Origin: a candidate division WOR-3 bacterium
Lineage (GTDB): Bacteria > Hydrothermota > UBA3072
Length of the DNA stretch: 64,000 nt
Direction of reading: 5' to 3'
Assembly (NCBI GenBank): GCA_023131835.1
Contig: JAGLZA010000102.1
Coordinates: 616 to 64,615 of the forward strand
Shown here: positions 1-64,000 of the stretch, one piece after another
How the letters are laid out: each line of letters starts with the position of its first letter
How positions within the stretch are numbered: the stretch's first letter is position 1
Notes under the pieces: model-generated
Database searches by the model: none
Seen by the model: the letters and a program-made list of their open reading frames with translations, nothing else
What the model was told of the DNA's origin: nothing
Position numbers and translations under genes: made by a program

Positions 1-1067
1 GGTTCTTCAGCACGGATGAAACCTATACATCCACGCAAATGCCCATGCTTTTTCAAGGTTACAAATACCCCTGATTTTCTCTTCAGTTTTTCTGATTCAA
101 CACTGAATTCCGGAATCTTCTTATTCTTCAGATATTCATTTATTGTTTCCCGTACAATATTAAGAAGGGTTTCTTTCTCGTTATCTGAAAGTTCATAAAC
201 ACCCTCTTCTTCCCTCTTCCCCACCTTTTTATCATTTGTAGTTACAAAAGCCCATGTTCCATAACCCACTATATAGCCACTTCTTTGCCCTGTTATATCA
301 CCAGAATTCGTTCTGTGGAGAAACAAAGCTTTGTTGGCACCAAGTTTTTTTGCAGCAAGCATCATAGTAGCAATGGCCGACGCTCCACAGGCAGCACACT
401 CTCCTTCACTTCTTTTTTGACAATCATATTCCAATAATCCTTCACAGTCCAAATCCTTGATATAATCATTTACTCTATCCGTCACCCTTTTTGTTTCATC
501 ATAATTGTAACCGTGATAGAGATCAGACGAAGCTATTATCACCCAATCATCCCTATCCATCAATTCCGTATAGAGGGCATCGGAAAGGACTCTGCACTTA
601 TTTATATTATCCGTGCTCAACACGATTGGCACAATCTTGAAGTCTTTTAAAACCACCTGGAGAAAAGGAATCTCCACTTCAAGCGAATGTTCTCTTGTGT
701 GTCCCTCGGGAAAATAATCTATAAGGTCACTATGTTTTTTTAGATTGGATGTAAACTCTTCGGCAATTTCAACTTCACCAAGTGGTGTTTTCCAAAAACC
801 TTTATCATAGACAGAGAAACCCTGGATATAAGCATGATGAGAAGGCCCTAGCAGAATCACAAGATTGATATCTTTACCCTCTAAAGCCTTAAAGGCATAA
901 GCGGCTGTCCCGCCAGAGAATGGATAACCCGCATGTGGAACTATGAAGCCTAAAACCCTTTCGTCGATATTCACCCTGGCATTCTCTAAATATTGGTCTA
1001 TCATAGAACGTAACTTCTCAGGTTCCGCAGGATAAAAACTTCCAGCAACAACTGGCTCTCTTTTCAT
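1..1067 (-). CDS. Fused MEMO1-like (AmmeMemoRadiSam system protein B) + AMMECR1-domain protein; the 3' end runs off the window
   Basis: Reverse-strand translation gives MKREPVVAGSFYP...PHAGY (MEMO signature), followed by an AMMECR1-like GVFVTL..HGHLRGCIG motif near the window edge. A GGGAGGAG Shine-Dalgarno sits 6 nt upstream of the ATG at 1067. An alternative upstream ATG at 1139 would add a lipoprotein-like leader MKRIRLVTLIVLIVFSVCC. Confidence 0.7.
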   Translation of the reverse strand, partial: MKREPVVAGSFYPAEPEKLRSMIDQYLENARVNIDERVLGFIVPHAGYPFSGGTAAYAFKALEGKDINLVILLGPSHHAYIQGFSVYDKGFWKTPLGEVEIAEEFTSNLKKHSDLIDYFPEGHTREHSLEVEIPFLQVVLKDFKIVPIVLSTDNINKCRVLSDALYTELMDRDDWVIIASSDLYHGYNYDETKRVTDRVNDYIKDLDCEGLLEYDCQKRSEGECAACGASAIATMMLAAKKLGANKALFLHRTNSGDITGQRSGYIVGYGTWAFVTTNDKKVGKREEEGVYELSDNEKETLLNIVRETINEYLKNKKIPEFSVESEKLKRKSGVFVTLKKHGHLRGCIGFIRAEE

Positions 1068-1157
1068 TTCTCCTCCCTGTTTACAACAAACAGAAAAAAC
1101 AATCAGGACAATAAGTGTAACCAACCTTATTCGCTTCATATTATTTCACCAAATATA

Positions 1158-1247
1158 CGGAGAGGCAGGGATTCGAACCCTGGGAGGAGCGGGTAGCCCC
1201 TCAACCGATTAGCAATCGGTTGCCTTCGACCGCTCGGCCACCTCTCC
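1158..1247 (-). tRNA. tRNA-Ser (anticodon GCT), class II with long variable arm
   Basis: Reverse complement reads GGAGAGGTGGCCGAGCGGT...anticodon loop TTGCTAA...GGTTCGAATCCC...CCTCTCC with a 7-bp acceptor stem. Confidence 0.8.
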
Positions 1248-1249
1248 AA

Positions 1250-1332
1250 CGGAGGGTGAGGGATTCGAACCCCCAAGGGCTCATCGCCCGGCGGATTTCA
1301 AATCCGCTGCCTTACCGTTAGACTAACCCTCC
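1250..1332 (-). tRNA. tRNA-Ser (anticodon TGA), long variable arm
   Basis: Reverse complement reads GGAGGGTTAGTC...anticodon stem-loop GCGGA-TTTGAAA-TCCGC...GGGCGATGAGCCC variable arm...GGTTCGAATCCCTCACCCTCC. Confidence 0.7.
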
Positions 1333-1379
1333 GGCATTAAGATATTACTATGCTCCATCTAAATGTCAAGTCCCACACC

Positions 1380-2110
1380 ATCCCAATTATTAACCGCAGA
1401 TGAACGCAGATAAACGCAGAACCCACCCACCCCTTAAATTTGTAATTCGAGAGAAGAAAAGCATACGACCCTGCTGCCACTCCAGATAATTGTAGGAACG
1501 ACTTACACCAGTCGCGATAATGGAGTAGAGGCAATTCATGAATTGCCTCTACAAGTTTCGCGCAAGGGGAAATCGCAAAAGTAGGGGCGTTCAATTGAAC
1601 GCCCCTACAAAACAAAATTCTCTTTGCGGGCTTTATATTCCTTTGCGAACTTTGCGAGAAATCTTAAATCAATTCAATCAGTGGAAATCTGTGTCAAGAA
1701 AAAGGGTTTGGGTTCTGGGTGGGATTTTCGACTGATGACTCTTGGGCAACAGCCCCTCTTGACTCAGGCTCTATTTCAATCAGTGAGAATTAGAGCCTAA
1801 ATAGGATTTAGGGGTTGGGGATTGGGTTTTAGTTTTGCACGAATAAATTCGTGGCTACAACTTTTAGGTAACAAAAGATTTTTTCTTAAACCGTGCAGAA
1901 ACCGTGGCTAAAAAGGGGATGGTGGGGGACTTTCGACTGATGACTCTTGACTCACGACTCTATCTAAATCAGTGTGAATCTGTGGCAAAAAAAGGTTGGA
2001 GGGTCGTGTGTTCTTCTCTGAATCACAAAAAATTAAGGGGTGGTGAGGGGCTTTGTGTTCTCTGTGTACTCTGTGGTGAATATTCTTGGGAGAGGTAGGG
2101 TATTTTGCAC
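1380..2110. repeat. Composite intergenic repeat block (locus A): CGCAGATRAACGCAG motif, GTAGG-anchored REP-like hairpins, G-rich telomere-like heptads, ~100-bp periodic AATCAGTG.GAAT units, CTCTGTGGTTAAAAA motif
   Basis: Several modules recur at 11265-11545, 21120-21447, 32600-32670, 50690-50790, 59340-60060 and 63190-63345. There is no credible ORF; the six-frame ORFs here are short and overlap the repeats. Confidence 0.8.
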
Positions 2111-2180
2111 TTTGCAATCTTCATTTTACAATTATTTATACCCCCTTGACACTTTGCCTATATTTTGATAGTTTACTTTC

Positions 2181-2420
2181 ATGGAATTCGAAAAGAAACT
2201 TCAACGACTTGAGGAGATTGTTGAAAAAATGGAGAAAGGTGAACTCCCTTTAGATAAAACACTTAAATTCTTTGAAGAAGGGATGAAACTCCTCGACGAA
2301 TTGAAGAAATACCTCTCCAAAGCAGAAATCAGGATACAGGGATTGATTAAAGAGGGAGGAGAAAAATTAAAAACAGATGAATATAGAGAGTTATCTGGCG
2401 AATTGGAAGAACAGGATTGA
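2181..2420 (+). CDS. xseB: Exodeoxyribonuclease VII small subunit
   Basis: 79 aa, MEFEKKLQRLEEIVEKMEKGELPLDKTLKFFEEGMKLL is typical of XseB. Classical xseB-ispA-dxs synteny. TTGACA-17-TAGTTT promoter-like hexamers at 2146-2174 end about 7 nt before the ATG, so the transcript may be leaderless. Confidence 0.85.
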   Translation: MEFEKKLQRLEEIVEKMEKGELPLDKTLKFFEEGMKLLDELKKYLSKAEIRIQGLIKEGGEKLKTDEYRELSGELEEQD

Positions 2421-3252
2421 TGAGAAGTTAGACGAATATCTTCCTTCTCCAGAAACCTATCCGGAGACCCTGAGCAGGGCAATGCGATATACTGTGCTTG
2501 CCGGCGGTAAGAGGATCAGGCCCATCCTTCTTATCACAACATATCAACTCTGCGGAGGGAAGAATGTAGATGAAATCTTTCCTGTTGCCTGTGCGCTCGA
2601 ATTCATCCATTCATATTCACTCATCCATGATGATCTTCCATCCATTGATAATGATGACTACAGAAGGGGGCTCCTTAGTTCTCACAAGAAATTCGGAGAG
2701 GATATAGCAATACTTGCAGGTGATGCCCTCTTTTCCCATGCTTTCTATACCATAGCAGAATCATATATTGCCCCTAAAAAGAAGGATGAGATTCTAAAAA
2801 CACTTACTTTTGCCATAGGTAATAAAGGCATCATTGGAGGACAGATTAAGGATGTTGAGACAGATCCAACCAAAAGAAATCCAAAACTGCTTAGATATAT
2901 TCACTCCCATAAGACAGCCATTTTCTTCTCCGCAGCTTGTGAAATGGGTGGTATATTGGCAGAAGTAGATTCTAATATAATTACTCATCTCAGGAAGGGA
3001 GGACTCTTTATGGGAATGGCTTTCCAGATTATAGACGATGTTATCGATGTGGAAGGGGTTATGGAAGAGGCAGGAAAAGACATAAATTCTGATGAGAACA
3101 AATTGACTTATCCTTCAATATATGGAGTAGGGCATTCCAAGGAAATAGCTAAAAGATACACCCAGATTTCAATGAAGCATTTAAAAAATATAAACAATGA
3201 AAGTGATCTCCTTGAGGGAATCATTCTTTTCCTATTAAGAAGGATGAAGTAA
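2377..3252 (+). CDS. ispA: Polyprenyl (farnesyl/geranylgeranyl) diphosphate synthase
   Basis: Two Asp-rich motifs, LIHDDLPSIDNDDYRRG and FQIIDDVID. Overlaps the xseB 3' end by 44 nt. Confidence 0.85.
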   Translation: MNIESYLANWKNRIDEKLDEYLPSPETYPETLSRAMRYTVLAGGKRIRPILLITTYQLCGGKNVDEIFPVACALEFIHSYSLIHDDLPSIDNDDYRRGLLSSHKKFGEDIAILAGDALFSHAFYTIAESYIAPKKKDEILKTLTFAIGNKGIIGGQIKDVETDPTKRNPKLLRYIHSHKTAIFFSAACEMGGILAEVDSNIITHLRKGGLFMGMAFQIIDDVIDVEGVMEEAGKDINSDENKLTYPSIYGVGHSKEIAKRYTQISMKHLKNINNESDLLEGIILFLLRRMK

Positions 3253-3253
3253 A

Positions 3254-3691
3254 ATGGGATGGAAGGAATGGAACCTTATACTGATTCCTTACTTCAGTGG
3301 AATGTCATGTCAGGTGATAAAATTCATAATTTTTTGTATAAAAGAAAGGAAAATAAATTTTCATCGATTGGTTGAAATGGGTGGAATGCCCAGTGCGCAT
3401 TCCGCATCCACCGTAACGCTTACAACCTTGATGGCTCTATACAAAGGTATGGATTCTCCTTTCTTTGTGATTACCCTTTTTGTTTCTATATTTATAATGG
3501 GTGAAGCTGCAGGAGTAAGGAGGGCTACTGGCATACAGGCATTAGTGCTCAACCAGTTAGTAGAAGAATTTTCCAAGCATAGAAGAATCTCCGTCAATAA
3601 GATAAAAGTCCTTATAGGACACACTCCTGTTGAGGTTATATTAGGATCGATCTATGGTTTCTTCTTCGCGTTTGCTTTCCCAGGAGGATAA
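3254..3691 (+). CDS. Divergent PAP2/DUF212 family membrane protein
   Basis: GGMPSAHSA motif and multiple transmembrane segments. Confidence 0.6.
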   Translation: MGWKEWNLILIPYFSGMSCQVIKFIIFCIKERKINFHRLVEMGGMPSAHSASTVTLTTLMALYKGMDSPFFVITLFVSIFIMGEAAGVRRATGIQALVLNQLVEEFSKHRRISVNKIKVLIGHTPVEVILGSIYGFFFAFAFPGG

Positions 3692-5554
3692 ATGATACTG
3701 AAAAAAATAAAATCACCAGAGGATATTGATAGACTTTCCTTTAAAGAATTATCTATATTGGCCTCCGAAATGAGGAATAGAATAATTGAGGTTGCCTCGA
3801 AGCGCGGAGGACATGTCGCTCCAAGTTTAGGAGTGGTAGAACTAACAATTGCACTCCTTAAGGTATTCAAACCTCCGGTTGATAAAATTATCTGGGATGT
3901 ATCGCATCAATCTTATGGATATAAATTGTTAACAGGAAGGAATGATAGTTTTGATACGCTCCGACAGTTTGGTGGGATAAGTGGTTTCCTCTCACGTTCG
4001 GAGAGCATATATGATGCCTTCGGAGCAGGGCATGCAAGCACCTCACTTTCAGCAGCCATTGGGTTTGCCATAGCAAGGGATTTAAGAGGGGATGATTATG
4101 ATGTAATAGCTGTCATTGGTGATGGTGCCCTTACCGGAGGAATGGCTATGGAGGGATTGAATCAGATAGGCTATCATAATAATAATATCCTTGTAATCCT
4201 GAATGACAACAAGATGTCTATCGCAGAGAATGTAGGAGGAATGCGCGAATATCTTACCCGTTTACAATCAGCTGAGATCTATAATAAGATTATGGAAGAT
4301 GCGTGGGACCTTTTAGAAAAACTCCCGAAGGGTCTCAGCACAAAGGCAAAGAATTCTGCCAGAAAATTGAGCGAAGGGCTCAAGAATCTCATCGTTCCAA
4401 ATATCATCTTTGAAGAATTTGGTCTTTCCTATTATGGACCAATAGATGGACATAATATCCCTGAACTGATAACCCTTCTTTCGAAGATAAAAAAGATAAA
4501 AGGGGCTAAACTCCTTCATATTATAACAGAAAAGGGAAGGGGATACAAGCCAGCAGAGGAAGAACCAACCCTATTCCATGGGCTCGGGCCATTTGACCCA
4601 GAAAGTGGAAAACCAATTAAGAAAAAAGGACAAAAAAACTATTCGGATATTTTCGGAGAAATCATCGTAGAGGAAGCCAGAGAAAACGAAGATATTATTG
4701 CAATAACTGCTGCTATGCCAAACGGAACAGGTCTTGTCAATTTCTCAAAGGAGTTCCCAAATCGGTTTTATGATGTTGGTATAGCTGAGCAGCACGCTGT
4801 AACCTTTGCAGGAGGTCTTGCAGCAGGGGGTATGCGTCCGGTATGTGCAATCTATTCCACCTTTCTCCAGAGGGCTTTCGATCAGATAATACATGATATA
4901 GCACTCCAGAGGTTACCAGTTATATTCTGTATTGATCGGGGTGGACTCGTAGGAGAGGATGGTGCAACCCATCACGGTGCATTTGACTTAAGCTACCTTA
5001 GAATGATTCCAAATATGGTCATTATGACTCCAAGGGATGAATTGGAATTCAAAAGGATGTTTAAAACAGCCCTTGATTATGAAGATGGGCCTATTGCTAT
5101 AAGATATCCCAGGGGGCAAGTAGAAGGAGTAGAATCTCTGGATAGGATTACCTCTATCCCCATTGGAAAAGGAGAGATGCTACACAAAGGAGATAACCCT
5201 CTTGTTCTTGTTGTTGGTCCATTGGTCTACAGGGTTCTTAAAATAGCAAAGGAATCTGATGATATCAATCCAACCATTATAGATGCAAGATTCATAAAAC
5301 CCCTTGATGAGGAGCTCATACTAAAACTTGCAAGGAAAAGCGATAAGATAATAACAGTGGAAGATAATGCGATTGCAGGTGGATTCGGAAGTGCGGTAAT
5401 GGAACTCTTAAGCGATAATGGATTAAAAAGGGATATCTTCAGGATTGGTATACCTGATCGTTTTATAACTTATGGTAATCAATTGAGATTACACGAATCA
5501 ATAGGAATGGGAGAAGAGACGCTTAAGGAACGGATGAAGGAGTTTACCAAATGA
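3692..5554 (+). CDS. dxs: 1-deoxy-D-xylulose-5-phosphate synthase
   Basis: 620 aa, with the TPP-binding GDGALTGGMAMEGLN and a transketolase-like C-terminus. Follows ispA in the classical arrangement. Confidence 0.9.
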   Translation: MILKKIKSPEDIDRLSFKELSILASEMRNRIIEVASKRGGHVAPSLGVVELTIALLKVFKPPVDKIIWDVSHQSYGYKLLTGRNDSFDTLRQFGGISGFLSRSESIYDAFGAGHASTSLSAAIGFAIARDLRGDDYDVIAVIGDGALTGGMAMEGLNQIGYHNNNILVILNDNKMSIAENVGGMREYLTRLQSAEIYNKIMEDAWDLLEKLPKGLSTKAKNSARKLSEGLKNLIVPNIIFEEFGLSYYGPIDGHNIPELITLLSKIKKIKGAKLLHIITEKGRGYKPAEEEPTLFHGLGPFDPESGKPIKKKGQKNYSDIFGEIIVEEARENEDIIAITAAMPNGTGLVNFSKEFPNRFYDVGIAEQHAVTFAGGLAAGGMRPVCAIYSTFLQRAFDQIIHDIALQRLPVIFCIDRGGLVGEDGATHHGAFDLSYLRMIPNMVIMTPRDELEFKRMFKTALDYEDGPIAIRYPRGQVEGVESLDRITSIPIGKGEMLHKGDNPLVLVVGPLVYRVLKIAKESDDINPTIIDARFIKPLDEELILKLARKSDKIITVEDNAIAGGFGSAVMELLSDNGLKRDIFRIGIPDRFITYGNQLRLHESIGMGEETLKERMKEFTK

Positions 5555-6357
5555 ATGAACGCACATTAAAAGAAAGACTAAAATTTTCAGGTATTGGTGT
5601 TCATACTGGTATGTCTTCTACAATCCTCCTGCATCCTGAGGAAGAAGGAGGAATAAGGTTCTTAAAGGACGGAACTGTTATACCCGCAACCATTGACTCG
5701 GTAGTGGAAACAGAGAGAGGAGTCGTTCTATCCCGAGATGAAAAGCAGATCGCTACAGTAGAACATCTCCTTTCCGCTCTATATGGTTGTAAGATTGATC
5801 ACCTTACAATAGAGGTGATAGGTAAAGAGATACCTGCAATGGATGGGAGTGCATATCCTTTTGTCAAGGCAATGGAGGAGATTGGTTTTTCTTCCCTTGA
5901 TAGAAAAAAGAGAAAAACAAAACTTCAAAAGACTTATACAATAGAAGAGAAAGGTTGCTTTGCTTATGCCAGACCGTCTGAGGAACTTGAGATTCACTAT
6001 ATTATTTCATACGACCATCCCTTACTTTCTTATCAGGAATATTGCTATAATGGACGATCTGATTTTACCGGGGAATTAGCACCAGCAAGAACCTATGGTC
6101 TTCTATCATGGAAAGAAAAACTGAAAGCTATGGGTTATGCACTATCAGCATCCACTGATAATACACTGATTTATGATAAAGAGGGAGTTGTAAATAAGCC
6201 ACGTTTTCCAGATGAAGCAGTAAGACACAAGGTGTCCGACTTTCTTGGTGATCTTTACCTTTTGCAACCTCTCCCTGTTGGATATTATATAATTGTTCGC
6301 GGTGGTCATTATTTACATATTGAACTATTAAAAAAGATAAAAAGGAGTGAATATTGA
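5551..6357 (+). CDS. lpxC: UDP-3-O-acyl-N-acetylglucosamine deacetylase
   Basis: MNERTLKERLKFSGIGVHTGM... is an LpxC N-terminus, followed immediately by fabZ and lpxA. Confidence 0.8.
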   Translation: MNERTLKERLKFSGIGVHTGMSSTILLHPEEEGGIRFLKDGTVIPATIDSVVETERGVVLSRDEKQIATVEHLLSALYGCKIDHLTIEVIGKEIPAMDGSAYPFVKAMEEIGFSSLDRKKRKTKLQKTYTIEEKGCFAYARPSEELEIHYIISYDHPLLSYQEYCYNGRSDFTGELAPARTYGLLSWKEKLKAMGYALSASTDNTLIYDKEGVVNKPRFPDEAVRHKVSDFLGDLYLLQPLPVGYYIIVRGGHYLHIELLKKIKRSEY

Positions 6358-6797
6358 AGAATTTTAACATAGAACAGATATTGGACATTATGCCTCATCG
6401 CTATCCATTTTTATTAATAGACCGCATAGAATCTCTGGATGATAATGAGGTTGTTGGGATAAAGAATGTTACCTATAATGAACCATTCTTTATGGGACAT
6501 TTCCCGGGTGAGCCTATAATGCCTGGGGTTCTGATTGTTGAATCTATGGTTCAGACAGGAGGATTCCTCATTCTTAAGAAACTTGGCGATCCCAAAAAGA
6601 AGGTGGTTTATTTCAGCGCTATTAATAAAGTGAGATTCAGAAAGCCTGTCAGACCGGGTGATGTTCTAAAACACAAGGTCCAACTGACAAGTTTTAGATC
6701 TAACTTTTTTAAGTTAAAGAGTAAGTCTTTTGTCGAAGATACCCTTGTAGCTGAAGGTGAATTCACAGCCGTTGTGGCTGATAGAAAGGAAATATAA
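6354..6797 (+). CDS. fabZ: 3-hydroxyacyl-ACP dehydratase
   Basis: PHRYPFLLIDRI and FFMGHFPGEPIMPGVL hot-dog motifs. TTG start with an AAAGGAG SD. Confidence 0.85.
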   Translation: MKNFNIEQILDIMPHRYPFLLIDRIESLDDNEVVGIKNVTYNEPFFMGHFPGEPIMPGVLIVESMVQTGGFLILKKLGDPKKKVVYFSAINKVRFRKPVRPGDVLKHKVQLTSFRSNFFKLKSKSFVEDTLVAEGEFTAVVADRKEI

Positions 6798-6798
6798 G

Positions 6799-7560
6799 AT
6801 GGAGTTTGTACATCCTGAAGCCGAATTGGCTTCTGATGTCTCTATAGGAAAGGGATGCATAATAGAAAAGGATGTAAGTATCGGAAGTGGAACCAGGATT
6901 GATACAGGAGTTATCATAAAAGGCGGAGTAATAATCGGTAGAAACAACGAGATCCATCCCTATGCTGTCATCGGTGATACTCCTCAGGATATGTCATATT
7001 CTAAAGACAAAGGTGTGATTCAGATAGGGGACAATAATATAATAAGGGAATTTGTTACGATTCATGGAGCTGTTGGTAAAGATGAACGCACAATGATAGG
7101 CGATCACAACTATATAATGGCATATAGTCATATAGCACATAACTGTAAGGTTGGTAATCATGTATTACTGGTTAACGGTGCAACATTGGGTGGCCTGGTT
7201 GAGGTGCAGGACTATGCCTATATATCAGCTTTTGTTCCTGTTCATCAGTGGGTACGGATAGGAGCCTATTCTATAATAGGTGGAGGGCTCCGAATTACAA
7301 AGGACCTCGTTCCATATGCCCTCGCAGGAGGTTCGCCCCTCAGGGTAGTATCCCCTAACTTTATTGGTCTCAGAAGGAACGGATTCTCAAAAGAAAGAAT
7401 TGAGAGAATAAAAGAAGCATTTCGTATTCTCTTCCGTTCAAATCTTAATACAGGACAGGCTCTAAAAAAACTTAAAGAGGAATTCAAAGGGGATGAAGAT
7501 ATAGAGCGGATTATAACATTTATAAAGGGCTCAAGAAGAGGTATCATAAAGGGAGGCTGA
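6799..7560 (+). CDS. lpxA: Acyl-ACP--UDP-GlcNAc O-acyltransferase
   Basis: Left-handed beta-helix hexapeptide repeats. ATG at 6799 with an AAGGAAA SD immediately after the fabZ stop; the ORF-track start at 6757 is probably too long. Confidence 0.8.
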   Translation: MEFVHPEAELASDVSIGKGCIIEKDVSIGSGTRIDTGVIIKGGVIIGRNNEIHPYAVIGDTPQDMSYSKDKGVIQIGDNNIIREFVTIHGAVGKDERTMIGDHNYIMAYSHIAHNCKVGNHVLLVNGATLGGLVEVQDYAYISAFVPVHQWVRIGAYSIIGGGLRITKDLVPYALAGGSPLRVVSPNFIGLRRNGFSKERIERIKEAFRILFRSNLNTGQALKKLKEEFKGDEDIERIITFIKGSRRGIIKGG

Positions 7561-8331
7561 ATGATAAAGGATACAACTGTTTCTAAAGCTATACTAAAAA
7601 GAGGTTTTGCCGAATTGCTAAAAACAATAGACTCTGATGTAGTAATTGCAGGGGCCGGTCCCTCAGGTCTTTCTGCTTCCTATTATCTTGCAAGGGACGG
7701 AGTTAATGTTGTAATATTTGAAAGGGCATTGAAGGTCGGTGGTGGAATGCCTGGTGGCGGTATTGGATTCCCTGTTATAGTTATTCAGGAAGATGGGTTG
7801 GAGATCATAAATGAGTTTGGGATATCATACGAGGAATTTGAAAAAGGATACTATACAGCAAACTCTATAGAATGCACGGCAAAATTGGTAGCAGGAGCAA
7901 TTGATAACCATGTTAGAATAATCAATCTTACCACTGTTGAAGATATAATGGTGAAGGAGGGCAAAACTAATGGGGTAGTAATCAACAGGACGGCTATCGA
8001 ACTTGCAAAACTGCATGTGGATCCAATAAGCGTCCGTGCACGATTTACAATCGATGCAACCGGACATGCTACCGAGTTGGCAAAAACCCTTCTAAAGAGA
8101 AAGGGGATAAGACTTACTACTCCCTCCGGAGGAATTGAGGGCGAAGGACCTATGTGGGCAGAAAGGGGAGAGAAGGATATCCTTTTAAATACAAAGGAGA
8201 TATTCCCAAACCTTTATGTTACAGGTATGGCAGCCAATGCGGTATTTGGTTCGCCGAGGATGGGTCCCATATTTGGTGGTATGCTTCTTTCAGGAAAAAA
8301 GGTTGCGGAGCTGATAAAAGAAAGGTTATGA
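7561..8331 (+). CDS. thi4: Thi4-family thiazole synthase-like flavoprotein
   Basis: VVIAGAGPSGLSASYYLARDGVNVVIFERALKVGGGMPGGG is typical of Thi4/THI1. Confidence 0.7.
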   Translation: MIKDTTVSKAILKRGFAELLKTIDSDVVIAGAGPSGLSASYYLARDGVNVVIFERALKVGGGMPGGGIGFPVIVIQEDGLEIINEFGISYEEFEKGYYTANSIECTAKLVAGAIDNHVRIINLTTVEDIMVKEGKTNGVVINRTAIELAKLHVDPISVRARFTIDATGHATELAKTLLKRKGIRLTTPSGGIEGEGPMWAERGEKDILLNTKEIFPNLYVTGMAANAVFGSPRMGPIFGGMLLSGKKVAELIKERL

Positions 8332-8966
8332 ATTTTCTGAACTCCAGAATAGATCATACGATACTTTCACCCGATGCTACAGAAGATGACATAGAGAGGG
8401 TATGTAAGGAGGCCATAGAATATAGATTTCGGAGCGTCTGCATAAATCCAATATGGGTTGAATTTGCCGCACACCTATTAGAGGGAACAGAAGTGAAATT
8501 GGTCTCTGTGGGTGATTTTCCTTTAGGCTCCTCCTTCACAGAGATCAGAAAGCAGGAAGCAAGGATTGCCATAGAAAAAGGAGCTTCAGAGATAGATATT
8601 GTTCTGAATCTTGGATTGTTTAAGAGTGGTAGATTTGAAGAAGTAAAGAATGACCTTTCCGAGGTTGTACAAGTGGTCCATCCTGACGGATACCTGAAGG
8701 TAATAATAGAGGCTCCGATTCTATCCGATGAAGAGATAAAAAGAGCCTCGAAATTAGTAGAGGAAGCAGGTGCTGACTTTCTTAAAACCGGAACAGGAAC
8801 AAGAGGTCCGGTCACTATTCATCAGGTTAACCTGATAAAAGAAACTATCTCCCTGCCTATAAAGGCTGCAGGTGGAATACGAGATAGAGAAGGGGCATTA
8901 TCATTGATAAAAGCAGGCGCGAAGGTTCTGGGTAGTTCCTCGGGAATCCGGATAGTTCAAGGATAA
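8328..8966 (+). CDS. deoC: Deoxyribose-phosphate aldolase
   Basis: TILSPDATEDDIERVCKEA...FRSVCINP and the Schiff-base region LKAAGGIR. ATG at 8328 overlaps the thi4 stop; the ORF-track start at 8154 is an overlap artefact. Confidence 0.8.
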   Translation: MNFLNSRIDHTILSPDATEDDIERVCKEAIEYRFRSVCINPIWVEFAAHLLEGTEVKLVSVGDFPLGSSFTEIRKQEARIAIEKGASEIDIVLNLGLFKSGRFEEVKNDLSEVVQVVHPDGYLKVIIEAPILSDEEIKRASKLVEEAGADFLKTGTGTRGPVTIHQVNLIKETISLPIKAAGGIRDREGALSLIKAGAKVLGSSSGIRIVQG

Positions 8967-11173
8967 TGAATAAAAAGAAATTTCATCAATCCGAAAATAT
9001 CAAAGCTATAGTAATCCTATTCTTGTTGAATATCATCTATTTTCTCCCCATAATTATGAAGAAGGGATATCTATGGGAGGACTTTCTCTATCAAAATTAT
9101 CCCTATAGATTGTTTGCCGCTGTTAACCTGCGTAATGGGATATTCCCTTTCTGGAATCCCTATGTCTTCGGAGGAATACCTTTCTTTGCCGATGTCCAGG
9201 CATCTATCCTCTATCCTTTTAATCTGTTATTATCCCTATTTGTGAGAAATAATTTTCTTTCCTATTATGTAGTTCAGTTTCTTCCAATATTCCATATATT
9301 CCTTGCCGGGGTTTTTATGTTCTTGCTGCTTAAGAATCTGAAACTTAAATGGGAATCTTCCCTGATAGGTGCAATTATCTATATGTTCAATTTTAGATTT
9401 ATTTTACATCTTACTCACTTGAATCGAATCTTGACATTTGCCTGGTTCCCTTTAATTTTTCTCCTCTATAAAAAGGGATTAGATAATCTTGACTTGAAAT
9501 TTATTATAGGTGCCGGATTAACTATTGGAATTGTTGCTTTTGCAGGTTATCCTCAGGCACTTATAATAGAAATGCTTATCCTGTTCTACTATTTTATCTA
9601 CCGTTTAGTTATAGATAGAAAACAATGGAAGAGGATAATGCTTTTGAGTTTACTGGTAATGGGTATTGGAATAGGTATTGCTGCGTTCCAATACCTCCCC
9701 ACCGCCCATCTTATAAATTCCTCTATCAGGGCAGATTATACATACGAGCAGATTGTTCTGGATTCATACAACCCCGGAAGGTTCTTAACCTTTCTTGTAC
9801 CCAACCTATTCGGAACTGCAGCTCGCGGAATCATCAGTTATTTTGGCCCAGGACATTCATATTTCTTCTGGGAACAGACAACATACATTGGTATATTTGC
9901 TCTGTTCTTTGCTTTCCTCTCCTATCACAGAGAGAGGAAGAGTTTCTGGATATTTCTATTGATTTCAGCATTGTTTTCATTATCTATTTCAATGGGTAGA
10001 TATTTCTTTACCCACAGAATCCTCTATTTCAGCATCCCAATCTTCAAAATGATGAGAACTCCTCCCATACATATGAACTCTTTGGTATTTTTAGCGACAA
10101 TAATGGCTGCTCTGGGATTCGATCGGTTTCTTTTGAGAGAAAAACAGATCAAGAATAAATTCTTGATTGGAATTGTTGTTTTCAGTATTATATTAGCACT
10201 GATTCTTTATCAATATATCCCTTCTGAAATTCAGAAATCAGCAAGGGTGATTGTATCCAATTGCATATGGAGATTTTTATTACTTGTAGTAGCATTTGCT
10301 GTTATCGTCGGTTTATACACTCGAAAAAAAACGAATAGATGGCAGTTTGCCTTGCTTATCGGCATCGGAATATTTATTGATTTGTTCTTTACCGGAGCAT
10401 TCTATAATGCAAGTAGGGTTTCTCCTCATAGATTCTGGGCTAAAAGCAAATTTGTTAGTTATATCCAGGCTTCTCAGGAGAGCGAATTAACGAGGTTGGC
10501 GCAGAGGACGCCTGAAGGACATTTATTGCTTCCTCGAAATGTAGGTTCAGTGTTCAGAATTTTTGCTACAGACGGTTATAACCCAATGCAATTAAAAAGA
10601 TATGTCCACATACGCAGGGACCTCCGTCCCCTCAATCTAAATAATTGGTATCGTATTGATAATGTCCGATACGCAACATATCTTGATAAGAATAATTTAG
10701 GTGTTAGAGAGATAAAGAATTGTTTGCCAAGAGCGAAGCTATTCTTTGACTTTACTATAATAAAAGATGCAGATGAAGCAATAAGGATAATAGCCACCGA
10801 GGAATTCGACCCTGATAAAACAGTAATACTCGAAGAGTCTCCAAAAATACCCATTTCATATCCGGGAGAGGGAAGATTATCAATAGATAAATATACGCCC
10901 AATAGAATAGAGATATCTGTTGAAAGTAGAGATAATGCTATACTTTTCCTCTCGGAAAATTATTATGATAGATGGATAGCTACTATCGATGGTGAAAGGA
11001 CAGAGATTACTCCCTGCAATGTGACATTCAGAGCTATTTCTGTCCCTAAGGGCAAGCATAAGATTGTCTTTCAGTATAAGGAAATACTCTTCTATCCCCT
11101 CCTTGGAATTTCATTATCTTTAATATTAATCAGTTTCTTCCTCGTTATCTATCTACATAGAAAACAAAAATAA
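8966..11173 (+). CDS. YfhO-family polytopic membrane protein (GT-C-like glycosyltransferase)
   Basis: 735 aa with many transmembrane segments; the N-terminal YPYRLFAAVNLRNGIFPFWNPYVFGGIPFFAD resembles the YfhO family. Confidence 0.6.
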   Translation: MNKKKFHQSENIKAIVILFLLNIIYFLPIIMKKGYLWEDFLYQNYPYRLFAAVNLRNGIFPFWNPYVFGGIPFFADVQASILYPFNLLLSLFVRNNFLSYYVVQFLPIFHIFLAGVFMFLLLKNLKLKWESSLIGAIIYMFNFRFILHLTHLNRILTFAWFPLIFLLYKKGLDNLDLKFIIGAGLTIGIVAFAGYPQALIIEMLILFYYFIYRLVIDRKQWKRIMLLSLLVMGIGIGIAAFQYLPTAHLINSSIRADYTYEQIVLDSYNPGRFLTFLVPNLFGTAARGIISYFGPGHSYFFWEQTTYIGIFALFFAFLSYHRERKSFWIFLLISALFSLSISMGRYFFTHRILYFSIPIFKMMRTPPIHMNSLVFLATIMAALGFDRFLLREKQIKNKFLIGIVVFSIILALILYQYIPSEIQKSARVIVSNCIWRFLLLVVAFAVIVGLYTRKKTNRWQFALLIGIGIFIDLFFTGAFYNASRVSPHRFWAKSKFVSYIQASQESELTRLAQRTPEGHLLLPRNVGSVFRIFATDGYNPMQLKRYVHIRRDLRPLNLNNWYRIDNVRYATYLDKNNLGVREIKNCLPRAKLFFDFTIIKDADEAIRIIATEEFDPDKTVILEESPKIPISYPGEGRLSIDKYTPNRIEISVESRDNAILFLSENYYDRWIATIDGERTEITPCNVTFRAISVPKGKHKIVFQYKEILFYPLLGISLSLILISFFLVIYLHRKQK

Positions 11174-11200
11174 TCTCTTGTCTTTTCTAAACACCCAATC

Positions 11201-11236
11201 GTAGAGACGAGGCAATGCCTCGTCTCTACATTTTTC
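11201..11236 (+). terminator. Rho-independent terminator of the xseB-yfhO operon
   Basis: GTAGAGACGAGG-caat-GCCTCGTCTCTAC hairpin followed by ATTTTT. Confidence 0.75.
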
Positions 11237-11264
11237 ATCACAAATAAATTTGTGTCTTATTAAA

Positions 11265-11545
11265 GGGCATGCCTACAATCTGTAGGGGCGTGATTTATCA
11301 CGCCCATTTTGTTTCGGGTTCGATAAATCGAACCCCTACTCTTAAACCGTGCAGTAACCGTAGCATATATTAGGGGTTGGGATTTAGGGATTAGGATTTT
11401 GGGTTTAGAAAATTAGAATTAATTAAACTCTCTTCTGTGCTCATCTGCGTTAATCTGCGTTCATCCGCGGTTAAAAAAGGTGGGTGGTGATGGGAATTCC
11501 AATTTAACCATTCAACCATTTAACTATTTCTCAATTGGAGCGAAG
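11265..11545. repeat. Composite intergenic repeat (locus B): REP-like GTAGGGGC hairpins, AAACCGTGCAG motif, G-rich heptads, and a core that is inverted-identical to 59420-59560
   Basis: 11395-11530 is about 90% identical to the reverse complement of 59420-59560, including GCGTTAATCTGCGTTCATCCGCGGTTAAAAAAGGTGGGTGG. Confidence 0.85.
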
Positions 11546-11606
11546 CGACAATTCCTTTACGCCCTTGCTTGAAAAATGGGGAACCAGGCAGAAGATGTTT
11601 TTTTTC

Positions 11607-11634
11607 TTGACAAGTGATAAATCAACACTACAAT
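11607..11634 (+). promoter_or_regulatory. Sigma70-type promoter for the EBP gene
   Basis: TTGACA-16 nt-TACAAT. Confidence 0.55.
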
Positions 11635-11819
11635 AATAATATAATAAAAGAGGGAAAGGTACAGATTATCGTGAAGGTAAGAGTGTATGGGTTATTTGAT
11701 GTTTTTCGGAAATCTAAATACAAACACGAGAATCTCATGGGTGATAAGGAAGGTTGATGTGAAAAATAAATTTAACGAGAACAGATATTTATTACTAAAA
11801 TCACGTTTGTGGGGTAATT

Positions 11820-14800
11820 TTGGCAAAACAAGAGAAATCTAAGATAAATACTTCTCCTGGCAAATCTACATATACCCGGCCAAAGCTATTTGTGGGGAGG
11901 GAGAAGGAATTAACCCTTTTAAAGGAAGAATTCAATAAATTAGGTGAAGACCCACATAAACCAATTATAATAATTTCAGGTGAAGCGGGTATTGGCAAGA
12001 CCCGTTTATTAAAAAAGGTTAGAACTATATTAAAAAACTCAGTCTTTATAAAGGTAGAGTGTCAAAAAGAGGAAAAAGAACCCTATGCCTGTTGCAACAA
12101 AGTTGCCGACTCATTGATTAATCTCATTGAAAAGAACTATAAGGAATTTTTAAAAGTCTATGGAGATATACTTGTCACCCTGTCACCAAAGTTAAAGAGT
12201 AAAAGATACCTAAGGAAGATTAAACCCCTAAAGGAGATAGAGAAATACTATATCTTTGAAAAATTCCTGCAGTTTATTATAAATTTGCCAATAGAGAAAA
12301 ATATTGTGATAGCCCTGGAGGATTCTCAATATCTTAGCAAGGAATCAATTGAATTTCTTAAATATTTGACACTCGGGATGCCAGTTACATCAAATATAAT
12401 TTTCATTGTAACCTACAGAGAGGAAGAAAAACCTGATGACCTTATTGAGTTTGAAAAGGCAATAGAAGGTCACCTTATCAAGATTCTGCTTGAGAGATTA
12501 AATATTCAATCTACAAGGAAGTTTATAACTTCTATGATAGGAGAAATAGAAGAAAATGAACTTGAATATATTTCAGATAAAATATTTAAAAAGACCGCAG
12601 GCGTTCCACTCTTTATAGAACACTTTGTGAGACTATTGATAGAGGAAAAAGCCTTAAAAAAAGAAGAAGATACCTGGGTAATAAACAAAGATAGATTATC
12701 CGGAATAGAGTTAACCGGAACAACCCTGCAAATAATTCAGGAGAAACTAAAGAGGGTTCCCAATAAAAAGTTAATGAGAGTGATTCAATATGCATCTATT
12801 ATGGGTGGTGAATACATTAATAGTTTAATCTTGAATGAAATTATGGATAAAGATATTCAGGAGGAACTTGAGACATTAAACAACCAATGGATTTTGAGAA
12901 AAGAGAGCATAGAGGGGAATGAGAGATTCAAATTTGCTCATCCTATGATAAAAGAGATTGCATATCAAATGATACCCGAGGAGAAGAAAAAGGAATTACA
13001 TAAGAAGGTTGGACTTGTATTAGAGAAACATTTCCCGGAAGAAAAAGCGATGCTCGCATATCACTTTTCACTTGCCGGGGTCAAAAATAAAGCATACAAG
13101 TATTCACTTAAGGCAGCAGAGAATGCAGAGGGGAATTTTGCTTATCTGGACACAATACCACTCTATGAAACTGCCTTGAGATTCACACCTAATGAAACAA
13201 AGTCCACAGAAATAAAGATCAAATTAGCTGCATTATGTAGCATTAGCAGTAACTTTGAAAAAGGCGTAAAGTATTTAAATGAGGTAATTTCGCAAAAAAT
13301 ACGAGGAAAAATAAAAGTAAAGGCAATGGTAGAATTAATGAGGATTAAAATACTGCAGGGTAAAATTAACGAAGCCTATAAAATTGGGGAAAGCACTTTG
13401 AATTTAACCGCTAAAGGAACTTCCAAAGCAAAAGCTGAAATTTATACAATACTTGGACAAATATTTGCTCTCAAGGGTAAATGCGGTAAAGCAAAGGATT
13501 ATCTGATGCAATCTTTACCAATAGGAGACAAATTAGGGGATAAGGAACTCCAGGCAGAAACAAGAAATGTGATGGGAGCAATTTATTGGTTTATGGGTGA
13601 AAACAATATGGCAGTTAAAAGTTTTAAAGAAGCATTGAAATTTGCAAAGAATAAGAATACCATAGCTAAAATATGTTCAAACTTAGGGACTACATGTGAT
13701 GAAATGAACAATTCCAAAGAAGCAGAATTTTATTTTGAAAGGACAATAGAGATTAATAAAAAAATCGGGAATATGAGGGATTTAGGAGTAGCATATAATA
13801 ATTTTGGATTGAAACTTCAGGGACTGGGAAGAATAAATGATGCACTGAAGTATTATAAGATAGCTTTAGAATATACAAAAAGAATAGGATATAAAGCATT
13901 ACTTCCTCTGGTATATATCAATATAGGAAGAGTATACGCTATGTTTAATAATGCAACCATGGCAATAGAGTATTGCAATAAGTCCCTCAAGTTATTAGAT
14001 GATGAGCAAAGTGAAATTTGGATAATTTACAACGTTTACGAAATCGCCGGGGACATACATCTCTATTTAGAGGATTTTAGCGCCTCGATCCAATACTATA
14101 AAAAGTCAATGGAATTAGTAAAGAAATTAAATAATAATGAAAAATTGAACAGAACCCTTATTCAATTATCAGACATATACGCTGATAAAGGTAATCTTGA
14201 TAAGGCCAAAGACTTGTTGCTAAAAGTAGAAAAATACGCAAAAGATAAAAAAAATACAAAACTACTTGGGTTATGTCATAGGGTAAGAGCAAAGATTATA
14301 CAAAATAATTCACCACAGGATGCGATGAGGTATTTAGAAGACAGTCTGGAGGCATTTAATACCCCTCGATCAGGAACAGAGAAGGCGCTGAGCCTTTACG
14401 AAATGGGTAAATTATATCTAAAAATGAATAAATACCAGGACGCACTCGATGTGTTTTTAGAGACCAAGGAGATTCTACAGAAAAGAGAAGAGCTTTACTG
14501 GCTTAAAAAGGTGCAAAACTCAATTAAAGAGGTTGGAAAATTACTCTCTATCCTACCAAAACGGGTAAGTCTGGAGGCTAGTGTATTAACTTCTATAGTA
14601 AAATTTGCGAGTAGAAAGATCCCCTTGGATAGATTTATCAAGGAAGTGCTTACATTTGTAAAAAGTACCCTGCAGATAAATCAAACCGCTGTAATCATCT
14701 TTGCAGATGGAAAGATGCAAAAGGTTTATTCAAATGAAGAAATAAACGGAGAAACACAACAAGATATTGCAAGAATAAGTAAATCAGTCTACCAGAGGAA

Positions 14801-15974
14801 GGAATTTATGCTTACTCAAGAAGGATTATCACTCTATATTCCTATTAAGACAGAAGATAGGATTGAGGGCATTTTCTATATGAGAGAAGAATTAAACCGA
14901 TTTGAAACAGAGACAATAGAATTCCTGCAACTGTTGAGCTCCATTTTAGGTATAGGTATTGAATATATTAGATTACGCGAAAAATGCCCAACAGTACTTT
15001 TACAAAGAGAAAAGGTACCCCTTAGATTTGATAACATTATTGGTGAGAGTGAATCGATGCAGAAGGTTTATAATCTCATAAAATCCTGTATTGGATCAGA
15101 TGTAGCGATATTACTTGAGGGTGAGACCGGAGTTGGTAAGGAATTAGTGGCAAAGGCAATACATTCTCACAGTAAGAGGAAGGGGAATTTTGTACCTATC
15201 TATTGTGGTGGAATGCCGTACTCTTTATTTGAAGGAGAAATTTTTGGATATAAGAAGGGTTCATTCACCGGGGCATTCCATGACAAACGAGGATTACTTG
15301 AGGAAGCCGATGGAGGCACAATTCTCTTAGACGAGATAACCTCAATCCCTTTATCAATTCAGGCAAAACTCCTGCGTGTCCTACAGGAGGGTGAATTCAG
15401 AAGATTAGGTGAAACAAAACATAGAAAAGTAGATGCACAAATAATCTCGGCAACCAATCAAAACATCGAAGAATTGCTCAACAGAGGAGAATTTAGACTA
15501 GACCTGTTTTACAGAATCAGTACTATAAGGATAATAATACCACCTTTAAGAGAGAGAAAGGAAGATATCCCATTGCTGGCAAATTACTTCTTAGTAAGAT
15601 TTAATAAAAAAATTGACAGGGATATAAGAGGATTCTCTCAAGAAGCGATGCAAACAATGATAAATTATAGATGGGAAGGGAATGTGCGTGAACTCGAACA
15701 TGAAATAGAAAGATTGACAGCAATAACTGAGAAAGAGATTATATCAGTTGATGACCTCAAGAAAGAAATAAAAGAAACAAAACAAATCGACAGTAGAAAT
15801 CCTGCGAGCTTATATGAATTTATACAAGACAAAGAACGTAAATATATATCTAAGGCATTAACCCAATGCAATTTTAACATATCCAGAACAGCTAAATTAT
15901 TGAAAGTTAGCAGAACCACAGTATATAGAAAAATAGAAGAACTCCAAATACCCCTGCATCACAAATCGCAATAA
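11820..15974 (+). CDS. Giant sigma54-dependent transcriptional activator with N-terminal STAND-like AAA+ ATPase (AAA_16-like), TPR array and GAF-like domain (paralog 1)
   Basis: 1384 aa from a TTG start. It has an N-terminal P-loop GEAGIGKTRLL, TPR-like repeats centrally, a sigma54-interaction domain (GESESMQKVYNLI...LLEGETGVGKELVAKAIH...GAFTGA...) and a C-terminal Fis-type HTH ISRTAKLLKVSRTTVYRKI. Confidence 0.8.
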   Translation: MAKQEKSKINTSPGKSTYTRPKLFVGREKELTLLKEEFNKLGEDPHKPIIIISGEAGIGKTRLLKKVRTILKNSVFIKVECQKEEKEPYACCNKVADSLINLIEKNYKEFLKVYGDILVTLSPKLKSKRYLRKIKPLKEIEKYYIFEKFLQFIINLPIEKNIVIALEDSQYLSKESIEFLKYLTLGMPVTSNIIFIVTYREEEKPDDLIEFEKAIEGHLIKILLERLNIQSTRKFITSMIGEIEENELEYISDKIFKKTAGVPLFIEHFVRLLIEEKALKKEEDTWVINKDRLSGIELTGTTLQIIQEKLKRVPNKKLMRVIQYASIMGGEYINSLILNEIMDKDIQEELETLNNQWILRKESIEGNERFKFAHPMIKEIAYQMIPEEKKKELHKKVGLVLEKHFPEEKAMLAYHFSLAGVKNKAYKYSLKAAENAEGNFAYLDTIPLYETALRFTPNETKSTEIKIKLAALCSISSNFEKGVKYLNEVISQKIRGKIKVKAMVELMRIKILQGKINEAYKIGESTLNLTAKGTSKAKAEIYTILGQIFALKGKCGKAKDYLMQSLPIGDKLGDKELQAETRNVMGAIYWFMGENNMAVKSFKEALKFAKNKNTIAKICSNLGTTCDEMNNSKEAEFYFERTIEINKKIGNMRDLGVAYNNFGLKLQGLGRINDALKYYKIALEYTKRIGYKALLPLVYINIGRVYAMFNNATMAIEYCNKSLKLLDDEQSEIWIIYNVYEIAGDIHLYLEDFSASIQYYKKSMELVKKLNNNEKLNRTLIQLSDIYADKGNLDKAKDLLLKVEKYAKDKKNTKLLGLCHRVRAKIIQNNSPQDAMRYLEDSLEAFNTPRSGTEKALSLYEMGKLYLKMNKYQDALDVFLETKEILQKREELYWLKKVQNSIKEVGKLLSILPKRVSLEASVLTSIVKFASRKIPLDRFIKEVLTFVKSTLQINQTAVIIFADGKMQKVYSNEEINGETQQDIARISKSVYQRKEFMLTQEGLSLYIPIKTEDRIEGIFYMREELNRFETETIEFLQLLSSILGIGIEYIRLREKCPTVLLQREKVPLRFDNIIGESESMQKVYNLIKSCIGSDVAILLEGETGVGKELVAKAIHSHSKRKGNFVPIYCGGMPYSLFEGEIFGYKKGSFTGAFHDKRGLLEEADGGTILLDEITSIPLSIQAKLLRVLQEGEFRRLGETKHRKVDAQIISATNQNIEELLNRGEFRLDLFYRISTIRIIIPPLRERKEDIPLLANYFLVRFNKKIDRDIRGFSQEAMQTMINYRWEGNVRELEHEIERLTAITEKEIISVDDLKKEIKETKQIDSRNPASLYEFIQDKERKYISKALTQCNFNISRTAKLLKVSRTTVYRKIEELQIPLHHKSQ

Positions 15975-16090
15975 TACTCCTTCTTAACTCACCTTAAAAA
16001 TTAGTTATTCCTTCAATCCACAACAAAATTTCCAAAAGTGTTACATTTTCGGGATTCAAAAAACCAGTAATACCAATGCCTTCCGAATTG

Positions 16091-16107
16091 TGTTCAACTT
16101 TTGAACA
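16091..16107. promoter_or_regulatory. Perfect palindrome TGTTCAA-N3-TTGAACA, candidate enhancer (UAS) for EBP paralog 1
   Basis: Lies about 190 bp upstream of the sigma54 promoter at 16293, and a half-site TTGAACA repeats about 60 bp downstream. Confidence 0.35.
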
Positions 16108-16292
16108 TTTTTTGGTAGATGGGTTTTTTGTAATTCATTGAACATCAAGAAGATATCACTGGAACGAAATTTGTTTTAGAAATTAATGGAGGTACAAATG
16201 CAGGTTGAGCAGAAGGCGAAAACTAATGAAGTGAGTGAAAGTAGAGAGCGGTTCTATTATGGGTTCAATTCAAAAAAAGGAGGTCATCAAAC

Positions 16293-16310
16293 CTGGCTAA
16301 AATTATGCAC
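16293..16310 (+). promoter_or_regulatory. Sigma54 (-24/-12) promoter
   Basis: cTGGCtaaaattaTGCAc matches TGGC-N8-TGCA with the GG and GC elements 10 nt apart. Sits about 105 nt upstream of the T9SS cargo gene start and directly downstream of the EBP gene. Confidence 0.6.
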
Positions 16311-16415
16311 TCCTTTGCCCCTTGGGAGCAAAGAGATGAAAAAGGGGTACTATTCAGTTTTTTGGAAAGGATAAATATGTCGGGAAAAGTCAAAAACCAT
16401 AATAAAGGGGGAAAG

Positions 16416-18566
16416 ATGAGTAAGCATAGTAACTTTTCATGGGTAAGATTGTTTTTCTGTGTATGCTTAATTCTTATGTTTGCTATTCCAGTGTTTGCTG
16501 TTGATAAGGTAGTTCTATTTGTTGACCAGGATTACTATGATGCAGCAAGGGCTGATATACAAAAGTGGTATTGTTATATTAGCAATCATACAAAGTATGA
16601 CGCGGTAAAACAAGTAATTGACAATGATGAGATAGGTGATATTGAATCAATAAGGGATGCATTCTTTAGCTTGGACATCATGTATCGACAAAATGGAGAT
16701 AGACTTAAAGGAATAATCCTTATTGGTGATGAAAGTCAGATACCTGCTCCTCCAACAATAATCTCTGGAATATATGGTGTTAATGATAACATATATGGAG
16801 ATTTTGGTCGTGATGGTTCTGATTGGTTACCGAATGCGGATGGTTATTATACAAGTGCAACCTTCCCCACAGATTATCATCAGGAAGCCTGGGTTGCAAG
16901 ATATACTGCTCATTCCTATGGAGAAGGGAACGACCTTTCTTCCTCGCAGATTAATACAACCTTACATAACTATTATCTAAAAAGAGCAGGAGAGGATCAG
17001 CACGGTTCTGAAGGGAAGATTATTACAGACCTTACAAATAATAGTGACTTGACATGGGAAAACAGGCAAGAAATTATGCATGCATTTAGTAGTTGTGCCT
17101 GGTATGCTAATGAAAATATATTAACAAGGGCAAAGCAATGGTATAAGGATGATTGTAAGGCATTTATTATAAACGGTCATGGATCGTGGGCTCACTGTGG
17201 GGATTGGGAAGCTGAGAATGCTGACGAAGATGGTTCGTCAACATCGCCTAAGATAGCCATCTATGACGGTTGCTCTACTGGACGATGGACTATAAGTCCT
17301 ACCAATTCCCTGACCCTGTGCACTATCAATTCCAGCACTTCAAATACCATATCTGCCCTCGGTTATGGTATGGACGCCCTGATTGCGACTTATTATCATG
17401 GCTGGGAAGATTATCCTTATAAGAGTCTATATAGATGTATTCAGGAACAGCCATATATTGGGGAAGCCCTTGTTACCTGGATAAATAATGTGGTTAGAAC
17501 TGGATATTTTGATGGTGGGCATCCAATTGCTGCAACCACTCTTAATCTTTTTGGAGATGGTTCTATAAATTTTATCTATCAACCAGGGCATACTCATTGT
17601 TACGATGAGTTCGAAACCGATCCTACTTCTGATTTTACATGGTTTGGTGGAACTCATAGCTATAATACCACTGATGAATGGTTGAACTTAAATGCACATA
17701 ACTCACCCCAGTATGTTTGCGCTGATTATAAAGAACAAACAACTAAGCATACAGTTTTTCAGGCCGACTTTCGTTTTAAAAATAACTCAAATAATAATGC
17801 GATAATGATGCTCTTTGCCAGAGTGGATCCAAACACAAACCCCGGAACCAGCGGAAGTTCAGGAAGCTACTGGGGTGCTATTGGCTTTGATGGTGGTTCA
17901 GGTTATGCTAACTATTGGAGTGGAGTAGGTAAGGTTACAGGAACATCCTGGCAGAAATTGGCTTCTTATAACTCAGACGTACCAAAGCCTAAACTGAATC
18001 AGTGGTATACTATAAAGCTTACCGCAATTGGGTCTTCTATAAAGTTGTACCTCGATGACCGCCTTGTTGCTCAAGCAACGGATAATTCTATTACACACAA
18101 TGGCCAGGGAGCAATTCAGCCTTGCTATGGCGATGCTTACATCGATAACCTCGTTTTTGCCTGGGGTGAGTGCTTTGGTGATGCAAAGTCAGCAGGATCT
18201 GAATATGCTAAGAATGATTCACATTATCCGGTATTGATTGGCGAATACTTACCCCCCAGACCTCCAGAGATTTCTGAAACAACAATTCCTGATGTCTATT
18301 CCCTTTCTATCAGTCCAAATCCTTTTGTTAGCTCATCTACCATCAAATTTACATTATCAAAGAAAACTGGAGTTAGTCTTAAGATATATAATGTTTCCGG
18401 TCAGTGTGTAAAGACGCTCTTAAGGAAAGAATTTGAAGCTGGATATTATGATGTTCGATGGGACGGTAGAGATGAATCAGGAATAAGTTTGAGTAGAGGT
18501 GTTTACTTCTGCAGGATGGAAACCGAGAATTTTAGACAAACAAGAAAACTTATCTTTATGAAATAA
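16416..18566 (+). CDS. T9SS-sorted secreted protein, putative clan-CD (gingipain C25/caspase-like) cysteine peptidase with LamG/ConA-like domain
   Basis: ATG at 16416 with a GGGGGA SD; signal peptide MSKHSNFSWVRLFFCVCLILMFAIPVFA. His/Cys motifs IINGHGSWAHCG...IAIYDGCSTG. C-terminal T9SS sorting domain (SISPNPF...LKIYNVSGQCVKTL...GVYFCRM). Confidence 0.6.
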   Translation: MSKHSNFSWVRLFFCVCLILMFAIPVFAVDKVVLFVDQDYYDAARADIQKWYCYISNHTKYDAVKQVIDNDEIGDIESIRDAFFSLDIMYRQNGDRLKGIILIGDESQIPAPPTIISGIYGVNDNIYGDFGRDGSDWLPNADGYYTSATFPTDYHQEAWVARYTAHSYGEGNDLSSSQINTTLHNYYLKRAGEDQHGSEGKIITDLTNNSDLTWENRQEIMHAFSSCAWYANENILTRAKQWYKDDCKAFIINGHGSWAHCGDWEAENADEDGSSTSPKIAIYDGCSTGRWTISPTNSLTLCTINSSTSNTISALGYGMDALIATYYHGWEDYPYKSLYRCIQEQPYIGEALVTWINNVVRTGYFDGGHPIAATTLNLFGDGSINFIYQPGHTHCYDEFETDPTSDFTWFGGTHSYNTTDEWLNLNAHNSPQYVCADYKEQTTKHTVFQADFRFKNNSNNNAIMMLFARVDPNTNPGTSGSSGSYWGAIGFDGGSGYANYWSGVGKVTGTSWQKLASYNSDVPKPKLNQWYTIKLTAIGSSIKLYLDDRLVAQATDNSITHNGQGAIQPCYGDAYIDNLVFAWGECFGDAKSAGSEYAKNDSHYPVLIGEYLPPRPPEISETTIPDVYSLSISPNPFVSSSTIKFTLSKKTGVSLKIYNVSGQCVKTLLRKEFEAGYYDVRWDGRDESGISLSRGVYFCRMETENFRQTRKLIFMK

Positions 18567-18584
18567 ACACAACCTCCAGACAAT

Positions 18585-18614
18585 AAAAGGGAGGGATGCC
18601 CCTCCCTTTTATTT
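18585..18614. terminator. Bidirectional rho-independent terminator between convergent genes
   Basis: AAAA-GGGAGGG-atgc-CCCTCCC-TTTT. Confidence 0.7.
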
Positions 18615-20351
18615 TAACGCAAGCCAGAAGAGGAAATGCCTCCCCAATCCCGGATAATCCCTATCATCAAAGGTATAACCAAAATGACTCATATATTGTC
18701 GATCAAGGATATTCTCAACCCCTATCCCGATTGTACAATCAGCGAATATCTTCTCAACGGATGCATCTAATATGAGATAGGATTCCTCTTTTTTCCATTC
18801 TCCCGGATAGGAAAACCATTTCTTTCTCTCTCCGACCCAATTACCTGATATCTCCAATCTAACAGGGCCCTCATATGCTAATATCCCGGAGAAGGAATGC
18901 TCTGGTTGATATTGTAGATCCCTCTTTAAGGAATCGAGATCATCATACCCATCCATATAAGAATAGGAAACAGAATATGAGAGTGCTTTATATTCACCCC
19001 TGTATCCAACATCAACACCATATATCCTTGATCTATAGATATTATAAGGTTTCCAATCAGACCCATATCCTATCCTATCCGCTATCTCCTTTATATATGC
19101 AGACAGTGAAAATTCATCCACCCCTATTCCGGCATTTAAACCTGTGGAATATTCCGGAGACAGACTCTCGTTGGAATAAAGAGGCCAGTATAGATCGTTA
19201 AGCGTTGGTGCACGAAAGGCCGTACCAACAGATAGATGGGTATTAACTGAGCCAGTTGAGCGCAAACCCAGGGTAACAGATGGATGAAATCCAAAACTTC
19301 TAAACCAATCTCCGCGGAGAGAGCCGAATAGATTTAACATCCAGAGTTTAGAAGAACTTGATATACTGATACCTGCGTTCCTCTCCCCGGCATACCAGGA
19401 AACGGTATCACCACTGGATTTGAACTGATGCATCAATATGGAATCCTGTTCAAGATGTAAGGAGAGAGTAATTCCCTTATATAAAACTTTTGCATCTAAC
19501 TGTGCAACAAGGGTCGTATAATTATCATCCTCATCGATTGTGTCACCACTAAAATAATCCTTGTATCGATGACTCGGCTCCATTCGTTCCCACCTGATAC
19601 TCGGTGACAACAATAATCCAAAGTCCCCAATACCAAATCTCTTTTGATAGGAACCATCCAATAGTTTGGTATGTTGATGATCGTATAGGTTGGTTGTTTT
19701 GGCATCTCCAAATTCAGGGATAAAATTCTTATCTGGCATAGGCCCCGGCAATCCAACCTTGCGATATGTCCAGAGGAGATTAAAACCCTTCCAACCCAGG
19801 GAAGTAGAATACCGTTCATAATCTGTATTATTCCTGTCACCTCTCCCTTTATCTATATGTAGATTCCCGGATAGATCCCATCTTTTCCCTCCGATATCTG
19901 TCAAAAATCCCGGTAGAGAATTCCCTGACATCTTAAAATGGTTTTCTTTTGCCTCTGTTACGAAATTGACTATACCCCCCGAAGCATTAGAACCAAGCAA
20001 AACAGATGAAGGACCCTTTATTATCTCAACCCGCGAAACAGAATTTAACGGAATAGCAGAAAGGTCAAAGCCTCCAGTTCTTGGGTCATTTATCCTGTGT
20101 CCGTTAAGAAGTATAAGCGCGTGGCTCGGTGATGACCCACGTATGAGAACCTGCGAAAGCCCTCCCGGGGAACCATATTTAGTAATCCTGATTCCTGCCT
20201 TCTTTTCTAATAGTTCTCCGAGAGATGAAATAGTAGATACATCTTCTATTTTGATTATCCTTACATCATAGGGTAGATTATTGAATCTTTCTGCGGTCAC
20301 TGTGATCCCGGAAGATATCCATTCTGTGATACCTAAAAGAATTAGCAGCAT
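18609..20351 (-). CDS. btuB: TonB-dependent outer-membrane receptor (BtuB-like, cobalamin-linked)
   Basis: Plug domain ...LIRGSSPSHALILLNGHRINDP...IEIIKGPSSVLLGSNASGGIVNF and a beta-barrel. The AAGGAGG SD lies inside the upstream gene's 3' end, and the operon is controlled by a cobalamin riboswitch. Confidence 0.7.
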   Translation of the reverse strand: MLLILLGITEWISSGITVTAERFNNLPYDVRIIKIEDVSTISSLGELLEKKAGIRITKYGSPGGLSQVLIRGSSPSHALILLNGHRINDPRTGGFDLSAIPLNSVSRVEIIKGPSSVLLGSNASGGIVNFVTEAKENHFKMSGNSLPGFLTDIGGKRWDLSGNLHIDKGRGDRNNTDYERYSTSLGWKGFNLLWTYRKVGLPGPMPDKNFIPEFGDAKTTNLYDHQHTKLLDGSYQKRFGIGDFGLLLSPSIRWERMEPSHRYKDYFSGDTIDEDDNYTTLVAQLDAKVLYKGITLSLHLEQDSILMHQFKSSGDTVSWYAGERNAGISISSSSKLWMLNLFGSLRGDWFRSFGFHPSVTLGLRSTGSVNTHLSVGTAFRAPTLNDLYWPLYSNESLSPEYSTGLNAGIGVDEFSLSAYIKEIADRIGYGSDWKPYNIYRSRIYGVDVGYRGEYKALSYSVSYSYMDGYDDLDSLKRDLQYQPEHSFSGILAYEGPVRLEISGNWVGERKKWFSYPGEWKKEESYLILDASVEKIFADCTIGIGVENILDRQYMSHFGYTFDDRDYPGLGRHFLFWLALK

Positions 20352-20352
20352 A

Positions 20353-20859
20353 CTACCTCCTTTGTTTTATTCTTTGAATTATCGGAAAGAGAATCATCCC
20401 ATAGATTGCCGATTGAGTCCCTATATGCCATAGAACAAAGGGAAGTCCGACAATCAGATACGCAATGAAGGTCTTTTTGGTCGGAAACAAGAACCAGCCA
20501 ACAGATGTTGTAATCATATCATAGAAAAGAGTGGAGAGGATACCAAGGATAACTATTATATAAACTCTATGCAAACACTTTTTCCCATAAAAAGCCCCAA
20601 GGAGCCCGATGAACATTCCGCCTATTATCTGAGATAACAGAAGGGGAAGGGGGGAAGGGCCAAGAGGGTTAAAGAATCCAAAGATGAGAAAACTAATAGC
20701 ACCCACCATCATTCCGCCAACCGAACCAAGGAGAACACCGGACAAAAAAATGATAGAAGTTGTCAACTCAAAATTGGGTATAAAAGAGAGAACATAACCC
20801 ATTGCAATGGCTAAAGCAGAGAATATAGCAACCCTTGATATAAATCTTATCCGTTCCAT
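20353..20859 (-). CDS. Small 5-6 TM membrane protein, ECF S-component/BtuM-like putative cobalamin transporter
   Basis: 168 aa, hydrophobic, first gene after the B12 riboswitch and translationally coupled to btuB. Confidence 0.45.
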   Translation of the reverse strand: MERIRFISRVAIFSALAIAMGYVLSFIPNFELTTSIIFLSGVLLGSVGGMMVGAISFLIFGFFNPLGPSPLPLLLSQIIGGMFIGLLGAFYGKKCLHRVYIIVILGILSTLFYDMITTSVGWFLFPTKKTFIAYLIVGLPFVLWHIGTQSAIYGMILFPIIQRIKQRR

Positions 20860-20874
20860 TCTTTATAAACAAAA

Positions 20875-21062
20875 ATGGCTACCGAGGTAGCCAAAATCAT
20901 AAAATCTCCCTCCCCTCGGAGTTTTTTAGATAGCAGGTCTCCTGACTTATGACCAACCTACTCATCGCGCCTTCCCATCAATTTGACAGTGGCTATATGC
21001 GACTTTCGCTGTCAAATACAGTAGCGGGGCTGCAACGGATTCTCACCGTTTTCCCTTAACTA
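20875..21062 (-). promoter_or_regulatory. Cobalamin (B12) riboswitch
   Basis: Minus-strand reading shows GGTGAGAATCCGTTGCAGCCCCGCTACTGT...GCCACTG...B12 box AGTCAGGAGACCTGCT, followed by a GGCTACCTCGGTAGCC hairpin next to the start codon. Confidence 0.75.
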
Positions 21063-21119
21063 TCTACTATGTTAAATAATAAATAATGTTTTTTTTGAGA
21101 TTGTCAAGGGGGATAGCAA

Positions 21120-21447
21120 TTCCCTACTCCCCATTTTTAACCACAGAGAACACAGAGCCCCACCTCTCCCCTTTATTTTTTATGTTTTCAGAGGAAGAAA
21201 GGGAGAAAGATCTAGTCAGGGATATCCCTCTTACATTGTAGGAGGGACTTCTTGAGTCCCGACTATCACGGAGTAGCAAGACTTGTCTTGCGCTCTTGTT
21301 GTAGGGGTCGGGTTCCCTGACCCTTGTAGGAGCGACTTCCCAGTCGCGACCTTCCTGAAGTAGGGGCAATTCATGAATTGCCTCTACAAGTCTCGCGCAA
21401 GGGGAAATCGCAGAAGTGGGGGCGTTCGATTGAACGCCCCTACCTCT
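21120..21447. repeat. Intergenic repeat block (locus C): CTCTGTGGTTAAAAATGGGG motif plus six GTAGG-anchored hairpins
   Basis: 21330-21440 is near-identical to 59710-59830 and 1491-1610. Confidence 0.8.
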
Positions 21448-21482
21448 GGCTTCCTATTTCTGAAATAAGTGCAAAAGACCGC

Positions 21483-24400
21483 CTATCTAATCAGAATTAA
21501 CTTTTCCGTCTGTCTGCTTCTTCCACATTCAAGATGAAGGAAATATATACCCGTGGTAATTCTATACCCCTTACCATCTGTACCATCCCAGATGGCTTCA
21601 ACCACTGGACCCCCTCTATCAGATATTGATGGGGAAAACTCTTTAATCAGTCTACCGTTCACATCAAAAATCTTCAATTTGACCTGTGTATTCTTTCCAT
21701 TTCCTAAAGCCTGTATTCTAATGGCGATCTTTTCGGTAAATGGATTTGGATAGACTGAAAGCAATCTTCCATTATGAATAAAGGGATTCTCATCCTCAGT
21801 AACAATTGATACAATCACACCTGTATATTTTCCAATACCACTTTTGTCACTACCAAACCATACATCCTTATTATTATCAACAAAGACGCAGGTTAAATCA
21901 TCATCAACCAAACTGTCTTCTTGATGATATACAAGCCACTCTGTATCATTAAAGACAGCCGCACCACTCGGCGTGGAAACCCAGACCATATCTGAATCGT
22001 AGATTGAAATCCCTGTTATTTCATTGGAGGGAAGTCCATCAGCAGTAGTCCAATTCTGCCAGGAAGTGCCGTCGAATTTACTCACACCTCCTTTCGTACC
22101 GAACCACTTATTGTTCATAGAGTCAATCGCCACAGAAAGAATATAATCGTGCACAAGACCACTATTGCCGGTGTCGTAATTCGTCCAGCTACTGCCATCA
22201 AACTTAGATATCCCTTCTTCTGTTCCAACCCAGACTGTATCGACTCTATCAACCTTTACAATCAAACCGTCATCATCAATCAATCCGCTGTTCTGGAGAT
22301 AGTAATTCGTCCAGGCACTTCCATCATAACGACACAAAGCCCCATCCTGCCCCAATGGACCATCCCAACCCGCAGTTCCTATCCAGAGGACATTATCTGA
22401 TGCTTTATCAAGGGAAAGTATGATATTACCCAGAAGACCACTGTTAACAGTATCGTAATTCGTCCAGGTTACACCGTCGAACTCCCATATACCGGAATAT
22501 TGACTGCCAATCCATAGAGTATCACCGTCATCAAGATATACGACATTTATATAATTATCTCCCAGTCCGCTGTTATCAGTAGTGTAACTCGACCATCCTA
22601 CCCCATCATAAGTTATCACTCCATAATATGCGGTCCCCAAAAAGATTTTGTTAGTACTGGAGGCATCTATTGAGGAGATATAGTTACAATGTGGCTCATT
22701 TGATGTCTTGTAATTCTTCCAGATAGAAGAACCATCAAAACTGCTTACTCCTTTGGTCGCAGCGCCAAAATAATAGAGATTATTCAGGGTATCGATTGCG
22801 ATATCGAAGATCTGCTTCTCTACAAGGCCTGAGTTATTCGGTGTATAGTTCGTCCAGGTGTTTCCATCATATTTAGAAACACCACTGTTGTCATTCGTGG
22901 CACCACTGCCTCGATGATTTGCAAACCAGATGATTGTGTCTTTCTCAACCTCAATTGCTTCAATCTGTTGCCCTAAAAGACCCGAATTTACATCATCATA
23001 GTGTGTCCAGGAGGAACCATTATACATATATACCCATTTTAGCCAGGTGCCTGCCCATACCTGATTTTGACCATCCACATTAAGACATAGCAGATAATCA
23101 TCCTGCCAGGTGGATGCATCCAGATCCCAGTTTGTCCATATTGAACCATCAAACATAGAAACCCCACCCGGGTCACCAAAACTATTGGGATTATTTGCTG
23201 TCCATATTCGATCCAATGTATCCACAGCAATACCCCTTACTGCAACATCTGTCGCCCCACCACCAAGGTCTGTATAGGCAGTCCAGATAACACCATCAAA
23301 TTTAGCACATCCAAAACCGGTGCCAAACCAGTAATTCCCACTACTGTCCTGAGTAATAGCATAAACAACATTACCAGGTAATCCGCTATTTGAAGTGTTA
23401 TAGGTAATCCAGGAAGTGCCATCAAACTTTGTAACACCCTCAGAAGTTCCAAACCATTTATTCCCATCTTCATCGACATAGACATCCTTTACTATATTGT
23501 CACCAAGTCCATTAACAGTCGTATATTTCACATAACTACTGTCAAATAAATCCCATCTAACTATACCATCCCTCGCTCCAACCCAGAATACATCCCATTC
23601 CATTGCCAGACCTGAAATGCTATTACTGTTTACATAACAAAACCAATTTGCCGAATCAGAAATTTCTGAAATCGTTATAGTCGCAGGTGAAGACCAGCCA
23701 GATTCAGCACCAAACTTATCAATGGCCTTGGCGCTTATCGAATAAGGAGCTGTACCCGTCCACGAATGAGCATAATATCCACTTAAACCCGAAGGAAGTA
23801 GATTTGTTTGTGTCTGCACCCCATCCCCCCAATCAAATATATAGTAGATACTATCACCATCAGGATCGGTCGCTGATGTAGAAAATTCATAAAAGTTGAG
23901 TATATATCCAGTTGTGGGACCCGTAGGTATAGATGGTGTATTAGGTGGATTATTAGCTTCACTTATATCCACGGGAAATGGGAAAGACAATGAAGAAGAA
24001 GCACCCTTTATATCCGTTGCCTTTACCCGGACATTGTAAGTCCCTGCAGAAGTCCAGGTATGACTGGCATTGGCAGTTGCTCCTGATGCATAGAAGCCTG
24101 TTACCGTAGAATCACCATCATCCCAGTTAAAGGTGTATTTTACTGAATCGCCATCCGGATCAGTGGTTGATGTTGAATAAGAATACGAAACACCGGTATA
24201 TCCAGATGCAGTACCCGAAGGCGTTGATGGTTCATTGGGTGGTTGATTCGCCGATTCGGTGATAGCAGTGAGGTCTAACCATCCTCCACCAGAACTTGAA
24301 GTAAATCCTTTCAACCATTCACCCGGAGAATTATAGGCACTGAAGAAAATTGAATCAGAGGAGGTAGTTATTATATCTTTCTCTCCACCATTGGATAGTT

Positions 24401-24728
24401 TTGCGGTCAGGTAAAGAAAGCCTCCGGATACAGAAGTGGTAAAACCATTGATATAGACCCCATCAGGTGCAGTCCAATTCCCCACAAAATAAACATCAGT
24501 CCTTGATGTAGTTATTATATCTTTTTCACTACCTCCTGTTGTTTTCGCGGTAAGATATAAATACCCTCCCGATGAAGATGAACGGAAATGATTGATGTGT
24601 TCACCAGAAGGGGCAGTCCACTCAGTGGTAAAATAGATGCCTGAAGCATTTGTAGTGATAATATCATGCTCGGCACCAATAAGAAATGTTGGTATACACA
24701 ACAACAAAACAATACATAACTTTTTCAA
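21483..24728 (-). CDS. T9SS-sorted secreted protein with three N-terminal repeats, PKD domains and a long Reg_prop/Y_Y_Y beta-propeller repeat array
   Basis: 1081 aa; signal peptide; three copies of DIITT..YF...WTAP.G..I..F..S.GG.LYLTAK; PKD-like NVRVKATD; about 14 repeats of the form GTSWTNY.T.NSGL; C-terminal T9SS domain LSVYPNPF...GIYFLHLE. Confidence 0.7.
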   Translation of the reverse strand: MKKLCIVLLLCIPTFLIGAEHDIITTNASGIYFTTEWTAPSGEHINHFRSSSSGGYLYLTAKTTGGSEKDIITTSRTDVYFVGNWTAPDGVYINGFTTSVSGGFLYLTAKLSNGGEKDIITTSSDSIFFSAYNSPGEWLKGFTSSSGGGWLDLTAITESANQPPNEPSTPSGTASGYTGVSYSYSTSTTDPDGDSVKYTFNWDDGDSTVTGFYASGATANASHTWTSAGTYNVRVKATDIKGASSSLSFPFPVDISEANNPPNTPSIPTGPTTGYILNFYEFSTSATDPDGDSIYYIFDWGDGVQTQTNLLPSGLSGYYAHSWTGTAPYSISAKAIDKFGAESGWSSPATITISEISDSANWFCYVNSNSISGLAMEWDVFWVGARDGIVRWDLFDSSYVKYTTVNGLGDNIVKDVYVDEDGNKWFGTSEGVTKFDGTSWITYNTSNSGLPGNVVYAITQDSSGNYWFGTGFGCAKFDGVIWTAYTDLGGGATDVAVRGIAVDTLDRIWTANNPNSFGDPGGVSMFDGSIWTNWDLDASTWQDDYLLCLNVDGQNQVWAGTWLKWVYMYNGSSWTHYDDVNSGLLGQQIEAIEVEKDTIIWFANHRGSGATNDNSGVSKYDGNTWTNYTPNNSGLVEKQIFDIAIDTLNNLYYFGAATKGVSSFDGSSIWKNYKTSNEPHCNYISSIDASSTNKIFLGTAYYGVITYDGVGWSSYTTDNSGLGDNYINVVYLDDGDTLWIGSQYSGIWEFDGVTWTNYDTVNSGLLGNIILSLDKASDNVLWIGTAGWDGPLGQDGALCRYDGSAWTNYYLQNSGLIDDDGLIVKVDRVDTVWVGTEEGISKFDGSSWTNYDTGNSGLVHDYILSVAIDSMNNKWFGTKGGVSKFDGTSWQNWTTADGLPSNEITGISIYDSDMVWVSTPSGAAVFNDTEWLVYHQEDSLVDDDLTCVFVDNNKDVWFGSDKSGIGKYTGVIVSIVTEDENPFIHNGRLLSVYPNPFTEKIAIRIQALGNGKNTQVKLKIFDVNGRLIKEFSPSISDRGGPVVEAIWDGTDGKGYRITTGIYFLHLECGRSRQTEKLILIR

Positions 24729-25085
24729 GTTAACCTCCTTCTTTTACATATTTCTGATTTGAGCAATTATACATAATTCAACAAATAATGTTATCATTCA
24801 TGGTAGGGCTGTCAGGGTTTTCCAGATTCACCCTCTACTCCCCATTTTTTAAACCGCATATATTTAGCAAAAATTAATGGACATAATATCATACTGTCAA
24901 ACTCCGAGCTTGAGGGTATCCATTTCAATTAGTGCGAGGTGATATCGCTTAGAAACCCTCTCGGAGGCCGAGCGGGAGCCACAATTTCCTCGGCTTTCGG
25001 AAATTGACCTCGTTTTCGAAAACGATATTACCGAGCAACTAATCATAAAAATACACCTGCTTTTTAAAGTGATTCTACATTAGTG

Positions 25086-27941
25086 TCAGAATAGAATCAG
25101 CTTCTCTGTCCTCTGAAAAGCCCTCTTATCTCTTATGGACTTTGCTTCCATCCTGATAAAGTAGATTCCTACAGAGAGTTTCTCTTGAGCTTTAGAATTT
25201 TTCCAGTGTAATTGATAAACTCCAGCATCTCTCTTTTCATCCATCAGTGTCTTTCGCAGCCGTCCGAGAGGTCCATATATCTTCAATGTAACCCTACTCT
25301 CCACAGGAAAACTGAAGTCTATCCTGAAATCTCCTTTTGAGGGATTCGGATATACAGGACTCAAAGAGAATGAAACTGGTGCGCCCACGATAGGATTCTC
25401 TTGAATTCCCGTTGGATCTGTCAGCCACTGGACGCACTTCTGCAGAAGGAGAGGACGGGCAATAGAATCGATCTCATAAAAATTAAAGGTTATATACACA
25501 GCATTATGCGTGGTATCCTCTACCTGTAAACCGCAGGCCTGGTTTGTATCTCCATGGGCAACCCAGGCACCATCCCCGTAGGTAAAGATACTCCTGGAAA
25601 AAGACATCAAAAGGTCAGGAGCGACTACATCCGGAGCACGGGCTGTTACAGGAATCGTATCTCCCTCTGTAAAGAACCCGGGCACACCCCATATCTCGCC
25701 ACTGGTGATTGTAGTGGGATCGTCATCCAATCCATCATTCCCACCTCCCAGATAGTCAGCCCAGAGATAATGCTGGAAGAGTTCCAGGTTTGGATATCCG
25801 TTGGGATGTCCATGCTGCTGATATCCAAGATCACCACTGGTGATAAAAAACTTTTGCTTATTAAGGGAATCCCCTGAATCGAGCCAGGTTAGCAGTGCAT
25901 TAACCTCATTTGAGTCCGGAGACCCTGGTGTAGGCATACCGAAAAAGATATACTCATAAAAATCCAAAACAGAATTTTCCTGGTCCCTGTCATAGGTATC
26001 AAACGAATATCCTGCTTCAGTAAGGGCCGTGACATAGGCGTTATAATCAGCCCCTGTATAGTCCTGTGTTCCACTATAGTTGAATAGCATCGTTACACCT
26101 GAAGAAGGAAGGATAGTAAAGGTATAGAAAGAAGTAGGTGCATCGGAAGGGTCAGTTCCCCTGTTTTGATCTGCCGAGGCATCTGTGGCAGCAAAGTAGT
26201 AGTTTACAACAGTCCCTCTGGGTTGTGCAGGTATATGATAATAATATGTATTGGTAGATGGATTCATACTATCGGATGGAACGGGTATCCATCCACCCCC
26301 GACATCATAGTAAAGGGAGTCTAAATCCAGACCAGAAGCATCAACAATCTGTGTGGTAATCACAGGGATTGTATCAAAGGTGTTCTTCTTAGGAGAAGTG
26401 GTAAAAACAGGGGATTGATTATCCTCACCTATATAAAACCTGATGGCAAGCGAATCTATCAGAATATTTCCAATAGGTTCTCCATCAACAAGATAGGCAA
26501 GACCATCTGTGCCATCGCTGTTCTCCATTCCTGTTGTAGCACTCTTACCCTGGGTATAATTATCATCGTTTAATGAAGCATCCAGATACTGGTATGCGAT
26601 GTCTCCATTCTCATGAAGGAGTATCTCAAAGGTTAAAGAATCATTAAATACGCCAACCCTCCGCACCTTATGCCATTCGATTACAAAGATTCGGTCAGGG
26701 GAGGTTCCGATTAACTTGGAATAGATATTTCCGCCGGTAACAACATTAAGGTCATCCCAGAAGATATAACAGGCATTGTTGGGAACGCTAACATCAGGGA
26801 TAGAACCATTGAATGGACTGATAATCCCTGAAGACGGACCAAATCCTATGAGACCATTTGTTCCCACATATAATGTATCATACGAAAAACCATAAAACGA
26901 GAAAGAAAAATCTATCGGGATTCCAAAACATTCATCATCTCCGGAGCCAACAATCGTTCCATCTGTAGCATCTATCCACTGAAAAACAGGACCATCGGTT
27001 GTATCACTATCAATCCATCTATAGCCAAAGGCATCCGGTCCACCTGTATGTAGCCTTGAATATATAACCTTATGTTTTAGATCATTGGTCGTGTCTGAAT
27101 CATCTGCAAGAAGTGTCTTAACATAGACCGTATCTATACCACTTGAAGTCGGGGTCCATTGTAAGAAGTTGATAGTATCCTCATCATCAGGTGCAAGGGT
27201 GAGGGAATAAGTGGTAGTATCATTGTAGAGCATCGCCCCTGATGAATTCTTGATCCAGCAGGTAACCTCAAAATCCGTCTCCGAAGAAGTCCCATAATTC
27301 TTGATAATAGCCGATGGAATGTAAGATGAATCCGGATAGAAGAGATCCGGTGGGGTCAGGATTGAAACAACCCCTATATCATGGTTTACTGCAGTAGTTG
27401 CAACTAACTTAATGTCGTCAAGACACCAGGCATCAGCATAGCCATTGGCTGAGGTATGGACAAAGGCGATATAGATGGTTTTACCTGCATATACAGAACC
27501 CAGACCGAGGTTCACAGAATCCCATGATATGGGTGTAGTTCCTGGTAGAGTAAAGACTGTATCTGTAAACGATGAGGTGCTTGTATCACTCTCGGATATC
27601 AGGATATACTCAGGTCCATCCGAGTAACTTGCCCACTGGAGATAATGCCAGAAAGCAAGGTTTAAGTTATTTCCCGATGGGATGATTATGGAATCCGTAA
27701 CAAGCCGCTCATTCATAGTATCTCCGGATACACCATCCTGGGAAAAAGCTCTATAGGTTCCTGAATGTGGACTATAACTACTCTGCATCCAGGTTTCTCC
27801 GGATGTCTGGGTTCCGAGATTCTTTATATGCCAGCCCGTTGGTGGAAAAGTTCCTTCAAATCCTTCATCTAAAAGTACGGTCTGTGCCCACAATGATGCA
27901 GGAATTAATAAGACAAAGAGAAACAACAAACATCTACGCAT
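25086..27941 (-). CDS. T9SS-sorted secreted protein of unknown function (choice-of-anchor-J-like N-terminus)
   Basis: 951 aa; signal peptide MRRCLLFLFVLLIPASLWAQT; N-terminal DEGFEGTFPPTGW; C-terminal T9SS domain SLSPVYPNPSKG...LKIYGPLG...GIYFIRMEA. Confidence 0.65.
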   Translation of the reverse strand: MRRCLLFLFVLLIPASLWAQTVLLDEGFEGTFPPTGWHIKNLGTQTSGETWMQSSYSPHSGTYRAFSQDGVSGDTMNERLVTDSIIIPSGNNLNLAFWHYLQWASYSDGPEYILISESDTSTSSFTDTVFTLPGTTPISWDSVNLGLGSVYAGKTIYIAFVHTSANGYADAWCLDDIKLVATTAVNHDIGVVSILTPPDLFYPDSSYIPSAIIKNYGTSSETDFEVTCWIKNSSGAMLYNDTTTYSLTLAPDDEDTINFLQWTPTSSGIDTVYVKTLLADDSDTTNDLKHKVIYSRLHTGGPDAFGYRWIDSDTTDGPVFQWIDATDGTIVGSGDDECFGIPIDFSFSFYGFSYDTLYVGTNGLIGFGPSSGIISPFNGSIPDVSVPNNACYIFWDDLNVVTGGNIYSKLIGTSPDRIFVIEWHKVRRVGVFNDSLTFEILLHENGDIAYQYLDASLNDDNYTQGKSATTGMENSDGTDGLAYLVDGEPIGNILIDSLAIRFYIGEDNQSPVFTTSPKKNTFDTIPVITTQIVDASGLDLDSLYYDVGGGWIPVPSDSMNPSTNTYYYHIPAQPRGTVVNYYFAATDASADQNRGTDPSDAPTSFYTFTILPSSGVTMLFNYSGTQDYTGADYNAYVTALTEAGYSFDTYDRDQENSVLDFYEYIFFGMPTPGSPDSNEVNALLTWLDSGDSLNKQKFFITSGDLGYQQHGHPNGYPNLELFQHYLWADYLGGGNDGLDDDPTTITSGEIWGVPGFFTEGDTIPVTARAPDVVAPDLLMSFSRSIFTYGDGAWVAHGDTNQACGLQVEDTTHNAVYITFNFYEIDSIARPLLLQKCVQWLTDPTGIQENPIVGAPVSFSLSPVYPNPSKGDFRIDFSFPVESRVTLKIYGPLGRLRKTLMDEKRDAGVYQLHWKNSKAQEKLSVGIYFIRMEAKSIRDKRAFQRTEKLILF

Positions 27942-28018
27942 AATAACCTCCCCTTCAAATTCTTAGGTTTCATGTTCTATACCTCTTTCCAAATTGAATA
28001 ACTCAATATATTATATTT

Positions 28019-28035
28019 ATACAAATTTCGTGCCA
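28019..28035 (-). promoter_or_regulatory. Sigma54 (-24/-12) promoter for the 25086-27941 gene
   Basis: Minus strand reads TGGCACG-aaat-TTGTA, a near-consensus TGGCACG-N4-TTGCW, about 75 nt upstream of the start codon. Confidence 0.7.
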
Positions 28036-28120
28036 AAAAATGTATATAAAACGGAACATCTTTAATTTCAAGGCTTTGTAAGCATATATTACTGAATATG
28101 ATAAGAAAGTCGCCTATTCG

Positions 28121-28136
28121 GTCTCAAAAATGAGAC
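28121..28136. promoter_or_regulatory. Palindrome GTCTCA-N4-TGAGAC, candidate UAS for EBP paralog 2 (second copy AGTCTCA-caat-TGAGACT at 28210-28227)
   Basis: Two similar palindromes 85 and 175 bp upstream of the sigma54 promoter, the second overlapping the EBP2 stop codon. Confidence 0.35.
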
Positions 28137-28225
28137 AAAAAAATTGTTAAAATATTCTGAAGGGCTTTATTTGCAAAGTTTGCTCCAGATTCTGTATGTT
28201 TTTTGGTGAAGTCTCACAATTGAGA

Positions 28226-31200
28226 CTATTCTTGCTCTTTGAATTCTTTGAGTTTTCTGTATAGTGTAGCTCTGCCAATTCTTAATAATTTGGCTGCTTC
28301 GGGTGCATTAAAATTGCATTGTTCCAATGCCCTTAAGATATATTCGCGCTCCCTGTTTTTCATAAATTTATCTAATCTCACAATACTCTTGTTTTTAGTT
28401 AGTTTTGTCTCTCTTATTTCTTCCTTTAAATCATCAATTGTTATGCTTTCTTTCTTACTCATTGCTACTAATCTTTCTATTTCATGTTCAAGTTCGCGCA
28501 CATTCCCTTCCCATCTATAATTAATCAGTGCTTGCATTGCTTCCTCTGTAAATCCTTTCATGTTTTTGCCAAATCTCTTATTAAATTTCTCCAAAAAGTG
28601 ATTTACTGATAATGGAATATCATCTTTTCGTTCTCTTAAAGTTGGTATTTTCATCCTCATAGTGGTAATTCTATAGAACAGGTCCTTTCTAAATTCACCT
28701 CTTGCGATTAATTTTTCAATGTCTTGATTGGTTGCTGAGATTATACGAGCATCTACTTTTTTAAGTTTTGTCTCGCCTAACCTTCTGAATTTGCCATCTT
28801 GTAATACACGTAAGAGCTTCCCCTGAATTGATAAAGGAATTGAGGTTATTTCGTCGAAAAAAATCGTACCTCCATTGGCTTCTTCCAGTAATCCAAGTTT
28901 ATCATGTATCGCCCCGGTGAATGCACCCTTTTTATATCCAAAAAATTCGCCCTCAAATAGAGAATGCGGCATTCCACCACAATAGATTGGTACAAAACTT
29001 CCCTTTCTCCGGCTGTAAGAATGTATTGCACTGGCTACTAATTCCTTCCCAACTCCTGTTTCACCCTCAAGCAAAACTGTTACATCTGATTCGGCGCAGT
29101 TTTTTATGAGATTATAAATCTTCTGCATTGCTTTACTCTCACCAACGATATTACCGAAGTGCAAAATTGCCTTTTTTCCTTGCAAAGACTTTGTCGGAAA
29201 TTCTTCGCGTAATTTAATATGTTCAATCCCTATCCAAAAAATAGAGCTTAGTAGTTTTAGGAATTCTATTACTTCGGGTTCAAATTGGCTTAACTTTTTT
29301 TGCATATAAAAAGCACCCTTAATCCTACTTTCTACCTCAATGGGTATACAGAGTGTTAATCCTTTCTGTTTAAGCACTAATTCCTTCTTCTGATAGACTG
29401 ATTTACCTGTCAGGGTAATATCTCGTTGTGTTTTTTCGTCTATTTCTTCATTCGAATAAACCCTCTGTATTTCTCCATCTTCAAAAAATATTATTGCAGT
29501 CTGACCGATCTGCAGAGTACTCCTCACGAGTGTTAACGCCTCTTCTATAAACCTATCCAATGAGATCTTGCTACTAATAAGTCTCACTATTGGTAATAAT
29601 ACTCCAATCTCCAGGCTCACCTGTTTTGGTAAGACAGGTAGTAGTTCTTCAACTTCTCCAATTGATTTTTCTATCTTTTCAAGCCAGTAAGCCTCTTCTC
29701 TTTCTTGTTGAATCTCTTTTGCCTGTAGAAGCACATCAAGTGCATCCTGGTATTCATCCATTTTTAGGTATAATATACCCATTTCATAAAGGGTCTGCAC
29801 CTTTTCTGTCTCTAATAATGGGTTACCAAATGCATCTAAACTATTTTCTAAATACCTCATCGCTTCTTGCGGTGAATCCTTTTTTATAATTTTAGATCTT
29901 GTCCTGTAACTTAAACCAAGCAGTGTTGTATTCTTATTATCTCTTTCGTACTCTTCTACTTTTGACAACAAGTCTTCGGCTTCGTCAAGATTGCCTTTAT
30001 CAGCATATATGTCAGAGAGTAGGAGGCGTACCTTGCTCAATTCTGGTAAATTATTTAATTCTTTTCCTAATTCCATTGATTTTTTCAGATAAAGGATCGC
30101 TGTATCAAAATCCTCGCAGAGGAAATATATGTCCCCGGCATTTCGGTAAACATTAAAAACTATCCAGGGTTCCCTATGGCTCTCATTCTCTAATAACTCC
30201 AGGGCTTTATTACAATACTCTATTGCCAGGTCTGATTTATTAATTTGAGCGTACACTCTCCCTATATTGGAATATACCAGGGGTAAGAATACTTTATATG
30301 CTATTCGTTTTGCATACTCTAAAGATAACCTATAGTATTTCAGTGCATCATTTGATCTTCCTCTTATCTGATGGGTTGATGCAAGATTATTATATGCTAT
30401 TCCCAGACGTCTTATATTTCCGATTTTCCTACTTAATTCTATTGACTTTTGAGTATAAAAATCACTTTTTTCGATATCCTCCATTCCATGGTATACAAAC
30501 CCTAAGTTTATATATATTTTAGCCTTGGTATCTTTACGCTCGGCAAGCTCCAATGCTTCTTTCAAATGCTTAATTGCAATATTAAATTCACCCCAACGAC
30601 CATAAGTTACTCCTATTATAGTCCTTGTTTCTGCTTGAAGTTCCTTATCCTCCAATTTATCTCCTATCAATAGAGCCTTATTTAGATAATTCAATGCTTT
30701 ACTATATTCATTCTGTAAGACGAATATTTTTCCAAATATTATATACACTTCAGCTTTTGCTTTAGAGACTCCTTTACCGATTAACTTCAAAGCGTTTTCA
30801 CCAAGTTTAACTGCTTCATCATTCTCACCTTGCAACCTTTTAATCTCCATTAATTCTACCATTGCCTTTACTTTAAGCTCCCTATCTTTTTTTTGCGAAA
30901 TCACCTCATTTAAATGCTTCACGCCTTTCTCAAAATTACGGGTGATTCTATATAACCTTGCTAATCGGACCCTTATTTTTGCGTTTTTAACCCCAGTAGG
31001 TGCAAATCGAAGTGCGGTTTCATAGAGTGATATTGTGTCCAGATAAGCAAAATTCCTTTCTGCATTTACCCCTGCCGCAAGTGAATACTTATATGCTTTG
31101 TCTTTGACCCCGGCGAGTGAAAAATGATATGCAAGCATCGCTTTTTCTTCCGGGAGATGTTTCTCTAATACAAATCCAACCTTCCTATGTGATTCCTTTT

Positions 31201-32368
31201 TCTTATCTTGAGGTATCATTTGATATGCAACCTCTTTTATCATGGGATGAGCAAATTTGAATCTCTCTTTTCCTTCTATGGTTTCCTTTCTCAAGATCCA
31301 TTGGTTATTCAATACTTTAAGTTCCCTGCGAATATCTTTATCCATAATCTCATTCAAGATTACACTATCTATATATTCACCACCCATAATAGATGCATAT
31401 TGAACCACTCTCATTAACTTTTTATTATGAATCTTTTCCAACTTCTCTTGTATTATTTGTAAACATGTCCCGGTTAACTCTATTCCGGATAATTTATCTT
31501 CGTTTATTATCCAGGTATCTTCTTCTTTTGCTAAGGCTTTCTCCTCTATCAATAATTTCACAAGGTGTTCAATAAAGAGCGGAACACCCGCAGTCTTTTT
31601 AAATATTTTATCTGAGATATATTCAAGTTCATTTTCTTCTATTTCTCCTATCATAGAAGTTATAAACTTCCTTGTAGATTGAATATTCAATCTCTCAAGC
31701 AGAATCTTGATAAGATAACCTTCTATTGCCTTTTCAAATTCAATAAGGGCATCAGGTTTTTCTTCTTCTCTGTAGGTTATAATAAAAATTATATTTGATG
31801 TAATCGGCATACTGAGTGTTAAATACTTAAGAAATTCAATTGACTCCTTCCTGATGTATTGAAAATCCTCAAGGGCTATCACAATACTTTTCTCTATCGG
31901 CAGATTTATGATGAATTGCAAGAATCTTTCGAAGATGTAGTATTTCTCTATCTCTTTTAAGGGTTCAACCGTTCTCAAGTATCTTTTGTTTCTTAACCCT
32001 GGAGATAGGCTTACAAGTATATCTCCGTAACCCTTTATAAATTCCTTATAATTCTCTTCAATTAGATCAATCAATGAGTTGATTATCTTGTTAAAACAGG
32101 TATAAGGCTCCTCTTCCTCTTTCTGACATTCTGCCTTTATAAAAACTTCGTTTTTTAATATAGTTCTAACTTCTTCCAATAAGCGGGTTCTGCCAATGCC
32201 TGCTTCACCTGAAATTATTATAACTGGTTTATGTGGAAAATTCCCTAATTTATTGAGTTCTTCCTTTAGAAGGACTAATTCTTCCTCTCTCCCTACAAAC
32301 GCCTTTGGTCGAGTATATGTAAGTTTGCCAGGAGAAGTATTTATCTTAGATTTCTCTTGTTTTGCCAA
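28226..32368 (-). CDS. Giant sigma54-dependent activator with STAND-like AAA+/TPR/GAF N-terminal region (paralog 2)
   Basis: Collinear with 11820-15974 with the same domain order, but a different HTH (APEAAKLLRIGRATLYRKL). A TTG start at 32368 with a GGAGGGGG SD matches paralog 1; the ORF-track ATG at 32383 would add only 5 aa. Confidence 0.8.
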   Translation of the reverse strand: MAKQEKSKINTSPGKLTYTRPKAFVGREEELVLLKEELNKLGNFPHKPVIIISGEAGIGRTRLLEEVRTILKNEVFIKAECQKEEEEPYTCFNKIINSLIDLIEENYKEFIKGYGDILVSLSPGLRNKRYLRTVEPLKEIEKYYIFERFLQFIINLPIEKSIVIALEDFQYIRKESIEFLKYLTLSMPITSNIIFIITYREEEKPDALIEFEKAIEGYLIKILLERLNIQSTRKFITSMIGEIEENELEYISDKIFKKTAGVPLFIEHLVKLLIEEKALAKEEDTWIINEDKLSGIELTGTCLQIIQEKLEKIHNKKLMRVVQYASIMGGEYIDSVILNEIMDKDIRRELKVLNNQWILRKETIEGKERFKFAHPMIKEVAYQMIPQDKKKESHRKVGFVLEKHLPEEKAMLAYHFSLAGVKDKAYKYSLAAGVNAERNFAYLDTISLYETALRFAPTGVKNAKIRVRLARLYRITRNFEKGVKHLNEVISQKKDRELKVKAMVELMEIKRLQGENDEAVKLGENALKLIGKGVSKAKAEVYIIFGKIFVLQNEYSKALNYLNKALLIGDKLEDKELQAETRTIIGVTYGRWGEFNIAIKHLKEALELAERKDTKAKIYINLGFVYHGMEDIEKSDFYTQKSIELSRKIGNIRRLGIAYNNLASTHQIRGRSNDALKYYRLSLEYAKRIAYKVFLPLVYSNIGRVYAQINKSDLAIEYCNKALELLENESHREPWIVFNVYRNAGDIYFLCEDFDTAILYLKKSMELGKELNNLPELSKVRLLLSDIYADKGNLDEAEDLLSKVEEYERDNKNTTLLGLSYRTRSKIIKKDSPQEAMRYLENSLDAFGNPLLETEKVQTLYEMGILYLKMDEYQDALDVLLQAKEIQQEREEAYWLEKIEKSIGEVEELLPVLPKQVSLEIGVLLPIVRLISSKISLDRFIEEALTLVRSTLQIGQTAIIFFEDGEIQRVYSNEEIDEKTQRDITLTGKSVYQKKELVLKQKGLTLCIPIEVESRIKGAFYMQKKLSQFEPEVIEFLKLLSSIFWIGIEHIKLREEFPTKSLQGKKAILHFGNIVGESKAMQKIYNLIKNCAESDVTVLLEGETGVGKELVASAIHSYSRRKGSFVPIYCGGMPHSLFEGEFFGYKKGAFTGAIHDKLGLLEEANGGTIFFDEITSIPLSIQGKLLRVLQDGKFRRLGETKLKKVDARIISATNQDIEKLIARGEFRKDLFYRITTMRMKIPTLRERKDDIPLSVNHFLEKFNKRFGKNMKGFTEEAMQALINYRWEGNVRELEHEIERLVAMSKKESITIDDLKEEIRETKLTKNKSIVRLDKFMKNREREYILRALEQCNFNAPEAAKLLRIGRATLYRKLKEFKEQE

Positions 32369-32486
32369 ATATACCCCCTCCAACTGATTTTAATAATAAT
32401 ATCTGTTCTCGATAAGTTTCTTTTCCATATTGAGCTTCAAATTCTTTAGGCCTCATATATCTCAAATTACTATATATATACAATTT

Positions 32487-32515
32487 AATATAGTCAACTT
32501 TAACCTAATTGTCAA
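32487..32515 (-). promoter_or_regulatory. Sigma70-type promoter for EBP paralog 2
   Basis: Minus strand reads TTGACA-17 nt-TATATT. Confidence 0.4.
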
Positions 32516-32599
32516 TTAGAAAAGTTCAGCACACCACCCCCTTCTTTCGCAAAGAACGAAACCAGAGCAAAGCCCGCAAAGAAATATTTGTTGTAACGA

Positions 32600-32670
32600 A
32601 AAATGTAGGGGCAAGACATGTCTTGCCATTTTTGTAGGAACGGTTTCCAAACCGCGATTTTCCGATATCC
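32600..32670. repeat. REP-like hairpins (locus D): TGTAGGGGCAAGACATGTCTTGCC and TGTAGGAACGGTTTCCAAACCG
   Basis: Same GTAGG-anchored hairpin family as the other loci; sits where the Rex coding sequence breaks off. Confidence 0.7.
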
Positions 32671-32699
32671 CCCACACCAATAAGTGCAACAGGACGCTC

Positions 32700-32944
32700 T
32701 TTTTTGTATAAACAACCTGATTTATTCTTTTGAGGACTTTTTCTATATTAAAACCTGTCCCTCTCCTTCCTAACGGTCCAATATAAGAAAGGTCCTTCCT
32801 CACTAATGTAGGCTTGAGTTTGAGTCTTTTTGCAATCTCCGAAGATGAAAATTGTTTTCTTCCTGTCTCTTGAAAAGTTACCAGACATTCTGTATAAAAG
32901 AGGAGCCTTTCAATAGTTCCTTAAGGGATACCCTCTTTATCCAT
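32700..32944 (-). pseudogene. rex: Remnant of the redox-sensing repressor Rex (N-terminal winged-helix only; frameshifted and truncated)
   Basis: AGGGAGA SD then ATG at 32944 gives MDKEGIP-stop. The +1 frame continues ...IERLLFYTECLVTFQETGRKQFSSSEIAKRLKLKPTLVRKDLSYIGPLGRRGTGFNIEKVLKRI, matching the Rex signature (QVRKDLSYFGSxGxRGVGY), then runs into repeat DNA with no Rossmann domain. Confidence 0.55.
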
Positions 32945-32956
32945 TTTATTCTCCCT

Positions 32957-34819
32957 TTATTCATTCTTTGAAATAAACCTATCGATACCTTTTGCAGTTT
33001 TATGTCCGGTATCAATTGCGGTTATAACATCGGGCCCTCCGATAAGGTCACCTCCCAGGAATAGCCATGGGAGAGAGGTCTGTCCATATTCGTTTATCTT
33101 TATTCTTCTTCCCTCATACTCAAGTTCCTCTTTTATCCCACCAAGGAGAAAAGTAAAGTCAGGTCCCTGCCCTATTGCTTCAACCACCATCGAACCTTTA
33201 AGTTCCATCTTTTCATGGGCATCGAATTCCGGATTGAAACGACCTTCCTTGTCAAAAACTCTGAGGCATTTCTTCATAACCACACCTGTTATTTTGGCAT
33301 CCTCGATTATAATTTCCTCAGGACCCCATCCGGGATAAAGGTCAATACCCTCCTCCAGAGCTTCCTCAATCTCTTCGGGAGTGGCAGGCATAATATCTCT
33401 TGTTTCCAAACAACTTACAGCAATATCAACCCTACTAAACTCCTGCATCTGTAACCGAATAAGTGTTCTTGCAATATCCATAGCAACATCTCCACCACCA
33501 ATCACCACAATCTTGTCGGTGACTTTTATCTCTTCTCCCATTGTTACCTTTCTGAGTTGTTCGATTGCCTGAAAAACATCAGGATGATCTGTTCCAGGAA
33601 CACCAGTTGTCCTTCCAACATGTAACCCTGTGGATACAAAAACAGCATCATATTTTTCTTTCAAATCCTTTAATATAATATCCTTTCCAATCGTTGTATT
33701 ACATCTTATCTCAACACCAGTTGATTTAATATAATCAATATCCTTATCCATATCCTCATAAGGAAGCCGATATTCAGGTATTCCATACCTCATCATTCCA
33801 CCGGGTTTGGGTAATTTCTCAAAAACAACGGTTTCATAACCCATCAATCTGAGATAATATGCAGTTGCCAATCCTCCGGGACCTGAACCAACAATGGCAA
33901 TTTTCTTACCTATTGATTCTATTTCTTGGGTTCCCAGCACCCTCTGATATTTTTCAAGAGGAATATTATCTACCGCATATCGCTTTAACCATCTTATAGA
34001 TACTGGGTCACCCTGGTGGCCCAAAACACAGGCGGATTCACAATTGTGAGTGCAAACTCTCCCGCAGATCCCGGGTAAAGGATTTGTTTTATAAATATCT
34101 CTAATGGCTCCTTCCAGATTATCATCCCATATATTGCGTACATAATCAACTATGTCCATTCCAGCAGGACAAACTTCTTCACATAGTTTGCACTCCAGAC
34201 ATCGTGATGCTTCCTTCTGTGCTTCCTCTTGGCTGAAACCTTTAACCTGTTCAATGAAGGATGATTTTCTCTCTCCAGGTGGAATCTGGGACATCGGTAT
34301 GCGTTCGGGGTCGAATAATGCATATATCAGATCAGGTGCAAATCCTTCATAGTCTTCCTTACGATGTGCGAGAGATGCTTTAAAAATAGAATATTTCTCA
34401 GGGGGAAGAAAATGTTCCTTATCCGTTTTCTCATCCCTTGCCAGAAGTTTGAAAGTATCCGGGTCAAAGTGTATGTGGAGGTAATCTCTGGAGAGCCTGA
34501 GAGAACCTGTAGGACAGATATCCACACATAATCCGCAAAAACAGCATCTGCCGTAATCGACCTCGGGTCTTTCGTTTTTTTCTCCTTCCTCAGGTTTAAT
34601 TTCTGGTATTTCTTTCATCTCAATCGCTACATTTGGACATATATCAGCACAATTTCCACACCCTGTGCATTTATCCCAATTATTAAGATGCAAACCTCTA
34701 TATCTTTCTGAGGGTTCCTTTAATTCAAATGGATATCTTAAAGTTTTGGGTTTTTTGAAAAGATATTTTATAGCCTTAAGAGGCCTTAAACTTTTAGGTT
34801 TTTTGTTCATCTTTTCCAC
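32957..34819 (-). CDS. Fusion of a NuoI-like 2x[4Fe-4S] ferredoxin subunit with a GltD/SudA-like NAD(P)H-dependent FAD oxidoreductase
   Basis: N-terminus TLRYPFE...CTGCGNCADICP...CCFCGLCVDICP (NuoI/MbhN-like). Then CLECKLCEEVCP, PLPGICGRVCTHNCESAC, IAIVGSGPGGLATAYYL and VVIGGGDVAMD (glutamate synthase small-subunit family). Confidence 0.7.
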   Translation of the reverse strand: MEKMNKKPKSLRPLKAIKYLFKKPKTLRYPFELKEPSERYRGLHLNNWDKCTGCGNCADICPNVAIEMKEIPEIKPEEGEKNERPEVDYGRCCFCGLCVDICPTGSLRLSRDYLHIHFDPDTFKLLARDEKTDKEHFLPPEKYSIFKASLAHRKEDYEGFAPDLIYALFDPERIPMSQIPPGERKSSFIEQVKGFSQEEAQKEASRCLECKLCEEVCPAGMDIVDYVRNIWDDNLEGAIRDIYKTNPLPGICGRVCTHNCESACVLGHQGDPVSIRWLKRYAVDNIPLEKYQRVLGTQEIESIGKKIAIVGSGPGGLATAYYLRLMGYETVVFEKLPKPGGMMRYGIPEYRLPYEDMDKDIDYIKSTGVEIRCNTTIGKDIILKDLKEKYDAVFVSTGLHVGRTTGVPGTDHPDVFQAIEQLRKVTMGEEIKVTDKIVVIGGGDVAMDIARTLIRLQMQEFSRVDIAVSCLETRDIMPATPEEIEEALEEGIDLYPGWGPEEIIIEDAKITGVVMKKCLRVFDKEGRFNPEFDAHEKMELKGSMVVEAIGQGPDFTFLLGGIKEELEYEGRRIKINEYGQTSLPWLFLGGDLIGGPDVITAIDTGHKTAKGIDRFISKNE

Positions 34820-34827
34820 TCCCCCTT

Positions 34828-35925
34828 TTATCTATCTATCTCCGGAGCAACAACATACAGGCTTATCATAGTATTGCCCACATCTGCGATATTTTCACCC
34901 ACTAACACTTTTTCTAAAATGGTCAAACCGTGAGGGTATGAAGGTGTTCTGAAGTGAACTCTATAGGGTTTATCTTTACCATTGCTGACCATGTAAAGTC
35001 CCAGTTCTCCCCGGGAAGATTCAACTCGAACATAGGCTTCTCCTTTCGGAACTTTCCATTTGAATGGATTGGGAACCTTATTGTATACTTCACCCTCAGG
35101 TAACTTGTCCAGTAACTTAAATATTAAATGAACAGATTCTATTAGTTCATCTCTTATCACCCATATCCTTGAATATGCATCACCATTTTCTCGGGTAGGG
35201 ATGTCAAAATCAACCTTATCATAAGCAGCATAAGGTTCGACTTTTCTTATATCATACGGTATCCCTGTTGCCCTTAATACCTGACCTACCGCTCCCCATT
35301 CCTTTGCTTCTTCCTGTGTTATTTTCCCTATGCCGTGGGCTCTTTCATAAAACAGTGGATTATTAAAAAACGTATCATCATAATCAGGAACACACTTCCC
35401 TATGGAATGTAATGTCTCCACTATTTTATTCGCAAAACCATCCGGAAAATCACGCCTTACCCCCCCGGGCCAGATATAAATATGATAAACTCTACCACCT
35501 GTTAATTCTTCAAAGAGGTCTAAAATGAGATCCCTGTGATACATTGCCCATTGAGCAATGGTATCAAAACCCAGCATATTGGCATAAGCCCACAAGCCAA
35601 AGAGGTGCGAACCAACTCTGGCAAGTTCAAGATATATACTTCTTATCCATTGTGCCCTCTCCGGGACTTCTATCCCGGCTAACTTCTCCACCGCCATTGC
35701 ATATACCATTTCCATATGGTCAGGCTCTATCACATTTAATCTACAGACAAGGGGGAAATTCTGTATCCAGGTTCTGTACTCCATAAGTTTCTCAAACCCG
35801 CGATGGAGGTATCCAGGATTTGCAGTTGCTTTTAAAATGCGGTCTCCTTCAACCTTCAATGTAATGCTAAAATTCCCCACCATTCCGAGATGCTGCGGTC
35901 CAAAATAAAGTTCAAGTTCTCTCAC
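34828..35925 (-). CDS. NuoD/[NiFe]-hydrogenase large-subunit homolog lacking NiFe-binding cysteines (Ehr/Mbx-type)
   Basis: 365 aa. Where hydrogenases have RxCGxCxxxH it reads LVCRLNVIEPDHM with a single Cys, and the C-terminus ...VVAPEIDR has no DPCxxC. Confidence 0.7.
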   Translation of the reverse strand: MRELELYFGPQHLGMVGNFSITLKVEGDRILKATANPGYLHRGFEKLMEYRTWIQNFPLVCRLNVIEPDHMEMVYAMAVEKLAGIEVPERAQWIRSIYLELARVGSHLFGLWAYANMLGFDTIAQWAMYHRDLILDLFEELTGGRVYHIYIWPGGVRRDFPDGFANKIVETLHSIGKCVPDYDDTFFNNPLFYERAHGIGKITQEEAKEWGAVGQVLRATGIPYDIRKVEPYAAYDKVDFDIPTRENGDAYSRIWVIRDELIESVHLIFKLLDKLPEGEVYNKVPNPFKWKVPKGEAYVRVESSRGELGLYMVSNGKDKPYRVHFRTPSYPHGLTILEKVLVGENIADVGNTMISLYVVAPEIDR

Positions 35926-36437
35926 TTTTTCTCCCCTTTAATAGGAGGAATTGAATCAAAAACATCCTTAACGTACTCCCTTGTATCAAAATCTTTCCTG
36001 AACGGAGGTATCGCATAATCTCTTTCCAGAAGTAGGTGAGTCAGTCGTGGATGGCCAGCGAATTTTATTCCGAAGAGTTCATGAATTTCCCGTTCATAAG
36101 GCTCGGCATTGGCAAAGATTGGAATTACCGTTTCAAATTCCGGATTCTCTCTGGGAATTCTCATCTTCAGATGAATATCCCCTATCTCCTTGTATGCTTC
36201 ATAATCCTGCAAATAAGGAGTAAGGATATAGACTAACTCAAATTCTGCCTTCTCGATCCAGTCCACACAGGAGATAAGGGCTAAATGGTTATATCCCTTA
36301 TCTTTAAGAAATCTCAAGATTGTTAAAACCTGCTCCTTGTGTGCAAAGATTTCTATTTTGGTATCCTCAGGTGTACTTACCTCAATATCCTTAAACGTTA
36401 ATTCTAATTCTTCCGCTAACTTTTTATTCATCTTCAT
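35922..36437 (-). CDS. NuoC (30-kDa subunit)-like
   Basis: 171 aa at the position between NuoB and NuoD homologs; sequence ...NHLALISCVDW.... Confidence 0.6.
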   Translation of the reverse strand: MKMNKKLAEELELTFKDIEVSTPEDTKIEIFAHKEQVLTILRFLKDKGYNHLALISCVDWIEKAEFELVYILTPYLQDYEAYKEIGDIHLKMRIPRENPEFETVIPIFANAEPYEREIHELFGIKFAGHPRLTHLLLERDYAIPPFRKDFDTREYVKDVFDSIPPIKGEKK

Positions 36438-36981
36438 CTATTGGATATAACGGAGGCCATTCGAGTTCACCCAGCACCATCTCCTGATTCCTCCTATAAT
36501 ATTTATATTGTTCTCTGTACTTTTTGTATGCATCTGCCATTCCCTTGTCAATCATAGTCCAAAGATGTGTGACTGCAATAAATATCGCTTCAGGCCTTGG
36601 CATACAGCCGGCAATCCAACCATCAATTGGTATATATTTATCCAGATGTTTTATTGTATTGTACGAATCCCAGTACATACCGCCGTTTATCGGGCAGGAA
36701 CCAAATCCTACTGTATATTTCGGCTCCGGCATCTGTTCATAGGTCCTGATAATAGCCCTCAATGTTTTCAGAGAAACATAACCGGTAATCAAAAAGAGAT
36801 TTGCCTGCCTTGGGGTTGCTACGGGGATAACGCCAAATCTCTCCGCATCCCAGCGAGAGGTTATTACCGGAGGGATTTCAATTATTCCACAACCGGTGCA
36901 GAAATAAACAACCCAGAAAGAATATTTATGACCCCACTTGCCTGAATCCTTTAAAGCCTTTATGACCTGTTCTCTATCCAT
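36424..36981 (-). CDS. NuoB/hydrogenase small-subunit-like, N2-type [4Fe-4S]
   Basis: FCTGCGIIE...GSCPINGG...AGCMPRP give four Cys in NuoB-like spacing. Confidence 0.7.
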   Translation of the reverse strand: MDREQVIKALKDSGKWGHKYSFWVVYFCTGCGIIEIPPVITSRWDAERFGVIPVATPRQANLFLITGYVSLKTLRAIIRTYEQMPEPKYTVGFGSCPINGGMYWDSYNTIKHLDKYIPIDGWIAGCMPRPEAIFIAVTHLWTMIDKGMADAYKKYREQYKYYRRNQEMVLGELEWPPLYPIDEDE

Positions 36982-36984
36982 TAT

Positions 36985-37872
36985 TTACCTCCAGATAACG
37001 AGTAATAATCCTAAAAATGCTATTATTGTAGGCCACTTTATACAGTAATTGAATGCCTGTTCAATTCTGAACCTTGGATACACTGTGCTTATAAGAAGAA
37101 CAATTAAGAATATCGGCAGCATTTTCATGAAGAAGGTCAAAGGTTCCGACCCTCCGCCCATAAATAGAGCGACGAATAGTGCAATATCTATAAATATCAG
37201 GTATATATGCTGAATCTTTGATAATGCGAGATAGATTCCTCCATACTCAACTTCAGGTCCGGAAGAGATCTCCTGGGGTGCACCAACTTGATCAAATGGC
37301 TTCATTCCCATCATTACAGGGAGTATGAGTAACAAGGCAATTCCTGAGAGGGGCATTGAGATTATACCCCAGTGACTTGCTCTCTGCAGTTCCACTATTT
37401 CAACAAAAGAGGTTGTTCCATAATTGGTCATAACAGAAAGAGCAACAAGAAGAAAAGGAATCTCATAACCAAGAGCAAGTATAAATTTCCGGGAGATACC
37501 GATTGAGACATTTGGGTTGGCTGCTTCAACGCTGGATAAAGCAATACCCAACGGCGCAATGAGCATTAGATATAAAACAACTAATAAACCACCTGACCCA
37601 TGCAGGGGAACAATATTTCCGATTGGTATGAAAAGTAAGGTTACTATTGCTCCTCCGAGAGAAAGAAGAATTCCAAAATCAAAGAGGAAGCCATGAGATA
37701 CGCTTTCCTGATGGAACAATTTTACTATATCTATAATGGGCTGGTATAATGGTGGGCCATATCTCCAGTGAATTCTTGCTTTGATTTTTCTTGAAAATCC
37801 CAAAAAGAGTACTCCAACCATAAAACCAATGACTATTGAACCTACTATAAGCAATATCACCATAAATTCCAC
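36985..37872 (-). CDS. NuoH/HyfC/MbhM-like membrane subunit
   Basis: 295 aa with 8 transmembrane segments; WRYGPPLYQPIIDIVKLF is a NuoH-family signature. Confidence 0.65.
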   Translation of the reverse strand: MEFMVILLIVGSIVIGFMVGVLFLGFSRKIKARIHWRYGPPLYQPIIDIVKLFHQESVSHGFLFDFGILLSLGGAIVTLLFIPIGNIVPLHGSGGLLVVLYLMLIAPLGIALSSVEAANPNVSIGISRKFILALGYEIPFLLVALSVMTNYGTTSFVEIVELQRASHWGIISMPLSGIALLLILPVMMGMKPFDQVGAPQEISSGPEVEYGGIYLALSKIQHIYLIFIDIALFVALFMGGGSEPLTFFMKMLPIFLIVLLISTVYPRFRIEQAFNYCIKWPTIIAFLGLLLVIWR

Positions 37873-39701
37873 CCCATTCTTAGAATTAAAAGGAATGCAA
37901 GGAAGAGAACTATATAAAGCACATAAGTTCCGAGATCGCCCACGTATATTTTTCTAATTGTATCGGATAAAGTCCCTCCGAATTTTACTATTTTCTCGAA
38001 GAATATTGAAACCCATTCCCTGAAAATAGGTTTCATTTCCCGGAATAAAGGAGCATAGAACTCCGACGTATATGCATATTTATCTCTTGGGGCAGGATGC
38101 CCGGCAGCATAAGTATCTTCCTGAGTAACCCTTTTTGACCTGAATCCAATTCTGTATAGGATGTAAATTCCAAAAACTACCAGTATTATTGCAAAGAAGA
38201 TGTTTACAGTATTAAGCGTTCCCATTTCAGTAACTATTCCCCAGATATTTACCTGCATTGAAGCAAAACCCATATTTTCCATCATCTTACCTATTATATT
38301 AAGAGGAATCCCAGGAAGCACTCCAAAGAGAATAATTGTAAATGAAAAAACAATAATGGGAAATTGCATTGAAAATGGTGCTCTTTTTATATTTGAATAT
38401 TTTTCAGGTAATTGCCCTAAGAACATATTATGGAGAAATTTATAAACTGAGAGGATAGTTCCCCATGTCCCAATAAGAGCTGCAAACGCTAAAAAGGGTG
38501 AATGATTTAAAATTAATGACTTGTAAAGCAACCATTTTGATACAAACCCGTTGGTCAACGGGACCCCGATAAGCCCTGAAATACCCAGGAGAGCTCCCAT
38601 GAATGCAATCGGCATTTTCTTTATTATGCCACCAAGGCTATTCAGGTCCCTCGTATGAGTTCTGTATTCAACTGCACCTACGCTAAAGTAAAGTAAAACT
38701 ATATATATAGCATGGTTCAGGGTGTGGAATATACCTCCGGCAACAGCGAGACTAGATCCATAGGCGATTCCTAAAATCATATATCCACCCTGTCCTATTC
38801 CATGCCAGGCGAGCAGTTTCTTGGCATCGTTCTGAAGTAGAGCAATGAAAGTTCCCATAATAATGGTAATGGCTCCCAGCCACGACAAAATAAAGGAATA
38901 ACCACCTGACCCCACCTCTAAATATCTCCCTAACCCTATGATTACGAACAAAATTAGAAGGAAACCGTATATCCCCATTCTTGTGAGCATACCGGAAATA
39001 ACGGCAGAAAAAGGAGATTCTGATTCTGTATAAGCATCAGGAAGCCATGTATGGAGCGGCATAAGTGCATTTTTAATACCAAAGGAAATGGAGAATAATA
39101 GTAAAGTTGAGAAAATATACCCTGGTGAAAGGGTATGCATTTGCTCCATAATAGCACTAATGTTAAAGGTCCCCAACTGTGAATAAATGACAAGCATACC
39201 AACAAGCATTGAAAATGAGCCAATAATTGATAAAATAATATACTTTAATCCCGCACTCCATCCTTCTTTTTTAAATGATATCAACAGGAAAGTTGACCAG
39301 CTCATTATCTCCCAGTAGATATAGAAAGATATAAGATCACCACTGAACACCACCCCCAACATACCTGCATTTACAAGGAGCATTAAGAGATAAAATAAAT
39401 CCACTCTCTTTTTATGGTTCATATCTGATAGAGAGAATATCATAGCAAAGAGATTTATGGATACGACAGCAATCCCGAAAAACCAGGAAATCCAATCCAT
39501 CTTTAACCTGAGAGGATAGTCAAGGAAAGAAAAGTATGTCAACTCTATTCCCGGCGTCCTGTACATTAAAGAAACAAGAACCACCAGGACAACCGATAAT
39601 AAGATAGCAAAGAAATCCCGGACTCTGGCAGAAATCTTACCGAGAAGGTAAACAAGAAATGCTCCTCCAAAGCCGATGAGTAAAGTGCATTCAAGTAGCA
39701 T
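37857..39701 (-). CDS. MrpA/NuoL/HyfB-like proton-pumping antiporter subunit
   Basis: 614 aa polytopic; Proton_antipo_M-type motifs (WLPDAY..., HAIYI...). Confidence 0.65.
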   Translation of the reverse strand: MLLECTLLIGFGGAFLVYLLGKISARVRDFFAILLSVVLVVLVSLMYRTPGIELTYFSFLDYPLRLKMDWISWFFGIAVVSINLFAMIFSLSDMNHKKRVDLFYLLMLLVNAGMLGVVFSGDLISFYIYWEIMSWSTFLLISFKKEGWSAGLKYIILSIIGSFSMLVGMLVIYSQLGTFNISAIMEQMHTLSPGYIFSTLLLFSISFGIKNALMPLHTWLPDAYTESESPFSAVISGMLTRMGIYGFLLILFVIIGLGRYLEVGSGGYSFILSWLGAITIIMGTFIALLQNDAKKLLAWHGIGQGGYMILGIAYGSSLAVAGGIFHTLNHAIYIVLLYFSVGAVEYRTHTRDLNSLGGIIKKMPIAFMGALLGISGLIGVPLTNGFVSKWLLYKSLILNHSPFLAFAALIGTWGTILSVYKFLHNMFLGQLPEKYSNIKRAPFSMQFPIIVFSFTIILFGVLPGIPLNIIGKMMENMGFASMQVNIWGIVTEMGTLNTVNIFFAIILVVFGIYILYRIGFRSKRVTQEDTYAAGHPAPRDKYAYTSEFYAPLFREMKPIFREWVSIFFEKIVKFGGTLSDTIRKIYVGDLGTYVLYIVLFLAFLLILRMGWNLW

Positions 39702-41170
39702 TATAATGCTCCAAGAACTTGTTCAATATAACCCATTTTATCAATCAGATTATGAGAAGCAAGGTGCAGAAACTGATTTATAGCCTGTGGATATACACCG
39801 ATTCCTACGATAAGAAGAGTCAGAATCACCATTGGGACCAGGGCGGTCAAAGGAGCTTCGTCTATCCCTGTCTCTTCGGTTTTCGAAAAAATTCCTTGCA
39901 GGAGTTTAAAGAAATAGGATATCTCGATTACTGTTCCCAGCAAAACGGCACCAACAAGAAAATAGAAATAAGCCTGATGGGTTAATAAAGCAGACTTTAT
40001 AATAATAAACTTACTGGGAAATCCGATAAAAGGAGGTAAGCCCACGAGAGAGAATGCACCAATCAGGAAACAAAAAGAGGTAATGGGCATTCTGACTCCA
40101 ATTCCCTTCATTTCTTCAATTTTTCTGGAACTAACCTTCCATATCATATAGCCGGCTGCAAGGAAGAGGAGTGCCTTAGAAAGAGCATGCGATAAAACCT
40201 GGAAAAGTCCTCCGGAAATACTCTCGGCAGTTCCAATAGAAATGGCAAAAAGAATGAGACCAATCTGTCCAATTGATGAATAAGCAAGAAGCCTCTTAAT
40301 ATCGTTCTGCTTAAACGCTGATAACTCTCCTATTAACAGAGTCAGTATCCCCAATCCCGCAAGGAAGTGGAGGAGATTTGATGCTCCAAACACGGTCCAG
40401 ACAAATCGCACCACTGCATAGATTCCTACTTCGATTGCAAAACCAGAAAGCACGGCGCTTATAGTCGATGGAGCCGACGAATGAGCATCAGGCAACCAGG
40501 CATTCAAAGGAAATATTGCCCCTTCAATTCCAAAACCGGTAATAAAAAGAAAAAGAGCAAGAAATAATAATGGAGAATTTACAGAATGGATTTGATTTGC
40601 GATATCTGCCATATTGAGTGAACCGCAGAGACCATAGATTAAACCAATTCCTATGAGAATAAAGGCTGAACCTACAGACCCCTGAATGAGATATTTTATC
40701 CCTGCTTCCACACCATCCTTATCTCTGTTATAGGCAACGAGCGCATAAGAAGAAATACAGAGTATCTCAAAAAAGACAAACATGTTAAATATGTCACCGG
40801 TAAGGACAACTCCTACCGAACCCGCCAGAAAGAGAAGGAAAAGTAGATGATATTTATCAATATCTCCCTTTTGGATATATTTTATTGCATAAATGGATAC
40901 GAGAAAGCCCACAAGGCTTACAATTCCTGCAAAGAAGAGGGAAAAGGGGCTTACCACAAGGTTTATTCCAAAAGGAGGTCGAAAACCTCCAATCTTCACC
41001 ACTATTGGATTTTTTGAGACAGCCGGAATCAGTACACCCACTATTATTAACATTGCCAGAGCTACAATCATGGATATGTATTTGGATAGATGTTTGGATA
41101 TAAATGCGAATAAAGGTATAGCGAATGCTCCGCCAAGGGGTATAACGATAAGTAGAACAGGGTTTACCAT
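39701..41170 (-). CDS. MrpD/NuoM/MbhH-like antiporter subunit
   Basis: 489 aa polytopic; AWLPDAHSSAPSTISA... is typical of the antiporter-like family. Confidence 0.65.
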   Translation of the reverse strand: MVNPVLLIVIPLGGAFAIPLFAFISKHLSKYISMIVALAMLIIVGVLIPAVSKNPIVVKIGGFRPPFGINLVVSPFSLFFAGIVSLVGFLVSIYAIKYIQKGDIDKYHLLFLLFLAGSVGVVLTGDIFNMFVFFEILCISSYALVAYNRDKDGVEAGIKYLIQGSVGSAFILIGIGLIYGLCGSLNMADIANQIHSVNSPLLFLALFLFITGFGIEGAIFPLNAWLPDAHSSAPSTISAVLSGFAIEVGIYAVVRFVWTVFGASNLLHFLAGLGILTLLIGELSAFKQNDIKRLLAYSSIGQIGLILFAISIGTAESISGGLFQVLSHALSKALLFLAAGYMIWKVSSRKIEEMKGIGVRMPITSFCFLIGAFSLVGLPPFIGFPSKFIIIKSALLTHQAYFYFLVGAVLLGTVIEISYFFKLLQGIFSKTEETGIDEAPLTALVPMVILTLLIVGIGVYPQAINQFLHLASHNLIDKMGYIEQVLGAL

Positions 41171-41523
41171 TTAAGATCCCTTATCTTTCTAGTGTTGAGG
41201 GTTCCATAATGCCTGTAAAGGACTATTGTCAGGGAAAGAGCAAGAGCAATGATTGCCAATCCTATTACAATAGCGGTTAACACCAGAGCCTGGGGCACGG
41301 GATCAACCATCCTGGAGGGCAAGAGATTCTCACGTGAGAAGATAGGAGCCGTCCCTCCGGATAAATATCCCATGGAAATCAATAAAATATTTACTCCCGT
41401 ATCCATAATTGAAAGACCAATAATCATCTTTATCAGGTTTTTCTTTATCAAAATTATATAAAGACCTATGAGGATTAAACCAAAAGAGGCAATATAATAG
41501 AGATAATTCTCAATAAATTCCAT
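41164..41523 (-). CDS. MrpC/NuoK-like small membrane subunit
   Basis: 119 aa with 3 transmembrane segments, positioned within the Mrp set. Confidence 0.5.
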   Translation of the reverse strand: MEFIENYLYYIASFGLILIGLYIILIKKNLIKMIIGLSIMDTGVNILLISMGYLSGGTAPIFSRENLLPSRMVDPVPQALVLTAIVIGLAIIALALSLTIVLYRHYGTLNTRKIRDLKW

Positions 41524-42239
41524 TATCCACTCCTAATCATGTCATCTATAATGCCGGTTATTTCTGAGCCCACCTTGAATCCTATTGCAATATAGATAAT
41601 AGGAATGATACCGGCACTGAAGAGTTCATTGGGAATTCCTTTTGGCAAATAATTCAAGAGAAAATGTCCACCATAAAGGAGTCCCAGTAGACCTACAACC
41701 ACAAAAATTAGTCCCGAAAGGGACTCTGTTATCTTCATTTTACTTCTATTAAAACCCCACCAACTTCGTGAACCAAGAATAACAAGGAGGAAACCGGAAG
41801 CTACTATAGCACCTCCCTGAAAACCTCCTCCAGGAGTTAAGTGTCCATGAATAAAGATATAAGCGCCGAAAAGAAGAATCAGGGGGAACAGAAATTTGCA
41901 ACCCGTATATAAAATCAAACTGCTCCTTCTCCTATTTTTTCTTTCCCCTTCTTTTTCCCTGTAAAGAATCGCAGAGAGACCAATTGCAGCAAGAAAGAGC
42001 ACTGTCACTTCCCCAAGGGTATCAAATCCACGATAATTGACCACCACTGAGGTTACTATGTTTGTTGCTCCTGTCTGTTCAATTCCTTTTTCCAGGCAGT
42101 ATTTTCTCACTTCACTTTTCGTCTTTCCAAAGGGTACCTCCTGAAGGGAGAGCCCAATCCCTATTGCTATTATGACAACAAGGATAAAACTAACTGCCTT
42201 CCTCATCTTCTTCAAACCTTTTCGTCTTCTTAATTGCAA
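41523..42239 (-). CDS. MrpB/MnhB-domain (MbhE-like) membrane subunit
   Basis: TGATNIVTSVVVNYRGFDTLGEVTVLFLA is an MnhB-domain signature. The start may be the internal Met at about 42206. Confidence 0.55.
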   Translation of the reverse strand: MQLRRRKGLKKMRKAVSFILVVIIAIGIGLSLQEVPFGKTKSEVRKYCLEKGIEQTGATNIVTSVVVNYRGFDTLGEVTVLFLAAIGLSAILYREKEGERKNRRRSSLILYTGCKFLFPLILLFGAYIFIHGHLTPGGGFQGGAIVASGFLLVILGSRSWWGFNRSKMKITESLSGLIFVVVGLLGLLYGGHFLLNYLPKGIPNELFSAGIIPIIYIAIGFKVGSEITGIIDDMIRSG

Positions 42240-42450
42240 TGATGAAAATAGCTACGGTCAGGGCTGCGCCGATGGAAGCCTCAGCCATCGCAACATCCGG
42301 AGCCTGGAGAAAATAGAACAGGATTGCAGCAATGAAACTAACAAAGCCTACGGCAATAACAGCGTTCAATAGATCTTTAAAAATTCCTGCTGCGGCTGCT
42401 GCAATCAGCATTACGAAAACAAGTATTATCTCAAGTATCATTATCTTCAT
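42190..42450 (-). CDS. MbhD/MrpB-N-like small membrane subunit
   Basis: 86 aa with 2-3 transmembrane segments, positioned between MrpG and MnhB homologs. Confidence 0.4.
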   Translation of the reverse strand: MKIMILEIILVFVMLIAAAAAGIFKDLLNAVIAVGFVSFIAAILFYFLQAPDVAMAEASIGAALTVAIFIIAIKKTKRFEEDEEGS

Positions 42451-42763
42451 CCCTGCAGAAATCTTCTGATTGATTCACTTTGGTCTTCTCACAGAACGAA
42501 ACTGAAGACATGTATGATGCCCTTCCGAATGCGTGACTTGATATTGGATTTGTCAGTAAAACAAATACAGCAATTATTAATGTAGTCCAGAACCAGGAAG
42601 GTTCTATTATCCCAACACCAAGAATAGCACAGAAGGCTCCAAGTGTTGTGCATTTTGTCCCTGCCTGAAGCCTGTTGTATACATCAGGCATCCTGTAAAT
42701 GCCAAGACTACCCAGAAATAAAAATATTACTCCAAAACCTGTGACCCACCAACCCCAGGTCAT
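42431..42763 (-). CDS. mrpG: Na+/H+ antiporter subunit G (MrpG/MnhG)-like
   Basis: GIYRMPDVYNRLQAGTKCTTLG matches the MnhG motif. Confidence 0.65.
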   Translation of the reverse strand: MTWGWWVTGFGVIFLFLGSLGIYRMPDVYNRLQAGTKCTTLGAFCAILGVGIIEPSWFWTTLIIAVFVLLTNPISSHAFGRASYMSSVSFCEKTKVNQSEDFCRDEDNDT

Positions 42764-43014
42764 TCAATCCCTCCTTCAAGATATCTTGCAATTGCGACAG
42801 AACCGATAAAGGTTAAAACAGCGTATACAAGCGAGACATCCAGATATATTTTTCTTTTCAGGATAAGACCAATCAGGACCAATAGTGCCGTGGTAACCGT
42901 TACCGATGTATCCAGAGCAACTGCGCGGTCGGGAGCAGTCGGTCCCTTCATCATCCGTAGCAAACACAATACAACTCCCAATCCAATAATTATGAGATAA
43001 ATAGTTCCAATCAT
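42760..43014 (-). CDS. mrpF: Na+/H+ antiporter subunit F (MrpF/MnhF)-like
   Basis: 84 aa; MMKGPTAPDRAVALDT matches the MnhF motif. Confidence 0.65.
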   Translation of the reverse strand: MIGTIYLIIIGLGVVLCLLRMMKGPTAPDRAVALDTSVTVTTALLVLIGLILKRKIYLDVSLVYAVLTFIGSVAIARYLEGGIE

Positions 43015-43535
43015 TGGAATATAATCCTCAGATACTTTTCAAATCTTCCACCTATTATTTCAGTGGCTTCTTCAATAGCGGTGGCTCTGACGTCAATCCA
43101 GTGAATCAGCAATCTATCCTCCTGAATATCAAGAGTAAACGTTCCCGGTGTCAGGGTTATGGAATTAGCAAGGATTATTTTTGCCAGATCTGATTTAAGC
43201 CGGGTCTTTATAATCACCACACCGGGATTTATGGGTAAAGACGGACGAATGATCCGTGAAGCAACATCCAGATTAGCCCTTATTATCTCCCAGAAGAGAA
43301 TGAATATATAAAGGATAAAAAATCCGAATCTTTTAGGTGTTACAGGGGGGAAACCGAGTCGAATATAAAATTCATGAGTGGTGATAGCGATTATAAAAGA
43401 TATAACAATTCCAACCCAGAATTCCTGGTAATAGAAGGTCGATGTAAGGAGAAGCCAGAGTATAAAAAGAGAGAAAAATAGCCACAAAAAACCTTTTATT
43501 CTATCTTTTCCAGAATAATTATTATTCTTATACAT
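43011..43535 (-). CDS. mrpE: Na+/H+ antiporter subunit E (MrpE/MnhE)-like
   Basis: 174 aa; ...ANSITLTPGTFTLDI... matches the MnhE motif. Confidence 0.6.
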   Translation of the reverse strand: MYKNNNYSGKDRIKGFLWLFFSLFILWLLLTSTFYYQEFWVGIVISFIIAITTHEFYIRLGFPPVTPKRFGFFILYIFILFWEIIRANLDVASRIIRPSLPINPGVVIIKTRLKSDLAKIILANSITLTPGTFTLDIQEDRLLIHWIDVRATAIEEATEIIGGRFEKYLRIIFQ

Positions 43536-43537
43536 CT

Positions 43538-45196
43538 TTAAAATATATCTATCATTCTTGCCAGAGATTCTTTACCTCTATATTCTGGTAAAAGGATTGG
43601 AGACCTTCTTTCGGGTTTGATGCCTGCTTCCTTAAGCATTTCAACATATCTTTTCTGATGCTCAAGGGTAAGTTTGCCCTGTTTTGCCCCTGATTTCACA
43701 TATTCAGCAGTTGAAATTCCAGACCTTCTACCGAATACCATGGTATCCAGGGTTGAATTTCCCATAAGTCTGTTCTTTCCATGGACTCCTCCTGAAACTT
43801 CGCCTGCTACCCATAATCCATCAATAGTGGTATGACCATGGGGATCTGTTTCCACTCCTCCATTTTGATAGTGAAGTGTGGGGAAGACGAGAACAGGATT
43901 TTTTGTCATATCAATATCATACCGACTGAACATCCTGTTCATTCCGGGAAAGGCTTTCTCAATATAGCCCTTACCGTACTTTTCATCAATCAGAGGAGTA
44001 TCCAGCCAGACACCTCTGAGGCCAGTTGGAGTGGTGATTCCTTTATCTCTGACATAACACTCCCTTATTATCGCAGAGGCTTCCACATCCCTTGGTTCGA
44101 GAGGAAAAACAAAGGCTTCTCCATCTATATTAACAGGTTGCGCTCCGGAACTTCTTAGTTTCTCTGTGAGAAGATAGCCTACAATCTGAATCGGATATGC
44201 TGCTCCAGTGGGATGATATTGGACTGTATCAGTATCCCTCAATTTTGCCCCTGCCCGGTATGCTAATACGATTCCATCAGCAGTGGCTCCGTAATGATTG
44301 GTGGTCGGGAATCCTCTTATATGTAGTCGTCCGAAACCACCGGTAGCAAGAATTGTTGCGGTAGCCTCCACAATCTTATATTCTCCGGTTTCAAGATTAT
44401 AAAGAACCGCTCCTGTAACTCTATTTTCTCCATCAGTAAGGAATTCAATAGCAGGGTAATGTTCAATACATCCTATCTCCTTACTTCGAAATTCATCCCT
44501 AATAACCCTTAATTCTTCAAGACCTGTATAGTCCTTGCAGGAGTGCAACCTCCTGATTGATGTCCCACCTCCCCATTTCTCCACAAAATTTCCATTCTCT
44601 TCTTTATCAATAATTGCACCTAATTCGTGCAACCAGTGCATTATAAAGGGTGCATCTTCAACCAATCCACGCAGAACTTCCGGTTTATTTGTGAAGTGCC
44701 CTCCCCCCATAGTATCGATATAATGCCTCTTCAGGGAATCAACCTCCCTGTCTGCTGCTTGAGTCCCCCCTTCTGCCATAATTGAATTGGCATCTCCGTG
44801 TCTTAATTTATTAACAAGTAAAATTTTATCTTTGGATATCCCTTCATTATTTGCCCAGATTGCGGCAGTGGTTCCTGCAAGTCCTCCCCCAATTATTAAG
44901 ATATCTACACTGTAATCTGCAGAGGAAATATCAATCTCCTCCTCTTCCACAAGTGGATAGGCTTCGAGCAAATTCACGACCGGGTCCGGAGCAATATCTC
45001 CTTTATTCTGCCCGATGGAAATCTTTCTTTTACCTCCGGGTGCATAATCAGGATGAAGATTTAAGACCTCCTCCTGCTCCTCCCTGCTCATTGGCTCGGG
45101 AGTGTAGTCCTTTCTCTTCTGCCTTGTGGCATGAACTTTATCAATAAGTTTATACATATTCTCAGGATAACCTTCAATATACTTTAATTCAGCCAT
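43538..45196 (-). CDS. Succinate dehydrogenase/fumarate reductase-family FAD flavoprotein (paralog 1) with ~110-aa N-terminal extension
   Basis: AGGAGG SD. ILIIGGGLAGTTAA Rossmann fold; NSIMAEGG; active-site region VQYHPTGAAYP; C-terminal capping domain. The FAD fold is preceded by an extra N-terminal region not typical of SdhA. Confidence 0.7.
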   Translation of the reverse strand: MAELKYIEGYPENMYKLIDKVHATRQKRKDYTPEPMSREEQEEVLNLHPDYAPGGKRKISIGQNKGDIAPDPVVNLLEAYPLVEEEEIDISSADYSVDILIIGGGLAGTTAAIWANNEGISKDKILLVNKLRHGDANSIMAEGGTQAADREVDSLKRHYIDTMGGGHFTNKPEVLRGLVEDAPFIMHWLHELGAIIDKEENGNFVEKWGGGTSIRRLHSCKDYTGLEELRVIRDEFRSKEIGCIEHYPAIEFLTDGENRVTGAVLYNLETGEYKIVEATATILATGGFGRLHIRGFPTTNHYGATADGIVLAYRAGAKLRDTDTVQYHPTGAAYPIQIVGYLLTEKLRSSGAQPVNIDGEAFVFPLEPRDVEASAIIRECYVRDKGITTPTGLRGVWLDTPLIDEKYGKGYIEKAFPGMNRMFSRYDIDMTKNPVLVFPTLHYQNGGVETDPHGHTTIDGLWVAGEVSGGVHGKNRLMGNSTLDTMVFGRRSGISTAEYVKSGAKQGKLTLEHQKRYVEMLKEAGIKPERRSPILLPEYRGKESLARMIDIF

Positions 45197-45210
45197 CTTA
45201 TCCTCCTGAA

Positions 45211-45999
45211 TTAATCTTCTTCTCTTTTTCTTTCTGCATACATCCGCTCCAGTTCTTCTCTGCTTAGTTTTGTAATTTCTTTCATCTCTTTATCGAATTT
45301 GCCTTCTTCTATCTCTTCTAATCTTTTCTTAAGGTGTTCAGGTTCCGGACTATCATACCTTCCATACAGTCTTCTTCCTAATTGAGCAATATTGTATTGC
45401 ACAATTTCAGAAGGACATCTTATTGCGCAGAGCCCACACTGTATACAATCAAAGGATTCCTCGGCAAGTCCTTTAAAATCGCCCTTAATAGCTGCCTGAA
45501 CGTAATCCATAACTTCCAGATCCTGAGGGCAGGCTTTTGTACAGGTATTGCAGGATACACATCTTGCAAGTTCCGGATAATATTCAAAAAGCACATTAAC
45601 ATCGTATTCATGTTCTGTTAGGTCATAAGAAGGTTTCTCGGCAGGGACAAAAGGTATCTGAACAAGATACATCTCATCTTCAACCCTGGTCTGACATGCC
45701 ATACCGGTCTGAAGTTTATATTCACCCTTTTTTCTATAGACCGTGGAACAGGCCCCACAGAATCCCTGCCTGCAACCAACACCTCTAACGAATTTATACC
45801 CTGCATACTCCATTGCAGTCAATATAGTAAGGTCGGCAGGAACTTCATAGGCTCTCCCCATTATATAAATAGTTACCCAGTTCTCCACCTCTTCATCTTC
45901 AACCCCGGAAACCACCTGCCTGCTTGCTTCAGCAATTCTGTCCATAATCTCTTTCGAATCTAATTTCTTATCTGATGAGGTTTCTTCTTTATTTGGCAT
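45211..45999 (-). CDS. SdhB/FrdB-like iron-sulfur subunit ([2Fe-2S]+[4Fe-4S]+[3Fe/4Fe-4S])
   Basis: CRQGFCGACS; CVSCNTCTKACP; CIQCGLCAIRCP. Start reassigned to the ATG at 45999 (GGGAGG SD) rather than the longer ORF-track start. Confidence 0.7.
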   Translation of the reverse strand: MPNKEETSSDKKLDSKEIMDRIAEASRQVVSGVEDEEVENWVTIYIMGRAYEVPADLTILTAMEYAGYKFVRGVGCRQGFCGACSTVYRKKGEYKLQTGMACQTRVEDEMYLVQIPFVPAEKPSYDLTEHEYDVNVLFEYYPELARCVSCNTCTKACPQDLEVMDYVQAAIKGDFKGLAEESFDCIQCGLCAIRCPSEIVQYNIAQLGRRLYGRYDSPEPEHLKKRLEEIEEGKFDKEMKEITKLSREELERMYAERKREED

Positions 46000-46900
46000 T
46001 GTTCCTCCCAATAAGATTTTTCTCCTTTAACAATGGCTCTGGATTCACATAATTCAGGTCAAAACCATAATAATCTTCATTTAATCCAAAACCAATCGCC
46101 ATAAGCTGGGTAAAATAAAACACTGGAATCCTGGTAAAATCAGAATGTTTCTCCTTAATTTCCTTCTGTCTGGAATCAAGATTAAAAGCACAGAGAGGGC
46201 AACTTAACGAAATAGCCTCTGCTCCTGCGTTTTGAGCGTGAGTCAGGATGTCATAGGCAAGATTGGAAACGACCTGTTTATCCCGGATTGTCTGATAACT
46301 ACCGCAACAAACTTTCTTATAAGGATTATCGATAACCTCTGCACCCAAAGCGAAAATCAATTCTTCCTGAATTACAGGTTCCTCAGGGTCGTCAATTCCA
46401 ACTTCCTTAGGTCTTAAAAGCATACATCCATAGTATGGAGCTATTTTTAATCCTTTGAAAGGATTCGTTACATTCTCTTTTATTTTCTCAAAACCTATAT
46501 CCTTTATTAGTTCTAAAAAATGTATAACTTCCACATTACCTTTATAATCTTCTTCCAGATACATAAAGTCATTTATCTTTTTAAGATCATCAGGTTTTTC
46601 TTTTACTCGAATATTCGCTCTCTTTAACGTGTTATAACACATTGAACATAAGGTAACGAGCCTGTGGTCGTTTTCCACCAGTCCATTTTTATTCATCTCC
46701 TGCACCCTTATCAGATTTCTGATTGGGGCTACATGATGAATCAAATCATCATCGGTAAGCGAAAAAACGGTTCCACAGCAGTTCCATCTGGAAAGTTCAA
46801 TCAACTCTATACCTAACTTTTCGGCAACAGCGAGGGCAGAGGTTTCAAAATTTCTTGCCTTTGTTTTAAGAGTGCATCCGGGATAATATGAAACCTTCAT
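45989..46900 (-). CDS. hdrB: Heterodisulfide reductase subunit B-like (two CCG domains)
   Basis: MKVSYYPGCTLK...WNCCG is the N-terminal CCG motif, with a second CCG domain (...KKVCCGS...). Confidence 0.75.
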   Translation of the reverse strand: MKVSYYPGCTLKTKARNFETSALAVAEKLGIELIELSRWNCCGTVFSLTDDDLIHHVAPIRNLIRVQEMNKNGLVENDHRLVTLCSMCYNTLKRANIRVKEKPDDLKKINDFMYLEEDYKGNVEVIHFLELIKDIGFEKIKENVTNPFKGLKIAPYYGCMLLRPKEVGIDDPEEPVIQEELIFALGAEVIDNPYKKVCCGSYQTIRDKQVVSNLAYDILTHAQNAGAEAISLSCPLCAFNLDSRQKEIKEKHSDFTRIPVFYFTQLMAIGFGLNEDYYGFDLNYVNPEPLLKEKNLIGRNNAK

Positions 46901-46904
46901 TAAT

Positions 46905-47309
46905 CTATCCTGTAAATTTTCTCATACCGCTTATCAGAGCAATCTGAGGTAATCGCTTCATTTCATCCTTCGAGAGTTTCTTTACATCAATATGATCTAT
47001 AGCCTGACGGAGTTCCACCTGTCTTAGTGCCTCTGCTACCTTGGACAAATCCAATCCGCGGGGACATCTTACAGTGCAAGTAAAACAGGAGGCGCACAAC
47101 CACATGGCTTTTGACTCCATAACCTCAGATTCTCCAAGCTGTACCATTCTCATCAACTGGGAAGGTGTAATATCCATCTCGGATACCATGGGGCAACTTG
47201 CCGAACAGATTCCACATTGGTCACATCGAGTTATCACCTCACCTGATAATTCTTCAATCTTCTTCAGAAAATCCACATTTTTGTCAGATAGTTTAAGTTT
47301 CTTAATCAT
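46905..47309 (-). CDS. hdrC: Heterodisulfide reductase subunit C-like (2x[4Fe-4S])
   Basis: CDQCGICSASCP and CASCFTCTVRCP. Confidence 0.75.
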   Translation of the reverse strand: MIKKLKLSDKNVDFLKKIEELSGEVITRCDQCGICSASCPMVSEMDITPSQLMRMVQLGESEVMESKAMWLCASCFTCTVRCPRGLDLSKVAEALRQVELRQAIDHIDVKKLSKDEMKRLPQIALISGMRKFTG

Positions 47310-49719
47310 ACTCTTCTCCGAATAATCTTTTATTTACATTTTCAACCAATTTCTCTCGCTTTTCCGGGGATATAGCCCCTGCTTCCCTTGCGTAATTCAC
47401 CAATCCGTTCACATTATCAACGAAGCCCTTCAACATTATAGTAACAAATTGTACAAATCGTAACCTTTCCGGCTTTATGCCTTCTTCCTTCAAAATTTCC
47501 CGTACTTTTGTTATATTCTCTCTGATAACCTGACCACTATGAGGAAAAGGAGAAGTCCTATCTTCACATTCACCAATGAATATTCCATCGGCACCCAATT
47601 TGAAAGCAGCTAACATGAGTTTAGGTGTAATCCGGCTTCCACTGGGAACTCTTATAATAATGGAATCCGTGGTGTATGAAAGTTTTGCAGTTCCTACTGA
47701 ATCCGCAAGTCGGTAGGTGCAGGTATCATCAGCAACTACAAGTATTCTTGTTTCTCCTTCTTCTTTTCCCTCCAGGGCATTTTTAATCTCTTCCAGTAAT
47801 TGCTTATTCGTATACATATGCAAATCCAGAGCATCCCGTGGACAGGAAGCAACACAACTCCCACATCCTCTACATAATGCTTCGTTTACTTCGGCTACCT
47901 CTGCGGAAATTGAGATTGCATTTAGGGGACAGCTATCAATACAAAGTTCACATCCATCGCACTGTTCTTCATGGACAAACGCTACTATGGGCTCTATTGG
48001 GTACTCTCTCTGGTTCATCAATCTTACGGCTCTGGATGCAGCTGCAGATGCCTGGGCTACCGTATCAGGTATATCTTTAGGACCCTGGACGGTTCCAGCC
48101 AGAAATATACCCTCTCTATTAGTGTCAACAGGTTTGAACTTTGGATGAGCCTCTTTAAGAAATCCGTCTTCACTCTTTGCAAGCCTTAACATTTCTGCAA
48201 TTTTATCGGTACTCTTTGACAGACCCATACCCACTGACAATACAACGGTATCGAATTCAGCTTCTATTATCTGACGGGTAAGTGTATCTTCTGCTTTTAG
48301 TATTACCTTATTTGAACCTGAATCCTCCATTACCTCCGCAACTCTACCTCTTATGAATTTGACACCCATATTCTGAGCCCTCTTATAATACTCTTCAAAT
48401 CCTTTGCCAAAAGCGCGGAGGTCCGTATAGAAAACATAAATATCCCTTTCTGGCTTGGAATGTTTCAGCAGACTCGCAAGTTTTGTTGCATACATGCAGC
48501 ACACTCTTGAGCAGTACTCTCTTCCCACCTGCTCATCTCTTGAACCAACACATTGAATAAATCCAATTCTCTTTCCCGGATCTCTTATTGGATTCCCTTC
48601 TGCAGCTTTAACTATCATTCGTTCCATCTCCAGAGCAGTTATTACATTCTTAAACTTATCATATCCGTAGACCTTCTTTTCTGAAGGGTTGAAAATATCA
48701 TAGCCGGTTGCTACTATTATTGTATCAACCGTAAATTCTATTTCTTCAGGCTTGTCATTAAAATTTATTGCATCTTCTTTACATACTTCTATACAATTAC
48801 CACAAGAATTTATATCCCTCTGGAGATTGATACAGGCTTCCGGATCGATCAAATTCCTGTGTGGTACAGCAAAGCCAAACGGAGTATAAATTGCAGTGTG
48901 AGTTGTCAGTCCTTCCTCAAATTCATCAGGAATATCCACAGGACATACCTCTTCACAATCACCGCAAGCAACGCACTTATCCATATCTACATATCTTGGT
49001 TTTTTAGTAACTTTCACCTTAAAATTGCCAAGATAACCTTCAACATTCTCCACCTCAGAGTAGGTAAGTAAATTTATATTAGGGTTGGACTGGACATCAG
49101 CCATCTTCGGGCTAAGGATACAGGCAGAACAGTCTTCAGTTGGAAAGGTTCTTGAAAGTTGTGCCATGTGTCCTCCGATACTTGGCTCTTTTTCGACCAG
49201 GTAAATCTCAAAACCCGCATCTCCCAGATCAAGTGAAGCCTGAATCCCTGCAATACCACCCCCTATCACCAGAACTCTTTTCCCTATGGGCATGGTCTTT
49301 TTCTCCAGGGGCTCGGAGAATCTCACTTTTGCTATTGCTGCGTTAACCAGTTCTTTTGCTTTTTTGGTAGCAAGTTCCGGAGTATCAAAGTGAGGCCAGG
49401 CACATTGCTCGCGAATATTTGCCATCTGAACCACATAGGGTGACAAGCCTGCTGTCTCGAGTACCCTCATGAATGTTTCACCCTGGAATTGAGGGGAACA
49501 GGCTGCAACAACAACTTTGTCCAAATCGTGTTCCTCAATATCATCTATGATAAGTTGTTGACCAATATCTGAACACATATGAGTATGGTTTTTCGACAGT
49601 ATAACACCCGGCTGTTTCCCCGCAAATCCAACTACCTCTTCAACATCCACAACCTCGGATATATTCCCACCACAATGACAAACATATACCCCTATTCTTG
49701 CTCTACTATCTTTTTTCAT
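47302..49719 (-). CDS. hdrA: Heterodisulfide reductase subunit A-like FAD/FeS flavoprotein with C-terminal MvhD-like domain
   Basis: N-terminal IGVYVCHCGGNI, FAD site VLVIGGGIAGIQASLDL and multiple ferredoxin CxxCxxCxxxCP motifs. The C-terminal 150 aa resemble MvhD (...IRVPSGSRI...GADGIFIGEC...) with most Cys ligands replaced. Confidence 0.75.
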   Translation of the reverse strand: MKKDSRARIGVYVCHCGGNISEVVDVEEVVGFAGKQPGVILSKNHTHMCSDIGQQLIIDDIEEHDLDKVVVAACSPQFQGETFMRVLETAGLSPYVVQMANIREQCAWPHFDTPELATKKAKELVNAAIAKVRFSEPLEKKTMPIGKRVLVIGGGIAGIQASLDLGDAGFEIYLVEKEPSIGGHMAQLSRTFPTEDCSACILSPKMADVQSNPNINLLTYSEVENVEGYLGNFKVKVTKKPRYVDMDKCVACGDCEEVCPVDIPDEFEEGLTTHTAIYTPFGFAVPHRNLIDPEACINLQRDINSCGNCIEVCKEDAINFNDKPEEIEFTVDTIIVATGYDIFNPSEKKVYGYDKFKNVITALEMERMIVKAAEGNPIRDPGKRIGFIQCVGSRDEQVGREYCSRVCCMYATKLASLLKHSKPERDIYVFYTDLRAFGKGFEEYYKRAQNMGVKFIRGRVAEVMEDSGSNKVILKAEDTLTRQIIEAEFDTVVLSVGMGLSKSTDKIAEMLRLAKSEDGFLKEAHPKFKPVDTNREGIFLAGTVQGPKDIPDTVAQASAAASRAVRLMNQREYPIEPIVAFVHEEQCDGCELCIDSCPLNAISISAEVAEVNEALCRGCGSCVASCPRDALDLHMYTNKQLLEEIKNALEGKEEGETRILVVADDTCTYRLADSVGTAKLSYTTDSIIIRVPSGSRITPKLMLAAFKLGADGIFIGECEDRTSPFPHSGQVIRENITKVREILKEEGIKPERLRFVQFVTIMLKGFVDNVNGLVNYAREAGAISPEKREKLVENVNKRLFGEEYD

Positions 49720-50005
49720 TAATTTAATAACCTTAAGTTAATAAAAAAATATCCCCTTTATTATTCAATTTAAAAACCCCTATCCTAAATTGGGCAATTC
49801 TTTGTTCACAAAAAAACTAATAGGATATTCCAATTTGTCAACCCCTCACAGACTTGAAATCTGTTTTCCTCCTTCTGGAGAATGGAATATAGAAGATTTT
49901 AGTCCAATTTAACCATGTTCCAGCTATTCTATGCCTTTCTCAGATTTTTAAGACAGACCTCTCCCGTGAATCAAGAAAATTATATTTTCTGGGGAAAGGA
50001 ATTAT

Positions 50006-50368
50006 CTATGCTGTAGATATTGCAGATGGACTGTTTGCCTTCTCCCAGAGTTTCTGGATCTTTATCCTCTCCCAAACTGCTCCTGTTGCTTTCAGAATAA
50101 TTTCTCTACCAGTTCGGACTATCTTTGCTGCAAAATCTATTATACGCCTTCTGAAAGTAGTTGCATAACCCTTTTCTTCTATAATAGTGACAACTCTTTC
50201 TACAACATCTTTCTTAAATACCTCATAAAGAAAAGATGCTATAAGCATTGTATAATAAAAACCAGCATTACACTCAAATCGGGAGTTTGTCAAAAATTGT
50301 GTCTGAGTGAAAGGAAACTTGTATAAAAGGTAACGGTTATTATCCCAGAAGAGTGCAAGCTGGATCAA
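50006..50368 (-). pseudogene. C-terminal fragment of an IS4/IS1380-family transposase (remnant)
   Basis: ...RRRIIDFAAKIVRTGREIILKATGAVWERI... resembles the conserved C-terminal tail of IS1380/IS4 transposases. No DDE core is present, and it sits in an 1.1-kb non-coding gap between the two Hdr clusters. Confidence 0.4.
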
Positions 50369-50619
50369 TGGGATTGGATGTGGAAATTCCTCGGGATAGA
50401 AAAGACGAATTTCGCTCTCTTCTTTTACACGGAAGAAAATGGGAAAGGAGTGATGAAGGATACAAGAGACTACTTTTATCTCTTGTGGAAAGCGGATATT
50501 CTAAAAAAAGAGTAAGGGAGGTTCTAAGAAAATTAGGTCTTTCCTACAACAAGGAGAAGATGGAGAGGATAAAAGAGGAATTTCTCCGTGAAGTAAAGGA
50601 ATCAAACAAAGAGAGATAG
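50353..50619 (+). other. Small ORF (88 aa) of unknown function, possibly another IS-related fragment
   Basis: Basic, Lys/Arg/Glu-rich; overlaps the transposase remnant on the opposite strand. Confidence 0.2.
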
Positions 50620-50819
50620 AGAGTGAGTAGTTCGCCATCTTCATAGACGCAGAGGAATCAGTCTGCGTGCAACGCACTCCCAGGCGCAGAGAAGATGTAG
50701 GGAACGCATATATGTGTTCCTTTAATCCTTTGGATCCTTTAGAAAGCAAGAAAACGGAGGGGTGCAAACGCTATACGCCCCTACAATTATTTATCGCGGA
50801 CGCAAGGTCCTGAGTGACT

Positions 50820-52481
50820 TCAGCGCAGGGTTCCCAAATATTGCGTGGTGAGTTGTTTCTCCTTTGTCTCCTTCCTCGTATAATCCGGCAGGACCATAGG
50901 AGCTACTTTATCCTCCGCAATATCTATCTCCCTTAGTTCTTTTACATATTTTTTAACATGCTTAAGGGAGAGTTTACCAGGAGTTACTCCCTTAATATAC
51001 TCAGTCGCTGCCCTTCCGGCTCTCTGTCCGAAGACTAAAACACCAAGTAATGAATTACCCATAAGACGGTTTCTACCGTGAACTCCCCCGCTAACTTCTC
51101 CTGCTACATAGAGACCAGGAACCGTTGTAGAACAATCATCGGATATCTCCAAACCACCGTTCTGATAATGCAGAGTAGGATAAACAAGAATAGGAGTCTC
51201 TGTTATATTGATGCCGAATCGCATATTCTGTCTGAACATTGCAGGGAAACCCTTCTCTATTGCTCCCTTTCCCGCTTTCATCTCTATAAGAGGAGTATCC
51301 AGCCAGACCCCTTTCATTCCGGTGGGAGTCTCTACACCCTTCCCGGTTGCACATTCCCGTATCAATGATGCAGCTTCTATATCCCTTGGTTCCAATGGAT
51401 AGACGAATTGTTCACCAATGACATTTACCGGCTCTGCGCCTGCTCCCCTTATCTTCTCTGTTACCAACTGCCCTACTATCTGCTCCGGATAGGCAGCACC
51501 CGTGGGATGATACTGGACGGTATCCATAAACACCAACTTAACCCCAGCCCTGTACCCCATTATTAACCCATCAGCCGTAGCTCCGTAATGATTCGTCGTT
51601 GGGAATCCCTGGATATGTAATCTTCCAAAACCACCAGTAGAAAATATTACTGAGGTTGCTCTTGCAACAAGATATTCCTCTGTCTCAAGGTTGAAAAGGA
51701 TTGCACCTGATACTTTGCCATCTTCATCAAGAAGCAACTCCACTGCAGGAGAAAACTCTAATATATTTATTGAATCCGGATGATTTTGCACCTCATCGCG
51801 GAGGCATTTCATTATCTCTCCACCGGTGTAATCCCTTGCTGAATGCATCCTCTTTCTCGATGTCCCCCCACCGTGGAGGGTAATCATCGTGCCATCTTTT
51901 TCCTTATCGAACATTACACCGAGATCTTCAAGCCATCCGATAACCCCTGGCGCATCCATTACCAGTGCTTTCACCAATTCAGGAATATTGCGAAAATGCC
52001 CCCCACCAATAACATCAAGGTAGTGAATGGCAGGCGAATCATTTTCCTTATCCGCTGCCTGAATACCACCCTGAGCCATCATTGTATTAGCATCTCCCAA
52101 TCTCAATTTTGTGACAATGGTAACACTGGCACCACTCTCTGCGGCAATGATTGCTGCAGACGCTCCTGCACCTCCACCTCCAATCACAAGAATATCTGTT
52201 TCCAGATCCGTTTTCGTAAGGTCAATCTTATCCGGATCGATTCTCGGATATGCCTCAAGGAGGTCAACAACCTCCTGGACCACGGATGTTCCTTTAGATG
52301 AACCAACCCTCAATTCTCTTGTATTACCTTCCTTATAATCGGGATGATATTTCTTTAACAGTGCATCGCCTTCCTCTAAACTCATTGCAGGATGGAGCTT
52401 TTCTACTCTGGACTTACGTGTCGCTTCTACCTTTTCAATAGACTGCCACATCTCATTTGTATACCCGCCCTTCAAATCCAT
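50820..52481 (-). CDS. Sdh/Frd-family FAD flavoprotein (paralog 2) with conserved N-terminal extension
   Basis: GAAGGAGG SD; ILVIGGGGAGASAA; TMMAQGG; VQYHPTGAAYP. The N-terminal region shares HPDY and LLEAYP blocks with paralog 1. Confidence 0.7.
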   Translation of the reverse strand: MDLKGGYTNEMWQSIEKVEATRKSRVEKLHPAMSLEEGDALLKKYHPDYKEGNTRELRVGSSKGTSVVQEVVDLLEAYPRIDPDKIDLTKTDLETDILVIGGGGAGASAAIIAAESGASVTIVTKLRLGDANTMMAQGGIQAADKENDSPAIHYLDVIGGGHFRNIPELVKALVMDAPGVIGWLEDLGVMFDKEKDGTMITLHGGGTSRKRMHSARDYTGGEIMKCLRDEVQNHPDSINILEFSPAVELLLDEDGKVSGAILFNLETEEYLVARATSVIFSTGGFGRLHIQGFPTTNHYGATADGLIMGYRAGVKLVFMDTVQYHPTGAAYPEQIVGQLVTEKIRGAGAEPVNVIGEQFVYPLEPRDIEAASLIRECATGKGVETPTGMKGVWLDTPLIEMKAGKGAIEKGFPAMFRQNMRFGINITETPILVYPTLHYQNGGLEISDDCSTTVPGLYVAGEVSGGVHGRNRLMGNSLLGVLVFGQRAGRAATEYIKGVTPGKLSLKHVKKYVKELREIDIAEDKVAPMVLPDYTRKETKEKQLTTQYLGTLR

Positions 52482-52482
52482 C

Positions 52483-53160
52483 CTAAGCCTCCTTCTCTCT
52501 CTTTTTGTATCTCTTTTTCAACTCTTCTTCAGATAGAGACATCAATTCCTCGACCTCTTTTTTCCACATTCCCTTATTCAGTTCTTCTATTCGTTTTTCT
52601 GTATGCAAAGACCTCGGAGCCAAATATTTACCATACAATCGCCTTACAAGGATTGCAACATTATACTGAACTATCTCTGCAGGACATCTCATAGCACAGA
52701 GTCCACACATTATACAGTCAAATGAGATATCTGCTGCCCTTTCTATATCCTCTCTAATGATCGCCTGAACATAATCCATTACATTTATATCCTGAGGACA
52801 GGCCTTGGTGCAGGTATTACAACTCACGCATTTAAATGTCTCGGGATATAACCGTTGAAATACTCCAACTGTAGGCGAGAGTTGATCGATGTCGTAGCGA
52901 GCCCTCTGAGCAGGTACAAATGGCAGTTGAGCGAGAAACATACCATCTTCCACCTTGGTCTGACAGGCAAGATCTGCTCTGAGTTTATAATCGTCTTCTA
53001 GGCGGTATACGGTAGCACAGGCTCCACAGAATCCTTCCCTGCACCCTGCTCCCCGCTTCACCTGGTAACCTGCATATTCCATCGCTGTCAGGATGGTGAG
53101 ATTGCTGGGAACACGGTATTCCTTCCCCATTATATATATTCTTACCATATTATCATCCAT
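52483..53160 (-). CDS. SdhB/FrdB-like iron-sulfur subunit (paralog 2)
   Basis: CREGFCGACA; CVSCNTCTKACP; CIMCGLCAMRCP. Confidence 0.7.
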   Translation of the reverse strand: MDDNMVRIYIMGKEYRVPSNLTILTAMEYAGYQVKRGAGCREGFCGACATVYRLEDDYKLRADLACQTKVEDGMFLAQLPFVPAQRARYDIDQLSPTVGVFQRLYPETFKCVSCNTCTKACPQDINVMDYVQAIIREDIERAADISFDCIMCGLCAMRCPAEIVQYNVAILVRRLYGKYLAPRSLHTEKRIEELNKGMWKKEVEELMSLSEEELKKRYKKREKEA

Positions 53161-53602
53161 TGTTAAGAACCTCCTTTTGAGTCAAAACCTCCTCCGTTGA
53201 AAAGTTTAGAGGACCTAAAGCCCTTATCTCCTCAATAAATTCATCAACAATAACTGCATAACGTTTCCCCTCACTCGCAGAGATCCACTCCAATCTTAAT
53301 CTTTCAGGTTCAATTCCAAGATCCGCAAGTAAACGTTGCAATATCATAATCCTCTTCCGGGTCTTATAGTTTCCATTTATATAATGACAATCACCTGGAT
53401 GACAACCTCCAACAAAAACACCATCAGCCCCCTCCCTGAAACTCTCCAATATTTGCTCCATATTCAACCGAGAGGAACACATAAGTCGTATATTGGTTGT
53501 ATCGGGTTTATGCTTTATTCTTGAGGTTCCGGCAAGGTCCGCACCTGCATAGGTACACCATTTACACACAAAACTCACTATCTTTGGTTCAAATTCACTC
53601 AT
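53153..53602 (-). CDS. mvhD: Methyl-viologen-reducing hydrogenase delta subunit
   Basis: 149 aa; FVCKWCTYAGADLAG...IRLMCSSRL...GADGVFVGGCHPGDCHY with the Cys ligands retained. Confidence 0.8.
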   Translation of the reverse strand: MSEFEPKIVSFVCKWCTYAGADLAGTSRIKHKPDTTNIRLMCSSRLNMEQILESFREGADGVFVGGCHPGDCHYINGNYKTRKRIMILQRLLADLGIEPERLRLEWISASEGKRYAVIVDEFIEEIRALGPLNFSTEEVLTQKEVLNNG

Positions 53603-55567
53603 TTATACATCCTTTCCTTTTACTAAAACTGCCTTTGCCATAGATGCTATCTGGAGATCGGTCAGATTTCTCTGCTCTGTAGCCCCTGATGGACAGGCAA
53701 CAACACACGAACCGCAGGCTTGACAGAGTGCCTCATTGACCCTGACAATCCCATCTACCTCATCCATCTCTCTTGCCTGGTAGGGACAAACAGAAATACA
53801 TATTCCACAACCACTGCATAGATCTTCATCCACTGTAGCAATAATTGGTTCCAATTGTAGATAATCCCCGGAAAAGATACTGACAACCTTGGATGCTGCA
53901 CCGGATGCCTGACTCACCACATCCGGTATATCCTTAGGAGCCTGAGCACACCCTGCGAGATAGAATCCTGCGGTCGTGCTCTCAAGTGGTCTCAGTTTTG
54001 GATGCGTCTCCTTGAGAAAGCCGTGCTCACCCACCTGAATCTTCAAGGTGTTTGCAAGTTCCTCACTCCCGGGGGTGGGAATTATAGCCATAGAAAGAAC
54101 TACAAGATCCGCTTCTATTTCCACCGGTTTATTCGCGATGGTATCTACTCCTACTATTCTTACCTTCCCATTATCTCTATAAAGTTTGGATACCTTACCG
54201 CGAATATAAATAACACCATCTTCCCTCTGAGCTCTCTCTACGAATTCCTCATAACCCTTACCCCCGGATCTTATATCTATATAGAATATATAAGGCTGTC
54301 CATCATAAATATGATGCTTGTAGAGCATCGCCTGTTTGGTTGTATACATACAACATATTTTTGAACAATATGGCTTATGCTTTTCTGGATCTCGCGAGCC
54401 CGCACACTGGATAAATACTATATCCTTCACAACTTTCCCGTCACTCGGTCTTTTTATCTCGCCCCCTGTTGGTCCGGATGAAGAAAGGAGACGTTCAAAT
54501 GCCAACCCATCTATCACATCCTCAACCTCACCCCCACCATACTCCTTTAGATTAAGTATGGGATAGAGTTCATACCCTGTAGCCACCACAATAGCACCAA
54601 CCTCTTCCTTCCTGTAATTGGGTTCGCTTGAGAAATTGACAGCATCAACATCACACACACTTTCACAGAGTCCGCAAGCCCCTGTCTTGAACTTCAGACA
54701 GTTCTCCATATCTATTACAGGTTTATTGGGAACCGCCTGAGGAAAGGGAGTATAGATTAGAGCTCTCTCCCCCATATTTCGTTCAAACTCTGAGGGAACA
54801 GATATAGGACAAATTTCAGAACACTCTCCACAGCCTGTGCACTTCTCCCAATCTACTCCCTTTGGTTTTTCTTCTATTGTTACAGTGAAATTACCTATAT
54901 AACCCTCTACCTCCTTAACCTCAGCGTATGTACAGAGTTCAATATTTGGATGGGATGCTACTTCAACCATCTTTGGTGTAAGGATACACTGGGAACAATC
55001 CAGTGTAGGGAAGGTCTCAGATAATTGAGCCATATGTCCTCCAATGGAAGACTCTTTTTCCACAAGAAGGACAGGATAACCAGCATCAGCTATATCAAGC
55101 GCTGCCTGGATCCCGGCTATTCCTCCACCTATAACCAGGGCTTTCCTGGTTACCTCTACCTTAATGGGGTCCAGATCTTCGTTCAAACGGACCTTTTCTA
55201 TTATGGATCTGACGATACGGTTTGCTTTTTCGGTTGCTTTTTCCTTATCAGTATGCACCCAGGAACACTGCTCCCTTATATTGGCTATTTCGCATTGATA
55301 GGGATTTAATCCTGCTTTCTTTGTAACTCCCCTGAAGGTTATTTCATGGAGTGTAGGTGAACACGCCGCGATTATCACACCATCAAGTTTATTCTTCTTT
55401 ATTTCATTTATGAGAAGTTCCTGTCCGGGGTGGGAACACATATATTTATAATTCGTGCTGTATACAACTCCAGGATAACCCTCCAAACTCTTTGTCAATT
55501 TTTCAACATCAACAGTCTTTGCTATATTGGTGCCACAATGGCAGATAAACACTCCCATTCGTTTCAT
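53603..55567 (-). CDS. hdrA: Heterodisulfide reductase subunit A-like (paralog 2, no fused MvhD)
   Basis: AAGGAGG SD; MGVFICHCGTNI; ALVIGGGIAGIQAALDI; ferredoxin motifs CTGCGECSEICP and CSGCGICISVCP. Confidence 0.8.
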   Translation of the reverse strand: MKRMGVFICHCGTNIAKTVDVEKLTKSLEGYPGVVYSTNYKYMCSHPGQELLINEIKKNKLDGVIIAACSPTLHEITFRGVTKKAGLNPYQCEIANIREQCSWVHTDKEKATEKANRIVRSIIEKVRLNEDLDPIKVEVTRKALVIGGGIAGIQAALDIADAGYPVLLVEKESSIGGHMAQLSETFPTLDCSQCILTPKMVEVASHPNIELCTYAEVKEVEGYIGNFTVTIEEKPKGVDWEKCTGCGECSEICPISVPSEFERNMGERALIYTPFPQAVPNKPVIDMENCLKFKTGACGLCESVCDVDAVNFSSEPNYRKEEVGAIVVATGYELYPILNLKEYGGGEVEDVIDGLAFERLLSSSGPTGGEIKRPSDGKVVKDIVFIQCAGSRDPEKHKPYCSKICCMYTTKQAMLYKHHIYDGQPYIFYIDIRSGGKGYEEFVERAQREDGVIYIRGKVSKLYRDNGKVRIVGVDTIANKPVEIEADLVVLSMAIIPTPGSEELANTLKIQVGEHGFLKETHPKLRPLESTTAGFYLAGCAQAPKDIPDVVSQASGAASKVVSIFSGDYLQLEPIIATVDEDLCSGCGICISVCPYQAREMDEVDGIVRVNEALCQACGSCVVACPSGATEQRNLTDLQIASMAKAVLVKGKDV

Positions 55568-56439
55568 ACTATCCTCCTTAATAAATCCTCTGGTGAGCGA
55601 TAGTTTAACTCAAAATGACACACTTCGTGGTCAAGGTCAAAACTAACAGCCAAAGCCTGTGTGAAGTAGAGGATAGGAATATTCTCAAAGTCGGGATATT
55701 TTGCCAAAACATCCTCCTGTCTGTTATCAAGATTAAAGGCACAGAGTGGGCAGGAAACAAGAATGGCATCTGCCCCATTCCTTTTCGCATTACCAATGAT
55801 ATTACGGGTTCGTTCTACTACAAGTTCGACCTCTGAGACTGTCTGATATGCACCACAACATTCGTTCTTGAATGGAAAATAGATAGGTTCCGCTCCCATT
55901 GAAGTTATGAGATCCTCAAGGATAGATGGAGAATCGGGATTGTCAATTGCCGCCTCATCCGGCCGCAAGAGAAGACATCCATAATATGGTGCAAGTTTTA
56001 TACCATTAAGTGGTTTTTTTACTGCATTTTTAATCTTATCAAATCCAATTTCATCTCTTAAGATCTGAAGATAGTGAATCATCTCAACCTTGCCATTATA
56101 ATCATTTTCCTCTTTATACATAAAGGAATTGAGCTTTTCTCTTTCTTCCTCATCATTGTTTATGCGGATACTACTCCTCTTTATCGTATTATAACACATA
56201 GAACATAGGGTTGTAAATCTTTCTCCTCCTGCATCCTGAACCTTGAGTAGATTCCTTACAGATGCAATATGATGCATAAGGTCATCACTCGTCAGGGAAT
56301 AGACCGTTCCACAGCAATACCAGTCTACCATCTCTTTCAGTTTATATCCCAATTTTTCTGCACATGCCAGAGCCGAATCTTCAAATCCCTTGGCTGTATT
56401 CTTCAGGGTGCAACCGGGGTAGTAGAGTAATTCCTTCAT
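55564..56439 (-). CDS. hdrB: Heterodisulfide reductase subunit B-like (paralog 2)
   Basis: MKELLYYPGCTLK...WYCCG and a second CCG domain. Confidence 0.75.
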   Translation of the reverse strand: MKELLYYPGCTLKNTAKGFEDSALACAEKLGYKLKEMVDWYCCGTVYSLTSDDLMHHIASVRNLLKVQDAGGERFTTLCSMCYNTIKRSSIRINNDEEEREKLNSFMYKEENDYNGKVEMIHYLQILRDEIGFDKIKNAVKKPLNGIKLAPYYGCLLLRPDEAAIDNPDSPSILEDLITSMGAEPIYFPFKNECCGAYQTVSEVELVVERTRNIIGNAKRNGADAILVSCPLCAFNLDNRQEDVLAKYPDFENIPILYFTQALAVSFDLDHEVCHFELNYRSPEDLLRRIV

Positions 56440-56840
56440 GATGATAGTTTCCTCTGAGCACTGACCACAGCTATTGGCGGTAGGTCGGCCAACCTATCCG
56501 AATATTTCTTTATATCTATATAATCCTCATTCTCTCTCAATATCATCTGCCTGACTCCTTCCATTATGGCGCAGAGGTCTATTCCCCTCGGGCATCGGAT
56601 AAAGCACATATTACAGGAAGCACATATCCATGGGGTATTGGATGTCTTGAGCGTTTCAATATCACCAATCTGAATCGCACGGATGATCTGATTTGGCAAC
56701 CTATCCATTGAGTCGACCGAGGGACAACCCGCAGAACACTTGCCACAATGATAACAGGCATTGATATCTTCACCCGATAACTCCTTAATCTTTTTGATGT
56801 ATTCTGATTCGATACCTTCCTTTGATATTAGAAATGCCAC
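56436..56840 (-). CDS. hdrC: Heterodisulfide reductase subunit C-like (paralog 2)
   Basis: CYHCGKCSAGCP and CASCNMCFIRCP. Confidence 0.75.
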   Translation of the reverse strand: MAFLISKEGIESEYIKKIKELSGEDINACYHCGKCSAGCPSVDSMDRLPNQIIRAIQIGDIETLKTSNTPWICASCNMCFIRCPRGIDLCAIMEGVRQMILRENEDYIDIKKYSDRLADLPPIAVVSAQRKLSS

Positions 56841-56841
56841 A

Positions 56842-58311
56842 TTACTCTCCTTTTTTGAAGTTTACGAGGGTATCTATAATTTTTCCTTCTTTATTCCGCA
56901 GATTTATTTGCAGAGGGACCTTCCCCAATTGATGTGAGGCACAAGCCATACAGGGGTCAAATGCTCTGAAGAACATTTCAACCATATTGAAAATCCCATC
57001 ATCATACTTTCCCTTGTGTATAAATGCGGATGCTGCCTGTCGAATAGCCATATTTATCACTCCGTTGTTATTGGTAGTAGCAACGATAAGATTAAGATCT
57101 TCGATTAAATCATTCTCACCAACGGTATAATCGTGTATCAGTGTCCCTCGGGCAGCCTCTACGATTCCAACCCCCCTTCCGGGATTTTCTGTTATCGGAT
57201 TCCTCAGGGTATTTCCTGTGATTCCTTCCTTTTTTACTAATTCCAGTGCACGTTCAGAAGCGTAAATAAGTTCAATAAGCCTTGCCCAGTGATAGGCAAG
57301 GGTCTGATTTATCGGTTTTCCATGGTAGAAATCTATTATTTCCTCATATTCTTTTTGTGCCAGAGGGGTGGCAATTCCCTCTGCTGCATTTATCCTTCCA
57401 AGAGGCCCCACCCTGTACAATCCTGATTTGCTTCCGTCTTTCAAACCCTGATAGCCAACATTCTTCAGGTAGGGAACCTTGACATAGCTCCAGGGAAGAA
57501 CCTTCTCAGAGATATATTCTCTATAATCTTCCTGCTCAAACTTTATAAACTCTGAACCATCTGGTGCTGTAACCCTGACCTTGCCCTTATAGAAGTTCAG
57601 TTTATTATCTTCATCTACAAGCCCCATATTATAGGTGGAGAGTGCAAGACGCTTTGAACTTATAAGTCTTTTATAGCCTTCATTGGATAGAGCAATATTC
57701 TTGAATAACTCGATAGTCCCTTTTGAGAAATCCAGACATGACAATGCCATTTTCTCTATCTCGTTTCTCTCTTCGTCATTTAATCCCTTACTGATTCCTC
57801 CCGGCATTCCACACACCGGATGAGTGGCTTTCCCTCCAAGTATCTCTGTTATCTTCTGTCCATAGGCTCGGTGTTTTATAACCTTATTTACTGTATCCAA
57901 ACCGACCTTTTCTAAAACACCAAGAATATTCCTCTTTTCCGCAGCAGCCCTTGGACCTACAATAAAATCAGGAGAGGCCAGAAAATAAAAATGTAGTATG
58001 TGGTCATAAATAATATAACCCATATATAAGAGCTCACGGAGATCCTCTGCAAGAGGAGTTGGTTTTACCCCAAATGCAGAATCCAGAGCTTTTGTGGAAG
58101 CCACATGATGGGCAACAGGACAAACTCCGCAGATGCGGCTGGTTAGCTGAGGCATCAATTCTGCTCTTCTTCCCCTACAGAAGGTCTCAAAACCCCTGAT
58201 CTCCGGGACCTGTAGATATGCCTCTTCTACATCCCCCTTATCATCAAGGAATATTTCAATCTTCCCATGCCCTTCAAGACGGGTTATTGGGTCAATTGTC
58301 AATCTCTCCAC
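56842..58311 (-). CDS. mvhA: [NiFe] hydrogenase large subunit, Mvh (F420-non-reducing) type
   Basis: N-terminal RICGVCPVAHH and C-terminal DPCMACASHQ NiFe-ligand motifs. Confidence 0.85.
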   Translation of the reverse strand: MERLTIDPITRLEGHGKIEIFLDDKGDVEEAYLQVPEIRGFETFCRGRRAELMPQLTSRICGVCPVAHHVASTKALDSAFGVKPTPLAEDLRELLYMGYIIYDHILHFYFLASPDFIVGPRAAAEKRNILGVLEKVGLDTVNKVIKHRAYGQKITEILGGKATHPVCGMPGGISKGLNDEERNEIEKMALSCLDFSKGTIELFKNIALSNEGYKRLISSKRLALSTYNMGLVDEDNKLNFYKGKVRVTAPDGSEFIKFEQEDYREYISEKVLPWSYVKVPYLKNVGYQGLKDGSKSGLYRVGPLGRINAAEGIATPLAQKEYEEIIDFYHGKPINQTLAYHWARLIELIYASERALELVKKEGITGNTLRNPITENPGRGVGIVEAARGTLIHDYTVGENDLIEDLNLIVATTNNNGVINMAIRQAASAFIHKGKYDDGIFNMVEMFFRAFDPCMACASHQLGKVPLQINLRNKEGKIIDTLVNFKKGE

Positions 58312-59270
58312 TTCTTACCTCCCACTATAGAACTTGCAAGATTATACATATAGAAAGTCCCGACAGGATCGTCTATCTTATCTACCAGCTCTTTTATCTT
58401 TTCAATGTCGTTATCTATTTCTTCTCCGCCAAGTATAGAACCTATTGCTGATATAAAGCGCGCTCCCTGATCAGTAACCTTAGAGGTCGGCCCCATACAG
58501 CCGGTGCAGGGGAAATTTGCATTGATACATCTGGTAGAACAACCACTCCTTGTAACCGGTCCCATGCAGAGAACTCCCTGGAGAAGAAAACAATCACCAT
58601 TATCCTCCTTCAATCGGTGGGGGCGAATAATATCAGGCAATATCTTTTCTTCCTTAGGATTTCTGTCGCAATCTTCACAGACAGATATATCTGGAGCAAG
58701 GTTTGCACCAAAGGGTATTTTCTTTCCGGCTGCCACCATATCTATAAAGCTGGCTATGAGTTCGGGTGGGGGAGGGCATCCCGGGACAAAAGCATCCACT
58801 GTAACCACCTGCTCTAATGTAGATACTCGTGGTTCCAATTCCGGAAGGGTAAGTTTTCTATCACCATATACCAACTCTGGCATTATCCCTTCAGGATTAT
58901 CGGTGGTTACAGTCCTTTTGAATGCATTCTCTAATACCTCTTCCCTCTTAGAGAGGTTGGCCAATCCAGGAATGCATCCATCAACCGCACAGGAACCAAA
59001 GGCGATCAGGAGTTTTGATTTCTCACGTAGAAGTTCTGCCATCTCCCTGTTTTCTTCAGATCTAATGGCTCCATTAAAGAGCGTGATATCGATGCTTCCA
59101 TCACCCATTGCCCTTACATCCTTATACTTGGTATCTATGGCTACGGGCCAGAGAACGATATTCGCCACCTCTACAAGTTCTAAAATCTTTTCATTGGTAT
59201 CCAGAACGGCAACCTCACATCCTCCGCAAGAAGCAGCCCAATAAAGTGCTATATTCAATTTTTTAGACAT
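58299..59270 (-). CDS. mvhG: [NiFe] hydrogenase small subunit, Mvh type
   Basis: ATG at 59270 with an AAGGGAGAAG SD; MSKKLNIALYWAASCGGCEVAVLD and further FeS Cys clusters. The ORF-track upstream TTG start is rejected. Confidence 0.8.
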   Translation of the reverse strand: MSKKLNIALYWAASCGGCEVAVLDTNEKILELVEVANIVLWPVAIDTKYKDVRAMGDGSIDITLFNGAIRSEENREMAELLREKSKLLIAFGSCAVDGCIPGLANLSKREEVLENAFKRTVTTDNPEGIMPELVYGDRKLTLPELEPRVSTLEQVVTVDAFVPGCPPPPELIASFIDMVAAGKKIPFGANLAPDISVCEDCDRNPKEEKILPDIIRPHRLKEDNGDCFLLQGVLCMGPVTRSGCSTRCINANFPCTGCMGPTSKVTDQGARFISAIGSILGGEEIDNDIEKIKELVDKIDDPVGTFYMYNLASSIVGGKKWRD

Positions 59271-59339
59271 AACTTCTCCCTTTATTTTTCCCTTTAACAC
59301 TGAATAGTGTCCTTGTCTCAATCATTGCCTCAATATAGT

Positions 59340-60060
59340 AGAAGCAATCGTAATGTCAAGATTATTTCTCACTAAATCCCCCTTTTTTTAACCGCAGATA
59401 AACGCAAAGGACACAGAGGAAAAGTAGTTAAATAGTTGAATGGTTGAATAGTTAAATTGGAACTCCCATCACTACCCACCTTTTTTAACCGCGGATGAAC
59501 GCAGATAAACGCAGATGAACACAGAAGAGAGTTTAATTAATTCTAATTTTCTAAACCCGAAATCCTAAACCCGAAATCCTAAACCCTAAATCCTAAAATA
59601 CTCTTGAACCCTTATCACATATCACATATAACCCTACGAACTCCACGAACCCTATGAACTCCACAAACTCAATAAACCCCATTTTTAGCCACGGTTTCTT
59701 CACGGTTTTTGTAGGAGCGACTTCCCTATCGCGACCTTCCTGAAGTAGGGGCAATTCATGAATTGCCTCTACAAGTCTCGCGCAAGGGGAAAACGCAAAA
59801 GTAGGGGCGTTCGATTGAACGCCCCTACCAAATTCCCTTTTTCTCTTTCATCCTCTGGAAACATAAAAAATAAAGGGAAGTGGTGGGACTCTGCGTCCTC
59901 TTTCGTTCTCTGCGGTTAAAAATGGGGGGTGATGGTGGGTTCTTCCTCTCGAATTACAAATTAAAGGGGAGCGGTTGGGTTCTTTAGTTCTCTGTGCCCT
60001 CTGTGGTTAAAAAATTGGGGAGGTAGGGAGAAAAAGTTCCAGGGTTGTAAATATCGCAGG
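59340..60060. repeat. Composite intergenic repeat (locus E) upstream of the mvh-hdr operon
   Basis: 59420-59560 is an inverted copy of 11395-11530. (CCTAAAYCCGAAAT)n C-rich heptads at 59548-59600. 59710-59830 is near-identical to 21330-21440. Two CTCTG[CT]GGTTAAAAA copies at 59900-60030. Confidence 0.85.
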
Positions 60061-60090
60061 AGTTATTATATTAGAAAAGGTAATAATAAA

Positions 60091-60606
60091 ATGCGAAAGG
60101 ATGAAGGTATATTCTATTTAGATATAATAAGAGCATTTAATCATGAAGGGGTTAAGTATCTTGTAGTAGGGGGAGTCGCTGTAAATCTCTACGGTATCCC
60201 AAGGATGACCGTAGACCTTGATATTGCCGCAGACCTTTCTATAGAGAACCTGAAAAAAATCTTAAAAGTTATGAAAAAAAGAAGACTAAAACCCCATATA
60301 CCTGTTTCCCCTGAAGACCTGCTTGATTCTGAAAAGAGAAAAGAATGGATAGAAAAAAGAAATATGTTTGTTTTTTCCTTTGAAAATCCGGATAGACCAT
60401 TTGAAATCCTTGACATAATATTAGAGTATCCGATACCCTTTGAAAAGATGTATGCAAGGAAAGTAATCCTTGAGGCAGAAGGAATAGAAATACCGTTAAT
60501 ATCAAGGGATGATCTAATTGAGATGAAGAAAAATTCCGGTAGAAAACAGGACCTATCAGATGTAGAGATTCTAAAAAGGATTGCTAAAATTGAAAAAGGG
60601 ATTTGA
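60091..60606 (+). CDS. Minimal nucleotidyltransferase-fold protein (hypothetical)
   Basis: 171 aa; LVVGGVAVNLYGIPRMTVDLDIAAD fits the GG/GS...D.D pattern of NTase-fold proteins. Confidence 0.4.
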   Translation: MRKDEGIFYLDIIRAFNHEGVKYLVVGGVAVNLYGIPRMTVDLDIAADLSIENLKKILKVMKKRRLKPHIPVSPEDLLDSEKRKEWIEKRNMFVFSFENPDRPFEILDIILEYPIPFEKMYARKVILEAEGIEIPLISRDDLIEMKKNSGRKQDLSDVEILKRIAKIEKGI

Positions 60607-60760
60607 GTACGACATCGAGGACAGAATCTTAAAGATGTATATATCACTTACCCCCATCCAGAAGCTCGAATGGCTGGAATCAGTTCGTAGATTTATATCG
60701 TCCACCTTACCTGAAAAAACCCGAAAAATCCTTTTCAAGGTAAAGAAAGGGGAAATATAA
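60590..60760 (+). CDS. Small ORF (56 aa, TTG start) overlapping the NTase gene's stop
   Basis: (M)KKGFEYDIEDRILKMYISLTPIQKLEWLESVRRFISSTLPEKTRKILFKVKKGEI; coupled geometry, but no recognisable domain. Confidence 0.25.
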   Translation: MKKGFEYDIEDRILKMYISLTPIQKLEWLESVRRFISSTLPEKTRKILFKVKKGEI

Positions 60761-60815
60761 AGAACAACATTAAACCATATTTTTGGCGTGAGAACTCCCT
60801 CCTCCATGTCCTGAC

Positions 60816-61460
60816 CTACATCTGTATCCAAAAGAAAATAAGCTGAAGTCCAAACAGGATAAGAATTATTCCACAAACTACTCGAAAAACCCTTAACCAT
60901 TTAGCCGACCTGAATAATTTCCCGGGGATGATACCCATCACGGTTCCCAATACCACAGGAGCAATTGCTGTGCCTATTGCAAATAAAGCAGCATACAATA
61001 CACCAACTAAAATACTGTTTTCCGCCACACAGGCAATATATGTGAGGATTGCCACATACGGAACACAGGGGGCAATCCCCATCAAGAATCCAAATAAGAA
61101 CATGCTTTTATCGCCCTTATCTAATATACTCTTCCCAATATGTACCTTAAATCCTTTATCTAAGATGATAAGAATACCCATTATTATCATAAAAAATGCC
61201 ACAATCAGATAGAGCCAACCGGATTTCTGAGGTGGGAAAAAGCGATTAATAAAACTAAAAATTACAGTTGCAAGTCCACCTAAAATGGCAAGCGCCAAAA
61301 GCCTACCCATTGAAAACACTAACCCAACTTTTAAGCCATCCTGCCAATTTCTCTTGGTGGCCCCAATGTAAGGCAAAAGTAATGGAGCAGTATATGCAAG
61401 GCAGGGGCCCCAACCCATTGTAAAACCAGCCATTAATAATTTTAAGGAATCAGAAAGCAT
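60816..61460 (-). CDS. DsbD_2/CcdA-like or HupE/UreJ-like 6-TM membrane protein with two intramembrane Cys
   Basis: GWGPCLAY and GIAPCVPY motifs in transmembrane helices. Confidence 0.4.
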   Translation of the reverse strand: MLSDSLKLLMAGFTMGWGPCLAYTAPLLLPYIGATKRNWQDGLKVGLVFSMGRLLALAILGGLATVIFSFINRFFPPQKSGWLYLIVAFFMIIMGILIILDKGFKVHIGKSILDKGDKSMFLFGFLMGIAPCVPYVAILTYIACVAENSILVGVLYAALFAIGTAIAPVVLGTVMGIIPGKLFRSAKWLRVFRVVCGIILILFGLQLIFFWIQM

Positions 61461-62256
61461 CCTTTATTCTTATTTTCTTTCCTGCACCCGAAAGAATAAA
61501 GTTTTTTCCATAGGCTTTCTTAAACAGTTTTCTGGCAAGATCACCTGAGCAATGAGAAGGAGCTACTTTTTCGACCTTCTCTTTTTTAACTCCGTTAATG
61601 ATTCCTTTAACCTGCCAGGCATTCATCCAGCATAGATGAAAACCACCCAATACTAAATAAACCCCTTTGGGGTGAACATCTTTTCCTAACATCTCTTTCG
61701 CCTTCTTAATAATATTTACAACCCCTGGATGAGCACAACCTGTAATTATTATTAGCCCTTTATCTGTCTTTATTATAAGAGACTGCTCTTTTATAAAAGT
61801 CCCCAATTCCCCTGTAGAATAGGCATTCTTACATATTCCTATCGAACTATGAACCTCAATTAGTTTTGCATCTACCTTTTTAACCTTGTTTTTGATACTC
61901 TGCGGAAAAGACCCTGGCAGATAAACGCATGCACCAGGATTTTCCTTCAAAAAAGCAGATAGACCACCAATATGGTCATGATGAATATGGGATAGGACTA
62001 TTATATCTATTGCCTTCGGGTCAATCCCTAACTTCTCCATATTATTAAGAAGTATATCCCCTTCACCACCAACATCAAAAAGAATGGTCTTCTCAAGACC
62101 TTCTACCAAACAGGAAAAACCCCATCTTGTCTCTAATTCCTCATCATAGGTATTATTATCGTAAACTATGGTAAGCGTCAAATCCTTTGCCTTTGCTAAG
62201 GGTGCAAATAATATGACCAACATTAACAATAGAAACATTCTGTTTAGTTTATTCAT
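61450..62256 (-). CDS. Secreted metallo-beta-lactamase-fold hydrolase
   Basis: Signal peptide MNKLNRMFLLLMLVILFAPLAKA; HIHHDHIGG zinc-binding motif. Confidence 0.7.
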   Translation of the reverse strand: MNKLNRMFLLLMLVILFAPLAKAKDLTLTIVYDNNTYDEELETRWGFSCLVEGLEKTILFDVGGEGDILLNNMEKLGIDPKAIDIIVLSHIHHDHIGGLSAFLKENPGACVYLPGSFPQSIKNKVKKVDAKLIEVHSSIGICKNAYSTGELGTFIKEQSLIIKTDKGLIIITGCAHPGVVNIIKKAKEMLGKDVHPKGVYLVLGGFHLCWMNAWQVKGIINGVKKEKVEKVAPSHCSGDLARKLFKKAYGKNFILSGAGKKIRIKDAF

Positions 62257-62309
62257 TTAATTGAAGGCAGCATATCCTGCAAAATATAGTTCCTTCGTAT
62301 CCTTCACCT

Positions 62310-63062
62310 TCACCCCCCAGATTTCCTTGCTACCAGGAATAACCGCAAAGACCCGAATTCAAATGGCTCCTCTTTCAATGATCCAAATGCCTCGAAATGC
62401 TCAAACCCATTTTGATTTAACTGATTTACAACTTCTCTGTAGGTGTAGATTCTAATGCTACTGTGATAAGTCTCCTGCTCTTTTTGTCGGATAAAGGTCC
62501 AATCCACCTCTAACCGCCCAGTTGTATGGTCAAAACATCTATCTTCTAATACAATAACATCGCCTATCGTGCTCCACCCCTTTGATTGGTATTTTGGAAA
62601 CAGTGTCTCAACAACAGGGATATCTAAAAGAAAACTCCCACCATTCTTTAATGAGCAACTCACAACCTTAATGAATTCTAAGTCTCCCACTCCATCGAAG
62701 TAGCCGAAACTCCCCCACATACAGAAAGCAGCATCGAATTTATCCTCCCATGGGACTTTACGCATATCTCCCTGATGCCAGGCAATATCGAGGCCTCTTT
62801 TATCAGCCTTTTCTCTTGCATCTTCAAGAAAAACCTCATTTATATCAATGCCACTCATTCTATATCCACGAGAAGCCAATTCAACGGTTAAACGACCTTC
62901 CCCACAGGGCACATCAAGTATCTCGGCAGGAGGCTGAATCTTTAGTACGCTTTCGATAAAATCCGCTTCCTTCTGAGTTTGTTCGGGACTTCTACAAAGG
63001 GGTTGAACTTGCTGCCATGTCCCTTTAAAAAACTTCTTCCACCATTCAGAATCAAAACCCAT
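62310..63062 (-). CDS. Class I SAM-dependent methyltransferase
   Basis: ILDVPCGEGRLTVELASRGYRMSGIDIN (motif I) and DAAFCMWGSFGYF. Confidence 0.7.
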   Translation of the reverse strand: MGFDSEWWKKFFKGTWQQVQPLCRSPEQTQKEADFIESVLKIQPPAEILDVPCGEGRLTVELASRGYRMSGIDINEVFLEDAREKADKRGLDIAWHQGDMRKVPWEDKFDAAFCMWGSFGYFDGVGDLEFIKVVSCSLKNGGSFLLDIPVVETLFPKYQSKGWSTIGDVIVLEDRCFDHTTGRLEVDWTFIRQKEQETYHSSIRIYTYREVVNQLNQNGFEHFEAFGSLKEEPFEFGSLRLFLVARKSGG

Positions 63063-63189
63063 AGATTTACTCTCCTCTAAGTCTCATTCCATATAACAAC
63101 CGACGCCGCAAAGATTCCTGCGTATAATATTCCACTTAATAATTATAAAGGTAAAACCAATAAATTCAAGTGGGAAAAATCACTGGAGA

Positions 63190-63345
63190 TGTAGGGAAAC
63201 CACATGTCTTTTCCGTCTGTAGGGGCAAGATATATCTTGCCCTCTTGTGGGAGTAGGCTTCTGCCTACGATTTTCAGAGGTAGGGGCGTGATTTATCACG
63301 CCCTCCGTTCCTAACGCAATGTAGGAGCGGTTTCCTTGCCCCGCC
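63190..63345. repeat. REP-like hairpin array (locus F), five GTAGG-anchored palindromes
   Basis: TGTAGGGGCAAGATATATCTTGCCC, GGTAGGGGCGTGATTTATCACGCCC (identical to 11281-11305) and TGTAGGAGCGGTTTCC. Confidence 0.75.
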
Positions 63346-63533
63346 TTCTTATCAGAACAACCGCAAGGGTTGCCACTACTTAAAAATGATAAACTCCGAA
63401 TCTCCACTCCTTGACTTTTGGATTTCTTACAGTATGATTATATTAAATAAAGAAGGAAAATGCAAGGGTTTACATATAGCCTGATGTTAGGCATGAATGT
63501 ACATAATTCAATTAAAAAGAGGAGGTAAAAGAG

Positions 63534-63773
63534 ATGGGAGAAAAAGATTTGAAGAAAAATCTTGATTTCGTTACTAAAAAGAGAAAAACTTTACTCAGAG
63601 AGCATAGGAACAAATTCCTTCTTGTATTTAATGAAAAATTAGTGGATTCTTATGATACTTATGAACGGGCAGCCGAGGAAGGTGTGCGTTTATATGGTTT
63701 GGATGCAAACTTTCTTGTTTATCATTTAGTCGAAAAAGAACCCTTAAACTTCATTATGGAAGCCGCACTGTGA
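63534..63773 (+). CDS. Small hypothetical protein (79 aa), probable partner of the downstream retropepsin-like gene
   Basis: GGAGG SD; charged helical protein immediately upstream of the protease gene. Confidence 0.4.
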   Translation: MGEKDLKKNLDFVTKKRKTLLREHRNKFLLVFNEKLVDSYDTYERAAEEGVRLYGLDANFLVYHLVEKEPLNFIMEAAL

Positions 63774-64000
63774 TAAACACATTCAGGTATGGGGGTCAAG
63801 GTAAAGTTGAAAAGAACGGTAAAAAATCAATTGTTCAGATTCCACCGCCAGTTATTTTAAATCAAATGGGTGCTTTTATCAAGGTTACCATTACTCACCC
63901 TCAGATCATCCAGGAAAAATTTAAACAGCAAGGAAAAAGTGCTCCATCAGTCAGCGTAAATGCCTTAATTGATACCGGAGCAAGTGGCACTGTAATAACA
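63770..64000 (+). CDS. Retropepsin-like (clan AA) aspartic peptidase; the 5' part runs off the window end
   Basis: ...SVSVNALIDTGASGTVIT contains the D-T-G-A catalytic motif. GTG 63770 or ATG 63887 are the possible starts. Confidence 0.5.
   Translation, partial: MINTFRYGGQGKVEKNGKKSIVQIPPPVILNQMGAFIKVTITHPQIIQEKFKQQGKSAPSVSVNALIDTGASGTVIT

Follow-up and report, generated by a model that had tools for sequence, protein, structure and literature searches.

GTAG-footed hairpin repeats of probable REP type in an uncultured WOR-3 bacterium

What kind of element are the roughly 25 GC-rich stem-loops with a 5' GTAG(G) foot that lie at seven intergenic loci of the 64-kb window (the whole stretch of DNA analysed here, from an uncultured bacterium of candidate division WOR-3), and do they go with a transposase? 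The preliminary description had placed GTAGG hairpin units at seven intergenic loci, and all of them are present (Table 1). The reading favoured here, to which we would give a probability of about 80%, is that the units are REPs of the GTAG superfamily, in long canonical and double-foot form, and that they belong with RAYT/TnpA-REP subclass 2.4 (Bertels group 4). The window itself has an overall GC content of ~40% and encodes LpxC-FabZ-LpxA, proteins with T9SS sorting tails, sigma-54 activators, TonB receptors and Hdr/Mbh-like complexes. A cyanobacterial host, which the style of the repeats had suggested, was rejected on this gene content, and identical proteins at NCBI bear the name candidate division WOR-3 bacterium. 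Matches to Rfam consisted of a cobalamin riboswitch and two tRNAs only, with no match at the hairpins.

The units are defined by the joining of a foot to a hairpin. A scan for perfect hairpins returned stems of 7–13 bp with GC-rich bases and loops of 2–4 nt, and GTAG(G/A) precedes or opens most of the hairpins listed. Unit lengths range from 24 to 29 nt, and units occur both singly and in arrays. By itself, the pentamer GTAGG shows no enrichment in the window (91 occurrences, 80 ± 9 expected), while a hairpin directly 3' of GT[AG]G occurs 36 times, where 100 dinucleotide shuffles gave 10.7 ± 3.2 and never more than 18. Under a strict definition, requiring GTAG and a stem of at least 50% GC, 17 units were retained, 15 of them intergenic in a window of which 11% is intergenic, and this excess has a binomial p of ~6e-13 for units that are themselves clustered. 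Folded as single-stranded DNA, cluster 3 (which includes block copy 2) reaches −52.6 kcal/mol, with a z-score of −6.2. The features that mark the GTAG superfamily, a short (20–40 bp) palindromic stem-loop and a conserved terminal GT[AG]G at one end of the palindrome, are both found. Quentin et al. (2018; PMC6006769) describe the REPs of subclass 2.4 as either canonical long, with a GT[AG]G foot and a stem base of three G-C pairs, or double foot, carrying GT[AG]G on the 5' side and C[TC]AC on the 3' side. The long canonical form is seen here as GTAG-GGGC...GCCC in the units at 11282, 32605, 63219 and 63280, among others, and the double-foot form, in which the GTAG is itself base-paired, in those at 1525, 1581, 11201, 21360, 59745, 59801 and 63253.

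Table 1. Hairpin units, arrays and composite blocks of the window, with positions counted from its first letter
Feature	Position	Strand	Remark
Block copy 1 (diverged)	1489–1609	+	composite; perfect 13-bp stems in hairpin scan
Single-foot unit, block copy 1	1492–1517	+	GTAGGAACGACTT...AGTCGCGA
Double-foot type A unit, block copy 1	1525–1552	+	GTAGAGGCAATTCATGAATTGCCTCTAC
Double-foot type B unit, block copy 1	1581–1608	+	
Double-foot hairpin followed by ATTTTT	11201–11229	+	GTAGAGACGAGGCAATGCCTCGTCTCTAC; 28 nt past stop of YfhO-like gene (11173)
Cluster 2, remainder	11265–11339	.	three units
Short weak unit, cluster 2	11265–11276	-	
Type D single-foot unit, cluster 2	11282–11305	+	
Unit of cluster 2	11316–11339	-	GTAGGGGTTCGATTTATCGAACCC (minus-strand reading)
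Three head-to-tail single-foot units	21238–21323	+	5' of block copy 2
First unit of the three	21238–21263	+	
Second unit of the three	21273–21291	+	GTAGCAAGACTTGTCTTGC
Third unit of the three	21301–21323	+	
Composite block copy 2	21324–21444	+	types C, A, B
Type C unit, block copy 2	21326–21351	+	
Type A unit, block copy 2	21360–21387	+	G.T wobble
Type B unit, block copy 2	21416–21443		GTGG on plus strand, GTAG on minus
Cluster 4	32605–32657	+	two units head to tail
Type E single-foot unit, cluster 4	32605–32627	+	
Type F unit, cluster 4	32634–32657	+	
Cluster 5	50697–50784	.	just 3' of stop of 553-aa FAD-binding gene
Unit of cluster 5	50697–50720	+	
Imperfect unit, cluster 5	50757–50784	-	
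Composite block copy 3	59709–59829	+	96% identical to copy 2
Type C unit, block copy 3	59711–59736	+	
Type A unit, block copy 3	59745–59772	+	
Type B unit, block copy 3	59801–59828	+	
Cluster 7	63191–63345	+	five units
Imperfect unit, cluster 7	63191–63214	+	
Type E2 unit, cluster 7	63219–63242	+	
Short double-foot unit, cluster 7	63253–63268	+	GTAGGCTTCTGCCTAC
Type D unit, cluster 7	63280–63303	+	24-nt identity with 11282–11305
Type F-like unit, cluster 7	63321–63345	+	

An ungapped alignment of twelve 28-nt units separates what is fixed from what is free to change. The GTAG and the GGGC/GCCC stem base are conserved, with G1, T2 and G4 of the foot invariant and A3 at least 90% conserved, and the five distal stem positions vary between units with complementarity kept. 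Among the twelve, 97% of the cells are paired and compensatory changes occur in eight of nine pairs, a level reached by none of 500 shuffles and also far above that of slid partners; as the aligned units had been preselected as hairpins, the covariation describes the pattern of variation and is no fresh proof of structure. G.T pairs are present in some stems. Several sub-types recur, the commonest unit being type A, GTAGGGGCAATTCATGAATTGCC(C/T)CTAC, with the core GCAATTCATGAATTGC. Types A, B (GCGTTCRATTGAACGC) and C (AGCGACTTCCCAGTCGC) have three copies each in the window, type D (GCGTGATTTATCACGC) has two that are identical over 24 nt (11282 and 63280), and type E (GCAAGAYATRTCTTGC) has two to three.

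The distribution of type A beyond this organism provides the link to a transposase. The exact type A 23-mer was found in at least 120 stretches of species-representative genomes from more than 15 phyla, in hosts that include Nostoc, Chamaesiphon, Pseudanabaena, Geobacter, Patescibacteria, Nitrospirae, Omnitrophota, Ignavibacteria, Aminicenantes, Brocadiaceae, Zixibacteria, Chloroflexi, Planctomycetota, Terriglobia, Coxiellaceae, Spirochaetota and Gracilimonas. The C-to-T variant, which is the window's own form, was found in at least 120 stretches of JGI metagenome contigs. When the generic pattern GTAGGGGC-N12-GCCCCTAC was searched in viral contigs, the commonest 28-mer among the matches listed was exact type A with CCCC, on contigs of 37–60% GC. 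The remaining sub-types behave differently: type B was absent from the viral contigs and type D occurred there twice, no copy of types B, F, G, H or I turned up in ~2.8 Mb of loci fetched from other organisms, and a single metagenome contig of 40% GC (L373) has the C+A pair in common with the window, at 88% identity. Judged from these searches, type A appears to be universal and the other sub-types lineage-specific.

A RAYT-like gene lies at the hairpin in five of the 120 genome loci listed, and a RAYT gene or pseudogene in seven of the 120 metagenome loci listed for the T variant. The five genes at the genome loci, recovered as weak matches to an E. coli RayT probe, encode proteins of one family (41–47% identity), all of which match Pfam Y1_Tnp. 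Their best NCBIfam model is REP_Tyr_transpos (REP-associated tyrosine transposase; E-values of 1e-17 to 2e-19), on which one of them scores 64 bits where the equivalog cut-off is 80, and their best solved structure is PDB 4ER8, TnpA-REP. They carry NHxH, WQRNYYEH and YIxNNP, the motifs of subclass 2.4, which is reported to combine a HuH of the form NH[IFV]H with WQ and YIxNNP motifs in proteins of a median length of 194 aa (PMC6006769). Three of the five genes contain the hairpin, which is read there as VGAIHELPL just past the HUH motif, and type A stands at the gene edge in the other two; at one locus (L138) a 66-nt perfect palindrome at the 5' edge of the RAYT gene is centred on type A. A feature unique to subclass 2.4 is the in-frame insertion of REPs into the gene, in the stretch from HuH to Y (PMC6006769), and the in-gene arrangement with a subclass-2.4 RAYT is already published. 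For type A, then, a REP that flanks a subclass-2.4 gene or sits in frame within it is found in other organisms, and the window's CCT in place of CCC is synonymous, keeping the proline of the RAYT reading frame. The REP assignment of the preliminary description, which had taken the GTAG as its hallmark, is supported by this arrangement elsewhere as well as by the anatomy and the two published forms.

The family to which these proteins belong is very large, with at least 8000 homologs, many of them labelled 'REP element-mobilizing transposase RayT', and 27,238 representatives at 50% identity in an exhaustive search. It should be noted that the first list of homologs was biased toward VGAIHELPL, and the search was repeated with an insert-free member as query. 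Among the top 150 representatives obtained in this way, 17–20 contain AIHE[LS]P and most of the others contain different VGA...AP(T/L) peptides, which correspond to other GTAGGGGC...GCCCCTAC hairpins in frame.

The same distribution bears on the possibility that the units are home-grown terminators or RNA-stabilising stem-loops, selected in place and with neither a mobile origin nor a link to a transposase. Some clusters do lie just 3' of stops, namely 11201, 50757–50784 and 21233–21447, with gene ends at 11173, 50820 and 21483, respectively; G.T pairs in the stems are in keeping with such a role, and two units, 11201–11229 and 11286–11305, qualify as terminator-like by their T-runs, the first being a plausible intrinsic terminator on its sequence. 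However, these are the only two with a T-run among ~25 units, the total of terminator-like sites in positions 1–20000 is that of shuffled sequence (18 against 15.2 ± 4.7, no excess), and the units as a class do not have the make-up of intrinsic terminators. Arrays of up to six hairpins are unnecessary for termination, and cluster 1 is located between minus-strand tRNA-Ser genes and a plus-strand gene. Additionally, the occurrence of one and the same 28-mer across phyla and inside RAYT genes is left unexplained by local selection.

Orientation adds to this argument. Counted by eye, 14 single-foot units lie on the plus and three on the minus strand, with three more on the plus strand past the right end of the window; the bias is not significant, as the units form ~8 semi-independent clusters. 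The preference for the plus strand persists to the left and to the right of ~18.6 kb, where gene strand and GC skew switch, and because orientation stays constant across the switch, it is not tied to the flanking transcripts. A replication-linked strand bias was also considered and was rejected, as the bias does not follow this switch. Taken with the points above, we regard an origin as local terminators or stabilisers as improbable, while a secondary terminator role of some units is compatible with the REP explanation.

The larger composite units show how copies have spread. A 121-nt block, in which type C is joined by types A and B and a spacer of 28 nt separates A from B, is present in three copies, all of which have sharp ends (TTGTAGG...CCCCTAC) and unrelated flanks; multi-hairpin blocks are copied as units to distant sites. 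The preliminary description had called the three blocks almost identical and the copying recent. The first holds for 21324–21444 and 59709–59829, which differ at five of 121 positions, and fails for 1489–1609, which has 74% ungapped identity to the reference copy and small indels; the second stands only in a relative sense, given five differences in the best pair and no REP indel among strains of 99.2–99.9% identity. Within type A the copies differ by a compensatory step, with GGGGC/GCCTC (G.T) in copies 2 and 3 and GAGGC/GCCTC (A-T) in copy 1. A 28-mer specific to the block had no match in the reference genomes or the JGI metagenomes, and its lack of any match in the former indicates that the source genome is not among them.

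Both the block and cluster 3 fold into a row of separate small hairpins and not into a single long one. Two inverted REPs forming one long hairpin, as in a REPIN, were not found; the arrays are mostly head to tail, and the separate folding of cluster 3 makes the REPIN model unfit. A further alternative takes the units for fragments or ends of some other mobile element, for example a MITE bounded by terminal inverted repeats or an IS200/IS605 element, of which they would be the ends. That the block ends in GTAGG...CCTAC and was copied as a unit would suit such an origin, and the ends of IS200/IS605 elements also bear subterminal hairpins (PMC6006769). We consider it very improbable, since no transposase, tnpB or target-site duplication adjoins any copy, the units, of 24–29 nt, are found alone and in arrays, the block folds into separate small hairpins and not into a long one, and the block junction was absent from the reference-genome and JGI metagenome searches whereas hairpin A is everywhere. 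A CRISPR array and integron attC sites were both rejected, as the units differ from each other and are irregularly spaced, with neither cas nor integrase genes in the neighbourhood.

The repeats extend past the window. Dispersed intergenic copies occur at seven loci within it and two outside, these being a cluster ~0.4–0.7 kb past the right end and a single unit ~3.6 kb past the left end, and units recur every 8–10 kb across ~73 kb of readable sequence. The preliminary description had left room for repeats restricted to this region; over the ~73 kb read, they are not restricted to one spot and continue beyond the window. Units or blocks are also where four independent short-read contigs break off (window positions 21340, 11227, 59722 and 1555), the contig that stops at ~59722, inside block copy 3, being ENA scaffold_45. 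Such ends are expected of multi-copy repeats, and the breaks hint at further copies.

A cognate transposase was sought in the same sequence. Neither a RAYT gene nor a remnant of one was detected in the 64-kb window, in agreement with the preliminary description; the only RAYT match was to the peptide encoded by the hairpin. The E. coli RayT probe found no homolog in the window or in the viral loci. Nor is a RAYT present in the ~9 kb of flanks (7.6 kb on the left of the window, 1.7 kb on its right) that were taken from other assemblies of the same species. A RAYT query of low GC content, with a T-variant hairpin at its 3' edge, had no WOR-3-named homolog among its matches, and the RAYT homologs that were traced by name and contig belong to other organisms, none of them tied to the window's genome.

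Comparisons at two evolutionary distances frame the history of the units. Among seven strain-level contigs (99.2–99.9% identity) no gain or loss of a REP was observed and only neighbouring tandem repeats vary by indels; current mobility is therefore unsupported. At a greater distance, set by FAD-binding orthologs at 75–80% protein identity, three relatives (L379, L380 and L381) have no tagged GC-rich hairpin in ~40 kb, for which the density of the window predicts ~11, and the spacer of L381 that is orthologous to cluster 5 is without a hairpin. A hairpin-rich species beside relatives that are hairpin-free over the ~40 kb recovered fits a patchy, horizontally spread system.

These observations are shared with an account in which the units are orphan REPs, relics of a past RAYT invasion that have lost their transposase and are now immobile and drifting. 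The lack of a RAYT in the window and ~9 kb of flanks would be expected of orphans, as would the lack of REP indels among strains and the differences of 4–26% between block copies, and loss of the REPtron has been reported in many E. coli strains (PMC3733652). Pairing that is still 97% intact, with compensatory changes, and two block copies that are still 96% identical argue against it, and we hold orphan status to be unlikely, with somewhat more in its favour than in that of terminators selected in place.

The preferred reading, that of REPs going with subclass 2.4, can be put as a series of steps, each by analogy with other TnpA-REP/REP pairs. A unit would fold into a hairpin on single-stranded DNA, and a Y1 HUH enzyme encoded elsewhere in the genome would recognise the hairpin together with its 5' GTAG foot. 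The enzyme would then cut beside the hairpin and copy or move single units or runs of units to other intergenic sites, and the variant stems may have arisen by mutation followed by compensation. For a TnpA-REP that acts on perfect palindromes, the GTAG is required for cleavage, and the cut falls at a nearby CT (Corneloup et al. 2021; PMC8266576). In the literature searched there is no demonstration of direct transposition of REPs by a RAYT of subclass 2.4, and it is by analogy that we infer mobilisation by a resident RAYT. After insertion most of the units would probably be passengers, and a few, among them 11201–11229 with its T-run, probably serve in addition to terminate transcription or to stabilise RNA ends. 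Counting against the REP reading are the dominance of head-to-tail arrays, the pairing of the GTAG in double-foot units, the lack of REP indels among the strains and the lack of a RAYT within the window and its ~9-kb flanks.

A more speculative extension, which we think doubtful, is that type A is a conserved built-in element of subclass-2.4 RAYT genes, a 'master copy' that seeds free REPs after horizontal transfer. Should this be so, its identity across more than 15 phyla would be kept by a double role, as VGAIHELPL coding sequence and as enzyme substrate, and the WOR-3 species would have gained a RAYT gene after its split from the hairpin-free relatives. Types B and F–I and the 121-nt block would then be lineage-specific sub-families built from that seed.

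The finding is sound but ordinary, in that the repeats are of a class already known from bacteria and their host is an uncultured member of WOR-3. No report that brings REPs and WOR-3 together was present in the literature searched, and the result extends GTAG-type REPs, with their inferred RAYT subclass-2.4 partner, to this uncultured phylum. On the practical side, the units break short-read assemblies of the window's organism and would yield spurious small ORFs, such as those for 'VGAIHELPL...' peptides. The general understanding of REPs is unchanged.

Among known systems, one is the E. coli REP/BIME system with TnpA-REP (RayT; PDB 4ER8), to which the units are linked by the Y1 HUH family, a hairpin with a 5' GTAG guide and a dispersed intergenic distribution. 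The REPs of E. coli differ from the units of the window in that their palindromes are imperfect and bulged and leave the GTAG unpaired, in their place with subclass 2.2 and in their arrangement as inverted pairs, and the E. coli RayT has no homolog in the window and only weak matches to subclass-2.4 proteins. REPINs (Bertels and Rainey 2011; PMC3116915), whose mobilisation is attributed to a single-copy RAYT acting in trans, are likewise short repeats in which the replicating unit is larger than one REP. A REPIN, however, consists of two inverted REPs in one long hairpin, whereas the block of the window consists of three separate hairpins in the same orientation.

The GTAG superfamily, as defined by Di Nocera et al. 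(2013; PMC3733652), comprises 24 numbered families, GTAG-12, -15 and -16 among them being cyanobacterial, with sub-families of complementary stems, dimers and clusters. The units resemble its members as palindromes of 20–40 bp with a terminal GTAG, stems of 6–13 bp and loops of 2–4 nt, in their sub-families with alternative complementary stem residues, and in their mainly intergenic occurrence as singles, dimers and clusters. The head-to-tail order that dominates in the window sets them apart, as head-to-tail dimers are absent or rare in most GTAG families (PMC3733652).

The closest counterpart is TnpAY1 subclass 2.4, which Quentin et al. (2018; PMC6006769) equate with Bertels RAYT group 4 and report, with a patchy distribution, from 'Cyanobacteria, Bacteroidetes and various phyla'; Bertels et al. 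(2017; PMC5581495) list group 4 in 61 species of 17 classes. The present case differs from it in that WOR-3 is not among the named hosts, in being known from its hairpins and not from a cognate gene, and in its head-to-tail arrays of mixed sub-types with a lineage-specific 121-nt block of three hairpins. Conversely, the foot, the stem base, both forms of the unit and the intergenic, multi-copy occurrence are those of subclass 2.4 REPs, and an identical type A is found at subclass-2.4 genes in other phyla.

The intergenic regions of the window are mosaics of several repeat families, in which the REP clusters (groups of GC-rich hairpins with a GTAG foot) are accompanied by runs of TTAGGG-like 7-mers (GGGATTA/GGGTTTA), ACCGTG repeats and tandem copies of the 10-nt unit CGCAGATRAA (table below). 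One composite of these regions is present in inverted copies, at 11370-11520 and 59430-59589, with ~89% identity. The decamer runs adjoin REP clusters and are often preceded by TTTTAACCG. One 10-nt unit, at 11443-11452, is found in some strains and missing from others. Runs of the same decamer also occur in unrelated contigs that carry the type A hairpin, the commonest double-foot REP hairpin, namely a 60% GC contig from a viral collection and a cyanobacterial MAG. The decamer could be a second repeat that is shared across phyla and moves together with these REPs.

Features of the window and of related contigs
Feature	Position	Strand	Remark
CGCAGATRAA tandem repeats	1380-1420, 11409-11520, 59378-59525		
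CGCAGATRAA runs outside the window	L110:10430-10680, L137:1700-1770		fetched contigs
7-mer runs (GGGATTA/GGGTTTA)	1796-1832, 11365-11408, 59540-59600		
ACCGTG repeats	1884-1908, 11340-11364, 59680-59705		
Two tRNA-Ser genes	1157-1333	-	GCT, TGA anticodons
Sigma-54 activator paralogs	11753-15938, 28238-32424	+, -	AAA_16-TPR-Sigma54_activat-HTH_8; ~1384/1385 aa
Perfect 14-bp hairpin	18582-18613		AATAAAAGGGAGGG...CCCTCCCTTTTATT; between convergent genes
Cobalamin riboswitch	20915-21079	-	Rfam, 103.8 bits
Paralogous Hdr/FlpD-like operons	43538-49719, 50820-56840		
Junctions of implied inversion	~50368-50827; L246:3918-4200		second is ~3.4-3.7 kb left of window

The tRNA-Ser genes, placed back to back with zero spacer, adjoin REP cluster 1, and REP cluster 3 is immediately upstream of the cobalamin riboswitch, itself upstream of genes for an ECF-type S-component and a TonB-dependent receptor. 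The 14-bp hairpin could be a bidirectional terminator. Its position coincides exactly with the point at which both gene strand and GC skew change sign, and cumulative GC skew is maximal near 18-20 kb. The change in skew could reflect a replication terminus or merely track the coding strand.

The two sigma-54 activator genes, in inverted orientation and ~12 kb apart, share 79% identity over 4.2 kb, and several short-read contigs end within one of them, at 15136. Both Hdr/FlpD-like operons encode a FAD-binding protein (552/553 aa), a 226-aa Fe-S protein, FlpD and an HdrA-like protein (654/805 aa), and parts of their DNA (repeat families D3 and D5) are ~70% identical. In the relative L381, the Fer4/Peripla_BP/ATP_bind_3/Memo genes directly follow the 553-aa FAD-binding gene. 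In the genome of the window they lie ~54 kb from it and are oppositely oriented relative to it. This difference implies that an inversion separates the two genomes. REP units occur at both junctions in the genome of the window: cluster 5, and GTAAGGGCACGAGCATCGTGCCCTTAC at L246:3974-4000 on the contig extending the window leftward. The link between REPs and this inversion is only suggestive, as the neighbor is different again in a third relative, L379.

In many subclass-2.4 RAYT proteins (P0012, P0034, P0078, P0098 and others, homologs of the RAYT-like family), the stretch from the HUH motif to the Tyr motif contains tandem expansions of the hairpin-encoded peptide (IHELPIHELPIHELP..., up to ~10 repeats). 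The in-gene hairpin region thus acts as an expanding microsatellite that leaves the reading frame intact. One sub-clade of these RAYT genes, found in contigs L376, L377 and L378 of other organisms, has conserved synteny: each of the three contigs carries an SPL radical-SAM gene upstream of the RAYT gene, and two also carry a short-chain dehydrogenase downstream. This looks like a domesticated, vertically inherited gene and not a hopping element.

Follow-up and report, generated by a model that had tools for sequence, protein, structure and literature searches.

What kind of regulators are the two very large proteins encoded on either side of a group of secreted-protein genes in this WOR-3 contig, and which genes might they switch on? 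We examined the window, i.e., the whole stretch of 64,000 nucleotides that was analysed, and arrived at an answer to which we assign a probability of about 0.6: both proteins, here called EBP1 and EBP2, are sigma54 activators in which an N-terminal MalT-type STAND-TPR switch drives a GAF-AAA+-HTH output of the NifA/Nlh type at the promoters of cargo genes. The regulators and the promoter candidates in front of them are as follows.

11820..15974, + strand: EBP1, an ORF of 1384 aa
28226..32383, - strand: EBP2, an ORF of 1385 aa as listed, with the domain order of EBP1
11607..11634, + strand: candidate sigma70-type promoter of EBP1, TTGACA-16-TACAAT (11/12; a consensus match only)
32487..32515, - strand: candidate sigma70-type promoter of EBP2, TTGACA-17-TATATT (11/12; a consensus match only)

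As the preliminary description had proposed, the two genes are convergent paralogs of about 1385 aa, 69% identical in a full-length comparison. EBP1 starts with TTG, preceded by GGGGT, and this start position is kept in EBP2 and P0003; the true start of EBP2 is probably the TTG at 32368, giving a protein of 1380 aa. The two sigma70-type candidates are the top-scoring such sites within 11100-16500 (about 190 nt 5' of the EBP1 start) and within 24600-33000, respectively.

Domain architecture of the two regulators

Both proteins open with a STAND NTPase (AAA_16), continue with TPR repeats over about 450 aa and a GAF domain that is shortened, and end in a sigma54 AAA+ module followed by a Fis-type HTH. 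The STAND and TPR parts make up a MalT-type module of 900 N-terminal residues, with a nucleotide-binding oligomerisation domain (NOD) ahead of a TPR sensor; the 490 residues at the C-terminus amount to a complete enhancer-binding protein (EBP) of the GAF type, akin to NifA and Nlh.

11889-13139, + strand: EBP1 STAND NOD (aa 24-440, approximate)
13137-14498, + strand: EBP1 TPR (aa 440-893, approximate)
14562-15005, + strand: EBP1 shortened GAF (aa 915-1062, approximate)
15036-15794, + strand: EBP1 sigma54 AAA+ and lid, with GSFTGA motif (aa 1073-1325, approximate)
15831-15941, + strand: EBP1 HTH_8 (aa 1338-1374, approximate)
about 31049-32299, - strand: EBP2 NOD
28391-29149, - strand: EBP2 sigma54 AAA+, with GAFTGA motif
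28241-28360, - strand: EBP2 HTH_8

Pfam annotation, a check that had been suggested for this locus, finds AAA_16 (E 1.7e-16 and 6.7e-18 in the two proteins), TPR, Sigma54_activat (PF00158, E 1.4e-63 and 1.9e-63, over the whole profile length), AAA_lid_14 and HTH_8 (E 8.7e-11 and 3.5e-12) in both, with matches to TPR_12, TPR_1/2/8 and TPR_MalT spanning aa 440-893; TPR structures in the PDB are matched as well. In the sigma54 module, Walker A (GETGVGKE), Walker B (GGTILLDE in EBP1, GGTIFFDE in EBP2) and the FRxDLFYR stretch are intact in both proteins, and the sigma54-contact loop (GSFTGA in EBP1, GAFTGA in EBP2) retains the central F and T that are critical in the GAFTGA loop (PMC3162934). The GAF domain is the least conspicuous part: in four close EBPs the Pfam GAF models reach 18-24 bits at best, below the gathering score (cut-offs 22.4-28.6). 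The region is, however, homologous to above-threshold GAF domains of distant relatives, than which it is about 21 residues shorter, and its structure model (pLDDT 84.3) has GAF domains as nearly all of the 50 matches listed, with Nlh1 (4g3k), Nlh2 (4g3v) and NifA (8jrc) among the best.

For the STAND region, the structure models contain the nucleotide-binding, helical and winged-helix domains that make up a NOD, and the best fold matches are SSO1545, CED-4, plant NLRs, PH0952 and MalT. Across 26 homologs, there is no variation at Walker A residues G54/G57/G59/T61, at the Walker B residue D168 or at T259-G261-P263, and R200 shows at least 90% conservation; we read R200 as sensor 1 and T259-G261-P263 as the STAND GxP motif. 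The four close EBPs share an unchanged FKFAHP stretch, whose His is a candidate for the MHD-type position of the winged-helix domain; in the wider alignment this His is unconserved. The first reading of this locus, which had noted an AAA_16/STAND-type N-terminus (FVGRE..EL...GEAGIG[KR]T), TPR-like repeats, a GAF-like domain and a complete NtrC-type sigma54 AAA+ module with a Fis HTH, thus agrees with both fold evidence and motifs. Together these data support the assignment of EBP1 and EBP2 as sigma54 enhancer-binding proteins with a STAND NTPase and a TPR sensor region, which therefore have, as had been proposed, two ATPase modules in series in one chain.

The STAND graft that this reading described is not peculiar to this genome. 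The suggested search for other EBPs with STAND and TPR N-termini returned many, mostly kinase-fused: among the 150 best cluster representatives at 50% identity, at least 88 have the same core with an N-terminal Ser/Thr kinase, in the order Pkinase-STAND-TPR-GAF-sigma54-HTH and at about 1,600-1,900 aa. These proteins share the core and its order with EBP1 and EBP2, with homology through NOD, GAF and AAA+, but have a full-length GAF in addition to the kinase and are 25-38% identical to EBP1. Judged from sequence, EBP1 and EBP2 are a kinase-less form of this large family in public data, and the STAND-sigma54 architecture is common in metagenomes. Source databases name the kinase family only "sigma 54-interacting transcriptional regulator" or "hypothetical protein", and our literature search found no paper describing STAND-sigma54 activators, nor this N-terminus as an already characterised EBP sensor module. 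At one related locus (L001), a STAND-TPR protein without an output domain is encoded beside the EBP.

The STAND Walker A of EBP2 reads GIGRT, with Arg in place of Lys, as in only 3 of about 100 relatives, and the EBP2 switch therefore may not cycle. The same substitution would suit a different role, one that we consider rather improbable, in which STAND-TPR is a docking scaffold with a purely structural P-loop, and a partner held on the TPR array controls GAF-AAA+ as NifL does with NifA; candidates for this partner are an anti-activator and a stand-alone Ser/Thr kinase that takes over from the one fused in relatives. Loss of the fused kinase from EBP1 and EBP2, the typical use of TPR arrays as protein-binding modules and the output-less protein at L001 all fit such a scaffold. 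However, Walker A, Walker B, the sensor 1 Arg and GxP are all present in canonical form in EBP1, P0003 and P0004, which is unexpected for a decayed ATPase, and nucleotide binding may survive Arg for Lys.

Candidate promoters and enhancer sites, and the cargo genes

As first described, each EBP gene is followed by palindromes of its own and then by a predicted -24/-12 promoter before a secreted-protein gene.

16091..16107, no strand: candidate EBP1 enhancer site, perfect palindrome TGTTCAA-CTT-TTGAACA
16160..16175, + strand: sigma54-type promoter P1, TGGAACGAAATTTGTT, paralogous to P2
16186..16415, + strand: conserved 5' leader of about 230 nt, from P1 to the cargo 1 start codon
16416..18566, + strand: cargo 1, 716 aa, signal peptide and T9SS type A sorting domain
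28211..28226, no strand: candidate EBP2 enhancer site, distal, perfect GTCTCA-N4-TGAGAC
28121..28136, no strand: candidate EBP2 enhancer site, proximal, perfect GTCTCA-N4-TGAGAC
28020..28035, - strand: sigma54-type promoter P2, TGGCACGAAATTTGTA, 79 nt 5' of the cargo 2 ATG
25086..27941, - strand: cargo 2, 951 aa, signal peptide, choice-of-anchor J domain and sub-threshold T9SS sorting domain

The motif shared by P1 and P2 occurs twice in the 64 kb, each time shortly after an EBP gene and pointing towards the gene that follows, with predicted transcript starts at about 16186 and about 28008, respectively. Seven further copies lie at intergenic sites in other WOR-3 contigs; in the 832 kb of DNA searched, the motif is found outside the window only at WOR-3 intergenic sites and in one chance match. 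Three sites, in independent contigs, are directly 3' of a STAND-EBP gene; P0007, a member of the kinase family from a WOR-3 contig other than the one studied here, is among the proteins whose gene precedes the motif. In all nine copies, the distance between the GG and TTTG blocks is exactly that of sigma54 promoters, and two copies (L002 and L124, each directly 3' of a STAND-EBP gene) have the full consensus GGCACG-N4-TTGC. The -24/-12 element that had been proposed upstream of the 25086-27941 gene is thus recovered as P2, and its description as near-consensus fits insofar as P2 departs from TGGCACG-N4-TTGCW by a single mismatch, at the -12 C; neither window promoter is fully consensus, with T rather than C at -12 in both and in 7/9 copies overall.

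For cargo 1, the preliminary description had placed the sigma54 promoter at 16293-16310 (TGGCTAAAATTATGCA). This element has three consensus mismatches and falls inside the conserved leader; its -12 GC is missing in 5/5 homologous leaders, two of which have also lost the GG. The comparison favours P1, and the promoter of the 16416 gene is likely 16160-16175. The leader itself matches five other copies (nhmmer E 1e-42 to 1e-74; mean column identity 72%), with helices that are about 95% paired, covariation that is not significant and a small ORF that is unconserved; Rfam gives no match at gathering score in the leader and none at E <= 1 for 16140-16440.

The palindromes differ between the two promoters, as do the recognition helices of the two HTHs, both as originally reported. 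The EBP1 site, centred about 87 nt 5' of the predicted transcription start, is the single match to TGTTCAA-N3-TTGAACA in the whole window, and its counterpart at L001, TGTTCC-N6-GGAACA, has the same distance from TGG (-70 vs -69). Of the two EBP2 copies, which are the only perfect ones in the window, the proximal begins 101 nt 5' of the P2 TGG and the distal, 90 bp away, abuts the EBP2 stop codon. The palindromes are thus specific to each paralog, perfect and positioned 50-190 bp 5' of the promoter at conserved offsets; enhancer sites typically lie at roughly -80 to -150. Across four proteins, the recognition-helix residue (T, A or D) tracks the half-site (TGTTC, GTCTC or TGTCC). From adjacency and these four data points we infer the pairing of each regulator with its candidate sites.

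This geometry also bears on whether the TGGAAYGAAATTTGTATATA motif could instead be an operator, or a sigma70-type promoter particular to this lineage, so that transcription of the cargo genes would not depend on the regulators, whose targets would be elsewhere in the genome. The T at -12 in most copies and the AT-rich TATATA 3' of the motif would be compatible with such a role, as would a weak sigma70 reading (TTGGCA-17-TAATAT, 9/12) that overlaps P2 and the absence of rpoN among the window ORFs scanned. We nevertheless consider it improbable, given the invariant sigma54 spacing, the two full-consensus copies, the three sites directly behind STAND-EBP genes, and palindromes at distances that suit enhancers; furthermore, no sigma70-like site of at least 9/12 occurs at P1 (+ strand, 15975-16415).

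The genes between the regulators are a mixed set. Cargo 1 scores 38.2 bits with TIGR04183 (cut-off 23) and matches Pfam Por_Secre_tail and FlgD_ig; cargo 2 scores 62.5 bits with NF038128 and 20.7 bits, just under the cut-off, with TIGR04183; and cargo 3 reaches 33.4 bits with the latter. The description of the two neighbouring products as secreted T9SS substrates is supported by this model for cargo 1 and falls just short for cargo 2. The proposed T9SS cargo island is heterogeneous: the cargo 3 gene has no sigma54 motif, and a B12 uptake operon (cobalamin riboswitch, BtuB-like receptor, ECF S-component) is also bracketed. At 716, 951 and 1081 aa, calling the cargo proteins giant was an overstatement.

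A proposed switch

In the STAND-driven sigma54 reading, each regulator would be expressed from its own sigma70-type promoter and would bind, via its Fis-type HTH, the palindromes that lie immediately 3' of the gene encoding it. Once the TPR array senses a signal, the STAND module would leave its closed state, bind ATP and self-associate, and this switch would either free AAA+ from the hold of GAF or raise the local concentration of AAA+, leading to a hexamer. The ATP-driven hexamer would then open sigma54-RNA polymerase at TGG(C/A)ACGAAATTTGT, and the output would be a secreted protein, probably a T9SS substrate; in the cargo 1 transcript, the conserved leader may add a second, post-initiation control. 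More tentatively, STAND-sigma54 fusions might constitute an undescribed class of two-motor switch in which a signal makes a MalT/NLR-like STAND platform oligomerise and so template the AAA+ ring. Each fusion would have an enhancer of its own and a -24/-12 promoter particular to the lineage, and some targets would also carry a new structured leader RNA in which an upstream ORF is sequestered. If true, WOR-3 and several other phyla would use a "transcriptional NLR" to time surface-protein export.

It is very improbable that these are instead defence-type (Avs- or NLR-like) receptors whose TPR detects phage or foreign protein and turns on secreted or envelope effectors. In favour of that role, a recent survey assigns most of the sensors found in defence-associated STANDs to TPR-like helical repeats (PMC13581612), and the fold matches also include Avs5 and Avs3. 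Against it, PADLOC returns no STAND or Avs match (only RtcR-type models, on the sigma54 module, and a generic TPR), and the EBP genes have housekeeping neighbours and no defence island. In sequence, the NOD is related to STAND-TPR proteins linked to kinases, cyclases and KaiC, and the transcription factor MalT is among its fold matches.

Comparison with known regulators

The reference case of a STAND transcription factor is MalT, the activator of the E. coli maltose regulon, which has a LuxR-type HTH at its C-terminus and activates sigma70 polymerase by recruitment. The output of EBP1 and EBP2 is instead a GAF domain, a sigma54 AAA+ motor and a Fis HTH, and a second ATPase therefore acts on polymerase. 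This C-terminal unit of GAF, AAA+ (GAFTGA) and HTH_8 is shared with NifA, A. aeolicus Nlh1 and Nlh2, NorR and FhlA, and the NCBIfam NifA and NorR models match the EBP AAA+ region, with all equivalog scores below cut-off. Those activators begin at GAF, however, whereas the EBPs add 900 N-terminal residues of STAND and TPR and have a GAF shortened by about 21 residues.

RtcR (CARF-AAA+-HTH) is likewise a sigma54 activator with an unconventional sensor, in its case CARF rather than STAND; PADLOC RtcR-type models match the AAA+-HTH part of the EBPs. The model for PrsR, named in NCBIfam as a PEP-CTERM-box regulator, scores 306.7 bits (TIGR02915, below cut-off). The proteins under PrsR control have a single C-terminal sorting signal in common, and this regulon may be likened to EBPs adjoining T9SS-tagged proteins, although the secretion and sorting systems differ and PrsR has a receiver-domain sensor and no STAND module.

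AfsR of Streptomyces (SARP-NOD-TPR) is a non-immune STAND regulator (PMC13581612). Like the EBPs, it places a STAND NOD and TPR within a transcription activator, but its SARP DNA-binding domain is N-terminal, it works with sigma70-type polymerase, and it has neither a sigma54 module nor GAF. AfsR is phosphorylated by the Ser/Thr kinase AfsK, a link reminiscent of the Ser/Thr kinase that most relatives of EBP1 and EBP2 carry in the same chain.

The paired regulators and their STAND-TPR module

ORF calling in the window returned a pair of long convergent ORFs, which encode the following proteins.

11820-15974, (+), EBP1, STAND-TPR-GAF-sigma54 AAA+-HTH regulator
28226-32383, (-), EBP2, its paralog

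Aligned over their full length, the two proteins are 69% identical, with one gap of one residue, and they share the same order of Pfam families, bearing out the preliminary description of a paralogous convergent pair that combines an NTPase, TPR repeats, a sigma54 AAA+ module and a Fis-type HTH. In both, an N-terminal AAA_16 domain (E 1.7e-16 in EBP1 and 6.7e-18 in EBP2) is followed by many TPR families at about residues 440-893, the MalT-like TPR region among them, by about 170 residues with no Pfam assignment, and by Sigma54_activat, AAA_lid_14 and HTH_8, the first of these matching along the entire profile (E about 1e-63). Both regulators retain intact AAA+ Walker A and B motifs, and for the loop that contacts sigma54 EBP1 has GSFTGA and EBP2 GAFTGA. 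Of the defining features of the enhancer-binding and STAND families that computation can address, EBP1 and EBP2 show most. The start of each is best set at a TTG followed by AKQEKSK and preceded by a GGGGT/GGAGGT ribosome-binding site; because this TTG is conserved, in a third homolog as well, and has its ribosome-binding site, the true start of EBP2 is probably 32368. Both genes (12000-16000 and 28000-32000) have a G+C content of 0.33-0.35, below the 0.39-0.43 of their neighbours, and a strong purine skew on the coding strand, features that may reflect amino-acid composition or a separate origin. NCBI assigns an identical protein to a candidate division WOR-3 bacterium; the phylum, WOR-3, is now listed under the name Caldifarciminota.

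Sequence searches of solved structures gave either TPR proteins or nothing: the nucleotide-binding oligomerisation domain (NOD) had no significant match in the PDB in a sequence-only search, and a profile search was swamped by TPR proteins. Residues 1-470 of EBP1 were therefore modelled with an alignment of 26 homologs (mean pLDDT 87.2). The top Foldseek matches of this model in the PDB are the STAND-TPR protein PH0952 (6mfv, 3.9e-11) and then MalT (8bob, 1.9e-10), with Apaf-1 and CED-4 ranking after them; as modelled, the N-terminal module of both regulators is a STAND NTPase. Across the 26 homologs no variation is seen in the glycines and threonine of Walker A, in D168 of Walker B or in T259-G261-P263, and R200 is nearly invariant. 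In our reading, R200 is the arginine of sensor 1, and the STAND GxP motif corresponds to G261-P263. Furthermore, residues ~24-457 share homology, at E 1e-30 to 1e-40, with NODs that in other proteins are joined to Ser/Thr kinases, class 3 adenylate cyclases or KaiC-like ATPases, and the NCBIfam TOMM kinase/cyclase model also matches the module. At residues 58-65 of EBP2 (window ~32189-32212(-)) the STAND Walker A reads GEAGIGRT, with Arg replacing the catalytic Lys, as in only 3 of about 100 family members; this is not a sequencing error, since a second assembly (P0002) has the Arg too. A STAND (AAA_16) and TPR protein with neither a sigma54 nor a DNA-binding module is encoded at 2-3034 of L001, another WOR-3 contig, directly upstream of a promoter-leader-EBP unit.

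Matches of the four close homologs to the Pfam families GAF, GAF_2 and GAF_3 are consistent but sub-threshold (4/4), and iterated searches link the stretch to above-threshold GAF regions of distant relatives. Since a sequence-only search of the PDB with this region gave nothing significant, structure prediction was needed; the resulting model (pLDDT 84.3) finds almost exclusively GAF domains, with the sigma54 activators Nlh1, Nlh2 and NifA among its best matches. The GAF-like domain proposed earlier is thus upheld in its fold and in its homology to true GAFs, but it stays under the Pfam GAF threshold and is shortened: about 21 residues are absent from its middle in the four kinase-less EBPs (window 14562-15005 and 29300-29700) and present in 20/20 aligned kinase-bearing relatives. 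A complete GAF-type activator thus occupies the C-terminal 490 residues, preceded by the STAND-TPR module.

Predicted promoters, candidate enhancers and a conserved leader

A single predicted promoter motif precedes cargo 1 and cargo 2, two of the three secreted proteins encoded between the regulators.

28035-28020, (-), P2, TGGCACGAAATTTGTA, cargo 2 ATG 79 nt downstream
16160-16175, (+), P1, TGGAACGAAATTTGTT, paralog of P2 found by searching with the P2 sequence

The -24/-12 element previously called for cargo 2 is P2, so that call was right. The one placed at 16293-16310 for the 16416 gene has to be replaced by P1: it lies inside the conserved leader described below, and the GC of its -12 element is absent from the five homologous copies, which read AGAT or ATAT at the equivalent position, two having lost the GG as well. 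We also set aside a -24/-12-like sequence at 28187-28172 (TGGAGCAAACTTTGCA), which falls between the two cargo 2 palindromes, at only 24 nt from the distal copy, and lacks an equivalent at other loci.

Among the WOR-3 contigs used for comparison, L001 has four copies of the motif (TGGAATGAAATTTGTATATA and variants), L002 has one with the full consensus (TGGCACGAAATTTGCT), and it also occurs in L091. Every copy has GG and TTTG at sigma54 spacing; at -12, seven carry T and two carry C. Across 832 kb of mostly unrelated metagenome contigs, the motif was found only at intergenic WOR-3 sites, apart from one chance match. The sole exact TGGYAY-N5-TTGCW match in the window, at 55990-56005(-) (TGGTATAAAACTTGCA), lies inside an HdrB-like ORF and is probably due to chance, since 16/100 shuffles give at least one match. 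No rpoN was seen among the window ORFs scanned.

On the coding strand upstream of cargo 1, a sigma70-type scan gave no site reaching 9/12; overlapping P2, it gave a weak one (9/12). The best site of each region scanned lies upstream of the EBP gene itself, at 11607-11634 and 32515-32487, both scoring 11/12. Both EBP starts are preceded by a conserved stretch of about 45 nt (window 11770-11842 and 32346-32420; L001 3479-3817), which in the window is the 3' end of a short ORF of 51 or 45 aa that extends across the EBP start. Their L001 counterpart is a 112-aa gene behind a sigma54 promoter and leader, and the EBP in L001 may therefore be under sigma54 control, by cascade or autoregulation; the window short ORFs have candidate sigma70-type promoters upstream, unlike the L001 copy.

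Perfect palindromes, different for each promoter, lie upstream of these promoters and serve here as candidate enhancer sites (P0003 and P0004 are the close EBP homologs in L001 and L002).

Candidate enhancer palindromes
TGTTCAA-N3-TTGAACA, window 16091-16107, cargo 1, starting 69 nt before the TGG of P1, only match in 64 kb
TGTTCC-N6-GGAACA, L001, after P0003, at -70
GTTCCA-N4-TGGAAC, L001, after P0003, at -120
GTCTCA-N4-TGAGAC, window, cargo 2, two copies 90 bp apart at -101 and -191, only perfect copies in the window
TGTCC-N7-GGACA, L002, two copies

Both parts of the earlier claim that the paralogs differ in their HTHs and in the palindromes upstream of their promoters are confirmed, the two window palindromes being perfect. 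The recognition-helix residues are R-T-T in EBP1 and P0003 (half-site TGTTC), R-A-T in EBP2 (GTCTC) and R-D-T in P0004 (TGTCC). The second residue follows the half-site in these four proteins, a pattern that is no proof but fits cognate pairs of regulator and palindrome.

A third candidate enhancer type, TGGTAAA-N3-TTTACCA, occurs at four promoters as tandem pairs about 21-22 bp apart, with offsets from the promoter TGG near -99/-78 and -185/-163; no regulator for it was identified in the loci compared.

TGGTAAA-N3-TTTACCA sites
L001, ~3036-3150
L001, ~13360-13480
L001, ~16170-16300
L091, ~1880-1990

In L124 (7830-8240), a GTGTAA-N3-TTACAC palindrome, a copy of the same promoter motif (GGGCACGAAATTTGCG) and the gene for a 62-aa secreted peptide lie downstream of the gene for P0007, a WOR-3 relative that bears the kinase, so that the layout of regulator, enhancer, promoter and target extends to the larger kinase-bearing family.

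Between P1 and the cargo 1 ATG lies a 230-nt leader with five further copies, each after the same promoter motif and before a secreted-protein gene or operon.

Leader copies
Window, 16186-16415
L001, 3247-3478
L001, 8170-8393
L001, 13591-13810
L001, 16385-16627
L091, 2079-2323

The leader is conserved at the nucleotide level and not as an ORF. We rejected the idea that its ORFs of 55-62 aa encode a genuine small protein: the block of highest conservation falls in different frames from copy to copy, L001d contains a TAG in frame and no ATG, the L091 copy stops at another point, and among 5.8 billion proteins searched the only match was the cluster of the query itself. Scanning metagenomes with an 18-nt motif gave mostly chance matches and one new real leader sequence, in three loci. 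RNAalifold predicts four helices and an alternative hairpin that competes with two of them, giving two foldings that exclude one another. Each is about 95% paired, but the six related sequences contain just 1-2 compensatory changes, and covariation is not significant. No Rfam family matched the leader. An RNA structure is plausible from these predictions, and the leader is a candidate new cis-regulatory RNA. Inside the predicted last helix, P4, lies a conserved Shine-Dalgarno and AUG at window 16362-16379 (GGAGAGGAUAAAGAUG; GGAAAGGAUAAAUAUG in the window copy), present at the equivalent position in the other copies. It begins a short Lys-rich upstream ORF of variable length (at least 6 codons), which ends near or overlaps the main start codon and in the window copy is in frame with cargo 1.

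The interval and its flanks

The interval between the regulators holds the three cargo genes and a B12 uptake operon (18609-21079(-), between cargo 1 and cargo 3).

16416-18566, cargo 1, signal peptide and T9SS type A sorting domain above cut-off
18609-20351, (-), BtuB-like TonB-dependent receptor, downstream of the riboswitch
20353-20859, (-), ECF-type S component, downstream of the riboswitch
20915-21079, (-), cobalamin riboswitch, 103.8 bits
21483-24728, cargo 3, T9SS sorting domain, PKD and propeller repeats
25086-27941, cargo 2, choice-of-anchor J domain, sorting-domain score slightly under cut-off

What had been described as a T9SS cargo island is one as far as the sorting domains of cargo 1 and cargo 3 go, but cargo 2 falls below the cut-off and the B12 operon intervenes. 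The promoter-motif scan found no sigma54 motif upstream of cargo 3. The flanking genes are housekeeping genes, with ispA, dxs, lpxC, fabZ, lpxA, thi4 and deoC on one side and Mrp/Nuo-like, Hdr and hydrogenase genes on the other; two neighbouring tRNA genes lie at 1158-1332(-).

A larger family and a possible mode of action

Close relatives form only four 90%-identity clusters (65-100% identity), and all source-named ones come from WOR-3. When residues 185-1384 were searched against 1.84 billion cluster representatives, many matches of 1,600-1,900 residues had a C-terminal sigma54 module. Typing the best 150 50%-identity cluster representatives with our own profiles gave at least 88 of the 150 with a kinase-NOD-(GAF)-sigma54-(HTH) order and about two dozen kinase-less ones; several of the latter are partial sequences with cluster mates 1,700 residues long, and complete kinase-less forms are therefore rare. 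Pfam gives the order Pkinase, AAA_16/nSTAND3, TPR, GAF, Sigma54_activat, HTH_8 in members from WOR-3, Calditrichaeota and Planctomycetota, and one further cluster is from Acidobacteriota. Source names are generic throughout the family. A scan of species-representative genome contigs with N-terminal peptide patterns, possibly too specific, returned one distant Saprospiraceae locus and no close relative.

In the literature, we found no description of a STAND/AAA_16-sigma54 activator fusion, of Pkinase with Sigma54_activat, or of WOR-3 with T9SS or sigma54. The myxobacterial kinome of Perez et al. 2008 reportedly may mention kinase-sigma54 fusions.

As oligomerising ATPase switches, sigma54 activators and STAND proteins are each textbook cases, so far studied apart. 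Known STAND oligomers vary in subunit number, and the fusion poses the question of how a platform of variable number is coupled to an AAA+ ring for which six subunits are obligatory, as well as what is gained from a second nucleotide checkpoint at a promoter already silent without its activator. Because the family is large in metagenomes and its names are generic, characterising one member would give many proteins an annotation. Together, the regulator, enhancer, promoter consensus and leader offer the uncultured WOR-3 phylum a first regulatory unit open to testing for its secreted and T9SS-tagged proteins; with the regulator gene, sites, promoter and target within 5-7 kb, its reconstitution in a heterologous host is realistic. 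We expect moderate to fairly high interest among specialists in sigma54 or STAND proteins.

A defence-system role for EBP1 and EBP2 has no PADLOC support. In the best-supported account, each regulator would be constitutively expressed and bound to its private enhancer, its STAND-TPR module would switch on and allow the AAA+ ring to assemble, and the assembled ring would open sigma54 polymerase at the adjacent promoter. The preliminary description was largely right in what it observed, and its main interpretation holds with the corrections made here. MalT, GutR and AfsR are the only transcriptional STANDs that a recent survey of prokaryotic STANDs cites (PMC13581612). We infer the STAND step and its signal from the analogy to MalT and AfsR, and the coupling of GAF to AAA+ would follow Nlh1, Nlh2 and NifA. 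Set against these systems, EBP1 and EBP2 are an uncharacterised form of two known kinds, within a sizeable and unremarked family.

Follow-up and report, generated by a model that had tools for sequence, protein, structure and literature searches.

The present analysis revealed that 18 consecutive genes of a candidate division WOR-3 bacterium, all on the minus strand from 49719 to 32957 of the window (the whole 64,000-nt stretch of DNA analyzed), comprise two modules that are able to occur separately elsewhere: a soluble five-gene cassette (HdrA-HdrC-HdrB-FrdB-FrdA, module 1) and a 13-gene membrane complex that resembles a sulfur reductase and is a putative ion pump (module 2). In three WOR-3 lineages, namely, the window, clade A, and clade B, mrpE directly follows the cassette. 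We consider it very probable that two autonomous modules were fused into one operon. The overall reading we favor, with moderate confidence, is that two self-sufficient redox modules in this operon may be coupled for quinone-free fumarate respiration.

Structure of the gene string

The sequence-only reading of this DNA had described the co-directional string, and both the ORF listing and independent gene calls, which came from identical metagenome contigs, bore it out; its family assignments were all upheld by Pfam and NCBIfam. In the gene calls, neighboring genes overlap by 1–17 nt in 12 cases, and the remaining gaps are 4, 14, 2, 3, and 17 nt, with the 17-nt gap shrinking to 8 nt when GTG at 34819 is taken as the start. 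The earlier statement that gaps are 13 nt or less was essentially right but slightly too tight (sdhB-sdhA, 14 nt). The 2-nt spacing claimed between the SdhA-like stop and mrpE was confirmed: the junction reads ...TTT TAA AG ATG..., with the stop codon at 43538-43540 and the mrpE ATG at 43533-43535, and clade A has the same junction sequence as the window, TTTTAAAGATG. A consensus scan of the region listed no terminator-like site at the frdA/mrpE junction, and the region as a whole contained fewer promoter-like (35 vs 50.2) and terminator-like (12 vs 16.0) matches than shuffled sequence. None of the 18 genes is a pseudogene in any of the three fused lineages. The features are listed in Table 1.

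Table 1. Features of the operon and its borders in the window
Feature	Position	Strand	Basis or remark
Operator/promoter remnant, TGTGA-GGGG-TTGACAAATT	49832..49850	-	Half Rex-type palindrome and -35-like TTGACA
hdrA, predicted bifurcation-type, C-terminal MvhD/FlpD domain, HdrA2-like, 805 aa	47302..49719	-	Pfam, NCBIfam, structure alignment
hdrC, 134 aa, two [4Fe-4S] motifs	46905..47309	-	Pfam/NCBIfam; two CxxCxxCxxxC motifs
hdrB/SdhE-like CCG protein, 303 aa	45989..46900	-	Pfam CCG, NCBIfam
frdB/sdhB-like iron-sulfur subunit, Fer2+Fer4	45211..46011	-	Pfam, gene calls, motifs
frdA/sdhA/tfrA-like flavoprotein, 552 aa	43538..45196	-	Pfam FAD_binding_2, 4.3e-62
Junction spacer 'AG'	43536..43537	-	2 nt, frdA stop to mrpE start
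mbxA (MrpE/MNHE)	43011..43535	-	Pfam MNHE, 1.3e-42
mbxB (MrpF)	42760..43014	-	Pfam
mbxC (MrpG)	42431..42763	-	Pfam
mbxD (MbhD)	42190..42450	-	Pfam
mbxE (MbhE + MnhB domains)	41523..42239	-	Pfam
mbxG (NuoK/MrpC-like)	41164..41523	-	Pfam
mbxH, antiporter-like, Proton_antipo_M, 489 aa	39701..41170	-	Pfam/NCBIfam
mbxH', antiporter-like, Proton_antipo_M, C-terminal extension, 614 aa	37857..39701	-	Structure match 6u8y_X
mbxM, NuoH-like membrane anchor of peripheral arm	36985..37872	-	Pfam
mbxJ, NuoB-like, proximal [4Fe-4S] cluster	36424..36981	-	6u8y_J, E 1.9e-68
mbxK (NuoC-like)	35922..36437	-	Pfam
mbxL, NuoD-like	34828..35925	-	6u8y_L, E 6.3e-108
mbxN::nfnB/gltD fusion	32957..34819	-	Pfam, PRK13984 full length E 1.6e-252, PDB matches
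rex pseudogene	32657..32953	-	In-frame stop, frameshift, 3' truncation

The soluble cassette

From its domains and motifs, the cassette is predicted to encode a Tfr-like fumarate reductase in split form, which binds FAD non-covalently and is wired to an HdrA of the bifurcation type. HdrA carries FlpD, Fer4, and Pyr_redox_2 domains by Pfam; its best NCBIfam family is HdrA2 (E 4.8e-284), and residues 6-650 align to solved bifurcating HdrA of methanogens (8rvu_a/5odc_A, E about 1e-220). HdrB has two complete CCG motifs (residues 9-88 and 159-237) and scored 181 bits with NCBIfam HdrB and 146 bits with the MFR anchor SdhE. FrdB, 262 aa from the start chosen by the gene callers, contains one plant-type 2Fe-2S and two 4-Cys cubane motifs. 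The NCBIfam matches to TfrB were divided by residues among FrdB (19-82), HdrC (125-230), and HdrB (262-474). The top NCBIfam match of FrdA, which has an N-terminal extension of ~95 aa, was TfrA (299 bits, below the cut-off of 718). Aligned with E. coli FrdA and M. smegmatis SdhA, the protein has Asn in the position of the His of covalent FAD, pointing to non-covalent FAD, and its catalytic His/Arg set is intact (motifs HPTG328, PRD368, HYQNGG442, and NRL475). No electron-input module (Mvh, Flx, or Fdh) for this cassette was recognizable in the operon. A paralogous Mvh-Hdr-Frd cluster, with Mvh hydrogenase, neighbors the window operon.

Fumarate is likely to be the substrate of the cassette. 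In clade B, the genes for the two-subunit fumarase FumA/FumB immediately precede hdrA in the same direction, and co-directional FumA/FumB genes were found within 10 kb in 12 of the 80 species-level loci. The same association is seen in the published 'succinate operon' and TFR-Hdr clusters, and an Hdr-linked bifurcating fumarate reductase was previously proposed (PMC7282089, PMC6315080, PMC8542988).

The membrane complex

Sequence and structure matches identify the 13-gene module as a putative MBS/MBX-type ion-translocating complex, closest to P. furiosus MBS (6U8Y). The best solved-structure match of MbxH' was 6u8y_X (residues 16-606 vs 17-615, E 2.8e-73), an MBS chain of 618 aa deposited as 'NADH dehydrogenase subunit M'; from its length and a separate, weaker match to chain 6u8y_H, we infer that this chain is MbsH'. 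MbxL matched MBS chain L better than Nqo4 (8e-74) or MbhL (5e-44). Its only cysteines are Cys61 and Cys178, and the alignment revealed that the [NiFe] cysteine set and the quinone His/Tyr are both absent. MbxL lacks counterparts of MbsL C85 and C385, two cysteines that adjoin the catalytic cluster of MBS. The FCTGCG loop is common to MbxJ and MbsJ; MbxJ aligns to 6u8y_J without gaps, with cluster cysteines at Cys28, 31, 96, and 126. The first ~115 aa of MbxN form a NuoI/MbsN-type two-cluster ferredoxin (6u8y_N, 1.2e-33), and residues about 170-620 form an NfnB/GltD-type FAD/NAD(P)H domain with [4Fe-4S] cluster motifs that is closest to NfnB (4ylf_B, 3.5e-74; 5jca_L, 4.4e-71). This fused domain is the sole NAD(P)H-binding module of the operon. 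The product is 617 aa long in the NCBI annotation, and a homology search returned more than 120 full-length clusters of the fusion, of which the few named ones belong to WOR-3, Acetothermia/Bipolaricaulota, and Aerophobetes.

Distribution of the fused layout

The three fused lineages share 79–86% nt identity and are collinear over the junction; the window aligns through it in a single piece with clade A (86.1% nt across 16.7 kb) and with clade B (about 79% nt). Their upstream flanks differ (HK/RR, fumAB, or a transposase remnant with Mvh-Hdr-Frd). A transposase remnant and a frdA 3'-end relic adjoin the operon in two lineages. The sequence-only reading had proposed conservation of the junction as a check. 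The junction is conserved inside one WOR-3 subclade; however, the cassette was followed by MBX at 0 of 68 informative species-level FrdA loci from many phyla, and the linkage was absent from every other MBX operon examined. These include L089, which lacks the cassette although its flanks on either side share 93% nt identity with clade A; the linkage is, therefore, dispensable. The cassette stands alone in L124-L126, and MBX operons begin at mrpE, with their own promoter and divergent HK/RR, in L089-L106 and L121. The mbxN::nfnB fusion and the entire MBX unit are kept without Hdr-Frd in almost all relatives. GltD/NfnB-like genes adjoin FrdBA at many other loci, and Hdr/Frd/Mvh genes are mosaic and shuffled across loci; for example, at L007, identity is 76–89% for HdrB/FrdBA and just 44–49% for HdrA/HdrC.

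Promoter and regulation

Upstream of unfused MBX operons, a TGTGA-N6-TCACA box abuts TTGACA about 105–122 nt from mrpE, and this promoter adjoins a divergent sensor kinase (HK) and response regulator (RR). The box agrees with the Rex operator described in the literature, TTGTGAAW4TTCACAA (PMC2883068). In clade A, hdrA is preceded by an HK of the MBX type (sharing 95% identity with the HK of unfused L089), the RR, the Rex box, and the 5'UTR; both the box and TTGACA are intact there (L087 and L088). Since just 2 nt divide sdhA from mrpE, in clade A as in the window, there is no room for a separate MBX promoter. In both clade A and clade B, an MBX-type promoter lies on one side of the cassette and mrpE on the other, which strongly implies co-transcription. 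The earlier proposal of a single transcription unit thus gains indirect support from the promoter of the relatives and the 2-nt spacing.

The operator/promoter remnant of the window lies 122 nt upstream of the hdrA ATG, with TTGACA at 49836-49841. In clade A and unfused L121, the last gene of the MBX operon is an intact rex directly after mbxN. In the window, a transposase remnant lies upstream, and degradation or loss has affected the Rex box, rex, and the HK/RR pair; regulation of the window operon therefore differs from that of clade A. The same box and TTGACA architecture is also present upstream of stand-alone cassettes in L011 and L125/L126, and the HK genes of stand-alone cassettes and stand-alone MBX operons are related (53–69% identity). 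This common architecture and the related HKs suggest that the cassette and MBX may have shared a regulon before fusion.

Such a regulon would bear on whether the juxtaposition is fortuitous. A mobile or recombining Hdr-Frd cassette may have hitch-hiked behind a strong redox-regulated promoter, with the modules functionally unrelated beyond anaerobic redox. Their independence throughout other phyla, the presence or absence of the cassette between 93%-identical relatives, the shuffling of Hdr/Frd/Mvh genes, and the transposase remnant and frdA relic all fit this explanation. However, the arrangement is intact and pseudogene-free in three lineages with differing upstream flanks, and the common regulatory architecture suggests an earlier relationship. 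We regard fortuitous juxtaposition as unlikely.

Proposed mechanism and alternatives

We propose that, in an ancestor of this subclade of WOR-3, the module 1 coding block became placed between the MBX Rex-box promoter/5'UTR and the mrpE start, after which one transcript would cover both modules. HdrC would wire the split Tfr-like part (FrdA, FrdB, and the CCG protein HdrB) to HdrA, and exergonic fumarate reduction (E0' about +30 mV) would drive ferredoxin reduction by flavin-based bifurcation. A candidate electron donor is H2, via the Mvh hydrogenase of the neighboring paralogous cluster. MBX would re-oxidize the low-potential carrier, exchanging electrons with NAD(P)+/NAD(P)H via the NfnB-like domain or, alternatively, reducing a sulfane/disulfide compound at the MBS-type proximal cluster, and this electron flow would pump Na+/H+. 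The net process would be quinone-independent fumarate respiration, with diffusible carriers coupling the modules and contact not required; shared ferredoxin and NAD(P)H would be the most likely link. The ferredoxin loop as written is a tentative proposal. In complex-I-like enzymes, energy coupling occurs at the NuoB/NuoD/NuoH pocket. Since a path from ferredoxin through MbxN and its NfnB domain to NAD(P)+ bypasses this site, it is uncertain which way electrons flow through MBX and between which partners.

The sequence-only reading suggested a physical coupling of the modules. In such a supercomplex, Hdr-Frd would dock on the MBX peripheral arm, for example with HdrA's MvhD domain facing the NfnB/GltD domain of MbxN, and a single membrane-bound machine would oxidize NAD(P)H, bifurcate electrons, reduce fumarate, and translocate ions. 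The 2-nt spacing is as tight as in translational coupling, and the junction was retained despite about 21% nt divergence. Moreover, HdrA has an MvhD connector domain but the operon has no cognate donor module, its NAD(P)H-binding module is found only on MbxN, and the proximity of FrdBA to GltD/NfnB-like genes at many loci points to a recurrent partnership between the reductase and an NfnB-type flavoprotein. However, the whole MBX unit with its MbxN::NfnB fusion persists without Hdr-Frd in almost all relatives, the cassette is found alone across many phyla and is absent in L089, and no subunit has an additional docking domain found only in the fused lineages, with lengths equal to those of unfused homologues. 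Such a supercomplex appears quite improbable.

An S-S compound, not ferredoxin, might also link the modules: HdrB-FrdB-FrdA, resembling thiol:fumarate reductase, would form a disulfide or polysulfide by oxidizing sulfide, a persulfide, or a low-molecular-weight thiol, and MBX would reduce this product at an MBS-type open-coordination proximal cluster via ferredoxin/NAD(P)H, pumping ions. HdrB and FrdB correspond to a split TfrB, the C-x2-C loop of MbxJ is shortened exactly as in MBS, where this frees one proximal-cluster iron for S-S chemistry (PMC7684303), and the 13-subunit MBX of T. maritima is induced by S0 and thiosulfate (PMC9431562). This wholly inferential idea is nevertheless the least probable, given that the operon showed no gene for a thiol cofactor or carrier (such as DsrC or TusA), the two MbsL cysteines are not conserved, and HdrA and HdrC are left without a role.

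The preferred reading, two redox modules coupled through diffusible carriers, joins module types that are both of known kinds. A link between ferredoxin and NAD(P)+ was proposed for an mbx-like operon with a GltD-type subunit (PMC4758237), and a bifurcating enzyme supplying reduced ferredoxin to a ferredoxin-driven ion pump is established logic (PMC5861303). With a bifurcating Hdr-fumarate reductase also already proposed, the earlier description of the string as a new way to connect bifurcation to chemiosmosis was overstated as a concept. The apparent novelty is that an Hdr-Frd cassette shares one operon with an MBX-type pump, a fusion that was not found in the literature searched. The present results suggest that a fumarate-reductase cassette and an ion pump may cooperate in quinone-free energy conservation from fumarate reduction.

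Organization of the gene string

Analysis of the DNA sequence alone had described the region from 49719 to 32957 as a string of 18 co-directional minus-strand genes. The ORF listing and the gene calls on metagenome contigs encoding identical proteins bore out this description, and each gene label agreed with both Pfam and NCBIfam. In the gene calls, neighboring genes were separated by twelve overlaps of 1 to 17 nt and by gaps of 4, 14, 2, 3, and 17 nt. The spacing is tight throughout, as had been claimed, but the proposed limit of 13 nt was off by a few nucleotides (the 14- and 17-nt gaps). The 2-nt spacer between the stop codon of the SdhA-like gene (frdA) and the start codon of mrpE was confirmed, and the junction reads TTT-TAA-AG-ATG. 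No terminator-like site was listed at the junction (43.5 kb) in a consensus scan, in which promoter-like and terminator-like matches across the region were fewer than in shuffled sequence. An internal promoter or terminator at the junction was rejected because the scan showed nothing at 43.5 kb, although such a scan is weak for this phylum and the result is not decisive.

Lineages with the fused operon

The fused operon was also present in two further WOR-3 lineages, which were recovered from ENA and JGI contigs. Clade A (L087, L088, and L115 to L117) was fused in all 24 contigs read. Clade B (L118 to L120 and L127 to L129) is a second WOR-3 population. The window operon is collinear across the junction with clade A (86.1% nucleotide identity over 16.7 kb) and with clade B (approximately 79%), in which the spacer is 29 nt. 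At the junction, the window and clade A share the string TTTTAAAGATG. Since the collinearity extends across the junction in both clades, a single old fusion would be the simplest reading. The junction was kept in all three lineages despite their different upstream flanks: a kinase and regulator in clade A, fumAB and a malic-enzyme remnant in clade B, and a Mutator transposase remnant with an Mvh-Hdr-Frd cluster in the window. At the end of contig L087 (7227–7499), the stored 53-aa minus-strand ORF is spurious, and the plus strand encodes the MrpE N-terminus (86% identity); taken as real, this ORF would have hidden the conserved junction.

The sequence-only reading had suggested conservation of the junction in related genomes as a check, and the outcome was mixed: the junction was kept in three WOR-3 lineages, but was found in none of 68 FrdA loci and was absent from L089, an unfused MBX relative. 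L089 has no Hdr-Frd cassette, whereas its identity to clade A is 93% on either flank, and, thus, the linkage of the cassette to MBX is polymorphic. L089 may represent either a loss or the ancestral allele. Its homology to clade A breaks off approximately 19 nt short of the hdrA start codon and sets in again 2 nt upstream of the mrpE start codon, and the 5'UTRs of L089 and clade A are homologous in the unfused and fused states. In clade B, a relic of approximately 60 nt from a frdA 3' end ('...ARMIDVF*') was observed at approximately 8260–8330 of L123 and also upstream of hdrA in L127 to L129. It follows a degenerate Rex-box promoter, precedes the start of hdrA, and hints at a former head-to-tail arrangement of the cassette or at a circular intermediate.

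Occurrence of the two modules apart from each other

FrdA was surveyed with one genome per species, which gave 80 loci, 68 of which were informative (at least 1.5 kb downstream). MBX followed frdA in 0 of these 68. The FrdB-FrdA pair was present in 67 of the 80 loci, and 20 of 62 informative loci had HdrB immediately upstream; other loci carried Hdr, Mvh, or GltD-like genes in varied order. In many WOR-3 and Stahlbacteria loci, FrdBA is paired with a GltD/NfnB-like gene in place of Hdr. The Hdr, Frd, and Mvh genes are mosaic: HdrB, FrdB, and FrdA of locus L007 are 76–89% identical to those of the window, whereas HdrA and HdrC are only 44–49% identical. Stand-alone five-gene cassettes, the HdrA of which is 78–81% identical to that of the window, are followed by unrelated genes.

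Unfused MBX operons, which were searched for with MrpE or MbxN as the query (MrpE identity of 46–90%), begin at mrpE. Closer relatives have a divergent histidine kinase and response regulator upstream, which are replaced in more distant ones by a sigma-54 response regulator or a CRP-family regulator. Each module, with the MbxN fusion described below, occurs unchanged without the other. Only a few uncultured WOR-3 lineages carry the fused operon.

Promoter, Rex box, and regulators

In unfused MBX operons, the palindrome TGTGA-N6-TCACA abuts TTGACA approximately 105–122 nt upstream of mrpE. This palindrome, a putative Rex site, matches the Rex operator (TTGTGAAW4TTCACAA; PMC2883068). An intact rex gene is located directly 3' of mbxN in fused clade A (L115 to L117) and in the unfused L121/L122. 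Clade A and unfused relatives also retain an intact box. The sequence TGTGATGAATTTCACA is a candidate target for the clade A Rex protein.

The MBX-type kinase, response regulator, intact box, -35 element, and 5'UTR all precede hdrA in clade A. The clade A kinase shares 95% identity with its counterpart in the unfused L089 and groups with MBX-associated kinases (67–72%) rather than with the kinases of stand-alone cassettes (53–58%). A 6.2-kb coding block is positioned between the MBX promoter/5'UTR and mrpE, such that MBX in clade A has no promoter of its own. No stronger argument for a single transcript is available, and we infer from it that the cassette and MBX are transcribed together.

In the window, the box is half missing (TGTGAGGGGTTGACAAATT), the kinase and regulator are absent, and rex is a pseudogene. 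Since both the regulator gene and half of the operator have been lost, Rex and its putative site appear to have decayed together. The transposase fragment in the window occupies the place of the sensor kinase and response regulator in clade A.

We considered whether the Rex-type box is a general trait of Hdr-Frd cassettes; however, most cassettes do not have it. Among the 18 hdrA upstream regions scanned, the exact box was present only in L011, L087, and L088, and it was also found in L125/L126. The stand-alone cassettes of L011 and L125/L126 carry the MBX-type box and -35 element, which suggests a partial shared regulon of cassettes and MBX. Control by the neighboring 1385-aa sigma-54 activator was rejected because there is no -24/-12-like site upstream of hdrA; good matches to such a site precede other genes. 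Rfam identified no RNA element in the operon leader; elsewhere in the window, it matched only a cobalamin riboswitch and two tRNAs.

The membrane half

The thirteen genes of the membrane half encode, in order, MrpE, MrpF, MrpG, MbhD, MbhE/MnhB, a NuoK-like protein, two antiporter-like proteins, NuoH, NuoB, NuoC, NuoD, and NuoI. Based on Pfam and gene order, these are the MBX subunits A, B, C, D, E, G, H, H', M, J, K, L, and N, an order that we take to be that of MBS/MBX. The NuoD-like MbxL matched 6u8y_L (MbsL) with an E-value of 6.3e-108, versus 8e-74 for Nqo4 and 5e-44 for MbhL. The NuoB-like MbxJ aligned without gaps to 6u8y_J (MbsJ; 1.9e-68), versus 9e-28 for MbhJ, and the N-terminus of MbxN matched 6u8y_N (1.2e-33). 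The 614-aa MbxH' matched 6u8y_X (618 aa), presumably MbsH', over the full length (2.8e-73). The subunit set is the same as those of Pyrococcus furiosus MBS (6U8Y; PMC7684303) and the 13-subunit Thermotoga maritima MBX (PMC9431562; PMC4758237), the mbxA of which is induced by S0 (PMC9431562). This induction is an indirect precedent for the activity that characterizes the MBS class, ferredoxin-dependent polysulfide reduction with Na+/H+ translocation. In clade B (L118 to L120, 8553–8855), an extra gene for a 100-aa FeS_assembly_P protein (PF01883) was noted between the NuoC-like and NuoD-like genes.

Because the C-x2-C loop of MbsJ is shortened, only three Cys ligands hold its proximal [4Fe-4S] cluster, and one iron is free and catalytic (PMC7684303). 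The FCTGCG segment of MbxJ is identical to that of MbsJ, and Cys28, Cys31, Cys96, and Cys126 are present; based on the loop, an MBS-like three-Cys coordination is predicted for the proximal cluster of MbxJ. MbxL has only two cysteines, Cys61 and Cys178. The columns of MbsL Cys85 and Cys385 are occupied by Asn and Val, respectively, and Cys61 is located three residues upstream of the C85 column. P. furiosus MBS also differs from the window complex and its relatives in operon structure: the MBX relatives of the window carry a 3' rex and a Rex-box promoter, and the window operon has five extra Hdr/Frd genes at its 5' end.

Two other identities were considered. An energy-converting group 4 [NiFe] hydrogenase (Mbh/Ech) was rejected because the NuoD-like protein, which ends in ...VVAPEIDR, does not have the four cysteine ligands of the N- and C-terminal CxxC motifs. 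A mini complex I that reduces quinone was also rejected, since His38 and Tyr87 of Nqo4 align to Val16 and Val65 and the string contains no NuoE, NuoF, or NuoG. As the [NiFe] cysteines are absent and the quinone ligands are valines, MBX is, by these ligand criteria, neither a hydrogenase nor a quinone reductase.

Whereas MbsN is a separate protein in P. furiosus, MbxN of the window is fused to a domain of approximately 450 aa, the closest solved relatives of which are NfnB-type (4ylf_B, 3.5e-74; 5jca_L, 4.4e-71). PRK13984 (NCBIfam) covers this fusion over the full length. The fusion forms a large and widespread family: more than 120 full-length clusters came up in a homology search, and those named belong to WOR-3, Acetothermia/Bipolaricaulota, and Aerophobetes. 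To our knowledge, no bacterial MBX with an NfnB/GltD-fused MbxN has been biochemically characterized. An mbx-like operon with a GltD-type subunit is known in Thermotoga and proteobacteria (PMC4758237). The physiological electron donor and acceptor of such bacterial MBX are disputed, being ferredoxin:NAD(P)+ in one account and sulfur reduction in another.

The soluble half

Residues 6–650 of HdrA (645 residues) align to the solved bifurcating HdrA (8rvu_a/5odc_A) with an E-value of approximately 1e-220 and only small gaps. We read from this whole-length alignment that the N-terminal cluster, FAD, and ferredoxin domains are all present. HdrA thus aligns across the full length of the HdrA solved from methanogen MvhAGD-HdrABC (5ODC, 8RVU). 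It resembles HdrA2 of Methanosarcina acetivorans HdrA2B2C2 in the fusion of MvhD to its C-terminus, and scored 944 bits against NCBIfam HdrA2, under the cut-off of 1100. Two complete CCG motifs (non-cubane clusters) are present in HdrB and two cubane [4Fe-4S] motifs in HdrC, as in methanogen HdrABC. In contrast to the methanogen enzyme, the window host is bacterial with no indication of CoM/CoB, and a fumarate-reductase pair comes after the Hdr genes. No electron-input module (Mvh, Flx, Fdh, or F420-dependent) is encoded within 32957–49719; MvhAG is present in the window only in a paralogous cluster.

The SdhB-like FrdB has one 2Fe-2S motif and two 4-Cys cubane motifs. In an alignment to Escherichia coli FrdA and Mycobacterium smegmatis SdhA, the residues expected of the fumarate reductase/succinate dehydrogenase flavoprotein superfamily (soluble, Tfr-like branch) were intact in FrdA: the catalytic His (HPTG328), the proton-shuttle Arg (PRD368), and the His (HYQNGG442) and Arg (NRL475) for substrate binding. 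The covalent-FAD His (E. coli FrdA His44) is replaced by Asn (..GDANSIMAEGG..), and, thus, non-covalent FAD is predicted, as is likewise attributed to TfrAB and to the CCG-anchored 'type E' SdhABE/MFR enzymes. A classical membrane-bound complex II (SQR/QFR) was rejected because this His is absent and the operon has a CCG protein instead of an SdhC/D-type anchor gene.

The best NCBIfam match of FrdA was TfrA, and TfrB was matched piecewise, with HdrC, HdrB, and the SdhB-like protein each fitting a different part. HdrB, FrdB, and FrdA, therefore, look like a split thiol:fumarate reductase. They do not belong to TfrAB at the equivalog level: TfrA scored 299 bits, far under its cut-off of 718, and TfrB was spread over three proteins. 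This score suggests that the window FrdA belongs to a distinct subfamily. FrdA is unusually conserved, with 63–92% identity among loci that carry the labels WOR-3, Stahlbacteria, Fermentibacteria, Aminicenantes, Atribacterota, Aerophobetes, Spirochaetota, Sumerlaeota, Cloacimonadota, and others. Similar to TfrAB and 'type E' SdhABE/MFR, the Fe-S subunit has a CCG-domain partner, and HdrB also matches the MFR anchor SdhE. In contrast to TfrAB, TfrB is split into FrdB and HdrB, the reductase is associated with HdrA and HdrC, and FrdA has an N-terminal extension of approximately 95 aa.

Genomic context supports fumarate as the likely substrate. In clade B, the two-subunit fumarase FumA/FumB is co-directional and just upstream of hdrA, and FumA/FumB is within 10 kb and co-directional in 12 of the 80 species-level loci. 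No fumarase genes are present within the window.

Hdr-linked soluble fumarate reductases, interpreted as possibly bifurcating, have been repeatedly proposed from the genomes of several bacteria. One is that of the 'succinate operon' of Pseudoclostridium thermosuccinogenes, as outlined in PMC7282089 (citing Koendjbiharie & van Kranenburg 2019). In Endoriftia and Thioflavicoccus, tfrAB is interleaved with flxABCD-hdrABC (PMC6315080), and Ca. Celaenobacter has an Mvh-Hdr-TFR-fumarase cluster (PMC8542988). A soluble fumarate reductase adjoins Hdr and fumarase genes in these systems, and fumarate is proposed to replace the heterodisulfide as the high-potential acceptor while ferredoxin is reduced. 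The evidence in these accounts is genomic and transcript-level only (PMC7282089, PMC6315080, PMC8542988). As proposed there, electrons enter through an explicit module (Flx for NADH or Mvh for H2) and the ion pumps are encoded elsewhere, whereas the window operon has no input module and carries an MBX-type pump in the same putative transcription unit.

Other features of the window

Features outside the 18-gene string are listed in the table. L072 (Desulfuromonas sp. SDB) and L075 (Muiribacteriota) share the gene order of the paralogous Mvh-Hdr-Frd cluster. This cluster is a candidate for the H2-driven bifurcating reduction of fumarate and ferredoxin and a possible donor partner for the soluble half of the fused operon. 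The two giant sigma-54 activators have an AAA_16/STAND-like N-terminus and TPR arrays, and each is followed by a -24/-12-like site and then a gene for a large protein. The cobalamin riboswitch is upstream of genes for an ECF-type S component and a TonB-dependent receptor. The Dxs protein of the window is identical to MCK4527257.1 and MCK4420180.1, and these records, like the entries for its NuoI::GltD and HdrA, carry the label candidate division WOR-3 bacterium. The window encodes LpxC, LpxA, FabZ, a TonB receptor, and proteins with T9SS sorting domains, which fits a diderm host of the FCB group.

Features of the window outside the fused operon
Feature	Position	Strand	Remarks
Two adjacent tRNA genes	1158–1332	minus	
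Giant sigma-54 activator, 1384 aa	11820–15974	plus	69% identical to the 1385-aa activator
-24/-12-like site	16160–16175	plus	Follows the 1384-aa activator
T9SS-sorted protein	16305–18566		Large protein after the site
TonB-dependent receptor	18609–20351		
ECF-type S component	20353–20859		
Cobalamin riboswitch	20915–21079	minus	Rfam RF00174, 103.8 bits
951-aa ORF	25086–27941		Large protein after the site at 28020–28035; no Pfam match
-24/-12-like site	28020–28035	minus	Follows the 1385-aa activator
Giant sigma-54 activator, 1385 aa	28226–32383	minus	69% identical to the 1384-aa activator
rex pseudogene	32657–32953	minus	Directly after mbxN; in-frame stop, frameshift, 3' truncation
Half-missing Rex-type box	49832–49850		
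Mutator-family transposase fragment	50353–50619	plus	With an ORF at 50006–50368 (minus); between the two Hdr-Frd clusters
Paralogous cluster mvhG-mvhA-hdrC-hdrB-hdrA-mvhD-frdB-frdA	50820–59321	minus	Proteins 46–60% identical to those of the fused operon
mvhAG of the paralogous cluster	56842–59321		

Discussion

The present study revealed two modules with intact cofactor-binding sites that are encoded back to back, 2 nt apart. In clades A and B, an MBX-type promoter is located upstream of the soluble module. The soluble module likely reduces fumarate, and since its HdrA is of the full bifurcation type, this reaction would probably be coupled to the reduction of ferredoxin. MBX would re-oxidize the low-potential electrons and pump ions, and may either exchange electrons with NAD(P)(H) at the NfnB-like domain or reduce an S-S compound at the MBS-type cluster. 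The sum would be a quinone-free fumarate respiration. Caffeyl-CoA reductase with Rnf in Acetobacterium woodii is a similar two-enzyme loop. The proposed scheme would be analogous to the Flx-Hdr-Frd proposal (PMC7282089) and to loops of a bifurcating enzyme with Rnf/Ech, an example being butyryl-CoA dehydrogenase/Etf with Rnf (PMC5861303). In the Rnf/Ech loops, an exergonic C=C reduction likewise drives ferredoxin reduction, and a membrane pump re-oxidizes ferredoxin. However, the enzymes differ, and no single operon with an MBS-type pump appears in the accounts of these loops. The scheme has two weak points. A simple route from ferredoxin through MbxN to NAD(P)+ would bypass the coupling site of complex-I-like enzymes, and the donor of the soluble module is a problem because the operon has neither Mvh nor Flx.

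A thiol/sulfane shuttle between the Tfr-like reaction and the MBS-like site is chemically attractive as a way to connect the two modules, and we mention it as pure conjecture. A tighter connection would be a supercomplex, in which Hdr-Frd and the NfnB-fused MBX form one membrane-bound machine. In this machine, the flavoprotein of MbxN would oxidize NAD(P)H and HdrA would carry out flavin-based bifurcation, both directly coupled to the reduction of fumarate and the translocation of Na+/H+. If true, this would be the first bifurcating module within a complex-I-like pump; we know of no earlier case in which an electron-bifurcating module is physically part of such a pump. However, we consider a supercomplex to be quite improbable because both modules, including the MbxN fusion, exist unchanged apart from each other and nothing specifically supports it. 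A fortuitous capture of the MBX promoter by the cassette is argued against by the intact 18-gene unit, which was kept through approximately 21% nucleotide divergence and with three different flanks.

MBS/MBX is already known, with the structure of the archaeal enzyme solved and the bacterial GltD-type form described, and an Hdr-linked Tfr-like fumarate reductase has already been proposed several times. An Hdr-Frd cassette and MBX in one operon were not found in the searchable literature, and neither Mbx nor Mrp is named in the WOR-3 genome survey. The locus also illustrates clearly how an operon may grow: a complete five-gene coding block is located within approximately 20 nt of a start codon that was already there and relies on the resident promoter. 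Furthermore, the placement of both modules under one promoter, with fumarase nearby in a sister lineage, provides a specific and testable hypothesis for the function of bacterial MBX, namely, a quinone-independent fumarate respiration in which MBX would be the coupling site.
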